Shown here: positions 1 through 64,000 of the stretch, one piece after another
How positions within the stretch are numbered: the stretch's first letter is position 1
Layout: each line of letters opens with the position of its first letter
Assembly: GCA_010093815.1 (NCBI GenBank)
Contig: ML996596.1
Direction: 5' to 3' (one strand)
Length of the DNA: 64,000 bases
DNA from: Pseudovirgaria hyperparasitica
Lineage: Eukaryota
Notes under the pieces: model-generated
What the model was told of the DNA's origin: nothing
Databases searched by the model: none
What the model saw: the letters and a program-made list of their open reading frames with translations, nothing else
Position numbers and translations under genes: made by a program

Positions 1-95
1 AAAGAGACACTCCGGGCCTAGTAGGCCTCCTAGTAGAATAGGTACCTAGAGTAGATCCGAGGACCATAGAAGGAGCCGAGTAAATAGATATATAA
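1..95 (+). mobile_element. LINE (Tad1-like) ORF2 3' part, left piece of a copy interrupted by the LINE at 96-5402
   Basis: Matches 28791-28885 of the + strand LINE and resumes at 5403 after a duplicated aaatagatatataa (82-95 and 5403-5416). Confidence 0.85.
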
Positions 96-338
96 TAATA
101 ATAATAATAATATTATATAACTAGGTAGAGTAGTACTCTATAGGCCTATACCTCCTCTAGTCTAAGCCGCTATATAAGGAGAAACCCGAGTGGAAAAAAC
201 TCCCTTATGTCTATAACTACATCTCGTTAAACCTCTGTTTTGTCTTAAGTATACAGCTATAGGGTATACCTATTAGCCTATAGCCTATGTTACCGTTGTT
301 TTACCCTCAGGCAGCACGTGTAGGTGTAGGTGTGGAGG

Positions 339-369
339 TTATTAGTCAAGGGCTACCCTTAACTAATAA
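339..369. repeat. 31-bp palindrome, first of ~16 copies
   Basis: Copies start at 339, 5116, 5792, 9901, 16885, 19163, 20428, 25202, 29261, 30545, 35322, 37159, 45749, 53049, 55764 (degenerate) and 61399. Confidence 0.95.
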
Positions 370-419
370 TCGGGGTTCTCCCGGGGTTCTTCCGGTATAT
401 ATCGGGTTACTACCGGCGT

Positions 420-3400
420 ATGCCGGGTCTCTTCCGGTATATATTTCCGGGTCCACTAGTACTAGAGGAGTAGTAGATATATAAGTATCTATCGGGAGAT
501 ATTCTTAGGGTACTCATTAAGCTATTATGCGATATCTAAAGTCTTCGTAATATAGATAAGCCATTACTATTATATATGGAGGTTAGGGTATATAGCTAGA
601 TAGTGGCGTATTATACCTCTCCGGCCGTACGCTTTATACTATAGGGAGGTATCGGGAACGCCTCTCTTATAGAGGTAGTATAGAAGTCCTATAGCGCCCG
701 TTCGGGCTTAGATAAGTATAGATACTTAGGCTTTCGTTAGCCCTTTATATATCTATTTACTCGGCTCCTTCTATGGCCCTCGAATCCACTCTAGGTACCT
801 ATCCTACTAGGAGGTCTAGTGGGCATAGAGTGTCTCTTTCTACTTATCTTAGGTCCACGACCGTATATTCTTTACGAGTTCTTAAGGGCTCTACTAGTCT
901 AGGAGAGTATCCGGGTTATCTCGGATTTCTTATACTACTTAGCTAGAGTCGGTTTCTATTAAGCACCTATACCGTATTCGATTCCGGCCTATATATAGAA
1001 GTGCGCGGTAATATATACTAATTCGTGCACGTAGCGCGGCGAAAGTGTATTCTACGTTTCCTATACGTTCCTATGCTTATTATTTAGTGAAGTATACCAC
1101 CCTCTATATCTAGTAGAAGTTATATATACTTATGACGTCTATCTCGCGTCGTAGTAGCACCGTGTTAGTAGCTTTATATACGCCTAATATAAGACGGAGT
1201 ATGCGGTTCTATATAGATTCGAGCTTCATTCGCCTAGTCTATATAAGGGCCGTATACTAGCACTCGTGTCCGTACGTGAAGGCGGGTCGTGCTATAGATA
1301 TATATAGCTGGCGTGCCTTATCCCGGGCGGTTCCCTATGTGGAGGCTATAATCCGTCGTATAGCGGCTTCTACCTAGAGGGCCCTAGAGACGGCGTATGC
1401 TACTTGTGGTCCCCATTTAAGCTTGCTATCTAGTATAACTCCGAGCGCGTGCATGCTTTATACTAGTAGTTCGTTAAATACGTCGATTCGGGGGCGTCGT
1501 TCGCCTTCCCTAGTTACCTATTTCCCTTAACGATTAATAAAGTATATAAGCTAGTATTTCTCCGGGGCGAACTTTACTCCGTGGCGTTTTACCTACTAGA
1601 GGCACCTCTTATAGTCCTATTCTAGTCGTCTATACGTTCGGTTAGTATTATTATTAATGGCTAGGAGGTATATATTATCGGCGTATCCGACTACCTCTAT
1701 ATACTTTATTCCTTAAAGAAGGTCTACCGTAAAGAAGAGGAATAGAATCGGAGAGATGGTACTCCCTTATAGGATGCCGCATACCGTCTCTTTATATTCG
1801 CTCTAGTACCTAGGGATATATATCTAAGTTATTCTTCCTATAAGGAATAACTATATGAAGCGTATAATCCATTCTAGTATTCGTCTTATCCGGAGGTTAT
1901 AAATAAGTCTTATATAGTTTACCTTATTAAACGCTCCGGCCATATCGAGGGAGAGAAGCGATACTACCCGTCCCTATTTCCATGCGGCCTGGACGACTTT
2001 AATAATATATTAGATAGCTATTATTAGGGAGCTATCTACCTTTGCCTTCTAGTTCGGAGGGAGAAGATTATATTCCTATACCGCGGTGCTCATCTTCTTC
2101 GCTATCGTGGCCTCTAGTATCTTATCTAGTTAGGAGAGAAGGGCGATTAGTCTCTATCCCTTTAGGGAGTTAGGGCTCTTTCCTAGTTTCGGGAGTATAA
2201 TAGTATAGGCGACTCGGAAGCTCTAGGGGTGGTACCCCTACGTGACGCATGCTTAGAATATACGAGTAATAAGCGGTAGGGTTACTTTTATAGTGCTTTT
2301 TAGGCATCGATTTAGAATTCCATCTAGTCCGGGTGCTTTATTATTTGGGAGTGTCTTAATAATATTAAGTATATCCTCCTCCGTAACTTCTTCGGGGATA
2401 TCTACCGCGTATAGGTATTCGGCGCCGTGAACGTCTAATAGGTCTACTAGTTCCGGGAGAGGGAACATGGCCTCCCGTAGGGCCTTAGTTTTCTTAAGGC
2501 TCGTGGAGTATGTTCTCCCCTAATGTATTAGGGGAGGCATAAGTGGCGGGGGTGTCGGAGTGTCTACGCCCTTAGTCCATTTCGCCATGCGCCATAGCCC
2601 TATTACGTGTCGTGTCTATTAACTAGTAATTATACGCTACTATTTACGCCTTTCGTTACGGAGGACTTTATCGCGTTATCGTATTACTTCCTTCTATTCT
2701 TCCTACGACTCGGGTGTTCTCGTACGGTATACGCGTATATATAGCCTTTAGGCGTCTTATCTACTTTCCCGTACTCAAGGAATCCCCTTTGCTTCCGGGG
2801 GCCGGTATATTCGGTATAGTACGTGTTTATTTCTTATATTCTAGTATGTTTATAGGAGTGTCTATACGGCCTGGTCTATGGCTAGGTCGTTGGATATATC
2901 GACTATAGAGGGATCTAGGATCGCCGATTCTAGGTCCTTTAGGTACTTTTCCTAGTCGGTGTCCTTCTATATCCATCGTCCCCGTTATTTATTCGGGGTA
3001 TATACGTTTATTATAGTTTCTATATATTTATGGTCGGAATCCGTCTATACCTAGCCTAGGCGGTAGTATTAGATCCGGTAACTAATGTGCTCCGTGGCGA
3101 AGGTAAGGTTAAGCGTGGACCCGTCTTCGTCCTATTTATGTTTTTTCTATATAACTTATTCTATAGGTGTAAGTAGGTATAGGAAGTCGTGGCAGCGGGT
3201 GCGTAGTTCCCTTACTCTAAGTTCTTCCCTAACCATGGCTAGGCCTCTCTACTATTAGTGGTGGAGGTTGAAGTCTCCTAGGAGGATGTGTTACCCTAGT
3301 TCCGTGGTACCCTCGAGCATCTCGTCTAGTATAAGTATACGTTATTAGTTATATGTGTTATATATATATAGGGGGCCTATATCTATTTATAGGTGTAGTG

Positions 3401-3665
3401 TTATCCTAAGGTTATCGCGCTCGGTGTACGACCATGATAAGAGTGGTATTAACCTATGAATATGGAAGAGGACTCGTCTTTCTGGTCCTAGAGGGTGTAT
3501 AGTGTGGTATCCGGGGTGTGTGGTTGGTTTGCTCGTCTAGTAGTGTTTGTAGGGTTCCTAGATAGCGAGTATTATGGCCCCGGTCTCTTCGAGGAGCGTC
3601 GCCTGGTTCTCTCTTTTATATTATACGTTTACCTATATAATTCGGAGTATATTCTGGTCCCTTAT
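420..3665 (-). pseudogene. LINE ORF2 (APE endonuclease + reverse transcriptase), RIP-disrupted; 3' end approximate
   Basis: LGDFNLHH (~3260-3285), DSDH (~3030), KAPGLDGI (ORF 2253..2468), SLDMAGAFNKV (~1920-1955), GYADNI (ancestral YADD, ~1675-1692). Confidence 0.88.
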
Positions 3666-5113
3666 TAGGTACTAGGGAGTATATATACCTACATGCTTAT
3701 TCCTTAGAGGCGCGACTATCCTCGCGCGGCAGCGGCTTTAACTATGCCTTTTAGTCGTCCTATCGTCTTCGGGATAGTCTACTATCCCGCCTAACTACCT
3801 TCCGGAGGGGAGGTTAGAGGTGTTATAAAGGAAGGGCCCGTAGTAGATATTATATTCTATAACCATCTCGCGCCTCTCGCTTTTATCGTGCGAATGTATT
3901 CTATAATCTATTTACGTTTTATACACGTTAACGACCACGACGGGTGTTTCCCGTCGTAGTTTAAATACTATGCTATGTCCCTGTTTCTTAGTCCGTCTCC
4001 TCGCGGTTTATAAGGGCACTCCTAGGTAGCGTGGTCTCTACGGCACCATCCGCACTTGGTCTTCTATAAGCACCTTTATACAGTGTGTCTATACCCTTAA
4101 TAGTTAAAGCACTATATTATTACCCATGCCCTATCCCATGGCTCGGCCATAAGGAGCTCTCCTTCTACTAGGAATCCCTCCTATATAATGCGTTATACGA
4201 GGGCGGGGTCTCGGAGCTCTATAATTATAGTAGAGTGTTTTTTCGCCGTCGTCTTAATCGTCTATGGGTTCTTCTACCACGCTTTTATAATCTTAATCCC
4301 TGGGTATTTTCGCACGTTGGATTGTTCCATGCGCGTAATATCCTCCGCTCCGATAGCCTGTCCCCGCATAGGTACTACGTGTACTATAATTAGGTATGTA
4401 GCTACCCTAATAGACGCGCCGGGGAAGATACTACCTATCACGTTCGGATCTCGCGAGATGTTTTACTACGTAGTATTCGTTATAGTAGTAAGTACTACCC
4501 TACCTAGTGTAACTTTAGTAGCCACGACGCTCGACTACATTCCTTTCTATTCGTTAATCTTATTTATAATTTCCTTTGGGGATGCCTATTGGACCTACGC
4601 TAGCGTGTCCTTATCCTAGATTACGACATGTATACTATATACTCCATCTATAGTCCTAGTGGTCCTTAGTGCGGTAGCTCCGGGTATTACTATAATCTAA
4701 GCCCACGTGTTAGGGCGCTTACCTTAGGATAGCTCTTCCTAGATTCTCCGCAGGCTGGCTTCCATTCGGTCGAGCCTACCACTAGGTTCCTCCCGTAGTG
4801 ACTTCCTTTCTTCCTCTATAATTCCTCTTAGGTTCCGGATAAGGTCCCGGAATATATAAAGGAGGGTCTTCTTTCCCTCCTCGGCGTCCCTCTCTACACG
4901 TATTACCTAGTATTTAATTTTATCTAGGAGGGTCTCCCCTCTCGGGGTCCCCTCGGTCTAGGTTATCTATAGCGCTTCGCACCCTTAGTTAGTTCCTATA
5001 TTTTAGATAGGTGTCTAGCTATCCACATTAATATCGCTATATAGCCGTTTCTACCATACTAGTGGGGGCATATCCGGCGTATACCAGGGTATTACGATGC
5101 CTAAGGCCGCCAT
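3665..5113 (-). pseudogene. LINE ORF1 (gag-like, CCHC zinc knuckles), RIP-disrupted
   Basis: ATG at 5113-5111 (ccATGgcggcc). CFNCQGYGH-like knuckle near 4070-4120 after reverting TA to CA/TG. Confidence 0.8.
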
Positions 5114-5402
5114 GGTTATTAGTTAAGGGCAGCCCTTAACTAATAAAAGGGGGTCGGCGTATCGGCGTTTATTAGATATAGTCTATACTCATATTATTAA
5201 AGAGTCTTTAAGCGTATATATATAGTATCTCTATACGTTGGTATCGTCGCGTATTATACGCTACACGTACGCACGTATGTCGGAGGTTGTTATACTCGGT
5301 ATACTCTATCGTTTAATGTATGTAAATCGCTATTTTACCCCGAATTGACTAGTTTGGTCCGTTGGGGTGTAAGAAGTTTTTCAGCTATATATATATAAGG
5401 TC

Positions 5403-6063
5403 AAATAGATATATAAAGGGCTTATAAAGGCCTAGACATCTATACTCCTCTAAGCCCGAACGGGCGCTATAGAACTCCTATACTACCTCTATAAGAGAGG
5501 CGTCCCTAACGTATCTCTATGGTATAAGGCGTATAGCCAGAGAGGCATAATACGCTACTATCTTATAATATGCCCCGATCTTTATACGTAAAGGTAGAAG
5601 CTTATCTATATAATAAGAACCTCCGATATCGTATAATAGCTTAATAAGTACCCTAAGGACGTCGCCCGGTAGATGATTATACACCTACTACTCCTCTAAT
5701 TCTAGTAGACCCGGAAATATATACCGGAAGAGACCCGGTATACGCTAGTAGTAACCCGATATATACCGGAAGAACCCCGGGAGAACCCCGATTATTAGTT
5801 AAGGGCAGCCCTTAACTAATAACCTCCGCACCTACACGTGCTACCTAAGGGTAAAATAACAGTAATATAGACTATAGGCTAATAGGCGTACCCTATAGCT
5901 ATATACTTAAGACGAAATAGAGGCTTAACGAGATATAGTTATAGATATAAGGAAGTTTTTCCCTATAGGGTTTCTTCTTACATAGTAGCTTAGACTAGAG
6001 GAGGCATAGGCCTGTAGAGTACTACTCTACCTAGTTATACAATATTATTATTATTATTATTAT
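5403..6063 (+). mobile_element. LINE 3' end and tail, right piece of the copy at 1-95
   Basis: Matches 28872-29532 and ends in (tta)n at ~6043-6063. Confidence 0.88.
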
Positions 6064-9000
6064 AATATAGTATAAACTAGTATTTTAGATTATCTAAGCG
6101 TAATATAGTCTTCTCTAAGTATACTAGTATCTACGTATTATATATATAGTACGCTACTAATATATATATAAATAACCGCCCGTACTATACTTAGAAAGTA
6201 TTAATTATAATATAGAAGCGGTTTAAACATAACTATAAATACTACTAGTATACGCTTAAATATTACCCCCGTCTATTATATTACTAAAGTTATATATATA
6301 AGTAGATTATAACGACCGAATACCCTAATAGACGCGAATTACTTATCGATCGCCTTCTTTACTCGTTCTATAGGGGGTATACTAGTAAATATACCCTTTA
6401 ATCTATATCCTATATACTCTTAATTAATAATATATAAGACTATCTAATTAAATATATATTCTAATATACCCTTATATAGTTGATATAGAATATCTAGAGC
6501 GACCGCGTGGTATATATTAACTCTAGTAAGTAACTAGGTAAAATTATCTAATAGCTCTATCTATCTACTAGAATACTAAATCTTAACTAATTAGTAAATA
6601 TAATAGCCCTATACTACTAGCGTGAAAGATATCGACGAAAATAATAAGATACTAGATATACTTATTCTATTATCTATCTTACTACTAGTATACTTACTAC
6701 TATAGCTATTAGTTATTAACTTATAATATATATAGTAAATCTATTTCTATAACGACGAGTATATATAGAACTCCTATATACTAGTAATAGCTTCTTATAG
6801 ATACTATCGTCTATTACTAGAGACTATATATATTAGATATATATACTAATAGAATACACCTATAATAAGTACCTACTCTAGAAAATCTATAATATATAAA
6901 GCTAAACGTGGATAGTATATACGTAAGCCGCTATTAGTATATAATACTAATACTCTAGTACTCTATATAGCCTATAATACTATATAATAATTAGTATAGT
7001 TAATAACTCTATTATAGGCGGATATACAGACTAGAACTTTACTTATAACCTAATAGAATATAAAGTAATTTGCTACTATTTCTAGCTTAACTACTAGTAA
7101 TAGAGTAAGTAGTAGAAATAATAGTAGACTCCTAGATAAGCAGACATTTAGTAGTAGATTATAAATAGATAGATAGACTAGCTATACTACTCTATTACTA
7201 CTATAGTTAGTAAGATTTATCTTATCTAAAGATAAAATAATAGAGATAATAAAGGTACTATCTGGAATAGTAGTATATATATTCTACTAACTATCTACTA
7301 TATAGACTTTACTATATACCTAGTCGCCTAAACTAGTAAATTATTATACTAGCTTAAACATAAGCTTACTAGTAAATAGTTAGTATCTAAGAAGGAATTC
7401 TACTAACGTAAGCGGATCTCTATACTAGTATTTAACTATAGTAGTACTAAATATATTATAGCTATACTACTAACTTTTATATAGTATCCCTTTAGAGTAG
7501 TATAATAACTACTTATATATAATATTAGATTTTAGTATAAAAAGGTTAGAGGGTATAGTAGAAGTCTATTTAAGAATAGTAGTTAATTTATTATATACTA
7601 TATTTAAAATACTAAACTAATTCGTCTATATTATAAGGCGCTCTATAAACTTACTATTAAATTAACTAAATCGAGTCTACTAAATTAGTTACTACTATAA
7701 TAATAGACTATATATACTTACGTTAGACGGATTATTATATCTACTATAGTCTACTAGAATATATATACCGCTCTCTTCTTTAAACGTTTTCGTTAAATAT
7801 ATAGTACTAGATACTCTTATTACTATAGTTATAGTATTTCTACTATATATATTAGACTAATATACTAAATTAGTACTATAGCTACTAGTAACGCCCTCTA
7901 TAGATTCTAGGTCCGAAATATAATTAGAGAATATAGTAGTATCTTTATATAGAACTATATTAGTAGTAGAAGTATCTAATTCTATAGACTCGGACTTCTA
8001 ATTAATACTTAGTAGCTAAATACTAATAGAGCGAACTAAAGAGTTCTATTAACTAATATAACTATAAGTACTAAAGCCGCGCCGTAACCCGGTTAATAGT
8101 AGTAGCTATGGGCCTAATAGTTATAATAATAATAGTAATACGGTAAGCTATACTTATCTATATAGTTCCGAGTTATAGTACCTACGAATTATATAGTATA
8201 TACTACTAATCTTTCTACTATAGTATTAGTAGAAGACTATAGCCCGTAGTATCTTAAGGTATAGTTACTATAAAGGAAAAATACTATAGTATAATCGTTA
8301 GTAGATAGTAATAATATAGTATATAGTAGATATTCTAGGTATATACCGGAAGAAGTTAGGTGTAAGCCTATTAAAAGCCCGATATATATCTACTAGCCCC
8401 CGACTTCTACCCGGCTCTTAGTCCCTTAATTTCTATATATACTTATATAAAATTATTAATAATAACGCGTAAGTATTACGTATCTATATAAAATACTATA
8501 TTAGTCTATGTCTAAACCTTTATCGTATCTACTAGCTAGTTATTATTCTACTATCTAATATTATTACCTAGTAGGTTACTAACCTATAGCTAATAAAAAT
8601 ATCTACTAATCTCTTATATATCTTCTCTATAGAACCTCTAATATAGAAGATAGTTAAGGGGCTATCTAGCTACTATAGTAGTAATACTAATAGAAGATGA
8701 TCTAGTAACTATAGTAAACTAAACGGGATAGATAAATGAAAATACGATATAATATAGACACGTATTAGTATTAATAATAGGGACTTATATAATAGCTATT
8801 AATATAAAATATATATATATATATATCTAGCTTATCTTAACGTGTTCGTTTATCTACTAATAAACTAGTAGTCTAGGTATACTAGTAGTAAATATAGTAG
8901 TAACGCCCTATATAGCTTAGAAGTTATAGTAATATTCTACTATAATAGTAACTAGGGATATAATAGCCTTACGTTCTCTTCTCTACTATATTAGCTATCT

Positions 9001-9664
9001 AGCTTAATAGAAGAAGATAGAGAAATAGTAGTAGAGAGAGAACTAACTATCTATAAAAAGAGGCGGTCCTATAGAGATAGTCTCTAGCCTTATAAATAAG
9101 ACCGGTACCTTACGATAATAGAGATTTTAATTACTATAATGTTTTTAGGCCGGTTACTACTAGTATTTAATTATCTTAATATATAGCTAGATAGTAGCCT
9201 AGATAGTTTTAGAATACTAGTATAATCAGCCTAGATAGCCGCGGGAGATATTAATCTTAGTAGCTACTACCTTAATTATAATTTATAAAATATACCTCCC
9301 GCCTATATTATTACGCTAGTAAAGAAAGATATAATAGACTTCTATTACTAACTTCTCTCTAGAGTTAGATAGATAGTATCTAAATACTAGAACTAGAAGA
9401 TAGCTAAGAAGAGAAAAGCTAGTATAAGTAACCTAATATATAATAACACGTATATAGGAGTAAAGGTATACTACTTATATTATATTAGATATATTACTAA
9501 TTATTAGTATAATACTAGCGTAACTTAGAAAATATTTATAGGGCTAGTAGTAATTAAGGCTCTAAAGTTAGTTCTACTATAGTCCCTAAGATTCCTTAGA
9601 TTAAAGAAGTACTATAGTAGTATATTCCAACCGATTCTACTATCTATAATTACTATTATATATA
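6064..9664 (+). pseudogene. RIP-degraded non-LINE, non-LTR gene-like sequence of unknown identity
   Basis: No match to the TE families in this window. Residual peptide-like stretches such as IAFFTRSIGGILV (~6349-6387). Confidence 0.3.
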
Positions 9665-12600
9665 ATAATAATAATAATATTAGTAAACTAGGTAGAGTAC
9701 CACTCTATAGGCGCATGCCTCCTCTAGTCTAAGCTACTATATAAGAAGAAACCTACGAATAGGAAAAACTCCCTTATATCTATAACTACACTCTATCTAT
9801 CCTCTCGTTCTTTATATATATATAGCCCTAGGGGCTACCTATAGGCCTATAGCCTATATTATAATAGTTTACCCTTAGGTAGCACGTATAGGTGCGGAGA
9901 TTATTAGTTAAGGGCTGCCCTTAACTAATAATCGTGGTTCTCCTGGGGTTCTTCCGACGTATACTAGGGTTCTTCTAGTATATATCGGGCTTCTTCTAGT
10001 ATATATACGCGGGTCCACTAGAACTAGGGGAGAGGAAGGTGTATAAGTATCTATCGGGCGACGTCCTTAGAGTACTTATTAAGCTATTACGTAATATCGG
10101 AGGTCCTTATTATACGGACGAGGGCTTATCTTAGGGTATAGAGGCTAGAGCACGTCGCGAGATAGTGGCGTATTATATCTCTCCGGCTATAGTCCTCGCA
10201 CTAGGGAGATATATCTAGGACGCCTCTCTAGTAGAGATAATATAGAAGACCTATAGCGCCTATTCGGGCTTAGAGGAGCATAGATACTTAGGCCTTCGTT
10301 AGCCCTTTATATATCTATTTACTTAGTTCCTTCTAAGGCCCTCGGATCTATTCTAGATACCTATTCTATTAGGAGGCCTACTAGGCTTTAAGTACCTCCC
10401 TCTATTTATTCTAGATCTACGACTATATAACGCGGCTAAGCTCCTTAGGGCTCTATTAGCTCGGGACGGTATCCGGGTTATTTCGAACCTCCTACGCGGT
10501 CTAGCTTAAGTCCGCCTCTATATAGTATTTATATTATACTCGAGTTTATTCTATAGTAGAGAGGGCCTAGTAATACGCGCGGATACGTATACGTAGTACG
10601 GCGAAGATATATACTCTATCTCCTCTACGTTCTTATACTTATTATTTAGTAAAGTATATAAGTCTCTATGTCTAGTAGAAGTCCTATATACTCGTTACGT
10701 TTATCTCGCGTTAGAGAAGCGTCGTGTTAGTAGCTTTATATACGCCAGAGATAAGGCGGAGTATATAGTTTTATATAGACTTAAGCTTTGCCCGCCAAGC
10801 TTATATAAGGGCCGTATACTAGTACTCGTATCTATATATAAAGGCTAGGCGTACTAGGGAGACGTATAGCTATCTCGCCTTATCCCGGGCTGTTCTCTAC
10901 ATAGATACCGTAATCTAGTATATAGTGGTTTCTACCTAGAGGGCTCTAGAGACGGCGTGTGCCACCTATAGTCCCCATTTTAGCTTATTATTAATTATAA
11001 CGCCGAGTGCTCGTATACTCTATACTAGTAGTTCTATAAAGGTATTAATTTAGGGGCGACGTGCCCCCTCCCTAGTAGCCTATTCTCTATAGCGGTTAAT
11101 AAAGTATATAAGCTAGTATTTTTTAGGTACGAATTTTACTCCATGGCGCTTTATCTACTAGACGCATTTCTCGTGGTCTCGTTCGAGTCGTGTATATATT
11201 CTACTAGTACTACTATCGACTATAAGGAGGTATATATCGTCCGCGTATCTAACTACCTCTATATATTCTATTCTCTAAAGAAGGTCTACTATAAAGAAGA
11301 GGAAGAGGATCGGGGAGATAGTACTCCCTTACGGGATGCCGTATACCGTCTCCTTATATTCGCTTCGGTATCCGGGGATATATATTTAAGTAGTCCTTTA
11401 CGCGAGGAAGGACTATATAAATCGTATAATCCACTTAGGTATTCGCGTTATCCGGAGGTTATAGATAAGTCTTATATGGTTTACCTTATTAAACGCCCCT
11501 ACTATATCTAGGGAGAGTAGCGTAATAACTCGTCCTTATTTCTATATAGTCTAGATAACCTTAAGGATGTGTTAAATAGCTATAATTAGGGAGCTTTCTA
11601 CCTTCGCCTTCTAGTTTACTAGGAGAAGGCCGTATACCTATACTACTATACTTATCTTCTTAGTAATCGTAGCTTCTAGTACCTTACTAAGGTAGAAGAG
11701 GAGGGCGATCGGCCTCTATCCCTTCGGCGTATTTAGGCTCTTCCCTAGTTTTAGGAGTATAACTATATATATAGTTCGGAAGCTCTATAGGTGGTATCCT
11801 ATACGGGCGCACGCTTAGAATATATGGCCTATAATTAGTAAGGTCGCCTATATAGTCCTCTTAAGGCATTAATTTGGAATTCCATCTAGCCCGGGCGCTT
11901 TATTATTCAGGAGTATCTTAATAGCGCCGAGTATATCGTTATCCGTGATTTCCCTAGGGATACTTACAGCTTCTAGGTATTCCGTGCCGTCGATATCTAA
12001 TAGGTCTACGGGTTCTAGGAGAGGGAATATAACCTCTTATAGGATCTCTATTTTCTCGAGGCTCGTGGAGTACGTCTTTTCTTAATATATAAGAGGGGGT
12101 ATAAGTGGTATAGGTGTCGGGGAGGCGGTGCTTTTAGCCTATTTTACTATATACCATAGTCTAGTAGTATTACGTATGTATCTATCCGTGACTATATACT
12201 ACTATTTACGTCGCTCGTTACGGAGGACCTTATCTTATTATCTTCTCGCCTCTCTCTATTTATCCTACGCTTTAGGTATACGGTTATAGTATACGCGTAT
12301 ATATAATCTCCGGACTTCTCGCCTATACTCTCGTACTTAAGGTATGCTTTTCGGGTCTAGGGGTCTATATATTCGGTACGGCACGTGTTTATCTCTTACT
12401 CCCTAGTATATCTATAGGAGTATATTCACGGCCTGGTTAATGGCCGGGCCATTAGATACGTCGACTATAGACGGGTCTAGGATCGTTAATTCTAGGTCCT
12501 TCAGGTACTTTTCCTAGTTAGTATCCTTCTATAGCTATCGCCCTTATTAGTCTTAAGGGGTAGATACATCTATTACGGTCTCCATGTATTCGTAGTTAGA

Positions 12601-13175
12601 GTCTATCTATATAAGGCTTAGGCGGTAGTATTAAGTTCTATTATAAATATATCTAGTGGCTAGGGTAAGGTCGAGTGTAGATCCGCCCTTATCTTATTTA
12701 TATTTTCGCTAGGTAATCTATCCTACTAGTATAAGAAGGTATAGAAAGCCGTAGTATTAGGTGCGTAGTTCTCTAGCTCGAAGCTCTTCGCGGGTGACGG
12801 TTAGTCTACCCTACTAGCTATAATAGAGGTTGAAGTCTCCTAGGAGGATATATTATTCTAGCTTAGTAGTACCCTTAAGCATGTTATCCGCCTAAAGCGA
12901 TTAGTTCTAATTATATATATTATATATATAGAGGGGTCCGATGTTCGTCTAGAGGTGTAGTATTATCTAGAGGTTATCCCGTTTAGTATACGACCATAAT
13001 AAGAGTAGAATAGACTTATAGATATGGAAGAGGACTCTCCTCTCCGGTCCTAGGGGGTGTATTATATAATATCCTAGGTGTGTTATTGGTTTATTCGTCT
13101 GGTAGTGTTTATATAGCTTCTATATAGCGAGTATTATAGCTCCGGTCTCCTCGAGGAGTGTCGCCTAGTCCTCTA
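9665..13175 (-). mobile_element. 5'-truncated LINE (divergent subfamily B) with almost complete ORF2 and 3' UTR
   Basis: Tail at 9665-9680. Colinear with subfamily A ORF2 (LGDFN ~12830, GYADD ~11235-11250). Homology stops near the ORF2 start. Candidate TSD actattatatata at 9652-9664 and 14357-14369. Confidence 0.88.
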
Positions 13176-15723
13176 GTTTAGAGTTAGATAACTTCTATAG
13201 ATTCGACGTGCCCTATACTATTAGGCCCTGCTCCTATTTTCGCCTTATCTTATCCCCTCTAGACTTATACCTCCGGCTCTACTAGGAGAGGTGACCGAAG
13301 CCTCTCCTAGCTAGGTAACTACGAGGTTTACTCCTTAAACTCATGATACTAGCGTACGTGCCTTGTAGATGACACGTTCTATCTCTTTATAAATTAATAC
13401 GCGCATCCGTTCTCTCGGGCCATATAGTAGTCTCTCTAGCTAGAATATAATTCTATCTACTTCTAGATATACTAAGGGTTAGAGCCTATTAAAGGGGTAA
13501 GGTCCTTAGAGCTAGTAGTTACTACTATATACCACGCCCCGCCTTTAAGTATTACTACTTTTCGGTTTCGCGTTACCTATAAGGATCTCTCTATAATAGA
13601 CCGACCGTGTCTTATAGGAGAGTATCCTCTAAATCCCTTACGTATATACGCCTAGGCGACTTAGGTATTCTCTTCCTACTAACCCGACTTGTTTCTACTA
13701 CTCTTAAAGGGTCCCTATAGCTGCCTCCTATCTATGTCTATGTACTATTATCTATATGCTCTAGTATCCCACCTTCTACGGTAGACTATAACATCTCTCA
13801 TACGCGGGAGCTACTCTACCTATTAGTAGTAAAGTAGTATCTTATATCGAGCGAAAGGTCTTAATAGAGTCGTGCTACTAGTAGTCGTACTAGGCGGCTT
13901 AATAAATGTAGTTTAACACTATAGGAGAGTTAGCTTTAATAAGTTCTTCTAGTAGTAGTTTCTTAGTTACCCTCGACGTGTTCCTTACGTTCCTAGAGCC
14001 GTTTAAGCCTCGAGGTGTCCTATCGCGCTACTAGGACCTCCGCTTCCTCTACCTAGTTAGTAAGATAGATTCAGGCCTACTTTCGACATAGTAGTAGCGC
14101 GTTAGATGGTTTTCTTATCCCTTTATCCTCGTGAACTTCTCTTAACGCGTTAATTAGGGATAGGATAGAAGTATATACTTCCCTAGCTGGGTTATGTTAG
14201 CGTGGTTTAGTAAGGTAGACGCTCCGTGAAAACTCTTTAACCATCTATCTAGCGACGACTAGGTTACCATTAACGCCGCTCCGAACCTCTTACTACCTCT
14301 ATAGAGGCATTGCCTAGCTACGACGACGTGGACGCGGTTCGTGAGGCTTCGTAGCCACTATTATATATATTATAATAAGGTATACCCTTAATAAATATAG
14401 TAGTAGGCGGGCGCTAAACTCGTTCTTTAGTCGCTATAGATTCGTATACTCTCTACTAATACTAGGTATATATATATACCTTTATCTAATTACGTACTAA
14501 ATTATATAGAGAAATAGTAAGCGCTAAGTCTAATATAGTTAAACTAGGTACTCTACTATATTAACTATATTTAAAAATTACTAATAGTATTAGTATTTAT
14601 AGTACTAATACTAATTAACCTAGATACTATATATATAAATCTATATAAAGATAATCTAGATAACTTCTCTAAAGTAGATATAGATAACTTAGATAAGAGT
14701 AAGAAGTCTAAGCTATCGGGTAATATAAGTATATACTAAAGTTATAGAAACTATATATATACTAACTACTATAAAAAGAATAAGTTAGATACTCTAAACT
14801 AGTTAGATAAGTACCTCGAATTATCTTATATACTATTAGATATAGATAAGAGTTCTATACTACTAGTAGTAGCTATAGATAAGATTATACTATCTTAGGT
14901 ATTAAGTATAGACCCGCTCTAAGTAACCACGGGAATAGTAAATAATAGTATATATATATATATATAGTATAAATAAGTCTATTACTAACTTATTATCCCT
15001 AGTTATAGCTACCTTAACTAGTAGTCTATCTACCCTAACCGATACTTAAATTAAAATAAAGTTAGATAGTAGCGGACGTTTAAGTTAGGTCTTTACTCTA
15101 TATATAAAGAGTAAATACTTTTAAGAGAAGTCGGATATTAGTATATAACTAGAGAACTATATAGACTACCACGAGGCCAAATAGATAATATAAGAGAGAA
15201 TAAAAATAGTAACTAGAAATATAGAGGGAAGTATCTAGTAGAAGAAAAGGTTATTAAAGGTAGTTCTAGATAAGAATACCTTTTAATAGATAAAGGACAC
15301 CGCCTAAAGATAGAAGAAAGGAAGATCTACTATATTTTATTATAGCTATATAGTTAGAGAGAGCTTAGAATAGTACTATTTAATTTAAGTTCCTAGTCTA
15401 ATTAATTTTAAACCTCTACTCTCTATTATATACTATCTTTCTAGTATTAAATTTAAAGACTATAATTAAATATACTAAAGATATAATTTAGAATAATAAG
15501 ATATATAGAGTTATAGAAATACTTTAGATAAAGATATTACTTTAGAAAAGAGACTTCTATTAAAATAGATAGAGTATATAGAGTAGATAGAGTAGATAGA
15601 GTAGATAGAGAAGCTAAAATACTAGATACTATTTATTCTATAAGAGTTATTAGTATATAGTAAATAAGTAGTACTAGTAAGCTAATTAGTATTAAGGAAA
15701 TAACTAGTACTAATTATTCCGTT

Positions 15724-15912
15724 AGTATAAATAGTACGTTCGATATAAACGGGACGTTTAGTATAACTAGTACGTTTAGTATAAACGGGACGTTTAGTAT
15801 AACTAGTATATTTAGTATAAACGGGACGTTTAGTATAAATAGAACGTTCGGTATAAATAGAATGTTTAGTATAAACGGGACGTTCGGTATAAACGGAATA
15901 CTTAGTATAAAT
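15724..15912 (+). repeat. 18-bp tandem repeat, ~10.5 units, consensus (a/g)gtataaacgggacgtt(t/c)
   Basis: Units read directly at 18-bp spacing from 15724. Confidence 0.9.
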
Positions 15913-17139
15913 TATATAAAGCCGTCCTATTAGAATAGATAGTAAGTAGATCCGTCTAATAAATATAATAGAATAAAAGAATACTTAGAGAGTACTTAGG
16001 AGTACTTAGAAGCGCTATATCTTTCCTAATATACTATACCTTTATAATCTTAATCCCTAGATATTTTTACTTATTAGCTTATTCTATATATAAAAGATTC
16101 TCTATACTAATAGTCTATCTCTATACTAGTACTACGTATATCTATATTAGATATATAGCTACTTAGATAGACGCGCTAGGGAAGATATTATCTATTACGT
16201 TTAGGTTACGTAAGATATTTTACTATACTATATTAGTTATAGTAGTAAGTACTATCTCTTTTAGTATAACTTTAGTAGCTATAATATTTAACTATATTCC
16301 CTTCTATTTATTAATCTTATTTATAATTTCCTTTAGGGATACTTATTAGACCTATATAAGGGTATCTCTATTCTAGATTATAATATATATACTATATACT
16401 CTATCTATAATTCTAGCCGTTCTTAGGGCGGTAGCTCTAGATATAGCTATAATCTATATCTATATATTAGAGTACTTATCTTAGGATAGCTCTTTCTAAA
16501 TCCGTCGTAAGCTAGTCTCTATTCTATTAAATCTATTATCTAGTTCTCTTTATAGTAACTTCTATAGTAATCTTCTCTCTTCCTCTATAAGTTCTCTTAG
16601 ATTCTAGATAAGGTTCTAGAATATATAGAGGAGGGTCTTCTTCCCTTCCTCTATATCTTTCTCTATATATATTATCTAGTATTTAATTTTATCTATAAGG
16701 GTCTCCCCTCTTAGAGTCCCCTTAGACTTAGTTATCTATAGTATCTCTTATTCTTAGTTAGTTTCTATATTTTAGATAGGTATTTAACTATCTATATTAA
16801 TATTACTATATAGCCGTTTCTATTATACTAGTAGAGGTATTTCTAGTATATACTAGGGTATAGCTATATCTAAGGCCGCTATAGTTATTAGTTAAGAGCT
16901 ACCCTTAACTAATAAAAGGGGTTTAGTATATTAGCGTTTATTAGATATAGTCTATACTTATATTATTAAGGAGTCTTCGAGCGTATATATATAGCTTCTT
17001 TACTAGGGTAGCCTACGGCCGGTAGACTATAAGTAGCCTAGAAATTCAATCTACTTTCCTAGGGTATAGATACTCTTTAGTCTATCTAATCTACTAATTA
17101 ATAGTTTAGATTATATATTAGTATATATACTACTTTATA

Positions 17140-17558
17140 TATTACTCTATATATTAACTCTATATTAACTCTCTATTAACTCTCTATTAACTCTCTATTA
17201 ACTCTCTATTAACTCTCTATTAACTCTCTATTAACTCTCTATTAATTCTCTATTAATTATCTATTAACTCTCTATTAACTCTCTATTAATTCTCTATTAA
17301 TTCTCTATTAACTATCTATTAAGTCTCTATTAACTATCTATTAAGTCTCTATTAACTCTATATTAACTCTCTATTAACTCTCTATTAAGTCTATATTAAT
17401 TCTATATTAACTTTCTATTAACTCTCTATTAAGTCTATATTAATTCTTTATTAACTCTCTATTAGTAAAACTATATTAATTCTCTATTAACTATCTATTA
17501 AATCTCTATTAACTCTCTATTAACTCTATATTAATTCTCTATTAACTCTCTATTAATT
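17140..17558. repeat. 11-bp minisatellite (ctctattaact)n, roughly 38 units
   Basis: Array visible directly in the sequence. Confidence 0.93.
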
Positions 17559-17902
17559 TAAAGATAGTATTATTTATTTTCTAATATTTTCTTCTATATT
17601 CTTTCTTACTTTCTACTCTATATATTATTCTATACTATCTTCTATCTACTTTATTATAGAGAATATATAAAGTCTATTTTAAGTTCTAAGAAGTAGATAT
17701 CTATTATATATTATTCTAATTAAAAATAAAGTAAAAGAAAAATATTAGAGTTAGAAGAATTATCTTTAGATAAGGATTAGTCTTAGAGTTTTAGATAAGA
17801 ATTAGTCTTAGAAGCTTAGATAGAATAATCTTAGAGTCTTAGATAGAGTAGTCTTAGAGTCTTAGATAGAGAAGATAGGTTATAGAATTAATATAAAACT
17901 AC

Positions 17903-17982
17903 TATACGGTTAAGAATCGAACCCTTAACCTTTCTATTACTTTCTATTACTATCTATACTATATACTACTATACTATCTATC
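17903..17982 (-). pseudogene. tRNA-like / Pol III promoter relic
   Basis: B box GGTTCGATTC (17923-17914) in a T-arm-like context. A-box-like TAGTATAGTAGT (17976-17965), revertible to TGGTGTAGTGGT. Confidence 0.45.
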
Positions 17983-18925
17983 TAAGTTCTAAGGAGTCTT
18001 ACTTCTAGAGTAAATAAACCCTTTCTACTTATACTTAAAACTCTATTTTTATCCTTAAATATAGTACTATATATACTAAAAAGTATATAGAATTACTCGC
18101 CGTAAAGAGATCTATAAGAGAGTTTACTTAGAATTCTTAATTAGGCCGTGGGTAATTTATTACGTTATAAAATGTAGATTATTTATCGTGGTTTAGGCGT
18201 AGAGAGAGAGTAACATCTAAGGTACTAAGGTACGTTTAAGGCCCTAAGGCACGCCGGAAAATCCACGGCAAAGTTAAATTTTTAAACCTACTACTAAACG
18301 CGATACTAGAGGCTTATAAACCTATCTTATCTATAAGTATAGCTCTATAGAGGGTAAAAAGTATATAAAAATACTTATTATAGGTAGAGCTATAAAACTA
18401 GGGACTAGACTTTTAAATTAGACCCTAGTTAATTTAATATATAGTAAAAGGTAGTTTTTTAGTTATGGTTTTAGTAAGGGCGCTAGCGGGAACTTATATC
18501 TTTTTATAAGATTCTATAGAAATATATTAGTATTATTATATACTATATACTATATATACGTACGTGTATTAGAGGTTATTATACTTAGTATACTCTATTA
18601 TATAATATATATAAATTACTATTTTACCCTAAATTAACTAGTTTAGTCCATTAGAATATAAGAAGTTTTTTTTAATATATATTTATATAGATAGATACGC
18701 TAGAAAAGATATTATTTATTTTATTTAGGTCGTAGAAGATAGTCTACTAGACTATATTTCTAGTAGTAGTTAGTACTATACCTTCTAGAGTAAGTTTAGC
18801 TATAACTATATTTAACTATATTTCTTTCTATTTATTAATTTTATTAATAATATTCTTTAGAGATATCTACTAGACTTATATAAGTACTTTCTTATTCTAA
18901 ATAGTAACTTTATACTATATACTTC

Positions 18926-21900
18926 AAAAAAACTTCTCACACCCCAACGGACCAAACTAGTTAATTCGGGGCAAAACAGCGATTTACATACATTAAACGA
19001 TAGAGTATACCGAGTATAATAACCTCCGACACACGTACGTACGTACAGCGTATAATACGCGACGATACTAACGTATAGAGACACTATATATATACGCTCG
19101 AAGACTCTTCGATAATATAAGCATAGACCATATCTAATAAACGCCGACACGCCGACCCCCTTTTATTAGTTAAGGGCTACCCTTAACTAATAATTATAGC
19201 GGCCTTAGGCACCGACGTACCCCGGCTTCTACCGGGTATACCCCTAACACTAGTACGGTAGAAACGGCCATATAGCGGCATATCCTAGGACGATTAAACC
19301 CCCGTCTAATAAACGACAAATAACTAAGGGCGTATAACGCCATAGATAATAGAGACGGAGGGGACCCCGCCCGGGGAGACCCTCCCGGATAAGATTAACT
19401 ACTAGGTAGCACGTGTAGAGAGGGAAGTTAAGAAGGGAGAAACGGCCCTCCTTAGTATCTTCCGGAACCTCATCTAGAATATTAGGGAGCTTACCATAGG
19501 AGTAAAATAGGCGCCGGAATTGGACCCGGAATCTAGACTAGATCGTATAGAGGCCAGCCTATAGAGGATCTAGGAGGGCCTCGCCTAGGGAAAACGCTCT
19601 AGTACGTAGGCATAGGTCGCCGCACCCATAAGCGGAACAGCCATATTAGCTAAAACACTAAGGGCACCCACGGACGGGGTATATAGTATATAAGTCGCTA
19701 TTTAGGATAAAGAAGTACTCGTATAAGTCTAGTAAGCGTCCCTAAAGGATATTATAAATAAGATTAATAAATAGAAAGGGATATGGTTAAATATGGTAGC
19801 CGCTAAACTCACCCTAGGAGGTATAGTACTAACTACTACTACTAATACGGCCTAGTAGACTATCTCGCGCGACCCGAACGCAATTAATAACATCTTCCCT
19901 AGCGCGTCCGTCCGCGTAACCATGTACCTAATATAGGTATATACCGTCCCCGTCCGAGGACACGTTATTAGAGAAGATAATATCGAGCGAATAGAGTAAT
20001 CTAACGAACCGAAGTACCCCGGGATTAAGATCGCGAAGGCGTGGTAGAAGAACGTCCAAGGGATTAAGATAAAATTAAAAAAGCACTCTACTATAATAGT
20101 AGAGCTTAGAGACCCCGCTCTCGCCTATAGAATAATGTAGAAGGGCTTCCTAGCTAAAGGAGAGCTACTTACGGCGGAACTATAGGATAATAATAATAAT
20201 AATAATATTATATAACTAGGTAGAGTAGTACTCTATAGGTCTATGCCTCCTCTAGTCTAAGCCACTATATAAGAAGAAACCCCATAGAGAAAAACTTCCT
20301 TATATCTATAACTACATCTCGTTAAACCTCTATTTCGTCTTAAGTATATAGCTATAGGGTACGCCTATTAGCCTATAGCCTATATTACTATTATTTTACC
20401 CTTAGGTAGCACGTATAGGTACGGAGGTTATTAGTTAAGGGCAGCCCTTAACTAATAATCGGGGTTCTCCCGGGGTTCTTCCGGTATATATCGGGTTACT
20501 ACCGGCGTATACCGGGTCTCTTCCGATATATATTTCTAGGTCTACTAGTACTAGAGGAGTAGTAGATATATAAGTATCTATTAGGAGACGTCCTTAGGGT
20601 ACTTATTAAGCTATTATATAATATCTAAAGTCTTCGTAACGTAGATAAGCTATTACCATTATATATAGAGGTTAGGGCATATAGCTAGATAGTAGCGTAT
20701 TATACCTCTCCGGCCGCACGCCTTATACCATAGAGATACATCGGGGACGCCTCTCTTATAGAGGTAGTATAGGAGTCCCATGGCGCCCGTTCGGGCTTGG
20801 ATAAGTATAGATACTTAGGCTTTCGTTAGCCCTTTATACATCTATTTACTCGGTTCCTTCTATAGCCCTCGAATCTACTCTAGATACCTATTCTACTAGG
20901 AGGTCTAGTGGGCATAGAGTGCCTCTTTCTACTTATCTTAAGTCCACGACCGTATATTTTTCACGAGTTCTTAAAGGCTCTACCGGTCTAGGAGAGCGTC
21001 CGGGTTATCTTAGACTTCTTATACTACTTAGCTAGAGTCGGCTTCTATTAAGCACCTATACCGTATTCGATTCCGGCCTATATATAGGAGTACGCGGTAA
21101 TATATACTAATTCATACACGTAGCGCGGCGAAAGTATATTCTACGTTTCCTATACGTTCCTATACTTATTATTTAGTAAAGTATACCACCCTCTATATCT
21201 AGTAGAAGTTATATATACTTATAACATCTATCTCGCGTCGCAGTAGCACCGTATTAGTAGCTTTATATACGCCTAATATAAGACGGAGTATACGGTTCTA
21301 TATAGATTCGAGCTTCATTCGCCTAGTCTATATAAGGGCCGTGTACTAGTACTCGTGTCCGTACGTAAAGGCGGGTCGTACTATAGATATATATAGCTAG
21401 CGTGCCTTATCCCGGGCGGTTCTCTATATAGAGACTATAATCCGTTATATAGCGGCTTCTACCCGGAGGGCCCTAGAGACGGCGTATACCACTTATAGTC
21501 CCTATTTAAGCTTACTATCTAGTATAACTCCGAGCGCGCGCATGCTTTATACTAGTAGTTCGTTAAATGCGTCGATTCGGGGGCATTGTTCGCCTTCCCT
21601 AGTTACCCATTTCCCTTAACGATTAATAAAGTGCATAAGCTAGTATTTCTCCGGGGCGAACTTTACTCCGTAGCGTTTTACCCACTAGAGGCACCTCTCA
21701 TGGTCCTATTCTAGTCTTCTACACGTTCGGTTAGTATTATTATTAATAGCTAGAAGATATATATTATCGGCGTATCCGACTACCTCTATATACTTTATTC
21801 CTTAAAGAAGGTCTACCGTAAAGAAGAGGAATAGGATCGGAGAGATGGTGCTCCCTTATGGGATGCCGTATACCGTCTCTTTATATTCGCTTTAGTATCT

Positions 21901-24900
21901 AGGGATATATATCTAAGTTATTCTTTCTATAAGGAATAACTATATAAAGCGTGTAATCTATTCTAGTATTCGTCTCATCCGGAGGTTATAAATAAGTCTT
22001 ATATAGTTTACCTTATTAAACGCTCCGGCCATATCGAGGGAGAGGAGTAATACTACCCGTCCCTACTTCTATACGGCCTAGACGACTTCAATAATATATT
22101 AGATAGCTATTATTAGGGAGCTATCTACCTTTGCCTTCTAGTTCGGAGGGAGGAGATTATATTCCTATACCGCGGTACTTATCTTCTTCGCTATTATAGC
22201 CTCTAGTATCTTATCTAGGTAGAAGAGAAGGGCGATTAGTCTCCATCCCTTTAGAGAGTTAGGGCTCTTTCCTAGTTTCGGGAGTATAATAGTATAGGCG
22301 ACTCGGAAGCACTAGGGGTGGTACCCCTATGTAACGCATGCTTAGAATATACGAGTAATAAGCGGTAGGGTCGCCTTTATAGTTCTTTTTAGGCATCGAT
22401 TTAGAATTCCATCTAGTCCGGGTGCTTTATTATTTAGAAGTATCTTAATAATATTAAGTATATCCTCCTCCGTAACTTCTTCGGGGATGTCTACTATATA
22501 TAGGTATTCGGCGTCGTAAACGTCTAATAGGTCTACTAGTTCCGGGAGAGGGAACATGGCCTCCCGTAGGGCCTTAGTTTTCTTAAGGCTCGTGGAGTAT
22601 GTTCTCCCCTAATATATTAGGGGAGGTATAAGTAGTAGGGGTATCGGAGTATCTACGCCTTTGGCCTATTTCGCCATGCGCCATAGCCCTATTATATATT
22701 ATGTCTATTAACTAGTAATTATACGCTACTATTTACGCCTTTCGTTACGGAGGACTTTATCACATTATTATATCGCTTCCTTCTATTCTTTCTACGACTC
22801 GGGTGTTCTCATACGGTATATATATCTATATAGCCTTCGGGCGTCTTATCTACTTTCCTATACTTAAGGAATCCCCTTTACTTCCGGGGGCTAGTATATT
22901 CGGTATAGTACGTGTTTATTTCTCGTATTCTAGTATATTTATAGGAGTGTCTATACGGCCTAGTCTATAGCTAGGTTATTAGATATATCGACTATAGAGG
23001 GATCTAAGATCGCCGATTCCAGGTCCTTCAGGTACTTTTCCTAGTCGGTGTCCTTCTATATCTATCGTCCCCGTTATTCATTCGGGGTATATACATTTAT
23101 TATAGTTTCTATATATTCGTGGTTAGAATCCGTCTATACCTAGCCTAGGCGGTAGTATTAGATCCGGTAACTAATATACTCCGTGGCGAAGGTAAGGTTA
23201 AGCGTGGACCCGTCTTCATCCTATTTATGTTTTTTCTATATAACTTATTCTATAGATATAAGTAGGTATAGGAAGTCGTGGTAGCGGGTGCGTAGTTCCC
23301 TTACTCTAAGTTCTTCCCTAACCACGGCTAGGCCTCCCTACTATCGGTAGTAGAGGTTAAAGTCTCCTAGGAGGATGTATTACCCTAGTTCCGTAGTACC
23401 CTCGAGCATCTCGTCTAGTATAAGTACACGTTATTAGTTATATATATTATATATATATAGGGGGCCTATATCTATTTATAGGTATAGTATTATCCTAAGG
23501 TTATCGCGCTCGGTGTACGACCATAATAAGAGTAGTATTAATCTATAAATATAGAAGAGGACTCGTCTTTCTAGTCCTAGAGGGTGTATAGTATAGTATC
23601 TGGGGTGTGTGGTTGGTTTACTCGTCTAGTAGTATTTATAGGGTTCCTAGATAGCGAGTATTATGGCCCCGGTCTCTTCGAGGAGCGTCACCTAGTTCTC
23701 TCTTTTATATTATATATTTACCTATATAATTTAGAGTATATTCTAGTCCCTTATTAGGTACTAGGGAGTATATATACCTATATACTTATTCCTCGGAGGC
23801 GCGACTATCCTCGCGCGGCAGCGGCTTTAACTATGCCTTTTAGTCGTCCTATTATCTTCGGGATAATCTACTATTCCGCCTAACTACCTTTCGGAGGGGA
23901 GGTTAGGGGTATTATAAAGAAAGGGCCCGAGATAGGTATTATATTCTATAACTATCTTACGCCTCTCGCTTTTATCGTGCGAATATATTCTATGACCTAT
24001 TTACGTTTTATACACGTTAACGACCACGACAGGTGTTTCCCGTCGTAGTTTAAACACTATACTATGTCCCTATTTCTTAGCCCTTCTCCTCGCGGTTTAT
24101 AAGGGTACTCCTAGATAGCGTAGTCCCTACGGTACTATCCGTACTTAGTCTTCTATAAGCACCTTTATATAGTATGTCCATACCCTTAGTAGTTAAAGCA
24201 CTATATTATTACCCATGCCCTATCCCATGGCTCGGCCATAAGGAGCTCTCCTTCTACTAGGAATCCCTCCTATATAATATATTATATAAGGGCGGGGTCT
24301 CGGAGCTCTATAATTATAGTAGAGTGTTTTTTCGCCGTCGTCTTAATCGCCTATAGGTTCTTCTACCACGCTTTCACGATCTTAATCCCTGGGTATTTTC
24401 GCGTGTTAGATTATTCTATACACGTAATATCCTCCGCTCCGATAGCCTATCCCCGCACGGGTACTAAGTATACCTATATTAGGTATATGGCCGCTCTAAT
24501 AGAGGCGTCTAGGAAGATACTACTAATCGCGTTTGGATCGCGCGAGATAGTCTACTACGCGATATTCGTTATCGTGGTAAGTACTACTCCTTCTAGCGTG
24601 AGTTTAGCGGCGACGATATTTAACTATATTCCCTTTTATTCGTTAATCTTACTTACTATATCCTTTGGGGATGCTCGCTAGACCTGTGCTAGGGTGTCCT
24701 TATCCTAGATTATAATATATATACTACACGCCACGTCACTGGTCCGGGGGGCCCGTGGTATAGCTTCCGGTGTTACTACTATTTATACCCATATACTAGG
24801 GCGCTTACCTTAAGTGAGTTCCTCCTAGATTCTACGTAGGCTAGCCTCCATTCGGTCGAGCCTACCCTCCGGTCCTCCTAGTTATGTCTTCTTCTCCTCC

Positions 24901-27900
24901 TCCGTAATTCCCCTTAGGTTCCGGATAAGGTCCTAGAATATATATAGAAGGGTCTTCTAGCCCTCTCCGGCTTCCTTCTCTACACGTACTACCTAGTAGT
25001 TAATGCGATCTAGAAGGGTTTCCCCTCTCGGGGTCCCCTTTGTTCCGCCTATCTATAGCGGCATGCACCTTTGGGTGTGTTCTACGTTTTAGATAGGTGT
25101 ATAGCTACCCTTAGTAATATCGCTATATGGCCTTTTCTATCGTACTAGTAGGGATATATCCGGTATATACCGGGGTATGTCGGTGCCTAAGGCCGCTATA
25201 TTTATTAGTTAAGGGCTACCCTTAACTAATAAAAGGGGGTCGGCGTATCGGCGTTCTAGTAGCGTGGTCCATGCCTCTGTCTCCGTGAGGATTTTAAGAG
25301 GGTGTATATATGTCTTTGCACGGCGATAACGTCTTGGTTTCGATGCTACACGTACGTGCGTGTGGTAGTAGTTGGTATACTCGGTATACTCTATCGATTA
25401 AGGTGTGTATCTCGCTATATTACACGGAATAAAGTATAGAAGGTAAGATTTTTTTTCTTCATCGGAACTATAGGATAGGGCATAGGTAATGACGTAATGC
25501 TTTAACTATTAGGGATATAGGCATACTAGGCAGAGGTACTCTTAGAAGACCGCCTATGGGTAGTATAAATAGGGCCATAATACTAAGGAATGCCCTTATA
25601 AGACGTAGAGCGACGAGACGCGAGACAGGGATACCGCTAAGTACTCTAACTACGATGGGAAATACCTATCCTAGTCGGTAACGTGCACGAAACGTAAGTA
25701 GATCGTAGAATATATTAACGCGATGAAGATAAGAGGAGCGAGGTAGATATACTAAGCCATAAGGCCCTCGCTGCCCTCGCCGCCATCCCTAACTTTACTT
25801 ATAAATCCGGTAACCACCCCCCGAAGGGGAGAGGATAACGCGTAATAGTATACTATATAGAGAAAGATAGGCCGACCCCGGGGTATACTTAAAGCCGCTA
25901 CCACGCGAGGATAATCACGCCTTAGCGCCACTAATATATAGACTCGAACTTTCCCTAGCACCTAATAAGGGTATAAGATACACTTATTATTATATAGGCG
26001 AACGTATAACATAAATAAGAAAACCAAGCGACGCTCCTAGAAGAGATAGGAGCCGTAATAATAGCTATCTAGGAACCATATAAATACTACTAAACCAACA
26101 AGCTAATAATACACCTAGGATACTATACCATCCACCCCATAGGCCCGGACAGGAGAGTTATGTTTCATATATATAAGTCGATCCCGCTCTTAGAATAGTC
26201 TTACACCGAACGTAATAACCTCCGGATAATGTTACATCTCTAGATAAGTATAGGGCCTATCTACATCCATAACATCTATAATTAATAGCGATCGCTTACG
26301 CTAGACGATATACTAGAGGGCACCACGACGCTAGGATAATACATCCTCCTAGACGACTTTAATCTCTACCATAGGTAGTAGGGAGGCCCAGCCGTCGCGA
26401 GAGAAGAACTTAGAGTAAGGGAACTATATATACGGTGCCACGACTTCCTATATCTCCTTATACCCGTGGGGTAGATTATCTAGAGGAAATATAAATAGGA
26501 CGAGGACGGGTCTACGCTCGACCTTACCCTCGCCACCGAGCACATTAGCCATAGAGTATAGTACTACCGCCCGAGCCGGATATAGATGGACTCCGACTAT
26601 AAATATATAGAAACCGTAATAGACGTCTCCACTCTTAACGAATAATATAGGAAATAGCTATAGAAGGACACCGATTAGGATAAATACCTAGAGGACCTAG
26701 AATCGGCGATTCTAGACCCCTCTATAGTCGACGTATCCAACGGCCTAGCCATAGATAAGGCCGTGTAAGTCCTCCTTTAAGTATACCAAGTTACGAGAGA
26801 TAAACACGTACTATACCGAACGTATAGACCCCTAGAAGCGAGGGGCATACCTTAAATATAAGAGTATAGAAGAGACGCCCGTAGACTATATACACGTGTA
26901 TACTATATCCGGACGACCGAGGCGTAGAAAGAGTAGAAGGAAGTAGTGCGATATCGTGATAGGGCCCTCCGTAATAAATAACGAAAGCAATAGCGTACGA
27001 TTACTAATAAACACACACGGTAAGCCGTAGGGCTATAGCGCATGGTAAAGTAGGCTAAGGGTGTAGACGCGCCGATACCGCCGCTACTAATGCCTCCCCT
27101 AATATACTAAGAGAGGATATACTCTATAAGCCCGGAGAAGACGGAGATCTTACGTAAAGTTATGTTTCCCCTCCCGGAGCTAGTAGACCTATTAGACATT
27201 AATAATACTAAATACCTAGATATAATTAATATCCCCTAAGAGGTTACTAAGGAGGATATACTCGACGCCGTTAAAGTACTCCCGAATAATAAGGTACCCG
27301 GACCGGATAGAATACCGAATAGGTGCCTTAAACGCACTATACTAGCTACCCTACCGCTTATTAGTTATATATTTCAAGCATGTATTAAGAACGGATACCA
27401 CCCCTAAAGCTTCCGGGCCGCCTATACCGTTATACTCCCGAAACTAGGGAAGAACTCTAACTCCCCGAAAGGATAGAGGCCAATCACCCTTCTCTCCTAT
27501 CTCGGGAAGATACTAGAGGCCACGATTACGAAGAAGATAAGTACCGTAGTATAGGAATATAACCTCCTCCTAGTAAACCAGAAGGCGAAGACTAGAAGCT
27601 CCCTAATTACCGCTATCTAATATATCCTTAAAGTCGTCTAGGCCGTATGGAAGTAGGGACGTGTAGTAACGCTACTCTCCCTCGACATGGCCGGCGTATT
27701 CGATAAAGTAAACTACACGAGACTCATCTATAACTTACGGAAGAGGCGTATACCCGCGTGGATTACGCGGTTTATATAGTCCTTCCTCGCCGAAAGAGTT
27801 ACCTAGATATATATCTCTAGATATCTAAGTAAGTACGAGAAGACGGCTTACGGCATCCTATAAGGAAGTACCATCTCCCCGATCCTATTCCTCTTCTTTA

Positions 27901-29532
27901 CTATAGACCTCCTCTAGGGAATGTAACGTATAGAGGTAGTAGGGTACGTAGATGATATATACCTTCTAGCCATTAATAATAATACTAGCTAAACATATAG
28001 ACGACTCGAATAAGACCACGGGAGATGTGTCTAATGGGCAAAGCGCTACGGAGTAAAGTTCGCCCCCGAAAAGTACTAACTCATATACTTTATTAACCGC
28101 TATAGGAAATGGGCTACTAGGGAAGGCAAGCGACGCCCTAGAATAGACGCCTTTGACGAACCGCCGACATAAAGTATACGCGCACTCGGCGTTATAATCG
28201 ATAATAAGCTTAAATAGGGACCATAGATAGTATACGCCGTTTCTAGGGCCCTCTAGGTAGAAGCCGCTATACGACGGATTATAGCCTCTATATAGGGAAC
28301 CGCCCGGGATAAGGCACGCTAACTATATATATCTATAGTACGACCCGCCTTTACGTACGGACACGAGTACTAGTATACGGCCCTTATATAGACTAGGCGA
28401 ATAAAGCTCGAATCTATATAGAACCGTATACTCCGTCTTATATTAGGCGTATATAAAGCTACTAACACGGTACTACTATGACGCAAGACAGACGTTATAA
28501 GTATATATAACTTCTACTAGATATAGAGGGTGGTATACTTTACTAAATAATAAGTATAGGAACATATAGGAAAAGTAGAATATACCTTCGCCGCGCTGCG
28601 CGCGCGAGTTAGTATATACTACTAAGTACTCTTATATATAGGCCGGACTCGACTACGGTATAAGTACCCGATAGAAATAGACTTAAACCGAGTAGTATAA
28701 GAGATTAAGGATAACCTAGATACCCTTCTAGACTAATAGAGCCTTTAAGAGCTCGGATAAAGTATACGGTTATAGATCTAAGATAAGTAGAAAGAGATAC
28801 TCCGGGCCTAGTAGGCCTCCTAGTAGAATAGGTACCTAGAGTAGATCCGAGGACCATAGAAGGAGCCGAGTAAATAGATATATAAAGGGCTTATAAAGGC
28901 CTAGATATCTATACTCCTCTAAGCCCGAACGGGCGCTATAGGACTCCTATACTACCTCTATAAGAGAGGCGTCCCCGATATATCTCTATAGTATAAGGCG
29001 TGCGGCCGGAGAGGCATAATACGCCACTATCTCGTAATATACCCCGATCTTTACACGTAAAGGTAGAAGCTTATCTATACGATAAGAACCTCCGATATCG
29101 TACGATGGCTTAATAAGTACTCTAAGGACGTCGCCCGGTAGATAATTACACACCTACCACTCCTCTAATTCTAGTGGACCCGGAAATATATACCGGAAGA
29201 GACCCGGTACACGCCGGTAGTAACCCGATATATACCGGAAGAACCCTAGGAGAACCCCGATTATTAGTTAAGGGCAGCCCTTAACTAATAACCTCCGCAC
29301 CTACACGTGCTACCTAAGGATAAAATAACGGTAATATAGACTATAGACTAATAGGCGTACCCTATAGCTATATACTTAAGACGAAACAGAGGCTTAACGA
29401 GATGTAGTTATAGACATAAGGAAGTTTTTCCCTATGGGGTTTCTTCTTATATAGTAGCTTAGACTAGAGGAGGCATAGGCCTGTAGAGTACTACTCTACC
29501 TAGTTATATAATATTATTATTATTATTATTAT
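18926..29532 (+). mobile_element. Full-length LINE (subfamily C) interrupted in ORF1 by the LINE at 20190-25462
   Basis: 5' end aaaaaaacttctcacaccccaacgg. ORF1 from ~19197, resuming at 25463 with a CFNC-type knuckle (~25498). ORF2 ~25965-29200 with a GYVDD RT motif (~27942). (tta)n tail to ~29532. Confidence 0.9.
20190..25462 (-). mobile_element. Full-length LINE with a subfamily A body and a divergent 5' kilobase
   Basis: 15-bp TSD cggaactataggata at 20175-20189 and 25463-25477. Tail at 20190-20205. Near-identical to 96-4380 up to ~24465. Confidence 0.93.
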
Positions 29533-29690
29533 TATATACTTATTTCTTAGAGGTATAGCTATCCCCTTATAGTAGTAGCTTTAACTATACCTTTTAGTTA
29601 TTCTATTATTCTAGAGATAGTCTACTATTCTACTAGGTTACTATTCTAGAAGAAGATTAAGGTTATATTTATTATAATAGAAGAGTTTAT
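29533..29690 (-). mobile_element. Short old LINE fragment (ORF1 C-terminal region)
   Basis: Matches ~59957-60112. Confidence 0.7.
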
Positions 29691-32600
29691 ATAAGTTTTA
29701 TATATATAATAACCTTATAATCTATTATATATATAATATATAAGTTATATAGAATAAGAGTCTAGCTCTACTCTATTCTATTCTATAGAGTTATACTCTC
29801 TAGTACTCTATAGAAGAGTTCTAGTTCTACTCTACTCTAGAGCTATTCTACCTCTACTCTATTCTAGAGGTAACTAGCTCTATTCTACTCTAGAGACTAG
29901 ACTAGACTCTATAACTTTCTTAGAGACTATAGACTAGAAGAGTTATATTAATATAAGCTAGTACTAGCTTATATTAGATTAAGTAGAAATTAGAAGTATA
30001 TAGATAGAGATAATATATTAGTTAATATATTAGTCCTTAGTATACTAAAACGGACTATTATAGATAATTTCGGATATTTATAAAATACTATTAGTATTTA
30101 GTATACTATTTAATATATATTATCGATTCTTAATAATAATACATATAAACTATATATATATATAGACCTTTCTATAGCTATAGATAGTTATCTCTTTAAG
30201 CCTTTTAATTAAATATACTTTATATACTATATATTATATCTCTTAGTCTTATTTATTAAAGATACCTTCTATACTATCTATTCTTTATAAGGGTATTATA
30301 TATATTAAGAAAAACTTCTCACACCCCAACGGACCAAACTAGTTAATTCGGGGTAAAACAGTAATTTACATACATTAAACGATAGAGTATACCGAGTATA
30401 ATAACCTCCGACATACGTACGTACGTATAGTATATAATACACGACGATACCGACATATAGAGACACTATATATATATACTCGAAGACTCTTTAATAATAT
30501 AAGTATAGACTATATCTAATAAACGCCGATACGCCGACCCCCTTTTATTAGTTAAGGGCTACCCTTAACTAATAACCATGGCGGCCTTAGGCATCGTAAT
30601 ACCCCGGTATACGCCGGATATACCCCTACTAGTACGGTAGAAACGGCCATATAGCGATATTAATATAGATAGCTAGACACCTATCTAAAATATAGGAACT
30701 AACTAAGGGTGTAAAGTACTATAGATAACCTAGACCGAGGGGACCCTAAGAGGGGAGACCCTCCTAGATAAAATTAAATACTAGATAATATATATAGAGA
30801 GGGATACTAAGAAGGGAAAGAAGACCCTCCTTTATATATTCCGGGACCTTATCCGGAACCTAAGAGGAATCACGGAGGAAGAAAGGAAGTCGCTATAAGA
30901 GGAATCTAGTAGTAGGCTTAACCGAATGGAAGCTAGCCTACGGAGAATCTAGAAAGAGCTATCCTAAGGTAAGCGCCCTAATATATAGGCTTAGATTATA
31001 GTAATACCCGGAGCTACCGCACTAAGGACTACTAGGACTATAGATAGAGTATATAGTATATATATTATAATCTAGGATAAGGATACGCTAGCGTAGGTCT
31101 AATAGGCATCCCTAAAGGAAATTATAAATAAGATTAATAAATAGAAAGGAATGTAGTCGAGCGTCGTGGCTACTAAAGTTACGCTAGGTAGGGTAGTACT
31201 TACTACTATAACGAATACTATATAGTAAAACATCTTGCGAGATCCGAACGTAATAGGTAGTATCTTCCCCGGCGCGTCCATTAGAGTAGCTATATACCTA
31301 ATTATAGTACACGTAGTACCCGTGCGGGGATAGGCTATCGGAGCGGAGGATATTACGCGTATAGAATAATCCAACACGCGAAAATACCTAGGGATTAAGA
31401 TCGTAAAAGCGTGGTAGAAGAACCTATAGGCGATTAAGACGACAGCGAAAAAACACTCTACTATAATTATGGAGCTCCGAGACCCCGCCCTCGCATAATA
31501 TATTATATAGGAGGGATTCCTAGTAGAAGGAGAGCTCCTTATGGCCGAGCCATAGGATAGGGCATAGGTAATAATATAGTACTTTAACTATTAAGGGTAT
31601 AGATATACTATATAAAGGTACTTATAGAAGACTAAGTACGGATAGTACCGTAGGGACCACGCTATCTAGGAGTACCCTTATAAACCGCGAGGAGACGGAC
31701 TAAGAAATAGGGATATAGTATAGTATTTAAACTATAACGGGAAATACCCGTCGTGGTCGTTAACGTATATAAAACGCAAATAGATTATAGAATATATTCG
31801 CACGATAAAAGCGAGAGGCGCGAGATAGTTATAGAATATAACACCTACCACGGGCCCTTCCTCTATAACACCCCTAACCTCCCCTCCGGAAGGTAGTTAG
31901 ATAGGATAGTAGACTATCCTAAAGACGATAGGATAACTAAAAGGTATAGTTAAAGTCGCTGCCGCGTGAGGATAGTCGCGCCTCTAAGGAATAAGTATAT
32001 AGATATATATACTCCCTAGTATCTAATAAGGGACTAGAATATACTCTAAATTATATAGGTAAATATATAATATAAAAGAGAGAACTAGGTGACGCTCCTC
32101 GAAGAGACCGGGGCCATAATACTCGCCATCTAGAAACCCTATAAATACTACTAGATGAGTAAACTAACTACACACCCCGGATACCATACTATATACCCTC
32201 TAGGACTAGAAAGACGAGTTCTCTTCCACATTTATAGGTCTATACTACTCTTATTATAGTCGTATACTAAGCGCGATAACCTTAGGATAACACTACACCT
32301 ATAAATAGATATAGGCCCCCTATATATATATAACATATATAACTAATAACATATACTTATACTAGACGAGATACTCGAGGGTACTACGGAACTAGGGTAA
32401 TATATCCTCCTAGGAGACTTTAACCTCTACCACTAATAGTAGGGAGGCCTAGCCGTAGTAAGGGAAGAACTTAGAGTAAGGGAACTATGTACCCGCTACC
32501 ACGACTTCCTATACCTACTTATACTAGTAGAATAAGTTATATAGAAAAAACATAAATAGAACGAAGACGGGTCTACGCTTAACCTTACCTTCGCCACGGA

Positions 32601-35600
32601 GTACATTAGTTACTAGATCCAATACTACCGCCTAAGCTAGGTATAGACGGATTCCGACCACGAATATATAGAAACCGTAATAAACGTATATACCCCGAAT
32701 GAATAACGGGGACGATAGATATAGAAGGATACCGACTAGGAAAAGTACCTGAAGGACCTGGAATCGGCGATTCTAGACCCCTCTATAGTCGATATATCTA
32801 ATAATCTAGCCATAGACTAGACCGTATAGACACTCCTATAAACATACTAGAATACGAGAAATAAACACGTACTATACTAAATATACCGGCCCCCGGAAGC
32901 AAAGGGGATTTCTTAAGTATAGGAAAGTAGATAAGACGCCCGAAGACTATATACACGCGTATACTATATAAGAATACCCGAGTCGTAGGAAGAATAGAAG
33001 GAAGTAATACGATAACGTAATAAAGTCCTCTATAATAAAAGGCGTAAATAGTAGCGTATAATTACTAGTTAATAGACACGATACGTAATAGGGCTATAGC
33101 GTATAGCGAAATAGGCTAAGGGCGTAGACACTCCGACACCCCTACTACTTATACCTCCTCTAATATATTAGGGGAGAATATACTCCACGAGCCTTAAGAA
33201 AACTAAGGCCCTATGGGAGGCCATGTTCCCTCTCCCGGAACTAGTAGACCTATTAGATATTCACGGCGCCGAATACCTATATACGGTAGATATTCCCGAA
33301 GAAGTTACGGAGGAGGACATACTTAATATTATTAAGACACTCCTAAATGATAAAGTACCCGGACTAGATAGAATTCTAAATCGATGCCTAAAAAGTACTA
33401 TAAAAGCGACCCTACCGCTTATTACTCGTATATTCTAAGTATACGTCACGTAGGGGTACTACCCCTAGAGCTTCTAAGTCGCCTATACTATTATACTCCC
33501 GAAACTAGGAAAGAGCCCTAACTCCCTAAAGGGATAGAGACTAATCGCCCTTCTCTCCTACCTAGGTAAGATACTAGAGGCTACGGTAGCGAAGAAGATA
33601 AGTACCGCGGTATAGGAATATAATCTCCTCCCTCCGAACCAGAAGGTAAAGGTAGATAGCTCTCTAATAATAGCTATCTAATATATTATCGAAGTCGTCT
33701 AGGCCGTATAGAAATAGGGACGGGTAGTATTACTCCTCTCCCTCGATATAGCCGGAGCGTTTAATAAGGTAAACTATATAAGACTTATTCATAACCTCCG
33801 GATAAGACGAATACTAGAATGGATTATACGCTTTATATAATCATTCCTCATAGGCAGAATAACTTAGAAATATATCTCTAGGTACTAGAGCGAATATAAA
33901 GAGATGGTATACGGCATCCTATAAGGGAGTACCATCTCTCCGATCCTATTCCTCTTCTTTATAGTAGACCTTCTTTAAGAAATAAAGTATATAGAGGTAG
34001 TCGGATACGCCGATAATATATACCTCCTAGCTATTAATAATAATACCAACCGAACGTATAGACGACTAGAATAGAACTATAAGAGGTGCCTCTAGTAGGT
34101 AAAACGCTACGGAGCAAAGTTCGCCCCGGAGAAATACTAGCTTATATACTTTATTAACTATTAAGGGAAATAGGTAACTAGGGAAGGCGAATAACGCCCC
34201 CGAATCGACGTATTTAACGAACTACTAGTATAAAGTATACACGCGCTCGGAGTCATACTAGATAGCAAGCTTAAATGGGGACTATAAGTAGTATACGCCG
34301 CCTCTAGGGCCCTCTAGGTAGAAGCCACTATATAACGGATTATAGCCTCTATATAGGGAACCGCCTAGGATAAGGCACGCTAGCTATATATATCTATAGC
34401 ACGACCCGCCTTCACGTATAGACACGAGTGCTAGTACACGGCCCTTATATAGACTAGGCGAATAAAGCTCGAATCCATATAGAACCGTATACTCCGTCTT
34501 ATATTAGGTGTATATAAAGCTACTAACACGGTACTACTACGACGCGAGACAGACGTTATAAGTATATATAACTTCTACTAGATATAGAGGGTGGTATACT
34601 TTACTAAATAATAAGTATAGAAACGCATAGGAAACGTAGAATATACTTTCGCCGCGCTACGTGCACGAATTAGTATATATTACCGCGTACTCCTATATAT
34701 AGGCTAGAATTAAATACGGTATAGGTGCTTAATAGAAACCGACTCTAGCTAAGTAGTATAAGAAGTCTAAGATAACCCAGACGCTCTCCTAGACCGGTAG
34801 AGCCTTTAAGAACTCGTAAAAAACATACGGTTATAGACTTAAGATAAGTAGAAAGAGGCACTCCGTGCCCACTAGACCTCCTAGTAGGATAGGTACCTAG
34901 AATAGATTTGAGGGCTATAGAAGGAACCGAGTAAATAGATGTATAAAGGGCTAACGAAAGCCTAAGCATCTATACTCATCTAAGCCCGAACAGGCGCCAT
35001 AGGACTCCTATACTACATCCATAAGAGAGGCGTTCCCGATACCTCCCTATGGTATAAGGCGTACGGCTAGAGAGGTATAATACACCACTATCTAGCTATA
35101 TGCCCTAACCTCCATATATAATAGTAATAGCTTATCCACGTCACGAAGACTTTAGATACCGTATAATGGCTTAATAAGTACCCTAAGGACGTCTCCCGAT
35201 AGATACTTATATATCTACTACTCCTCTAGCACTAGTAGACCCGGAAATATATACCGGAAGAGACCCGGTATACGCTAGTAGTAACCCGATATATACCGGA
35301 AGAACCCTAGGAGAACCCCGATTATTAGTTGAGGGCAGCCCTTAACTAATAATCTCCGCATCTACACGTGCTACCTAAGGGTAAAATAATAGTAATATAG
35401 GCTATAGGCTAATAGGTGTACCCTATAGCTATATACTTAAGACGAAACAGAGGTTTAACGAGATGTAGTTATAGATATAAGGAAGTTTTTCCCTATGGGG
35501 TTTCTTCTTATATAGTGGCTTAGACTAGAGGAGGCATAGGCCTATAGAGTACTACTCTACCTAGTTATATAATATTATTATTATTATTATTATATATATC

Positions 35601-36847
35601 TATTCTATCTATACTCTTTAAACTTTTATAGGTTATAAGCCTAGCTCTTACCTAATTCTTTTATAATTTAAGCCTTTTAATTAAATATACTTTATATACT
35701 ATATATTATATCTCTTAGTCTTATTTATTAAAGATACCTTCTATACTATCTATCCTTTATAAGGGTATTATATATATCTATTTTATATATACTATTTAAA
35801 CTTTTATAGGTTATAAGCCTAGCTCTTACCTAATTCTTTTATAAATTAAGACCTTTTTATCTATACTTTAAGCTTTAAAGATAACCTTAGGGCGTTCTAT
35901 TTATATTAGACGTCCCTATACCTCTCTCTCCCTTCCTAGAATACTTCTAGAATTAAAATAGATACTCTTAGTCTATAATAAGTCCCTACTTACCTTACTC
36001 TAGTAATAGAGAATTATAAGATTCTACTATAGATAATTAGATTCCCTAGAGGGCCCTATAGAAAAATAAAAGTATTACTTATAGGTATTAACTTATATAG
36101 CTACTAGAAAGATAGAATTACTCTATTCGTTTACTCTAATTTCCTTATTAAGGAATAAGAATTATTAAAATATAGAGAGTAATTCTACCTAGCTTAGAGT
36201 AGAGACTTCTAAGTACCTAGTGTATAAGAGTTTAAAGGGTATATATAGGATAGATATATATAATACCCTTATAAAGAATAGATAGTATAGAAGGTATCTT
36301 AAATAAATAAGACTAAGGGATATAATATATAGTATATAAAGTATATTTAATTAAAAGGCTTAAAGAGACGACTATATACGGCTATAGAAAGGTCTATATA
36401 TAAATAGTTTATATGTATTATTATTAAGAATCGATAATATATATTAAATAGTATACTAAATACTAATAGTATTCTATAAATATCTAAAATTAACTATAAT
36501 AGTCTATTTTAGTATACTAAGGGCTAATATATTAACTAATATATTATCTCTATCTATATACTTCTAATTTCTACTTTATCTAATATAAGCTAGTACTAGC
36601 TTATATTAATATAACTCTTCTAGTCTATAGTCTCTAAGGAAGTTATAGAGTCTAGTTTAGTCTCTAGAGTAGAATAGAGCTTAGTTACCTCTAGAGTAGA
36701 GTAGAGATAGAATAGCTCTAGAGTAGAGTAGAACTAGAACTCTTCTATAGAGTACTAGAGAACGTACTTCTATAGAATAGAATAGAGTAGAGCTAGACTC
36801 TTATTCTATATAACTTATATATTATATATAATAGATTATAAGGTTAT

Positions 36848-36855
<8 letters not shown>
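29688..36855. mobile_element. Long-TIR foldback-type non-autonomous DNA element (~1.9 kb without inserts); tip of the right arm displaced to 61692-61721
   Basis: 29700-30307 plus 35593-35630 is the reverse complement of ~36228-36855. Internal ~180-bp direct duplication (35671-35850). No transposase motif seen. Confidence 0.7.
30308..35592 (+). mobile_element. Full-length RIP-inactivated LINE (subfamily A)
   Basis: ORF1 30578-32026. ORF2 from 32026 with LGDFNL (32410), DSDH (32650) and VGYADNI (34000). (tta)n tail. AT-rich TSD of about tattatatatat. Confidence 0.93.
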
Positions 36856-36937
<82 letters not shown>

Positions 36938-38324
36938 TTAACTAGCTAGAGTAGTACTCTATAGACCGATACCTTCTCTAGTCTAAGCTACTATATAGAA
37001 AGAAACCCCTAGGGAAAAACTTCCTTATTCTAGTAATTATATCTTATTAAATCTTTATTTCGTCTTAAGTATATAGCTATAGGGTAAACCTATTAGCCTA
37101 TAGCCTATATTACTATTATTTTACCCTTAGATAGTACGTATAGATATAGATACGGAGGTTATTAGTTAAGGGCTACCCTTAACTAATAATTAGAGTTTTC
37201 CTAGAATTCTTCTAGTATATATTAGGTGTCTTCTAATATATATCGGGCCTCTTCTAATATATATTTCTAGGTCTACTAGAACTAGAGGAGTAGTAGGTAT
37301 ATAAGTATCTATTATAAGACTTTCTTAGGGTACTCGTTTAGCTATTATATAATATTAGAGGTCTAGGTTATATAGATAAGCTATTATCTCTATATATAGA
37401 GGTTAGAGTATATTACTAAATAGTAGCGTACTATATCTCTCCCGCTATATACTTTATACTATAGAGATATATTAGGGATACCTCTCTTATAGAGATAGTA
37501 TAGAAGTTCTATAATATCTATTCGGGCTTAGAGAAGTATAGATACTTAGGCTTTTATAAGCTCTTTATATATCTATTTACTTAGTTCCGTCTATAGCCCT
37601 TTAATCTACTCTAGATATCTATTCTACTAGAAGGTCTAGTAGGCTTAGAGTATCTCTTTCTATTTATTCTAGGTCTATATCTATATACTCCGTTCGAGTT
37701 TCCAAGGGCTCTACTAGCCTAGAATAGTATCTAGGTTATCCCTAATCTCTTATACTACTTATCCCGAGTCTACTTCTATTAGGTATATATATTATATCTA
37801 AGTTTAGCCGGTATATTAGAGTATCTAGTAGTATATATAAATATACGTACGTAGTATAGTAAAGGTATATTTAGTATCTCTATTATATTTCTATACTTAT
37901 TATTTAGTAAAGTATACTACTCTCTATATTTAGTAGAAGTTCTATATACTAGCTATATTTATTTTACGTTATAATAATATTATATTAGTAGCTTTATATA
38001 TACTAGAGATAAGGTAGAGTATATAGTTCTATATAGACTTAAGTTTTATTTACCTAGCCTATATAAGGACTATATACTAGTACTTATATCTATATATAAA
38101 GGCTAGTTATACTATAGAGACGTATAGCTAGCGCGCCTTATCTTAGATGGTTCCCTATATAGAGGCCGTAATCTAGTATATAGTAGCTTCTATCTAGAGG
38201 GTTCTAGAAACGGCGTATATTATCTATAGGCCCTATTAGAGTTTATTATTAATTATAATACTAAGTATATATATATTTAGTATTAGAGATTTATTAAAGG
38301 CGTCTATTCTAGGACGTCGCTTAC

Positions 38325-38564
38325 TGTTAGGGCTAACACTAGGATGGACTTAACTAGAATACTATGGTCTAGTACGGTCCATGACAGGTGGACCTAGGGT
38401 AAGTCAGCTAGAATAAGCGAGACCACTATATAAGTAGGCCGTATACACTTAATTCCTACTCTTTAGGAATCAACCTCGTTAGAAGAGTAGACTACCCTTT
38501 TAAATATATTCCCGAATCCTCCTATGACCTATTAGACTACTATCCTACGTCTATAATCCTTATA
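38325..38564 (+). repeat. Gypsy-1 5' LTR
   Basis: Starts TG. Direct repeat of 57537-57776. Confidence 0.93.
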
Positions 38565-38605
38565 TTTTAATTTCTCTTTATATAGCACGACGGTAGTTCA
38601 TAGAA

Positions 38606-39988
38606 ATGGCTCTAACTACTCGTCATAACACTCGTGGCACCGCCTCTTATAGTAGACCTTCTCCCAACCTAAACGAGGAGAATAGTCTACCTATAACTAC
38701 CCCTACCGATAACTATACCTTATAGGCTATCGTACCGATAACTCGCACGACATTCCGTATAACTATAGAAGATATTATAGAACACGAGGATGGAGTCTAT
38801 TATACTCTATCTTGGTCTAGTTTAAACTATACTAGACCTAACCTTAACACAAGGCTAGACCTTATTAACGTTAACGAGTTAATCTATTAGAATCGCCTAA
38901 CGTTAACTACACCTTATAATAACGTATATACTAGACTACACGAAGAGAGGTAATAATAGGTTTAACTCGAGTAATAACTATACGAACTCGACGAAGCTTA
39001 AGGACGTACTACGAGACTTAAAGCTACATTACGCGCTTTAGTTCTAGTAATAACTAATCTATATTCACATAGACCTATACCAACTAAAACGATCCATCCT
39101 AGTCTACTACTATCCCAATTACCCCGACCTAAGAAACCACCTTACTTTAATAGTAAAAGTAGAAAGAGTTTCCACGTATAGGCTTACTAATATAGCCGAT
39201 TCTTCTATCTATTCACGAACGACAGCGATAAAATTAGATTCGCCTAGAACTACCTTAACCCGATGCCTTTAGAACGTTAGATGGTATACTAAATTAAACA
39301 TTCTAAGGATGCCCATAACTAGGACACGTTCACCGAATTTCTCCTCTAATATTTTGGCGATAGAGCTAAATAACGCGACTAGGCCTAGGGCCATATCTTC
39401 GAGACTCGATAACGAGATAATTAGTTACCGTTATAACTCCTTAAATACCTTCGGCCCCTCTAGAGAGAAGCCGAAGAAGATTATATAATTCGATAGTATA
39501 ATAACTTTAAACGGTCTCTCGCCCTAAATATAAAGAACCGTCTCGACCTTATAACGATAATCTCTATAGACCTCTAAGCTCTTATAAACCTCGCGGAGCG
39601 ATACTAGCGTATAATAAATAATTAATACCGCGCTAGTACACGACTATCTCTAACGATCTAATCTAATATAAAATCGTCTAACTAAAACTAATTTAGTAAT
39701 AGATCTCGCGGGACATTACGAGGCTACTACCACGCCTTAAATTCAAAACCACGCGGATCGTATCGTGGATCTCCCTACTAATCGATACATCGAGATACGA
39801 GGACCGACTCGCATAAACGACCCAAAGTTACTTACTATACCTATAGTAGAATAGACTATATAGTACCTAAGTACCGTTTAGGGAAGCTACTAAGTGCTAA
39901 CATAACTAACTAACTAGTTATATACTATAAGTGCTAGTAGCTAGGATATATCGCGCCTAACTACCTAGCATAGAATATAAAAAACTAA
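38606..39988 (+). pseudogene. Gypsy-1 gag with two CCHC knuckles
   Basis: ATG at 38606. RIP-reverted CYTC....H....C (~39833) and CYKCQQLGHIAPNC (~39923). Ends at aaaaaacTAA. Confidence 0.75.
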
Positions 39989-42900
39989 TAGCCTATAAGA
40001 AACCCTCGCGACTTATAGGCGCGACTATAATAGAGGGGTAATCCGCTAAATAGTATATCGAACTATAGACTAGACCTATCGAGGTCCCTTATGGATAATA
40101 TTAGACCGTAATACTTAATAGTGGTTTAGCTACTAACGTTATATCGACTTAACGAGCACGAGAACTTAACGTCGATATTTAAGTACTAATAGATACTACC
40201 TTCCATAGTATCGATAGTCCTATTAAATCGCAGGGTACCTATACCATTAAATATAGTATCTAGGACAGCGGGGGGAAGTGGAAACCCTACTACTTAACCT
40301 TTATCATGGTAGATAGTCCCTTTAATATGATCCTCGGTATACCGTAGCTCGAAAAACATAACCCGAAACTAGACTTCATCTAGAAAACAGCTAGCTGGCG
40401 TATATACCTACTATAATGGAATCTAGTATAGCTAGTCGACGACGAATAATTCTAGAAGGACTATGAAAAGGTAATCTCCGCTATCTACGTCCTCTTACTT
40501 ACTTAAAATAGAGAGCTTAGCATTAAAGTAGACGAAAACCTACTACATTAGTATAAAATGTACTAATATGTCGCGTTAGCGATCGACTCGTCCGAATTAC
40601 CTTAATACTAATCTACTAACCTTACTATTAACCTCGAAAACGGTTAATAACCCCTATACGGACCCATCTACCCTCTATTAGAACCCGAGCTATAGTTCCT
40701 CTAAGAATACATTGAAAAGAACCTTACGCGAGGATAGATTAGGCCTAGTATATCCCTAGCCGGAGCTCTAATCCTCTTTATAAAGAAGAAGGATAGGAGT
40801 CTCCGTCTATGTATCGACTACCATAGCCTAAATAATATTATATAAAAGAATCATTACCTACTACCTCTTATCTCCGAGTCTATTAATAGACTAGGGCGCG
40901 TGAAGATCTTTACTAAGCTCGATCTACACGACGCCTACTACCGCCTATATATTAAGAAGGGTAATAAGTAGAAAACGGCGTTTAGGACCCGTTATAGATA
41001 CTTCGAGTATATAGTGGTCCCTTTTAGACTAACTAACGCGCTAGGAACCTTCTAAGCGTACATTAATAACGCGCTAGTAGGCCTACTCGACACGACGTGC
41101 ATCATATACCTCAATAACATCCTTATCTTCTCTAATAATAAAGAAGAACACATCTAGCACGTACACGCAGTCCTAGATAGGCTAGAAAAACATAAGCTAT
41201 ATATTAAGCTATCTAAATACGAGTTCCACTAGGACCACGTTAACTTCCTTAGCTTCGTTATTACTAATTAAGGTATAACCATAGAAAGAGACAGGGTCGC
41301 TACTATCGTGGACTGGCCTAAACTAAAATCGGTTTAAGATATACGTGTCCTTATTAGATTCGCTAATTACTACCGAAAATTCGTTAAGTACTTCTTCTGT
41401 TTAGCCGCACCACTTAATGCGCGTACTACTACCACCGACTCGTCTATTACGGTCTATGGTAGATAGAAACAGCGTAATATTAAATTATAACCTATTAAAT
41501 TAACTAAGGTCGAAAGAACATCCTTCGAGAAGATTAAAGAAGCATTTATAACCGCCCTATTACTAGTGTACTTCGACCTAACCAAACCTATTCGCGTTAA
41601 AACTAATGTATTAGGATTTATAATCTCGGGTATACTCTCCTAGCCTAGACTAATAGAGTCTAAAAAGGTCTAATGGTATCTAGTTACGTTCTTCTTACGC
41701 AAGATAGCCGACGTCGAGACTAGATATACTATTTATAACTAAGAGCTGCTAGTAATAGTAGAGTCGTTCAAGCAGTAGCGACATTATCTTAAAGGTACCA
41801 TATATAACATTAAGTTACTAACTAATTACTATAACTTAAAGGGGTTTATAAGTACGATGGTTTTAAATCGTTAATAGATCTAATAGACTAAGTGGCTTAT
41901 GAACTTTTACTTTATAATCTACCATCGACCTAGAAGTATAAACCTAGCTAATAGAATATTAAGAAGACCTAACTATAAAGAAGGCGCCTAGAATTATAGT
42001 AGCCATAGGGTCCTAGAGTAGCTGTAGGCCTAACTCTTAAGGATGAGGTTAGATTTTAAGTTATTAGGCGATTAGCGAGATACTAACGTTAATGCTAGTA
42101 ATTGAATCTCTAAGACCGAAGCCGGTAACTAAAGACGCGGTACCAAAGTCCCTAGTAGGCCGTTTATTAGCGCTATTAGGAAGGGCGATAATGCCCAGCG
42201 TAAATATCTAATTAACCTCGCCTAGTTAATCGTAGATCTATAGAAGATAGACCCGATAGTTTTAAAGTTATATAAAATATAGTAAGATAGGTTATTACGG
42301 ACTAAAGTAGACTATAAGTAGACCTTCGTAGACGGCTTGCTTTACTACGATAGAAAGTACTATATACTAATAGGTAACGCGCGATTTAACGTAGTTAGCT
42401 AATACCATAACGCGAACCTAGTAGGACACTTTAGGTATGTACGTACCCTAAGCTCAATTCATTAGTACTATTTTTAGGAAGATATACCTAAGTACGTCGA
42501 AGAATAGATAGCTACTTATCCGATTTATTAAAGAACGAAGGCCCCTAGGCATAAGCCATATAGGAATTTATAGCCTCTTTTAGCCCCCCTCTTTATATAG
42601 AAAGACGTTACTATAGATTTTATAGTTAACTTATCTCTAAGCGAGATACTTAGGATAAGTTATAATTCTATTCTTATTATCGTAGATAGACTTATAAAGA
42701 TATCTAGGTACATCCTAGTATAGAAGACGATTACATCTAAAGAACTAGCGTAGATATTCTAGAATAAGATTATTAAGGTCCATGGTATACTAAAAAGGAT
42801 CGTTACGGACCGAGGAAGTACCTTCACGTCTAAATTCTAGACGTTATTCTACGAAATGGCAAGCATAAATAGAAATATATCTATAGCATTTCATCCTTAG

Positions 42901-43830
42901 ACGGATGGCTAGATAGAGCGATAGAACTAGACGCTCGAGGCCTACCTACGCGTATTCTATAATTTCGAGTAGGACGACTAGGCCTCCCTACTAAGTATAG
43001 TAGAGTTCGTATATAATAATAGTCGTTATAGTACGATAGATATTATACCTTTCTAGGCGAACCTCGGACGTAGTCTAAGGATAGGTTTTAAGCCTTAGAC
43101 GGTCTAATTTAATCGAATAATAGACGTGAACGTCCACGCTTAGGAATTAGCGATTAAAATCTTCAAAACCGCACGTAACTATCGCACTATAATCTAATAA
43201 GTAAACGACTCGTATACGAAGTACTATAATAGGTTAGCCAAGGATTAGACGTACGAGGAGGGTGATAAGGTCCTTCTTAACGTCCGTAATATATAAACGT
43301 CGCAAGTAAACAAGAAGCTCGATTATAAAATGGCTAGTCCCTTCCGAATTAAACGTCGTATCGGTATAAGAGTCTACGAGCTCGACTTAGAAAGTAATAT
43401 AAGAATCTATAACGTGTTCCACGTCTTACTACTCGAAAGATTTCGACCTAACGTGTATGGCCGCACGAACGTATAGTTACACTCTATTATACCCTAAGAT
43501 AGACTAGGCGTGTTCGAAGTAGACCATATTATTAAACATAGAATTAATAAAGACGGTGTTTAGAAATATAGAATCCGTTAGAAGGACTACACTAAGGACA
43601 AGGATACCTAGGAACTAGCGGTATATATCTTAAGTTCTATAATAGCTACGTATAAGTAAAAGATATAGAATAGCGTATTATTAATGTAAGTATAGCGACG
43701 TCGCGGTCGTTATAAAAAGAAGAAGGATGCCGTAGAGAACGAAGTGTCGAATTACGAATCCCAAACGCATACTAGGAAAACTCTATAAGGCAGCCCTATA
43801 ATTCAAGCGATACACGGTTACCAAACGCGA
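39985..43830 (+). pseudogene. Gypsy-1 pol (protease-RT-RNase H-integrase-chromodomain); ends approximate
   Basis: LNSG (ancestral LDSG, ~40114), YLNNILI (ancestral YLDD, ~41107), KTNV (ancestral ETDA, ~41598), GHF (~42424), VTDRGS (~42802), FHP.TDG..ER (~42890), FEVDHIIKH..YRIR.KDY..DT.E (43513-43615). Confidence 0.92.
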
Positions 43831-44299
43831 AGAAAACGTAAATAACCGTTATAGGCACGCGACGCGATATATTATAATAGAATAACATAGAGAAGTCTAG
43901 AATAGACTAACATGGACCATTACACACGAGAAGAACATGGGACTAAGAAACCAAAAAGGTACCCCACTACGGAATTGAACTCGTAACATATAATATAAAA
44001 GGTTAGAGTACCCGAACTAATAACTACTAGGCTACTAGTTCGGGTGCTCTAATATAATTTAGAGAGATAAACCAATTTATATACGATGCCTACACTCAAG
44101 TAACTTAAAGGAAATTAGAACCTAAAATTCAATAGTCATAGAACAAACAAGAACGCATATAATATCATTAAGTTAAGAATTAAATTACTAGAAAACTAGC
44201 AGACGGGTATCTAAACGGTCTAAAAAGGACTAAAACGGACAGAAACCAGGTAGATAGAGCCAACACACACTACACAGAAACCCTAGCAAATAGAGTTAT

Positions 44300-45229
44300 A
44301 GAGCTACTCCTCTATCTCATTATTACTCTTAGAGCGTAGCGAACGAACTAACCGAGTAATAGAGCGACGGAGGTTAGAGACCTTATCCTCTAGAGTAACC
44401 ACGCGCTTAGTTAGAGCCTAGTAAGACAACGACTAAGCGCTAGAGCAGAGCGACTAGACCTAAAGTTAGCTAACGCGGTCTAGAATAATCTAGAATAGAA
44501 TATATACCCTCTTACGAGGCGACTTAGAGGGAGAAATAGTAGACCTCTTATAAGATTCGTTAGTAGCGCGAGACGGATAGGGGGGGATAGAGTGAATCCT
44601 CTCTACGGCCTCTATAGCTAGGATAGACTCCCTAGAATAGATAGCCTAGGCGCTAGGGATCTCGCGGCGGCTAGAAAAATCAATAGGTATTAAAAACAAT
44701 TAACGTGCTTATAACTTACACTTTAATAACCTCTAGGAAGAGCTTATAGCGCTCCCTAAACTCCCTCTATATAGTAGGTAGGCGGCTATAAGGACCCCCG
44801 AGGGTCTTACGGACGCGAAGGTCGTTATATATATCTTATATACGCATAGAAATCTAAGAATATATTAGCGCGGACTACTTTAGATTATACTAGATTAAGA
44901 CAGCCTATTATACTTACCTATAGACAAGTCTTACTAGTCACGGTATAGCGGCGGTAGCGGGTAGGGAGCTTAAAGATTAGGCGTATAGGCCCGTCGCGGT
45001 TAGTAGAGTAGTAGCTAATGCTAGAGTTAGAGCGGAAGAGATATTTAGAGCCGGTGGCGTAAGCCTTAATATACTTAAAGCATATCGAACCGTAGTTCGC
45101 CGTTTTCCTATAGCGTAAACCACGACTACGTTTAGTATCTTCGGCGACCTAGGCCTTATTATTACTAGGGCTAGGTTTAGAGCGAATATTAAGGTCCTAA
45201 AAGGACCTAGAGCGACTAAGTTAGTCTAT
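44300..45229 (-). pseudogene. 3' part of an antisense accessory gene in Gypsy-1 (Cys-rich, with introns); end approximate
   Basis: In frame with 56668-57049 once Gypsy-2 and one TSD copy are removed. Intron 44917-44854 reads GTAAGT..GCTAAT..TAG. Confidence 0.65.
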
Positions 45230-45601
45230 TATAGTGAGCTATCGCCACGTGTATCCCTTTTATAAATGGCTATGTTCCTAGTATAGTAGTTGCGACGAAC
45301 TCATAAGTATCTCTCCTAGGTATTATGAGTTCTCTTTGAACGTACGACTTCTTATTAGTTCTCTTTTACGATAGGACGGGTCTATATAATACTCTTAATT
45401 AATTCTTTAATAGCTAAGCCTAATAATTAATACCCATAGAGGCCTATAAACGTAAGGAAAGGTTAAATAGTCGAATATTAGTAATGGGGGAAGCGCGCCG
45501 AGTAGAATGACCAAGGAAAACGCACTCCTTAAATATATAATAAAGCCATGTAATCGAGCTAGGGACATATATATGTGGGGCTATAGGAGCGGCCTTCTAT
45601 A
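45230..45601 (-). repeat. Gypsy-2 3' LTR
   Basis: Direct repeat of 56296-56667. Confidence 0.93.
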
Positions 45602-45799
45602 TATACCTCCCCGGCCTATAGAACTACTACCCTTAGTAGTATAGTAACCGTGTAAGAAACCGTGTAAAGAACGCCTAAAAGAAAGACCTTAATACGAATA
45701 AAATGCGCCCCTAGTAAACCTCTCGGCGCGGGTAAACCTTAGCCTAGATTATTAGTTAAGGGCAGCCCTTAACTAATAATTAGGTAGGTTTTTAGGCGC

Positions 45800-48733
45800 C
45801 TAATCTTAGTACTCGAGGTCGCGAGCCAGCTTCTAAAGAATCGTATCACTTATCTTAGAGAGGTTAGATTCCTTCTCGTCGGATAGTTCGTTAGGCCTCT
45901 CCTATCTATAGAAGTTCTCTTTAACGTTATCTAGGCCCGCGTTAGACTCGAATTTCTTAAAATTAATTAGCCGCTTAGCGGCGCGCGCCTCGTTAAATTC
46001 CTTCTAGAACGACCTATCCCTATAGACCAGCCTTTTCTACCTTACTATTTTCTTAAAGGTCTCCACAAATACCCTCGAGCCCTCCTTAAACTAGGCGTCT
46101 ACCTTAGCTTTAAGTTATTAAGGACTTATATTAAGCTACGCAGCTACCTCTTCTTTTACCTTCTAGCTATTCTATCTTTTACGGCCGACTAATGCGTTAC
46201 TAACGGCGTTAAAACTCGGGAGTTAAACTACGGCTAGGAAGGTAAAAGGAATCGCGCTATATTTATTAGAAAATCCTAACGGAGACGTAGGCCCCGGAGT
46301 TAAATTCCTATAAGCTACTACGAGTTGTTCCTATGTGCCCATTTTAGGCACTTCCATTATCATGTGATTAGGGCCAATCGCGACATACCATGGAAGTATC
46401 GTACGTCTTCCACCCTTTGCGGGACCCTAGGCGCCGTGTATTATTAGTAGGCTAGAGATACGCACTTTAAGGGACTAGTAGGGGACCGGGACGAAGGGAC
46501 TAAATCGTTTCTTATCGTCCGTATTATAGATCTTATTATTAATAGCCGTAATTATACCGTTTCGATTAACCCCCTCGCGGAGCTTAGCCTTCGACTACTA
46601 TTTATTTAAGAACTTATAGAAGCGGGGAACGATTATAGTATAGTCGTTACTTCGTTCGTTGTCGAGACTAATACTCCCCTAGATTATATTAAACCCGTAT
46701 CTATCGCTAGGATTAAGGATTTGATTAATGGCGTTGTCGAGATACTTAAAACCCGTCTTATCGCCCCTATCCTAGGACTTTACATAGTACGGGTACGAGA
46801 TTAGATAGTAGTTAAGATCGGGCCGAAGAGCGATATAGGTGAGCTAGTAAAGTAGGCATTACCTAATAAACTATTAGATATAGGAGTGGTATATAGTTCG
46901 TAGCTAGCCGTAGTTCGATTTCTTATTAAATATACGCTAGTAGTACTTATATATATTAAATTCATCCCTCGCGAGTTCTAGAATACTCTTATTAAGTATA
47001 GAGGTCGTCTTTTTAAGTAGCTCGAAGAGCCCTTTAATATTAACACTTCCGGTACGTTCCTACTCGTCGAAGAGTTATCTATCTATTCTACCATCCTCCT
47101 TCTAAATCATAAATACGATACTAGTAAGGATGGTTTTAATATTAATAACTTACTTCGGGGTCTCTAGGGCCTAGTAATAATAGACACCTAATGCCTCTAT
47201 CGGATAAGGTGGCCGCGCGTACTTCGTGAACCAGGTATAGCGGTCCTTATAAACTTTAAGGGCCCCCACGTTATCTCTAAACTTATATACTATTTTAAGT
47301 CTCGCTACTAGGTTTAAGTAGGACACGCTAACGAGCATATCATTCTTTCTAGCCACGTCTTAGTAATACTTATAGTAGACTTTATACGGAACAGCCATGT
47401 TACCTATCTACGCTTTCTAGCGTACTAGTAGGGCTATTCCCTTAATGCTCGTGAAATTCTTCTTTAATAATGTAGCTACCTTAAAAGTCTTCGTTACTAA
47501 AGGCGTGTATTAATACTTCTTAGGCTCGTCCTCTTCCTCGACCGATACTATCATCTTAGAGTACGAACTAAGAATAACTAGGGATTATCGTGTAGGCGCC
47601 CCTAGTAATTACTAAGGGCCGGTAGATAAGGCATGTCTACGAGTGGGTTTTGTCGGTATAGCTATAATAAGTACTAAAGAGGTTCTCGTATAGCCCGGTA
47701 AGGGACGTATACTAGTAGTAGTAGAAGGAATACTTACTTTAAACGGACGACTAGCTTCGAAGAGATAATATACTACTAAACTAGAAGGCGTGCTTCGTGG
47801 AGGGGACTTCACCATAGGCGTTACCTACGCTGGTTTTAGCGACGGTAAGGTCTAAGGCGGAGGCGATATACTTATCTCTTTGATTTATAGGTAGTATTCG
47901 ACGGGCCTATGAACCATTCTACTTATCCGTAACTATTGACTGGCGGGGATAATAAGTCCCGTCTTATTATGGAACGTTAGTTCATTTTATCGGCTAGGGT
48001 AGTTCGAGAGTTACTAGAGAGATAGACCGTCCTCATTACTATCGCTGGCTAGGGCGGCATCGATATTAGAGCTCTAAAGATATGCCTTGATTCCCCTTCC
48101 CTTCTATCCCTAGCCGATTCGGGACTATAGAGATACGTTTAACTAGTTCCTCGCTCTCGCCCATGTCCGCATTCGTAAGAGCGCTACTAGCTTTTCTATA
48201 AAGTTCTATATTTACTAGAGCTATCCGAGGGCGGATTAGAGTGACTAGCTATTATTATTAGGGAGGTCTTTTCGCTAGTTTTATAGGATTGCATTTTTAG
48301 CTTTTAGAATGCGGGAGTTAGTGTCTCTTCCACAACGAATTATCTCGTGGACTTCTTTCGGAATAGAGGAGTTAATCTTTACCTTACTATACCCTATTAC
48401 GGCTTCTACTTCCTAGAAGAGGTTAACTATACTACTTAAGAGCTATTCTATAAGGCTAGTGATATAAAGGAGATCATTAAACGTGTCTAGAATATAGTCC
48501 TATCGCTCTTGCGGGTCCTAGATGGCGATAATTCGGTTAATGGTGGACTCATTTACTTCTATAGCTTCTATAGCCTATCTATATAGAGTAGTAGATGGCC
48601 TCGATACCACGATAGCCGTCGATAGCCCTACTTTAGCACTCACGACTCTTAACTAGGACCGCGTCTATCTTATTAGTACTTAATAATCTTATAACTCTTT
48701 ACGGGTAGGCGTTTTCTTTTTCGGCGGGGCCAT
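45800..48733 (-). pseudogene. Gypsy-2 extra ORF3 of unknown function; 3' end approximate
   Basis: Starts MAPPKKKTPTRKEL at 48733. Only RIP-type TAA/TAG stops in the N-terminal ~90 codons I translated. The rest was sampled only. Confidence 0.6.
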
Positions 48734-49399
48734 TATTATTATTAGTTCTATCGGCGAGTTACGTTCTAAGGAGAGGTAGTTAAGTAAGGCGGAAGTAGAG
48801 GAGGAGGTTTTATTAATTAAGGAGGTATAGAGAGGTATAAGAGGGAAGAGTTATATACTATCTTAAGTTCTATTTTATGCCTCCTCGAATGCCGGGTATA
48901 TAGTAATTTTTATAAATGATCCTTACTAACGGCCGTAGGCCCGTATACGTGTCGAATCTATAAATGAATATATACTAGGTACATAGGAAATCTATGAATG
49001 AATGTATCTACTAGGTATATGGCGGAATCTATGAATAAATAGATACCGGGTATATTCTCATCCTTATAAGACTTCCTATAAGTATCTTTTTCTTCTATAC
49101 CTCCTCCTTCTTTTCTTCCTTATTAGTTCCTAACGGGGCCCGTTCTATAGTAACGAAATAGGCCTTCGATAGGTGGGCTTCGATTACACGACCGGCTTTA
49201 ATATATAGTAGGTGGAATTCGCGTAAACGCCATTATGTCTTCTTTCGAGCATTGCTTACTTTAATAATAAGTTTTATCATTTTATAGTAATGATAGGGTT
49301 TATTATCCTCTTTTAATGATGGAGTTCATCGTCCTTTTTCGATAATAGAGTTTATCGTTATAAGACTACTTTTATAAGTATCCCTTCCCTCCTTAAAAA

Positions 49400-52300
49400 A
49401 ACTTCTATCCCCTAGAAGGAGATGTCGATTCTAGAGAAACGTAAATATTCTTCTCTATTGAAGTCTTATAGAGTAGAAATTACCACTTCTACCCGGGTTC
49501 GTATAGCGTCGTTAAGGTATTCCGTAAGTTATTTATAATAGTTTTCCTTATCGCTACTCTTCTTATTTTCCTTAGTAATTCTTCTAATTAGTAGTCGCGA
49601 GGGCTCGTCGTAACTCTCGTTACTTATATTTCTTATAAAATATTTCTTTAACCTATGGCTAGGAAACGTCCCTCTAAGCATGGCTCTATTAAGCTCCGCG
49701 AGCTTATAAGTATAATTAAACACGGACTAGATTCTATATGGCCCCCTCTAATGCTACCTTAGCTTCCGCCCTATGTTCTTCTATCGCTACGAGTCGTATA
49801 GAAGGATAATCGTATCGACTAGTAACGACTCTTAACGAAGGTAATGGTCGTTATTCCATGCCTCTCTCGATTCCTTACGCGTTCGTGTCGCGTAGATATA
49901 GGCCTCCTTAAGATCCTCGGATCTTCTCTTAAGTTATCTAGCTCGAAGAGTAAGTAAGTCGGATGTCGATCGCACCTCGTCCTAAGGGAGTATTCGGAGC
50001 GACTCGAATTCGACTTCGATAGGCATGATTAGTTTATAGCTAAGCACGAGGTATATAGTACTATACCCTATACTAGCACGTGTCGTTATTCTATCTACCT
50101 AGATAACCGCATGGAGGTGGCCGGGCTAGTTCTTAAATCCGCTATTAGTTATCTTCGTAAGAGCATTAGCGAGTAGTATAAAACTTCTCTTAATAATTCT
50201 ATTTACTCGGGGATTATATATAGACGTAACCTTCTAATAAATTCTATAGAGTCGGAGGAGCTCCTCTATGGCACCTATATTTTCTCTACCACCATTATAG
50301 GTAATTTTAGGAATGATTCCGTATCTATAGATTACGTTCTTAAAGAGGAACTTTACGACGACTATAGACGTGGCCGCCGTACATGCCTCCGCCTTAGTCT
50401 ATCCGCTTAGCTATTCTCGTATAGATACTACTTTACTATACTCTATAGAAGGTGGTAGCGTCGTTACGTCTAAGTATATTCTTTACTAAAGAATAGACGT
50501 TATAACGTGGTAGAGCCCTTTATTAAGACCTCTAAGAAGTTTACTTTATCGTTAATATTCGTTATAGGTTTTCACGTACTATCGCACGTCTCTACGTATA
50601 TCTACCTACTAATACTTATCCTTAATCCTTCTAAGGGTCCCTTCGCTATCTCTATGATCTATCTTATTATAAGTAGTAGTAATTATACACGCCCTAGTAT
50701 TCGGATCCTTAATTACTCGTGTGTGTTAGCGATACCTATCTTCTCTCTACTAGAGTATTCGGTCACACACGAGGAACTTTAGATAGTTAGTTATAAAGGC
50801 CTTATACGCTCGGTCGGTTAGGTCGGTTAGCCTCTTAAGTATAGTAAGGTACTTCGTAATCCTCTACCATTTATCGCTATATTTATCTATTAAGGGAGAC
50901 TTAATAGCGGTATAGTTGAGTATCCCTATCGTGTAATCTCTCCCGCTAACGGGCTTAATTAACGACGTCTCTAGTACGTCTATATATAGAGCCATATCCA
51001 CGAACTCGTCTAGGTTAAAGGTAGAGACGTCTAGTAGTTCTTCTCCTTCGTATATCCATAAGATACCATCAGCGACTACGTTACGCTTCCTAGGTACGTG
51101 CCTAACTATAAAGTTCTATAGCTAAATCCACGCGAGCCACCTAGTAACGAGCGCCCCTAGTAAGTTAGTTACGGTATAGTTAATTTAAGTAACTAGAGTA
51201 TTCGCGTCTATTTTTATAATAAAGTACGTGCTATAGAGATATTACTAGAACTTCTATAACGCGTGGAGGAGGGCTTAGTACTCTAGCTTCACGGTGTCGT
51301 AGTTTCTGTTAGCTTTTAACTACATTCCTCCATTATACCGCGATAGCTAACGTTTACGATTCTCGTTCTCCTATATTAACGTAGCTCTCTACCTAACGTT
51401 ACTAGAGTCTACTACTAGGATTATGTCTCCCGTACCTATCCTATACCGTAACATTATTAGTATAGGAGTAGTGGTTAGAGCTATCTTTAGCGCGTCCATC
51501 GAGGTCTACTTCTTAGCTATCTACTACTAGACCGATTTATTCTTTAATAGTATAAATAGCGGTAATATAATAATAGCGTACCCGGGGATCTATATCCGGA
51601 AATATATATAAACGCTAAGGAAGGCTCGCACATTCGTCGTGTTTTTATAGGGTTTCTAGTCCCTAATAGTAGTAACCTTTTTATTACTCGGTCGCCTCCC
51701 TTTAATATCGTAGACGTATCCTATAACGTTAGCGGCTTTAACATACTACTAAGTCTTCTTACTACTTAGGGCGTATCCGGCGCGCTCTATATCCGCGAGA
51801 ACCTTATCTATGTTAATTAAATGTTCTAGAATATACCTACGAATTCTAGGCAGGGCCTCCTTAGAGTTATATTTCGTCGTAGGTCCTTTAATATCTAAGT
51901 CATCTAGGAATAGTAGAGCCCTCTCCGGGATGTGTTCTTATATAATAGTTAATATAATTCTAATAAACTAAGCTACTAAATTAGTAGCCCCTTAAGGTAA
52001 TATTATCCCGCGTAGTAATTCTAGGGGCGTTATAAACCCCGTTAAGTCTTAGTAATACTCTACTAATAGAATCTAATTATATCCTAAGAAGAAGTTGGTA
52101 AACGTTAAGACGGCTATCCCCGTAAAGTGCTCCGAGAACTCTTTACACGAGGGCGGCGTGGCCGTATTACGAATAGTGACTCGGTTAATTTCTATCGCCG
52201 AATTGATTAACCTATAATCTCGTTCCTTATTAGCTTCCTTCTTCTTTTCCACGAGAAAATAGGCGTTTTAATAAGGACTACTATAGGGCTCGAGCCTTCC

Positions 52301-55300
52301 GCTATTAAGACGCTCTTTTAGGATTATGAGTACCTTCCTATAAAGGGCTCTAGGAATATTAAAGTTCTTAGCCTACTATACCTTATGTTCTACCGTTCGG
52401 ATCTCCTACGGAGATGCCACCTCTTTATTAAATTTACTAAGGTATAAGAATTTCTATGCTAGTACTTCCTCGCGATATAATAAGATTATATATAGTAACT
52501 TAAGTTCCGCGGGACGTAGCTCTATTCTAATCTTTAGCTAACTTATACGTAGAGGCGTTAGACGTGTTCCTAGCGGGATAGTTACCCTTCAAGGCTCTAT
52601 TAGCCTACTAAACGCGTTAAGGCCTAGATAGACGGCCAGAAGAAGTACCTACCGTGCGATTACTCGTTCACGCTAGTCTAGATACCCTAATAGATTCCTA
52701 GGAACCTTTCGGTAGACTTCGGAGTCATCTACGGGGTATACTTTAACTCCCTTTCTTTTATACATGGTAGCCATATTAAATCCCTTTAATACCCCGGATG
52801 AATACCGTCTTTAGAGGCTAGTAGAGCCTACTATAAGCTATTCTATTATCGTGCCTTATTTATGTACGAAGGCAGCGTACCTTACTACCGTAACTAGGGC
52901 GGCTAAGTCATCTTTTCTTAATAACCGAGTAACATTTTTAGGCCGGATTTTCTCGGAAAGTAACTCTATATAACTCATTTCTATATCCGTATAAAAATAT
53001 AGCCTATCCCCTTCGTTAGTAGGTTTACCGGACCCTATTTAGTGCGGATTATTAGTTAAGGGTAGCCCTTAACTAATAATCCGGCTTAACTCCGGCTTCT
53101 AGCGATATACTCCGCTATATAGTTAGTCTCTAGCCACGGAGTTACCCTCCTTCTCTAAGACTAGAATATACTTATCCGGACTAGTTTCGAAGGTTACACG
53201 TTCTTATCTATATACGGAGTAGACTATTAAGAGTACTTACCCGGAGGCTAACCTCTATACTATAAGTAAGGCCTATCTAGTATATGGCTCCCCTAGAATA
53301 AGATTATAATTAAGTTCGCTATACACGAATATCGAAGTGGCCGTAACGATCCGACCTATATAGATAGGGTATTACTATACTATTCCTACGAATAGAGTAC
53401 TATACTAAGTAGCGCTAACTAAACTCGAGTTCTTTATATATGGTAGAAGCGAAGATATCGCTAGCCTAAGACGCCTCGTAGCATCTAGTCGAATACTATT
53501 TACCTATGCGCTACTATCGAATAGTACTATACTAGTCGCCCTTTTAGGACTAACTTCCACGGGGTACCTTAGATACTTAGCCACTAGCCTTACTATCCCT
53601 TCCTTAAGCTAATTAATATCTTATTACGTGATGGCCGTCCCTATGGCATAGAGGGGTACTAATACATTAAGTTTATTTATCTTAGAAGCCATAGTATAGT
53701 CGTTTCTTTCTTTCTTCTCGGCTCTCTCTTCTTAAGTCTTATAGACCTCTCTAGCCATGAAGTCGGGGGCGCCCTTCTTAAACACCGTACGATATAAGTT
53801 ACTATTAAGGCTTAATAGTTTACTAATAGTAATGTTTATGGTTATCCCTAGAACGCGCACTAGCTATGCTTCGCTAGCTTCTATACTTAGCCGCTATCCT
53901 TCGCGTAGATAGTTATTAAGCTTAACACCTCGGATACGTGCCTTTTGACTAGGATTTAGGCTATCCCCTTCATCTATCTTGTCCTCCAGCGCCGTTGGCT
54001 CTTATTTAGACGTTCTCTAGTCGCTACTCTTCTCGCCGTCCTCCTATTCCTTAATAATCCTTATATACTACCCTTTACGCATTCCGCGGAGGCGGGCGAT
54101 CTTTCTTTCCTTAGTATAATTAGGTATACTCTTCGTGATCCCCCTTCTAGATATTACGAGTATAGCGGGCTCTTCTAGAGCTATCTCCTTATGGATATAT
54201 CTATTACTAGCCACGTCGAAGCGTTCGTAGAATTCTATATATCTATCTTTCTTACTCTCGGGCGATATAACTTCTTCTTCTAAATCGCTATCCGCCGAGG
54301 CCTAGTAGGGACCCTTCATAGGTTTTATACTAATACTATATACCGGCACTCCCTATAAAGCGTTAATGTTTACTACGGACGTAGAAACCTTTACTCCTTC
54401 TCCGTACTAGCTTAGGCCGTTTTAAACCGTTACTATATAGTTTCGGATAGCTTATAGAGTAGCTTATAGCCCTACCGAGGAGGGTAGTAATAGGATTTCT
54501 TCTCCGTTCGCCCTAAAACGCCCTTAGAATACTCGTACCCCGTTAATATTTAGTAATCCGTCTCTAATATATTCTACTATCTCCGGATATCTATATATTA
54601 GGTGATCTCCTCCGTACGTAATATATACGATCGGTCTTCGAGGCCTATCCTAGGCCATAACGCCTCCTTAGAAGTCTTAGGTAGAGACGTATTCTCTATT
54701 CTATATATAATTCTATGGATAAACTTACGTTAGTTCTATGGATATGCCTCGTACTTAGGGATGTACTAAAAGATTTAGCCTTCGCGCCTACTAGTTAATA
54801 ATAGCCGAAAGTAGCTTAGGTTCGTACTTCTTAAGGGATAGGAATAAGGGATTAGAGGTAAAGTAGGACTTTATCTTAATTAACGTGAGGTCTAGTTTAC
54901 TAAATCTCTCTACTATCTCGTTAAACTTGTCCGATTCTAGCGCGACGTGTACTACGACTAGAGAGGGGTAGTTAAATTTATTAGTTCTTCTTTCTTTATA
55001 TAACTACTCTTCTAAGCCGGTCTTCTTACTCTCTATCTTTAATTTATAGTATATGGCTATGGCTAGCTCTTGTGCGGCTAAGTACTTATTAATATAAGCG
55101 AGTTCCTTAAGTGCTCTAGCCTTTCGTAATACGAAGCCATAGATAATTACCTAGTCGTAACTATGTACTTCCATCGTAAGTTAACATTTCTCTATAGCCC
55201 GAGCCTTAAGACTATTAGGCAGCCCTTCTAGGAAGAGCTCTATTCGCGAATACGAGCTTAGGCTTCCTTTAGCCGTAAGTTTCTCTATAATAACACGATA

Positions 55301-55985
55301 CCGGGAGTAGTACATAGGGAGAGAGTAGGATAGGTCTACTTTAACCATTTCCACGTATTTTCGGATAAAGTGGATGGTGCCTTCCTCGAGGGTAGAGTTA
55401 AATAGAGAGAATTCCTTTAATAATTCTTCACGTAGCGTAGCCTACTACTATTTCTAAAACCTACTTATTCCTTTAATAGTAGGACGGAGATAGTCCTCGT
55501 AGTATGACGGTAGAGAGGTTATCTTCTTATTAGGCGGAACTTCGTAGTTTATATACATGTCCTCGTACTTCCGAAGGAAGGCCGTAATATTTATTCCTTT
55601 AAAGCGCTCGGGGGCTAGGGTAGATAGAGGTACTATCCTTCCTTATCGCGCAAATGCTACGAAGAAGTTAAGTATCTCTCTACGAGTTACTAGGTTGTTA
55701 TTTTAAGCTCCTATCGCACTATTACTAGTAGTAGGTATACTAGTGGAGACGCTAGGGGTAAGGTTATTAGTTAAGGGATTACCTTAACTAAAGGTTGGCC
55801 TAATGCGTCTACCTATAACACCTATTATCCCTTCTCTATGTTAACTAATCCCTTTATAAGGTGAACTATTACTATCGTCTTCATTAATATAAGGTTCACG
55901 GTATTCTACTTATGTTATTATCTTCGTGTAAGGCGTTCCTAAAGTGGTATACTCGTATAGCCGTGTTTATAAATAATAGCTATAG
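49400..55985 (-). pseudogene. Gypsy-2 gag-pol; ends approximate
   Basis: Gag APERFKGINITAFLRKYE (~55560-55617), protease VLFDS(G)AQVN (~53500-53528), RT LFLDDLDIKGP (~51881-51913), RNase H VDSSNV (~51395-51412), integrase YNPRVNRIIKR (ancestral YNPRANG..ER, ~50185-50218). Confidence 0.88.
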
Positions 55986-56274
55986 TAGCACTAAATAGAT
56001 TATATTTGTCGTTTTTGAACTCTTCTTTACTGCTTCATCTAGCCCTATTTTATATCCTATTCCCCTAAGACATTTTCGAGTCGCGCTATCACCCGTGTTA
56101 GTATGCGCATGCTTTTTACGGCTACTTTTAAGAGGCTAGCCCCTAGCGACTCCGGACTCCCTGTTTTCCGGACTCGTGGCTTCGATCTAGTAAGTCTAGA
56201 CTACCTTATTAGGCACGCCATATACTTCCCCTAAGCTAGTTTCGGAGTCCTAATCTCCCCCTATAAGTTCGTAG

Positions 56275-56291
56275 TCCGGGTACGACCTCTA
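56275..56291 (-). promoter_or_regulatory. Primer-binding site of Gypsy-2, probably for tRNA-Gln
   Basis: + strand tccgggtacgacctcta reverts to tccgggcacgacctCCA, 4 nt from the 5' LTR. It resembles my recollection of the 3' end of Pezizomycotina tRNA-Gln (not verified). Confidence 0.55.
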
Positions 56292-56295
56292 AAAT

Positions 56296-56667
56296 TATAG
56301 TAAGCTATCGCCACGTGTGTCCCTTTTATAAATAGCTATGTTCCTAGTATAGTAGTCGCGACGAACTCATAAGTATCTCTCCTAGGTATTATGAGTTCTC
56401 TTTGAACGTACGACTTCTTATTAGTTCTCTTTTATAATAGGACGGGTCTATATAATACTCTTAATCAATTCTTTAATAGCTAAGCCTAATAATTAATACC
56501 TATAGAGGCCCATGAACGTAAGAAAAGGTCGAATAGTCGAATATTAGTGATGGGGGAAGCGCGCCGAGTAGAATGACCAAGGAAAACGCCCTCCTTAAAT
56601 ATATAATGAAGCCATGTAATCGAGCTAGGGACATATACATATAGGGCTACAGGAGCGGCCTTCTATA
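56296..56667 (-). repeat. Gypsy-2 5' LTR
   Basis: Direct repeat of 45230-45601. Confidence 0.93.
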
Positions 56668-57049
56668 CTATATTAGACTAAAAAGAGAAACGGCGTTTAG
56701 AGCAAGGCGGCGAAGGCGTAAACTCTCGATTATTGTCTACGACAAGATCTTCTTCATCCTCTAAAGGAGGTATAGTAGATAGGCGGCGCGAGTAGGTGTA
56801 GGTAGGCTTTATAGCTACCTCTTCCGTAACACTAGTACTAGGATTACCTAGATTAGAGCGACTAGTGGCCACGTTAGTGGTAATAGTAGTAGTAGCCTTA
56901 GCTACCTTCTTCTCTAACTTAGAGCGCGCCTTTATACTACTATAATAAGTGGATTTTTTAGCCGGTATAGCCGGGGTAGAGATAATCCCTTTAGAGCGAG
57001 TCTTACGAGAGGAGGAGGTAGACTTAGGAATAGAACTAGTATTAGACAT
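56668..57049 (-). pseudogene. 5' part of the Gypsy-1 antisense accessory gene (S/T/K/R-rich N-terminus)
   Basis: ORF 56678..57049 MSNTSSIPKST. Its TAG stop is RIP-type and the frame continues at 45225. Confidence 0.65.
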
Positions 57050-57536
57050 CTATATATATACGTTAGCTAGAGGTCTAAGAGTAGAATACTTATTTAGCCT
57101 TAAAGGCGATTAAAGAAGCTAAATTAGTAACCGTAATAACGCGAATAGATTACATAGAACCAGCTCTAATAAAAATAGACTACTCTAGACCCGAACGGAT
57201 CTAAACTAAAGGAGATAGTATACGAATTAACGACTTACCTTAAGAGTAAGGTAGATATACTAGAGAAGAAAATTCAGAATAAGAGAACTAAATATAAGCT
57301 TAGTTAATATAGCGGTTATATAACCCGCGGAGCTATCTCTAAGGTAGTAGCTATGAAGTAAGGGATAAGCGTATATATAAATAAAAGTAAACTAGAGCTT
57401 AAGTTTACCGATATAAAGACTATCGATAACGTTACATAGATTTAATTAGATGCGCGTATAAATATAACGCTTATAGAATTACGGATTTATATATAGCTAA
57501 GTGCTTCGGGGCGAAGCATAAAAAGAAGAAGGATAT

Positions 57537-57776
57537 TATTAGGGCTAATACCAGGATAGACTTAACTAGAATACTATGGTCTAGTACGGTCCGTGACAGG
57601 TGGACCTAGGGTAAGTTAGCTAGAATAAGCGAGACCACTATATAAGTAGGCCGCATACACTTAATTCCTACTCTTTAGGAATTAACCTTGTTAGGAGAGT
57701 AGACTACCCTTTTAAATATATTCCCGAATCCTCCTATAACCTGTTAGACTACTATCCTACGTCTACAATCCTTATA
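57537..57776 (+). repeat. Gypsy-1 3' LTR
   Basis: Direct repeat of 38325-38564. Confidence 0.93.
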
Positions 57777-60700
57777 CTTACCCCCCTTAGTAGTCTATTT
57801 CCCTTAGTAGTTAATAAAGTATATAAGCTAGTACTTTTTAGATATAAACTTTACTCTATAGCGCTTTACCTATTAGATATATCTCTTATAGTTCTATTTA
57901 AGACGCCTATATATCTAGCTAGTATTATTATTAATAGTAAGGAGATATATATTATCTATATATTACGTTCTCTAGAGAAGGTCTATAGTAAAGAAGAGAA
58001 AGAGAATTAGAGAGATAGTACTTCCTTAAGGAATACTATATAATATTTTTTTATATTCGCTATAATATCTAGAAATATATATCTAGATAACCCTTTTAGT
58101 AAGGAAGGACTATATAAACTATATAATCTACTCTAGTATACGTCTCCTCTATAGATTATAGATAAGTCTAGTATAGTTTATCTTATTAAATATACTAGCT
58201 ATATTAAGGGAGAGTAGCGTTACTATATATCTCTATTTCTATATTTATAGTCTAGATAACTTTAAGGATATATTAGATAGCGGTAATTAGAGAGCTACTA
58301 GTCTTTATCTTCTAGTTTACTAGAAGAAGACTATATACCTATACTATAACGCTTATCTTCTTCGCGATTATAGCTTCTAGTATCTTTCTAGGATAGAAGA
58401 GAAGGGTAATTAGTATCTAACCTTTTAGAGAGCTAGGATTCTTTTCTAGTTTCGGGAGTATAACTATATAGATAGCTTAGAAGCTTTAGAGATAGTATCT
58501 ATTCTTAGCGTATACCTAGAAGATAAGATTAATAAGCGGTATAGTTACCCGTATAGTATATTTAAGGTACCTATTTAGTATTCTATCCGGCCTAGATACC
58601 TTATTATTAGAGAGCGCTTTAATAGTATTAAGTATATTCTCTTTAGTAATCTTCTAGGGAATATCTATTAGATCTAGATACTTAGTATCTTTAATATTAG
58701 ATAGGTCTACTAGTTCTAGAAGGGGGAATATAACTTCTCGTAGAATCTCTATCTTCTTCTAGCTTATAGAGTATATTCTTCCTTAGTATATTAGAGGAGG
58801 TATTAGTAGTAGTAATACTAGGGTATTAGTATCCTTAGCCTACTTAGCTATATACTATAGCTCTATAGTTTATTATATATACTTACTAGTAATTATATAC
58901 TATTATTTATGTTATTTATTAAGGAGGGTTTAGTTATAATATTATACTATCTCTTTCTACTTATTCTATGCCTTAGTTATCTAGATATAGTATATATATA
59001 TATATATAGTCTATAGGCCTCCCGTCTATATTCTTATATCTAAGATATACCCCTTACGTCTAGGGGTCTATATAGTTAGTATAGTACGTGTTTATCTCTT
59101 ATATTCTAGTATACTTAAAGGAGGGTTTATACGGCTTTATTAATAGTAGGGCCGTTAGATATATTAACTATAGGGGTATCTAGAATCGCCGATTCTAGAT
59201 TCTCTAGATAGTTATCCTAGTTAGTATCCTTCTATATCTACTTTCCTTATTAGTTATTAAGAGTAGAGACGTCTATTATAGTCTCTATATATTTATAGTT
59301 AGAGTCTATCTATAGTAGGCTTAGGTAGTAGTATTATACTCTATAGCTTATATAGTTAGTAGTAAGTATAAGGTCGATAGTAGATCTATCCTTATTCTAT
59401 TTATATCTCTTCTATATAATCTATTCTATAGATATAAGAAGGTATAGGAAGTCCTAGTATCGTATATATAGCTCCCTTACTCTAAGTTCCTCTCTAATAA
59501 TAGTAGGGCCTCTCTACTATCTATAGTAGAGATTAAAGTTACCTAGAAGGATATATTCTCCTAGTATTATAGTATCCTTAAGTATATTATCTAGTATAAG
59601 TAATTACTATTAATTATATATATTATAGATATAAAGGGGCTCTATACTTATCTAGAGATATAATATTATCTAGAGGTTATTACGTTCGGTATAGGACTAT
59701 TCTAAGAGTAGAATTAACTTATATATATAAAATATTACTCTTCTATCTCGGCTTATAGGGTAGATAGTATAGTATTCTAGATATATTATTAGCTTATTAG
59801 TTTAGTAGTACTTATATAGCTCCTAGATAGTAAGTATTATAGCCCTAGTTTCTTTAAGGAGTATCGCCTAGTTCTCTCTTTTATACTATATATTTACCTA
59901 TATAATTTAGAGTATATTATAGTCCCTTATTAGATACTAGAGAGTATATATATCTATATACTTATTTCTTAGAGGTAGAGCTATCCCCTTATAGTAGTAG
60001 CTTTAACTATATCTTTTAGTCGCCCTATTATTCTAGAAATAGTCTACTATTCTACTAGGTTACCGTTCTAGAAGAAGGTTAAGGTTATATTTATTATAAT
60101 AGAAGAGCTTATAGTAGATATTATATTTTATAGCTATATTATATCTCTTACTTTTATTATATAAATATACTTAGTAATCTATCTATATTTATTATATATT
60201 AATAATTATAATGGGTATTTTCCTTTATAGTTTAAATACTATACTATATTCTTATTTCTTAGTCCGTCTTCTTACGGTTTATAAGAGTATTTCTAGATAG
60301 TATAGTCTCTATAATACTAGCCGTATTTAGTCTTCTATAAATACTATTATATAGTATAGCTATACCCTTAATAGTTAAAGTACTATATTATTATCTATAC
60401 TCTATTCTATAGTTTAGCTATAAAAAGTTTATCTTCTATAAGGAATCCCTTCTATATAATATATTATATAAGGGTAGAGTCCTAGAGCTATATAATTATA
60501 GTAGAGTATTTTTTAATCTTTGCCTTAATCCCTTATAGATTCTTCTATTATACCTTTATAATCTTAATCTCTAGATATTTTTACTTCTTAGCTTATTCTA
60601 TATATAAAAGATTCTCTATACTAATAGTCTATCTCTATACTAGTACTATATATATCTATATTAGATATATAGCTATCTAGATAGATACGCTAGGGAAGAT

Positions 60701-61541
60701 ATTATCTATCGCGTTTAGATTACGTAAGATATTCTACTATACTATATTAGTTATAGTAGTAAGTACTACCCCTTCTAGTATAACTTTAGTAGCTATAATA
60801 TTTAACTATATTCTCTTCTATTTATTTATCTTATTTATAATTTCCTTTAGAGATACTTATTAGATCTATATAAGGGTATTCTTATTCTAGATTATAATAT
60901 ATACGCTATATACTCTATCTATAATTCTAGTAGTCCTTAGGGCGGTAGCTCTAGATATAGCTATAATCTATACCTACGTATTAGGGCGCTTATCTTAGTA
61001 TAGCTCTTTCTAAATCTATCGTAAGCTAGCTTCTATTCTATTAAGTCTATTATCTAGTTCTCTTTATAGTAATTTCTATAGTAACTTTCTCTCTTCCTCT
61101 ATAAGTTCTCTTAGATTCTAGATAAGATCCCGGAATATATAGAGAAGGGTCTTCTTCTCTTCTACCGTATCTTTCTCTATATATATTATCTAGTATTTAA
61201 TTTTATCTATAAGGGTCTCCTCTCTTAGAGTCCTCTTAGACTTAGTTATCTATAGTATTACTTACCCTTAGTTAGTTTCTATATTTTAGATAGGTATTTA
61301 ACTATCTATATTAATATTACTATATAGCTATTTCTATTATACTAGTAGGGGTATTTCTAGTATATACTAGGGTATAGCTATATCTAAGGCCGCTATAGTT
61401 ATTAGTTAAGGGCTATCCTTAACTAATAAAAGGGGGTTAGTATATTAGTATTTATTAGATATAGTCTATACTTATATTATTAAGGGGTCTTCGAGCGTAT
61501 ATATATAGCTTCTTTATATATTAGTATTATTATATACTATA

Positions 61542-61585
<44 letters not shown>

Positions 61586-61859
61586 GATTATTATACTTGG
61601 TATACTCTATCGTTTAATATACGTAAATTACTATATTACTCTAGATTAACTAGTTTTAGTCTATAGAGGTATAAGAAGTTTTTTTTTTAGATTATTATAT
61701 ATATAAAACTTATATACCCCCTTAATCTATATATATATATATATACCTTATATACTATTTTTTATTTTTATAGGTTTTTAGCTCTATTAATTAAATTAAT
61801 AGAGTCTATAAAATACTTCTATATAGAGTAGTTAACTACCTTAGTTAGTATTATAGATA

Positions 61860-64000
61860 GTAATGTTATATCTTAGTTAAGTATTAAATTAATTACTAGC
61901 TACTTTATAAATTCTATGGCTATCTATATCGGATCTTTAGTCCGTAGTTCTTACCGTTATTCGTCTTCTTATTACTTTCTATAATAGCTACCCCTAATTA
62001 AATCGAAACGATAAATTAACTCGAAATAATAATGTCTTCTATAACGATACTAAAGTCCGTTACTCTAGTAGGCTTACTTTAATTAGATACTCGTATAGAT
62101 ACTACGCGATATTACTTTCTAAGTATTAGTAGAAGTATTAATAGTATTATTATAATATAGCTCTACGTTTCTCCGGTTCTTATATAAGGATAGCTTCTAT
62201 TATCTTTAGATTTATAGTAACTATCTAAAGTCTATTATAAACCTTAAGGAAAGCTTTAAATTAGTTATTAGGGTATTCGAATATATAATTTAGTACTATT
62301 CTTATTACTCTTATTTCTTTTATATTTATTTAATCTATTTATAGTATTAGTATAGCTATAGGGATCTAAGACCATTCGTACGTATCGTCGTCTTTTCTTA
62401 GCTAATTTAAGTAAGTAGATTTAGCGGGAGTAGAAACTATAGATATTAGAGTAATAATAGTTTCTATATTTATAGTTATAGCGGCGCTTATAACGACGGT
62501 AGCGGCCGTAGTACTTATAATAACGTTAATCTCTACGTTAGCTATAGTACTTATAATAACGTTAATATCTACGTCGGTTACGGCATTAGTTTCTACTAGT
62601 AGTATAGTTTTAGTAGCGGCTTCTTCTATTTAGGAGTCTTCTATATTATAGAATTCGTTTACTAACTCTAAGTTATTAGTATTTATAAGCTTCGTAAATT
62701 ACTACCTTTATTTCTTAAACTTATCTAAGACTACTTCTTCGTGTATAACTTTTATTAGATTATTATTTATATTAGTATCTAATTCTCTAACTTTAAGTAG
62801 CTTAATATCTAAGCTCGATCTCTTATCGTCTAAGAGCTTCTAGACGTTTTATTCTAGAAGTTCCTTAAACTAATACTCTAGCGTAGGAATTCTAGAAACT
62901 AGTATCTCTATCTAAATATTATTAAGTTTAGAATAGTAATTATAAGTACTAGCGGCCGCTACTTTATTAAAGAGCGTTTCGAAGGGTATTCTATTAGAAG
63001 CTTTATATAGTTTATCTTCTTTTATAGTAAGTAGATATTTAAAGCTATCTTAGATATATTACTAGTATCTTCTAATAATTTCTTCGATATCTTATATATC
63101 TACTTCTATAGTATACTCTATGGTTTTCGTTACGCTATTAGAATATTATAGGTTTATAATTATCTCTATAAATCTTTGTATCTAGCTAGTGATTCTTAGT
63201 ATTTATCTAATTAATTCTTTTCTAGATAAAGTATCTACTACGGGTGTAGTAGTTACTATAGGTGTAGCTATTACTACGGGCGTAGCTATTTCTACTATCG
63301 TAGCTATCTTCTACGTAGTAATCTTTTATACTTCTACTATAAACCTTTTTAGAGCCTCCCTTATAATATCTTTTATCTAAGCTTCTATCTCTTTCTTATA
63401 GGCTAAGATAAGTATATTTATTTCCGTCTCTTATTAACTAATAGCGTTTATAGTTAACGCGGTAGGAATTAAGGTAGATAAGGTTACGGGAATTAAGGTA
63501 GATTATAGCTCCGTTAGCTCTATTAGAGTAGATAGAAGTTCTAATAATATAGAAGCTACCTTAGATACTATTATTTTAGTAGTAATTAACTTTACCTTCT
63601 TTACTATTTTAGCTTTCTTTATAGTAGTAGCTAGTATAGCTTTTATAATAGAGAGTAGAACCTTAATTACCTCTATTACCTTTGTAACTAGAGTCTATAT
63701 TTCTTCTAGTATTCTTAATTTAATAACGCCTTTCGTTAGGTTTATTAGGACGTCTAAGGTAGATACTCTAGCCTTTAGTCTCTTAGGAATCTCTCTTACT
63801 AAAATAATTAGCTATATCTTATTAGTATTTATAAATCCTTTAATTATAAAAAAGTTATCTATTTTATTAAAACTAGGTAGCGAGCTTATAATAATAGTTT
63901 ATATAGAGATAGTCTACGTAGAGATTTCGGGTAGAGTTAAAGTATATCTACTAAGTAGATATTATAGTAGGAGTTTATTAATTTTTCTATTCTATGTAAT
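61860..64000 (-). pseudogene. RIP-degraded gene-like sequence with short internal coding repeats, identity unknown
   Basis: - strand reads DVDINVIISTIANVEINVIISTT (33-bp duplication ~62508-62578) and ATPVVIATPIVTTTPVV (~63235-63290). Confidence 0.35.

Follow-up and report, generated by a model that had tools for sequence, protein, structure and literature searches.

The s2m is a short, conserved, structured 3′-UTR element found in the unrelated Coronaviridae, Astroviridae, Caliciviridae and Picornaviridae. It includes a dimerising palindrome, and its function has yet to be resolved (PMC8789046). Short pairing sequences are also described for the LTR retrotransposon Ty1, in which palindromic (PAL) sequences have been proposed to serve genome dimerisation and in which CYC5 and CYC3, two different short complementary sequences, have been proven by compensatory mutants (PMC4974528). 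Among LINEs, those of the stringent type have 3′-UTR stem-loops that are recognised by the LINE protein (PMC4176376, PMC5135761).

Here we describe a 31-bp palindrome, TTATTAGTTAAGGGC(A/T)GCCCTTAACTAATAA, that occurs in both a LINE and a Ty3/Gypsy LTR retrotransposon of Pseudovirgaria hyperparasitica. It is like s2m, as far as the cited account goes, in being one module present across unrelated replicating elements, presumably through recombination (PMC8789046). However, as described there, s2m folds irregularly over 41 nt and its loop is a 4-nt palindrome, whereas the present motif is a fully self-complementary 31-mer. It also lies in both 5′ and 3′ UTRs, of retrotransposons rather than RNA viruses, and it gave no matches in Rfam, either for the whole window at the gathering score or for a full LINE copy at E values up to 1. 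By analogy with the account of Ty1, a motif copy near each RNA end would work as CYC5 and CYC3 do, but here one identical palindrome is found at both ends, and in a LINE as well, and its pairing is computed only (PMC4974528). With the stringent-type LINEs, as described in the cited articles, it has in common a 3′-UTR hairpin that other elements can share (PMC4176376, PMC5135761). It differs from theirs in lying ~220 nt from the tail, in being duplicated in the 5′ UTR, and in its sharing with an LTR element, an autonomous one with no need of the LINE enzyme. Stringent-type stem-loops adjoin the 3′ tail, and SINEs that exploit the LINE machinery have them too. We rejected a 3′ stem-loop of this type, recognised by the LINE RT, since the hairpin ends ~220 nt before the (TTA)n tail and not beside it.

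Short palindromic repeats scattered through a genome, at non-coding positions only, are familiar as MITEs or foldback elements and as bacterial REP elements. The present palindrome differs from these in showing no target-site duplication, conserved termini or parent transposase in the window, and in occupying fixed positions in two retroelement families. In non-coding organelle DNA, hairpin-associated inversions repeatedly flip the loop between inverted repeats, and in the motif a single central base has likewise flipped, A for T or T for A, two or more times across 13 LINE copies; such inversions differ in being a mutational by-product rather than an element, and they account only for the pattern of variation. 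Very little work has dealt with cis-acting RNA or DNA structures in fungal retrotransposons. In the literature searched, we found neither the 17-nt core strings nor a description of the motif, and no prior description of a LINE and an LTR element exchanging a discrete structural module.

A palindrome common to a LINE and a Ty3/Gypsy element

The window, that is the whole stretch of DNA analysed, comprises 64,000 nt of P. hyperparasitica assembly GCA_010093815.1 (contig ML996596.1; one strand, 5′ to 3′). An initial annotation had listed about 16 occurrences of the palindrome, and 15 of the 16 starts were recovered as the 15 matches found in the window at ≤3 mismatches; dinucleotide-preserving shuffles contained the palindrome in 0 of 100 cases. 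The sixteenth, at 55764, is a degenerate copy in which the 10-bp arms TTAGTTAAGG and CCTTAACTAA are kept and the centre and one outer end differ. Raising the tolerance to 6 substitutions yielded no extra sites in the window, and there are no solitary arms in it, because every half-site at ≤1 mismatch falls within the 16 sites. Chance or convergence through RIP was rejected as the origin of the motif, given 15 matches against 0 expected and AT-rich arms that are already present in lightly mutated copies.

Table 1. Positions of the palindrome copies and of the elements that host them.
Feature	Position	Strand	Remarks
Full-length LINE copy 1	88..5398	-	APE+RT, (TTA)n tail at 88
Palindrome	339..369	.	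LINE copy 1 3′ UTR; centre A in LINE sense, RIP-changed
Palindrome	5116..5146	.	LINE copy 1 5′ UTR; centre T in sense; CCATGG 2 nt beyond end
Palindrome	5792..5822	.	3′ UTR of 5′-truncated LINE fragment 5403-6068
Palindrome	9901..9931	.	3′ UTR of LINE copy 9646-13190 (diverged); perfect palindrome spans 35 bp
Palindrome	16885..16915	.	LINE fragment 16032-17002, 5′-UTR context
Palindrome	19163..19193	.	LINE fragment 18916-20189, 5′-UTR context
Full-length LINE copy 2	20187..25430	-	
Palindrome	20428..20458	.	LINE copy 2 3′ UTR; centre T in sense
Palindrome	25202..25232	.	LINE copy 2 5′ UTR; centre A in sense
Palindrome	29261..29291	.	3′ UTR of LINE part 25882-29545
Full-length LINE copy 3	30296..35597	+	
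Palindrome	30545..30575	.	LINE copy 3 5′ UTR; centre T in sense
Palindrome	35322..35352	.	LINE copy 3 3′ UTR; centre A in sense
Palindrome	37159..37189	.	3′ UTR of LINE fragment 36903-38322
Gypsy-2 LTR retrotransposon	45228..56672	-	LTRs 45228-45605 and 56294-56672
Palindrome, Gypsy-2 copy C1	45749..45779	.	144 nt upstream (element sense) of 3′ LTR
Extended imperfect hairpin around C1	45725..45803	-	79 nt; RNA -37.2 kcal/mol
Palindrome, Gypsy-2 copy C2	53049..53079	.	~280 nt upstream of conserved pol start
C2 surroundings aligning with LINE 3′ UTR	53042..53109	-	68-76 nt at 75-80% identity
Palindrome, Gypsy-2 copy C3	55764..55794	.	degenerate, 10-bp arms; ~500 nt past 5′ LTR
Palindrome	61399..61429	.	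LINE copy 57781-61548, 5′-UTR context

Thirteen of the copies lie in RIP-mutated APE+RT LINE copies and three in one Ty3/Gypsy element, Gypsy-2, which bears out the earlier claim that the motif is common to a LINE and an LTR element. In the window its positions are always non-coding, in these two retroelement families, and all motif copies seen belong to RIP-mutated, dead elements. The LINE combines the APE endonuclease, RT and simple-repeat 3′ tail, (TTA)n, of non-LTR elements. Its RT domain matches the Pfam family RVT_1 at 57-59.8 bits, above the cut-off, and its endonuclease matches Exo_endo_phos_2 at 22.6-23.3 bits, below the cut-off of 27.4; APE and RT domains are present in 87 relatives, and the best relative of the LINE protein that was found is just 32% identical to it. 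The + frames of LINE copy 1, which lies on the other strand, gave 0 Pfam families.

Gypsy-2 is 11.4 kb long, with LTRs of 378 bp that are 94% alike, and has the LTR pair and the RT-RNaseH-integrase order of Ty3/Gypsy elements, the integrase being recognised by eye alone. It matches RT_RNaseH in Pfam at 39.3 bits and is 36-41% identical to RT-RH-IN proteins. A Pfam search of 48 stop-free Gypsy-2 fragments returned no credible family; hits to Stap_Strp_tox_C (20 bits, cut-off 27) and YfiO (14.6 bits, cut-off 25) were taken as chance. The frames of Gypsy-1 gave no match to Gypsy-2 by tblastn.

All 13 LINE copies in the window that cover the relevant positions carry the motif, and each of the three full-length copies carries two, as the initial annotation had it. 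In all three, the 5′ copy begins ~250 nt into the element and ends 2 nt before CCATGG, the ATG of which is likely the start of ORF1, and the 3′ copy stops ~250 nt short of the element end and ~220 nt upstream of the (TTA)n tail. The layout of Gypsy-2 resembles that of the LINE: C3 occupies the leader, and C1 the 3′ untranslated end, 144 nt short of the 3′ LTR; C2 lies in a spacer upstream of the point where the pol proteins of eight relatives begin. Two of the three copies that had been ascribed to Gypsy-2, C1 and C2, are intact, and the third, C3, is the degenerate one. C2 is perfect over 39 bp except for its RIP-changed centre. By eye, C2 follows a protease-like LILGEPY motif that has no Pfam match, and C3 lies just upstream of a gag-like region.

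Flanking sequence links C2 to the LINE 3′ UTR

The flanks of the copies had initially been described as non-homologous, and convergent acquisition of the motif had been suggested, with flanking homology named beforehand as an observation that would count against this. Non-homology holds between the LINE 5′ and 3′ contexts, which have no significant common flank, and fails for C2. The upstream flank of C2 matches the upstream flank of the LINE 3′ copy at 20 of 30 positions, ungapped and with the same orientation; compared with 20,000 random pairings of LINE and Gypsy sequence this gives p=5e-5, or ~1e-3 after correction for 24 possible arm pairs. With blastn, the match between C2 and the LINE 3′ UTR grows to 68-76 nt, and E goes from ~1e-5 for the core alone to 2e-10. 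A flank of C3 matches the LINE marginally (p=0.002, ~0.05 corrected), and the two best flank matches, C2 upstream with upstream and C3 downstream with downstream, are both same-sense. C1 has no homology to the LINE flanks, its comparison with the LINE 5′-UTR flank being not significant, and unanchored local alignments of the flanks, whether RIP-aware or plain, were also not significant (maximum z = 3.0; best p = 0.025 among 24 pairs).

Because the C2 flank matches the LINE 3′ UTR in the same sense, the sequence points to transfer between the LINE and Gypsy-2 rather than convergence. The homology, solid at C2 only, marginal at C3 and absent at C1, is of the kind that had been named as counting against convergent acquisition. 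The 10-mer ATAGGCTATA, found at a similar distance in C2 and the LINE 3′ UTR, lends weak extra support to homology (8 occurrences in the window, 4.6 expected). In a second sample with the same species label, the LINE 3′-UTR copy agrees with the C2 form at all 33 aligned letters. On the other side of C2, TCCGCAC can be seen by eye to be common with the LINE 3′ UTR after a 2-nt offset.

The palindrome as a possible self-pairing module

As RNA, the 31-mer is predicted to form a hairpin of -15.8 kcal/mol (z = -4.4 to -5.4), and 0 of 200 shuffles were as stable. Flanking sequence lengthens this hairpin in Gypsy-2 (C1 z = -4.6, with 0 of 200 shuffles as stable; C2 z = -3.3; C3 z = -2.3), and does not do so in the LINE contexts (z = -0.4 to -1.2). 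Two copies paired as a 31-bp duplex have a computed energy of -42.7 to -49.3 kcal/mol, compared with 2 x -15.8 as separate hairpins. Because the sequence is self-complementary, two motif copies in one RNA are also complementary to each other, and the 5′ and 3′ copies could therefore pair together (cyclisation) or with another RNA (dimerisation). The LINE RNA thus has complementary sequences near both ends, judging from the positions and the computed duplex; no complementarity of the LINE 5′ and 3′ regions was found beyond the 31-mer. In all three full-length LINEs the centre base of the 5′ copy is complementary to that of the 3′ copy, as (T,A) in copies 1 and 3 and, the other way round, (A,T) in copy 2. 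This is not significant, given a chance probability of ~0.125 and the close relationship of copies 1 and 3. Protein-recognised RNA hairpins seldom have a perfect, bulge-free stem with a loop of 3 nt, a form that is equally typical of DNA-level sites.

Our best explanation, which we hold at a probability of roughly one in three, is that the 31-mer is a structure-forming cis-module (a hairpin or self-pairing sequence) of retroelement RNA or cDNA that has been exchanged by recombination; it would then be neither a convergently acquired DNA motif nor an independent transposon. The motif would already have been part of both families' master copies when these began to multiply, which for Gypsy-2 is judged from a single copy and from no common palindrome-less variant having been seen. 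It would have passed from one family to the other by recombination, for which template switching of the reverse transcriptase at the hairpin is the simplest route, and would have carried flank along in variable amounts. The A/T flips of the centre and the context-specific lengthening of the Gypsy stems may be traces of strand switching across the hairpin. Pairing of the motif copies would parallel that of the paired 5′ and 3′ elements of LTR retrotransposon RNA. If the module does pair with itself, it offers a simple, testable case of 5′-3′ communication in a LINE, and a route for recombination between unrelated transposons.

A more specific proposal, that a self-complementary 31-nt module exchanged among retroelement classes is used as a paired 5′/3′ signal that cyclises one RNA and dimerises two, strikes us as unlikely. 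LINE RNA could then even pair with Gypsy RNA, which would favour co-packaging and template switching and hence the module's own spread between transposon classes. Such a module would, if this is true, be the transposon counterpart of the viral s2m.

RIP, constraint and a possible neutral origin

The palindrome could instead be a neutral hitch-hiker, a functionless piece of LINE UTR that Gypsy-2 picked up through recombination, with copies that are recent descendants and that look conserved owing to their youth and the near absence of RIP-favoured sites. We regard this as somewhat improbable. The additional LINE 3′-UTR sequence around C2 agrees with it, as does the failure to find the motif outside this genome: scans with RIP-degenerate patterns returned 0 loci from metagenome contigs (for a 31-nt pattern and for a 25-nt core) and 0 loci from prokaryote genome contigs and viral contigs. 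The stretch itself was found in two sequencing runs of one sample, with no RNA run among them, and variation among genomic copies is nearly all transitions, again as a neutral passenger would have it (1017 transition versus 81 transversion places in run X1). The composition of the motif also favours such an origin, in that the central CpA/TpG is its sole favoured RIP site and it has no CpG; RIP-type rates in the flanks are 70% at CpA, 38% at CpG, 19% at CpC and 11% at CpT. Besides the A/T centre and the copy at 35322, which has G at position 10 where the other copies have A, every motif variant is a C>T or G>A change, the majority of them falling on the central CpA/TpG.

Because the motif has one RIP-favoured site, its apparent conservation is in large part an effect of RIP. 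The initial claim that it is kept while its neighbours differ is weakened to that extent, the differences among the neighbours being C>T and G>A, yet it holds for the arms. Transversions affect 0 of 60 arm columns across the 13 LINE copies, compared with about 10% of flank columns (16/154 within 40 nt, p=0.007; 23/230 within 60 nt, p=0.006), in statistics that treat related LINE copies as independent, and real constraint on the arms beyond the RIP effect remains. Non-RIP changes number 0 among 390 arm cells of these LINE copies, where 9-11 were expected; the four within the motif are all A/T flips of the centre base. RIP-type changes in the motif amount to 21, whereas the flank rates, taken separately by dinucleotide context, predict 28-35.

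Along with the transversion-free arms, three further observations weigh against a neutral passenger. RIP-type changes at the motif's CpC and CpT sites (5/117) are below the flank rates. The core of C2 is identical to that of the LINE 3′ UTR besides the central RIP site, whereas the adjoining homologous 30 nt agree at just 20 positions. Five separate contexts are centred on the same 31 bases, and the three short Gypsy acquisitions all contain the motif; under a neutral origin, the motif would have to be a recombination hot spot at the least. Were it a passenger only, the motif would still mark such a hot spot and a class of sequence that escapes RIP.

A possible DNA site for a dimeric protein

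The palindrome might instead be a double-stranded DNA site for a dimeric protein, such as a transcription factor, a boundary factor, a site-specific recombinase or a transposase, with pairs of sites bracketing the coding block. The dyad symmetry is perfect over 31 bp, with 15-bp half-sites, and the ORF blocks of both elements are flanked by sites. Positions 15 and 17 of C3 have changed jointly, from C-G to A-T, so that symmetry is kept, which also suits a protein site. At 31 bp, the motif is comparable in length to recombinase sites and terminal inverted repeats. We nevertheless find such a site doubtful: 31 invariant bases exceed the need of a transcription factor, and the context-specific lengthening of the hairpin by its flanks would be unneeded. 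Sites of the lox/FRT kind have an asymmetric 6-8-bp spacer between inverted arms, which the motif lacks, its asymmetry being limited to the central base. Pfam scans, which covered parts of the window, showed no recombinase or transposase domain, and with the single asymmetric base this led us to reject a lox/FRT-type site.

A possible miniature foldback element

The initial annotation had also suggested a minimal mobile unit that colonises transposons. A miniature foldback, MITE-like DNA element inserted independently into non-coding transposon parts would be a perfect palindrome, as seen here, and would be found solely where insertion is tolerable; the ends, T-TA...TA-A, are compatible with a TA duplication inside TTAA, and the Gypsy copies have longer imperfect inverted arms. 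We consider it very unlikely. No direct repeats flank the motif in the five contexts inspected, besides the ambiguous TA within the palindrome, and no empty site was seen, the motif being present in 13 of 13 LINE copies. Among 12 of 26 Gypsy indel rows, from short contigs, none is at the palindrome. Palindrome-less copies were likewise absent among the rows shown of short sequencing-run contigs, a weak search because the contigs are very short and k=31 graphs would be expected to break at the palindrome. MITEs conserve their termini, whereas in C1, C2, C3 and the LINE contexts the centre is conserved and the outer arms differ. The window has neither solitary arms nor a parent element with such a terminal repeat, and we know of no eukaryotic MITE as small as 31 bp. 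The idea of a minimal mobile unit thus finds no target-site duplication, no conserved outer termini and, among the copies seen, no empty site in its favour.

A piggyBac, PIF or Helitron end, or an excision footprint, was dismissed, as none of these fits by its terminal motifs except by special pleading and identical 31-bp remnants at five sites are unlikely. A three-frame stop cassette was set aside as well, since AT-rich 31-mers often close all frames and the copy at 339 leaves one open.

A 31-bp palindrome recurs in the window

To count the motif, a perfect 31-bp palindrome with an A or T at its centre (TTATTAGTTAAGGGCWGCCCTTAACTAATAA), we allowed up to three mismatches and found 15 matches in the 64-kb window, against none in 100 dinucleotide-preserving shuffles of it. 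All 15 are among the 16 starts listed in the initial annotation, whose count of about 16 is thereby confirmed; at the sixteenth, 55764, the 10-bp arms are kept and the centre and one outer end differ. Raising the tolerance to six substitutions gave no extra sites in the window, and all half-sites with at most one mismatch lay inside the 16 sites, so that there are no solitary arms. The 31-mer dominates a census of the window's perfect palindromes (arms of 11 bp or longer); the census held one further long perfect palindrome, of 28 bp, with two copies in another repeat.

RIP-degenerate patterns had no matches in metagenome, prokaryote or viral collections, Rfam gave no match, no tRNA was found, and our literature searches turned up no such motif. 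Another sample, labelled as the same species, yielded a 115-nt contig with the motif between LINE 3'-UTR flanks. In X1, a sequencing run of the source sample, 48,829 of 592,746 contigs align to 42001-62000 with a likeness of at least 80%, which means that the families of this stretch have many diverged copies in the run; among the 12 indel rows listed of 26, none is at a palindrome.

The palindrome lies in a LINE and in a Gypsy element

Mutated transposons lie nested in the window, where no stop-free frame is longer than 187 aa. The ~5.3-kb element, which self-BLAST resolved into three full-length copies and seven fragments, is a LINE. In translations of the LINE with X in place of stops, RVT_1 (57-59.8 bits) and Exo_endo_phos_2 (22.6-23.3 bits, under its cut-off) matched copy 1 on the minus strand and copy 3 on the plus strand, the plus frames of copy 1 giving no domain match; the element has 87 APE+RT relatives, the closest 32% identical, and (TTA)n at its 3' end. 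Two palindromes had been claimed per full-length LINE, and all three have them, one starting at nt ~250 and the other ending ~250 nt short of the 3' end. The 5' palindrome of the two copies with the fewest mutations ends 2 nt before the ATG of a CCATGG, a putative ORF1 start; this ATG appears as ATAG in the remaining copies, and the assignment stays putative because of RIP damage.

The LTRs of Gypsy-2 (45228-56672, minus strand) measure 378 bp and are 94% alike; an RT_RNaseH domain was matched on its minus strand, and it is 36-41% identical to RT-RH-IN proteins. Three palindromes had been reported in it; C1 and C2 stand, and C3 is degenerate. In element sense, C3 (55764) lies ~500 nt past the 5' LTR, just ahead of a gag-like stretch seen by eye; C2 (53049) follows a protease-like motif and precedes by ~280 nt the pol start, taken as the point at which eight relatives' pol proteins begin or can first be aligned; and C1 (45749) lies 144 nt ahead of the 3' LTR. 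From these placements, all five contexts (LINE 5' and 3' UTRs, C1, C2 and C3) are non-coding or weakly constrained.

Gypsy-2 is unusually long (11.4 kb), and the ~4 kb between its integrase region and 3' LTR (45606-49500) had no Pfam match in three sense frames. The other Gypsy-type element (38300-45200, plus strand; RT and integrase motifs by eye) is without a palindrome copy.

The motif is constrained beyond the RIP expectation

The copies differ chiefly by RIP-type changes (C>T and G>A), and variable places across source-sample contigs comprise 1017 transitions and 81 transversions over 20 kb. In the flanks of 13 LINE copies, RIP-type change affects 70% of CpA, 38% of CpG, 19% of CpC and 11% of CpT. 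The motif contains a single CpA/TpG, at its centre; it lacks CpG, and its other sites are all CpC or CpT, so much of its apparent stability is expected. Within the motif we observed 21 RIP-type changes, against the 28-35 that flank rates predict; outside its centre, none of 390 cells held a non-RIP change, the expectation being 9-11. Transversion columns numbered 0/60 in the arms versus 16/154 (p=0.007) or 23/230 (p=0.006) in flanks, p-values that are optimistic because gap columns were dropped and the 13 related copies taken as independent. These counts show constraint beyond the RIP expectation; the conservation across diverged neighbours that had been claimed is thus partly a RIP artefact and partly real. 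Inside the motif, non-RIP change is confined to four A/T flips of the central base, which is T three times and A three times in the 5' context and A six times and T once in the 3' context.

The flanks favour transfer between elements

LINE 5' and 3' contexts have nothing in common beyond the motif and a handful of neighbouring bases, with no arm pair between them above chance, and the C1 flanks gave no significant match. The arm upstream of C2 in element sense, by contrast, is identical to that of the LINE 3' UTR at 20 of 30 positions, ungapped and abutting the motif (p=0.0006 against random window pairs; p=5e-5 against 20,000 LINE-versus-Gypsy pairs; ~1e-3 corrected, with 7 of 24 possible arm pairs tested, picked after earlier results). 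On the other side TCCGCAC is common to both after a 2-nt offset, by eye, and blastn lengthened the match to 68-76 nt (75-80% identity), with E dropping from ~1e-5 when the core is used by itself to 2e-10. The C3 downstream arm matches its LINE 3' counterpart marginally (gapped p=0.002, ~0.05 corrected). These better matches of C2 and C3 to the LINE are both same-sense. Without anchoring, local alignments of the flanks (65-120 nt) failed to reach significance, which makes the shared stretch a short one. The evidence thus favours transfer over the convergent acquisition first proposed. Between C2 and the LINE 3' UTR the core is identical and the adjoining homologous flank 67% identical, with C/G transversions, which argues for a core that is constrained or homogenised.

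A hairpin or self-pairing module is tentatively favoured

As RNA, the 31-mer folds at -15.8 kcal/mol (z = -4.4 to -5.4; 0/200 shuffles as stable), and as DNA at -10.9 kcal/mol. Flanks lengthen the stem in the Gypsy-2 contexts, C1 forming a 79-nt hairpin of -37.2 kcal/mol; shuffling only the flanks, core kept, gave z = -4.6 for C1 (0/200), -3.3 for C2 and -2.3 for C3, versus -0.4 to -1.2 in LINE contexts. The added stem arms are unlike between Gypsy-2 copies. A 31-bp duplex of two copies is computed at -42.7 to -49.3 kcal/mol, versus -31.6 for two hairpins, and a T-centre paired with an A-centre gains ~5 kcal/mol over a pair of like centres. The (5', 3') centres of the three full-length LINEs are (T, A), (T, A) and (A, T), all complementary (chance ~0.125, two copies being close kin).

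The motif may be a site bound as duplex by a protein, but 31 invariant bases and context-specific stem lengthening point instead to nucleic-acid pairing. Pure neutrality is hard to square with the deficit of transversions in the arms and with the identical 31 bases lying at the centre of all five contexts. A DNA transposon also fits poorly, as we saw no target-site duplication, and no empty site among the 13 LINE copies or the indel rows listed, and the centre is kept while the outer arms vary. We therefore favour, at a probability of roughly one in three, a cis-module of retroelement RNA or cDNA that forms a hairpin or pairs with itself. The 31-mer would have been present in master copies, and recombination at the hairpin would have exchanged it between LINE and Gypsy-2; the paired 5'/3' layout suggests that it could mediate end-to-end or RNA-RNA pairing; both function and direction of transfer are what we infer. 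Parallels are known in Ty1 (CYC5/CYC3 and PAL; PMC4974528) and in s2m, an element common to four virus families (PMC8789046).

Other palindromes and repeats

The second perfect palindrome, of 28 bp (TAATATAAGCTAGTACTAGCTTATATTA), lies 251 nt from the end of its repeat unit that faces a LINE (TTA)n tail, just as far as the 31-mer lies from the ends of the LINE; that unit end abuts the tail in one copy and is ~150 nt off in the other. Each arm of a large inverted segmental duplication (28128-30305 versus 38322-36254) holds the 3' part of a LINE, the tail and the 610-bp unit; LINE copy 3, a full-length one, stands between them.

Coordinates of additional repeats and reading frames in the window
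Feature	Position	Strand or orientation	Remark
28-bp palindrome TAATATAAGCTAGTACTAGCTTATATTA	29949-29976 and 36581-36608		inside ~610-bp unit
~610-bp AT-rich unit	29698-30305 and 36254-36859	inverted	95% alike
Microsatellite palindromes	36903-36938 and 61545-61580		(AAT)n/(ATT)n where LINE tails adjoin other sequence; (TA)18
Tandem ~21-nt units	35270-35321 and equivalent stretch in other LINE 3' UTRs		by eye
Antisense stop-free frame	4104-4619	+	against LINE copy
Antisense stop-free frame	24193-24681	+	against LINE copy
Antisense stop-free frame	31099-31587	-	against LINE copy
Antisense stop-free frame	11032-11511	+	against LINE copy

Directly upstream of the LINE 3'-UTR palindrome stand ~3.5 tandem copies of a CCGG-rich unit (TATAYRCCGGWAGWRACCCGR); a unit resembling it follows the 5'-UTR palindrome after ~30 nt, and C2 has two 11-nt repeats at the place matching the tandem units. 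The longest stop-free frames anywhere in the window, at 159-171 aa, are antisense to LINE copies, whose sense frames abound in stops. They matched no Pfam family and may be a RIP composition effect or an antisense ORF.

Follow-up and report, generated by a model that had tools for sequence, protein, structure and literature searches.

Does a RIP-damaged fungal retrotransposon encode a protein on the strand opposite to pol, and what might such a protein do? The question is raised by a minus-strand open reading frame in a 64,000 nt stretch of Pseudovirgaria hyperparasitica DNA (referred to as the window), located between pol and the 3' LTR of the element Gypsy-1. A preliminary description made from the sequence proposed that a chromovirus carries here an accessory gene, antisense and spliced. 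Our analysis supports this proposal; the Cys motif of the gene is common to undamaged relatives, and we have little doubt that the gene is real.

Host element and structure of the antisense gene

The elements at the locus are as follows:

38320-38324 and 57777-57781: target duplication of Gypsy-1, 5 bp (CTTAC)
38325..38564, plus strand: 5' LTR of Gypsy-1, 240 nt (LTR pair 94.6% identical)
40000..43680, approximate bounds, plus strand: Gypsy-1 pol with RT, RNase H, integrase, SH3 and chromodomain (Pfam)
45230..56667, minus strand: nested Gypsy-2, 11.4 kb, which splits exon 1 of the antisense gene; CTAT copies on both flanks
about 45230-45601 and 56296-56667: LTRs of Gypsy-2
57537..57776, plus strand: 3' LTR of Gypsy-1, with a purine tract just before it

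Gypsy-1 is a Ty3/Gypsy chromovirus, as seen from its LTRs and target duplication, the order RT-RNase H-integrase and the C-terminal chromodomain. Its pol is disrupted by RIP-type stops. Pfam analysis confirmed the proposed type of host element by matches to RVT_1 (E 4e-21), RT_RNaseH (5e-11) and SH3_Tf2-1 (4e-14). The Chromo match (E 3e-4) has 21.2 bits in this damaged copy, below the curated cut-off of 25.1, and PF00385 is carried by close RT relatives of Gypsy-1.

The genome of the species contains 123 matches to the antisense gene, and 118 other copies were compared. Uninterrupted copies join both sides of the Gypsy-2 insertion with a 4-nt overlap, so that the frame does continue once Gypsy-2 and the CTAT duplication are removed. 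The resulting gene model, with an ATG at 57049 as originally placed, has a predicted product of about 379 residues:

57050..57238, minus strand: 5' UTR intron, 189 nt, acceptor abutting the ATG (GTAAGT in 98 and TAG in 114 of 118 copies)
56668..57049, minus strand: 5' part of exon 1, with the ATG and a basic region of low complexity rich in Ser, Thr and Pro
44918..45225, minus strand: 3' part of exon 1, holding the Cys motif
44854..44917, minus strand: coding intron 1, 64 nt, phase 0, two codons past the last Cys (GTAAGT..TAG)
44720..44853, minus strand: coding exon 2, 134 nt
44671..44719, minus strand: coding intron 2, 49 nt, phase 2
44508..44670, minus strand: coding exon 3, 163 nt, its C-terminal end a basic cluster, NLS-like by inspection
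44454..44507, minus strand: coding intron 3, 54 nt, phase 0 (donor GTATAT in 103, branch GCTAAC in 108, acceptor TAG or CAG in 107 of 118 copies)
44304..44453, minus strand: last coding exon, 150 nt; its C-terminal helix is rich in heptads, and TAG at 44306-44304 is the probable stop

Two introns had been claimed and four were found, the 189-nt intron of the 5' UTR and the third coding intron of 54 nt having been missed. The canonical 64-nt intron (44917-44854) is as described and has this length in 29 of 29 copies; its position is the same in the related elements L161, L162 and L163. The second intron, suspected near 44721-44671, exists with corrected bounds (44719-44671), and its donor reads GTAAGT in 13, GTGAGT in 2 and ATAAGT in 95 of the 118 copies. 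The in-frame TGA noted earlier indeed lies inside it. The statement that RIP cannot create this codon is not strictly valid, because CGA-to-TGA changes occur among the copies. Of the 118 copies, 23 have ATG at the start codon and 90 have ATA. An additional intron within the Cys motif, suggested by an ACTAAC, was ruled out since no AG follows it in any of the 29 copies viewed.

Stop density is lowest in the model frame, among all six frames, for three of the four exons. Frame-breaking indels between lineages are confined to the region past the TAG at 44306-44304, and the hydrophobic share of a/d positions in the last exon is 0.75-0.83. The copy in the window is dead through RIP and the nested insertion. 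A promoter within the 3' LTR of Gypsy-1 or close to it would drive antisense transcription, and the introns may persist because they sit on the strand opposite to the genomic RNA.

Cys motif and intact relatives

The sites of the motif (codon starts, with Cys in the window at 45082 and 44926 only) are:

45082, 45073, 45013, 45010, 44956, 44947, 44926, minus strand: Cys-site codons

Of the five Cys residues proposed initially, four were recovered, being present in 6, 11, 8 and 8 of 118 copies. The other, the second Cys of the second CxxC, was never seen and is TAT (Tyr) in 117 of 117 copies. Between the CxxC units we found a previously unnoticed Cys-Cys pair, with Cys in 2 of 118 copies for each residue. 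A consensus keeping Tyr had been counted against the Cys reading. Tyr is the majority residue at every site, but this is no refutation, since RIP is directional. The same Tyr majority, together with the inflation of TAT, TAC and TAG by RIP, could also mean that there is no gene at all, only non-coding DNA in which RIP produced Tyr codons and GT-AG signals arose by chance. This explanation was confronted with undamaged elements.

L161, L162 and L163 are among the closest RT relatives (69-72% identity to the RT of the window, 70% for L163), and the RT of the window groups with them in a quick tree (SH-aLRT 93). None of the three is damaged, and each has a gene in antisense of the form CxxC...C...CxxC-x5-7-C with an intron two codons past the last Cys. 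Their spliced open frames have 266, 284 and 286 residues, respectively. The coding-intron phases are 0, 2, 0 in L161 and L163, as in the window gene, thus including agreement for intron 3. In L162, neither the third intron nor the C-terminal helix is present. Candidate 5' UTR introns are found in L161 (196 nt) and L163 (134 nt).

The spliced model of L163 is identical to an independently annotated hypothetical protein of Stemphylium lycopersici (KNG50449.1, RAQ98632.1, RAR00529.1; here P0136). This protein resembles that of the window in position, candidate 5' UTR intron, phases, Cys motif and helical C-terminus. It differs in its length (286 against about 379 residues), in lacking the long N-terminal region and in showing no significant sequence similarity. 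The identity of model and annotation and the conserved splice signals would fit a transcribed and spliced antisense gene. Further, a scan of 1.26 Mb on both strands for CxxC-x4-9-C-xx followed by a donor gave seven matches. Four of these have an upstream CxxC, and three of the four are L161, L162 and L163, in antisense orientation after pol. With the scan picking out clade relatives and one model equalling its annotation exactly, the non-coding explanation is largely refuted and very improbable.

Beyond Cys spacing, the window protein and its relatives have little in common. The spacing is 2-19-18-2-6 in the window by codon position, 2-14-22-2-5 in L161 and 2-16-12-19-2-6 in L163, which has an extra Cys. 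MAFFT alignment across the families did not bring the Cys residues into register, and hhalign of the window motif against L163 was not significant (probability 1.2%). Homology to the relatives is therefore argued from position, intron layout and Cys pattern. It appears that an accessory protein is inherited with these elements, and its intron layout is found again in the intact relatives. A gene wrecked by RIP is thus tied to intact, annotated counterparts, so that its function can be tested on the natural protein KNG50449.1. Some 'hypothetical' fungal proteins are accessory genes of retroelements.

Copies in the genome and selection

Most of the fetched loci of sufficient length, all retrieved as matches to the gene, have it beside pol in the same layout; among such loci, the gene is present in most copies of the family. 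All fetched matches are element-type copies. Matches with 52-78% identity, considered as new families, proved to be mostly copies with heavier RIP.

Two lineages (55 and 40 copies) differ by indels of 9 and 3 nt in exons and of 1, 2 and 35 nt in intron 2 and the 3' region. Selection was examined by transversions, which are beyond what RIP can cause. Fixed transversions at codon positions 1, 2 and 3 number 21, 19 and 34, a third-position excess with p=0.016. The third-position share is 46% for the antisense gene, 81% for pol and 59% for gag. Splice-critical sites are changed in 0 of 36 cases and other intron sites in 22 of 318, which is the right direction in numbers too small to count. Overall, selection on the gene is weak.

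Exons diverge about as fast as introns (74/1130 and 22/354 transversions), as would be expected if the antisense transcript matters mainly as RNA, through interference or self-limiting dsRNA, with a protein close to neutral, for example a captured host gene in slow decay. A cellular origin of the gene would also agree with its four introns. Against this stand the open frames, Cys pattern and intron phases kept across elements with little else in common, and the absence of a host paralogue among the inspected part of the 123 matches. We regard a role of the RNA instead of the protein as unlikely.

Putative function and known systems

The reading that we favour is that of an accessory gene inherited vertically in a clade of ascomycete chromoviruses. 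The predicted protein would begin with a basic N-terminus of low complexity, followed by a six-Cys motif with long loops, a helical middle part, a basic cluster and a zipper-like C-terminal helix. It probably binds zinc. It may also enter the nucleus and there target, in trans, the DNA or chromatin of its own family, either to activate transcription or to counter silencing; such a nuclear regulator of its own element is a reasonable candidate role, with the odds slightly against it. Should it hold, fungal chromoviruses would be 'complex' retroelements with a trans-acting factor. HBZ of HTLV-1, an antisense zipper regulator expressed from the 3' LTR, and VANC of Arabidopsis VANDAL, a transposon-encoded anti-silencing protein, are functional analogues only, with no sequence relation implied. 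The most specific version, a fast-evolving, non-canonical six-Cys zinc-cluster protein of this clade which recognises DNA of its own family and counters silencing or activates the LTR in the manner of VANC or HBZ, with intron positions fixed over long distances, is a tentative proposal that we would not expect to hold in every part.

An extra antisense gene in a chromovirus is already known. Boty/BcGypsy1 of Botrytis cinerea and Sclerotinia carries brtn (PMC7264820, PMC8365987, PMC4227169), which according to passages of these papers is likewise antisense and placed after pol and before the 3' LTR; its host, too, is an ascomycete Gypsy element with chromodomain. The likeness is one of description; the passages mention no Cys motif for brtn, and its name is absent from two text supplements of PMC8365987. 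The weight of the present finding is limited by this known layout and by the dead state of the window copy. Titles and abstract openings, drawn mostly from outside the subscription literature, describe no six-Cys antisense gene in fungal chromoviruses.

Passages of PMC7264820 also describe antisense aORFs in plants (Grande gene23, RIRE2, Retand, PvRetro13), located between pol and the 3' LTR in most copies; gene23, which is nuclear, is equipped with a promoter of its own. They belong to plant lineages, and their reported SMC and transposase 28 domains were not found here. The function of antisense extra genes of LTR retrotransposons is not established according to the same passages, which propose for the aORFs a helper role in the replication cycle. 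For the window protein this could mean bringing the integration complex into the nucleus, exporting RNA or assembling particles, and the basic clusters and coiled-coil-like end are compatible with an adaptor. However, 21 of 26 related elements examined have no such antisense frame between pol and LTR, so that the gene is dispensable for the core cycle, and we consider a helper rather improbable. Among viral contigs, 14 distant RT relatives (42-48%) were found, and all seven with the span examined lack such a gene.

Alternatively, the protein may act on the host, for instance by influencing development or by behaving as a selfish factor. A parallel would be REP9-1, encoded by a DNA transposon of Zymoseptoria, which contains DUF3716 and lowers the number of pycnidia (passages of PMC8232023). 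Fast evolution relative to pol would agree with this, as would two leads from the ESM Atlas obtained with a Cys-retaining copy: clusters of hypothetical Ascomycota proteins at 0.86 and a cluster at 0.79 with DUF3716 in 28% of its members. Scores below 0.9 are weak evidence, however, and hmmscan gave no match to DUF3716, nor to DUF8257 and DUF8414, two families that the Pfam set used may lack. An action on the host is accordingly judged about as improbable as a helper role. A score of 0.77 with a Tyr-rich copy was treated as noise.

Other searches with the antisense protein gave no assignment. Pfam (E up to 10) returned no family, including Zn_clus, for the own copies and the Cys regions of L161, L162 and L163/P0136; the scan of P0136 gave one unrelated match (E 0.27). 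No match to the protein or its relatives was found by PDB sequence search, nor by Foldseek at E 0.001 or better. An HMMER search of 1.84 billion representatives, for which 14 copies of the Cys region with RIP damage served as query, yielded one tandem-repeat protein, which was rejected. With eight copies as query, a word-seeded search for longer proteins accepted 0 of 1620 candidates and a metagenome scan 0 of 261. Single-sequence AlphaFold2 models (no alignment) gave no confident structure for the Cys region (pLDDT about 30 and 43); the C-terminus of an intact relative is modelled as long helices (pLDDT 66-91).

The zinc fold suggested for comparison was Zn2Cys6, with the spacing Cx2Cx6Cx5-12Cx2Cx6-8C. 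Like the GAL4-type proteins (PF00172), the predicted window protein has two CxxC units, each followed by one more Cys, in basic surroundings, as well as a helix of zipper type. It departs from this type in several respects: the canonical spacing is absent from the window, L161 and L163, with 14-19 residues instead of 6 after the first CxxC, the zipper is far from the motif, and Pfam Zn_clus gave no match. In L173, a more distant element, the Cys spacing is 2-6-9-2-7, with a Zn_clus match at E 0.088.

Structure and decay of the antisense gene

The window DNA consists of repeats, in a genome of 35.4 Mb. RIP signatures are strong (TpA/ApT 1.7–2.2, (CpA+TpG)/(ApC+GpT) 0.04–0.27 in 30 copies). RIP converts TGY to TAY, and CAR or TGG to stops. 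In the own-genome copies CpA/TpG is almost wholly lost, and CpG is also mutated by C-to-T and G-to-A changes (CGA or CGG to TGA, TAA or TAG) in about half, for example at exon 1 codons 126 and 131. The chromovirus Gypsy-1, with pol domains RT, RNase H, integrase, SH3 and chromodomain (Pfam), carries the antisense gene between pol and its 3' LTR; a second element, Gypsy-2, interrupts exon 1.

38325–57776, + strand: Gypsy-1 (LTRs 240 nt, target duplication CTTAC)
45230–56667, − strand: Gypsy-2, nested in Gypsy-1, flanked by two CTAT copies
57238–57050, − strand: 5' UTR intron of the antisense gene (189 nt), acceptor directly before the ATG
− strand, from the ATG: four exons of 690, 134, 163 and 150 nt
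− strand: three coding introns of 64, 49 and 54 nt, phases 0, 2 and 0

A protein search of the own genome gave 123 matches to the gene, and 118 distinct copies, excluding duplicates and the window copy, were aligned. Uninterrupted copies join the flanks of the Gypsy-2 site with a 4-nt overlap, which confirms the join and reading frame of the preliminary description. The spliced reading frame runs to about 379 codons and probably stops at 44306–44304. The two introns proposed earlier stand as the first two coding introns, but the 5' UTR intron and the third coding intron had been overlooked. The earlier proposal also depended on conserved splice sites; most of the 118 copies share the donors, branch points and acceptors, G-to-A changes aside.

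The model frame has the lowest stop count of the six frames in exons 1, 3 and 4 and the second lowest in exon 2, and exon 1 is open over 229 codons in one copy. At seven exon codons, 80% or more of the copies have a stop; five of these codons read CAG, TGG, CGA or CGG in a few copies, the other two in none. Insertions within the antisense gene also occur in other copies, of about 0.95 kb in intron 1 (L073, G000:C30) and about 0.55 kb near intron 2 (L091).

Cysteine sites and intact relatives

The reversion to CxxC...CxxCx6C suggested in the preliminary description is supported at four of five sites, where Cys survives in some copies: 6 and 11 of 118 for the first CxxC, and 8 of 118 each for the first position of the second CxxC and the last Cys. 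The second position of the second CxxC, however, is TAT in 117 of 117 copies. Nineteen residues beyond the first CxxC, both sites of a Cys-Cys pair have Cys in 2 of 118 copies; ten residues past that CxxC, Tyr is found in all 118. As the two stop columns without an unmutated codon show, the lack of surviving Cys at a site is compatible with RIP, though no proof of it. Intact relatives have Cys at the place matching the TAT position. As a natural control, L175, a RIP-damaged member of the L162 family, has Tyr in place of some of the Cys residues of L162.

With the damaged Cys region as query, no relatives were found by HMMER over 1.84 billion representatives, word-seeded protein search or metagenome scan. 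An RT-based metagenome scan, of which the best 80 of 582 relatives were taken, led to 79 loci. In a quick RT tree (94 rows) the window family clusters with L161 and L163 (SH-aLRT 91) and with the L162 group (93). In these three elements, relatives at 69–72% RT identity, RIP bias was not detected. Each has an antisense gene downstream of pol with CxxC...C...CxxC-x5–7-C, and they share with the window gene a phase-0 intron two codons past the last Cys.

The spliced open frames of L161, L162 and L163 encode 266, 284 and 286 residues. In L161 and L163, three coding introns repeat the phases of the window gene (0, 2, 0), the last exon is heptad-rich or helical, and there are candidate introns in the 5' UTR; L162 contains only two introns, both of phase 0, and lacks a C-terminal helix of that type. 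The L163 spliced model, built before the database entry was looked up, is identical to the annotated Stemphylium lycopersici hypothetical protein KNG50449.1. An artefact is very improbable. Since sequence similarity of the proteins across families is below significance, homology is based on position, intron layout and Cys pattern.

Among 26 elements with the pol-to-LTR span examined, an antisense frame with two CxxC was present in four (L161, L162, L163, L173) and absent from 21; the damaged L175 is one further element. The sequences of L171 and L174, in the same clade, are not long enough to cover this region. In L173, a more distant Gypsy, the ORF (L173:1228-700, − strand) follows the pol end, is intron-free and has near-canonical six-Cys spacing (2-6-9-2-7; Zn_clus E 0.088), then a coiled-coil-like stretch. 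It may represent a second type of this accessory gene.

Constraint and possible function

The 118 copies form two lineages, with 55 and 40 unmixed members; the other 23 copies are mixed or partial. Mosaics are frequent, about 16 of 118 copies passing from one lineage class to the other within the gene. In its 5' part the window copy (44300–57049) is like lineage C, around introns 1–2 like lineage B. Fixed transversions between lineages number 21, 19 and 34 at codon positions 1, 2 and 3 (p=0.016), and exon indels are 9 and 3 nt long. For comparison, six full-length copies gave 4/6/43 for pol and 37 of 63 at one codon position for gag. An observation against constraint is that exons diverge about as fast as introns (74 of 1130 vs 22 of 354 sites). 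Purifying constraint on the antisense gene is real but weak, with a rate of evolution about four times that of pol. A function at the RNA level with a near-neutral protein appears unlikely.

The antisense gene is a real accessory gene, dead in the window copy. The data show its structure, its inheritance along with the element and weak purifying selection. Introns on the antisense strand stay in the genomic RNA and are not spliced out. Our tentative reading, the most likely of those considered but short of even odds, is that a promoter in or near the 3' LTR would drive a spliced antisense mRNA, and that its product, predicted to be nuclear, zinc-binding and probably dimeric, would act in trans on DNA or chromatin of its own element family. 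Rapid change on a fixed scaffold is consistent with target recognition specific to the family or with host conflict. A factor acting on the host is rather improbable, and so is a helper of the replication cycle. PMC8232023 describes a DUF3716 protein that is carried by a transposon and has a phenotype in the host.

For the trans-acting protein we favour, a mode of working like that of PF00172 may apply by analogy, although the window gene lies outside this family by Cys spacing and by Pfam. Support from a fold was not obtained: Pfam, PDB and Foldseek searches gave no matches, and modelling yielded no structure for the Cys region.

The gene is one of a class of extra ORFs that lie antisense to the element, 3' of pol and before the 3' LTR. 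Such ORFs occur in plants and in Boty of Botrytis and Sclerotinia, with functions given as unknown (PMC7264820). PMC8365987 and PMC4227169 place brtn in a chromodomain-bearing element, and PMC2864245 mentions fungal elements with additional ORFs of unknown function. Literature searches turned up no paper whose title or opening abstract lines describe a six-Cys antisense gene in fungal chromoviruses. Added here are a four-intron model, intron phases common to elements whose RT is about 70% identical, and an intact protein known by name (KNG50449.1) that is open to testing.

Other features of the window

Gypsy-2 has a single long sense-strand frame of about 900 codons 3' of integrase (about 48430–45700, − strand), beginning with a basic MAPPKKK motif. 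Both the window and copy L244 keep it in one frame, the genome has at least 40 copies, and Pfam gave no match. It seems to be another extra ORF, unrelated to the antisense gene. Several unrelated elements spread over the window share a palindromic 33-nt motif (GGGCTGCCCTTAACTAATAA type).

45747–45780 and 53047–53081: palindromic motif
near 339–371, 5790–5822, 9900–9933, 19163–19194, 20428–20460, 29259–29291, 35320–35354, 37159–37190 and 61399–61429: further sites of the motif
17086–17572: tandem array of an 11-nt unit, about 36 overlapping copies among the matches listed
324–5382, 9865–13200, 20178–24726, 25952–35593, 37145–38322 and 57780–61560: another repeat family, several copies of 5–6 kb

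Copies of this last family are 70–94% identical and lie in both orientations; Gypsy-1 is inserted within one of them.
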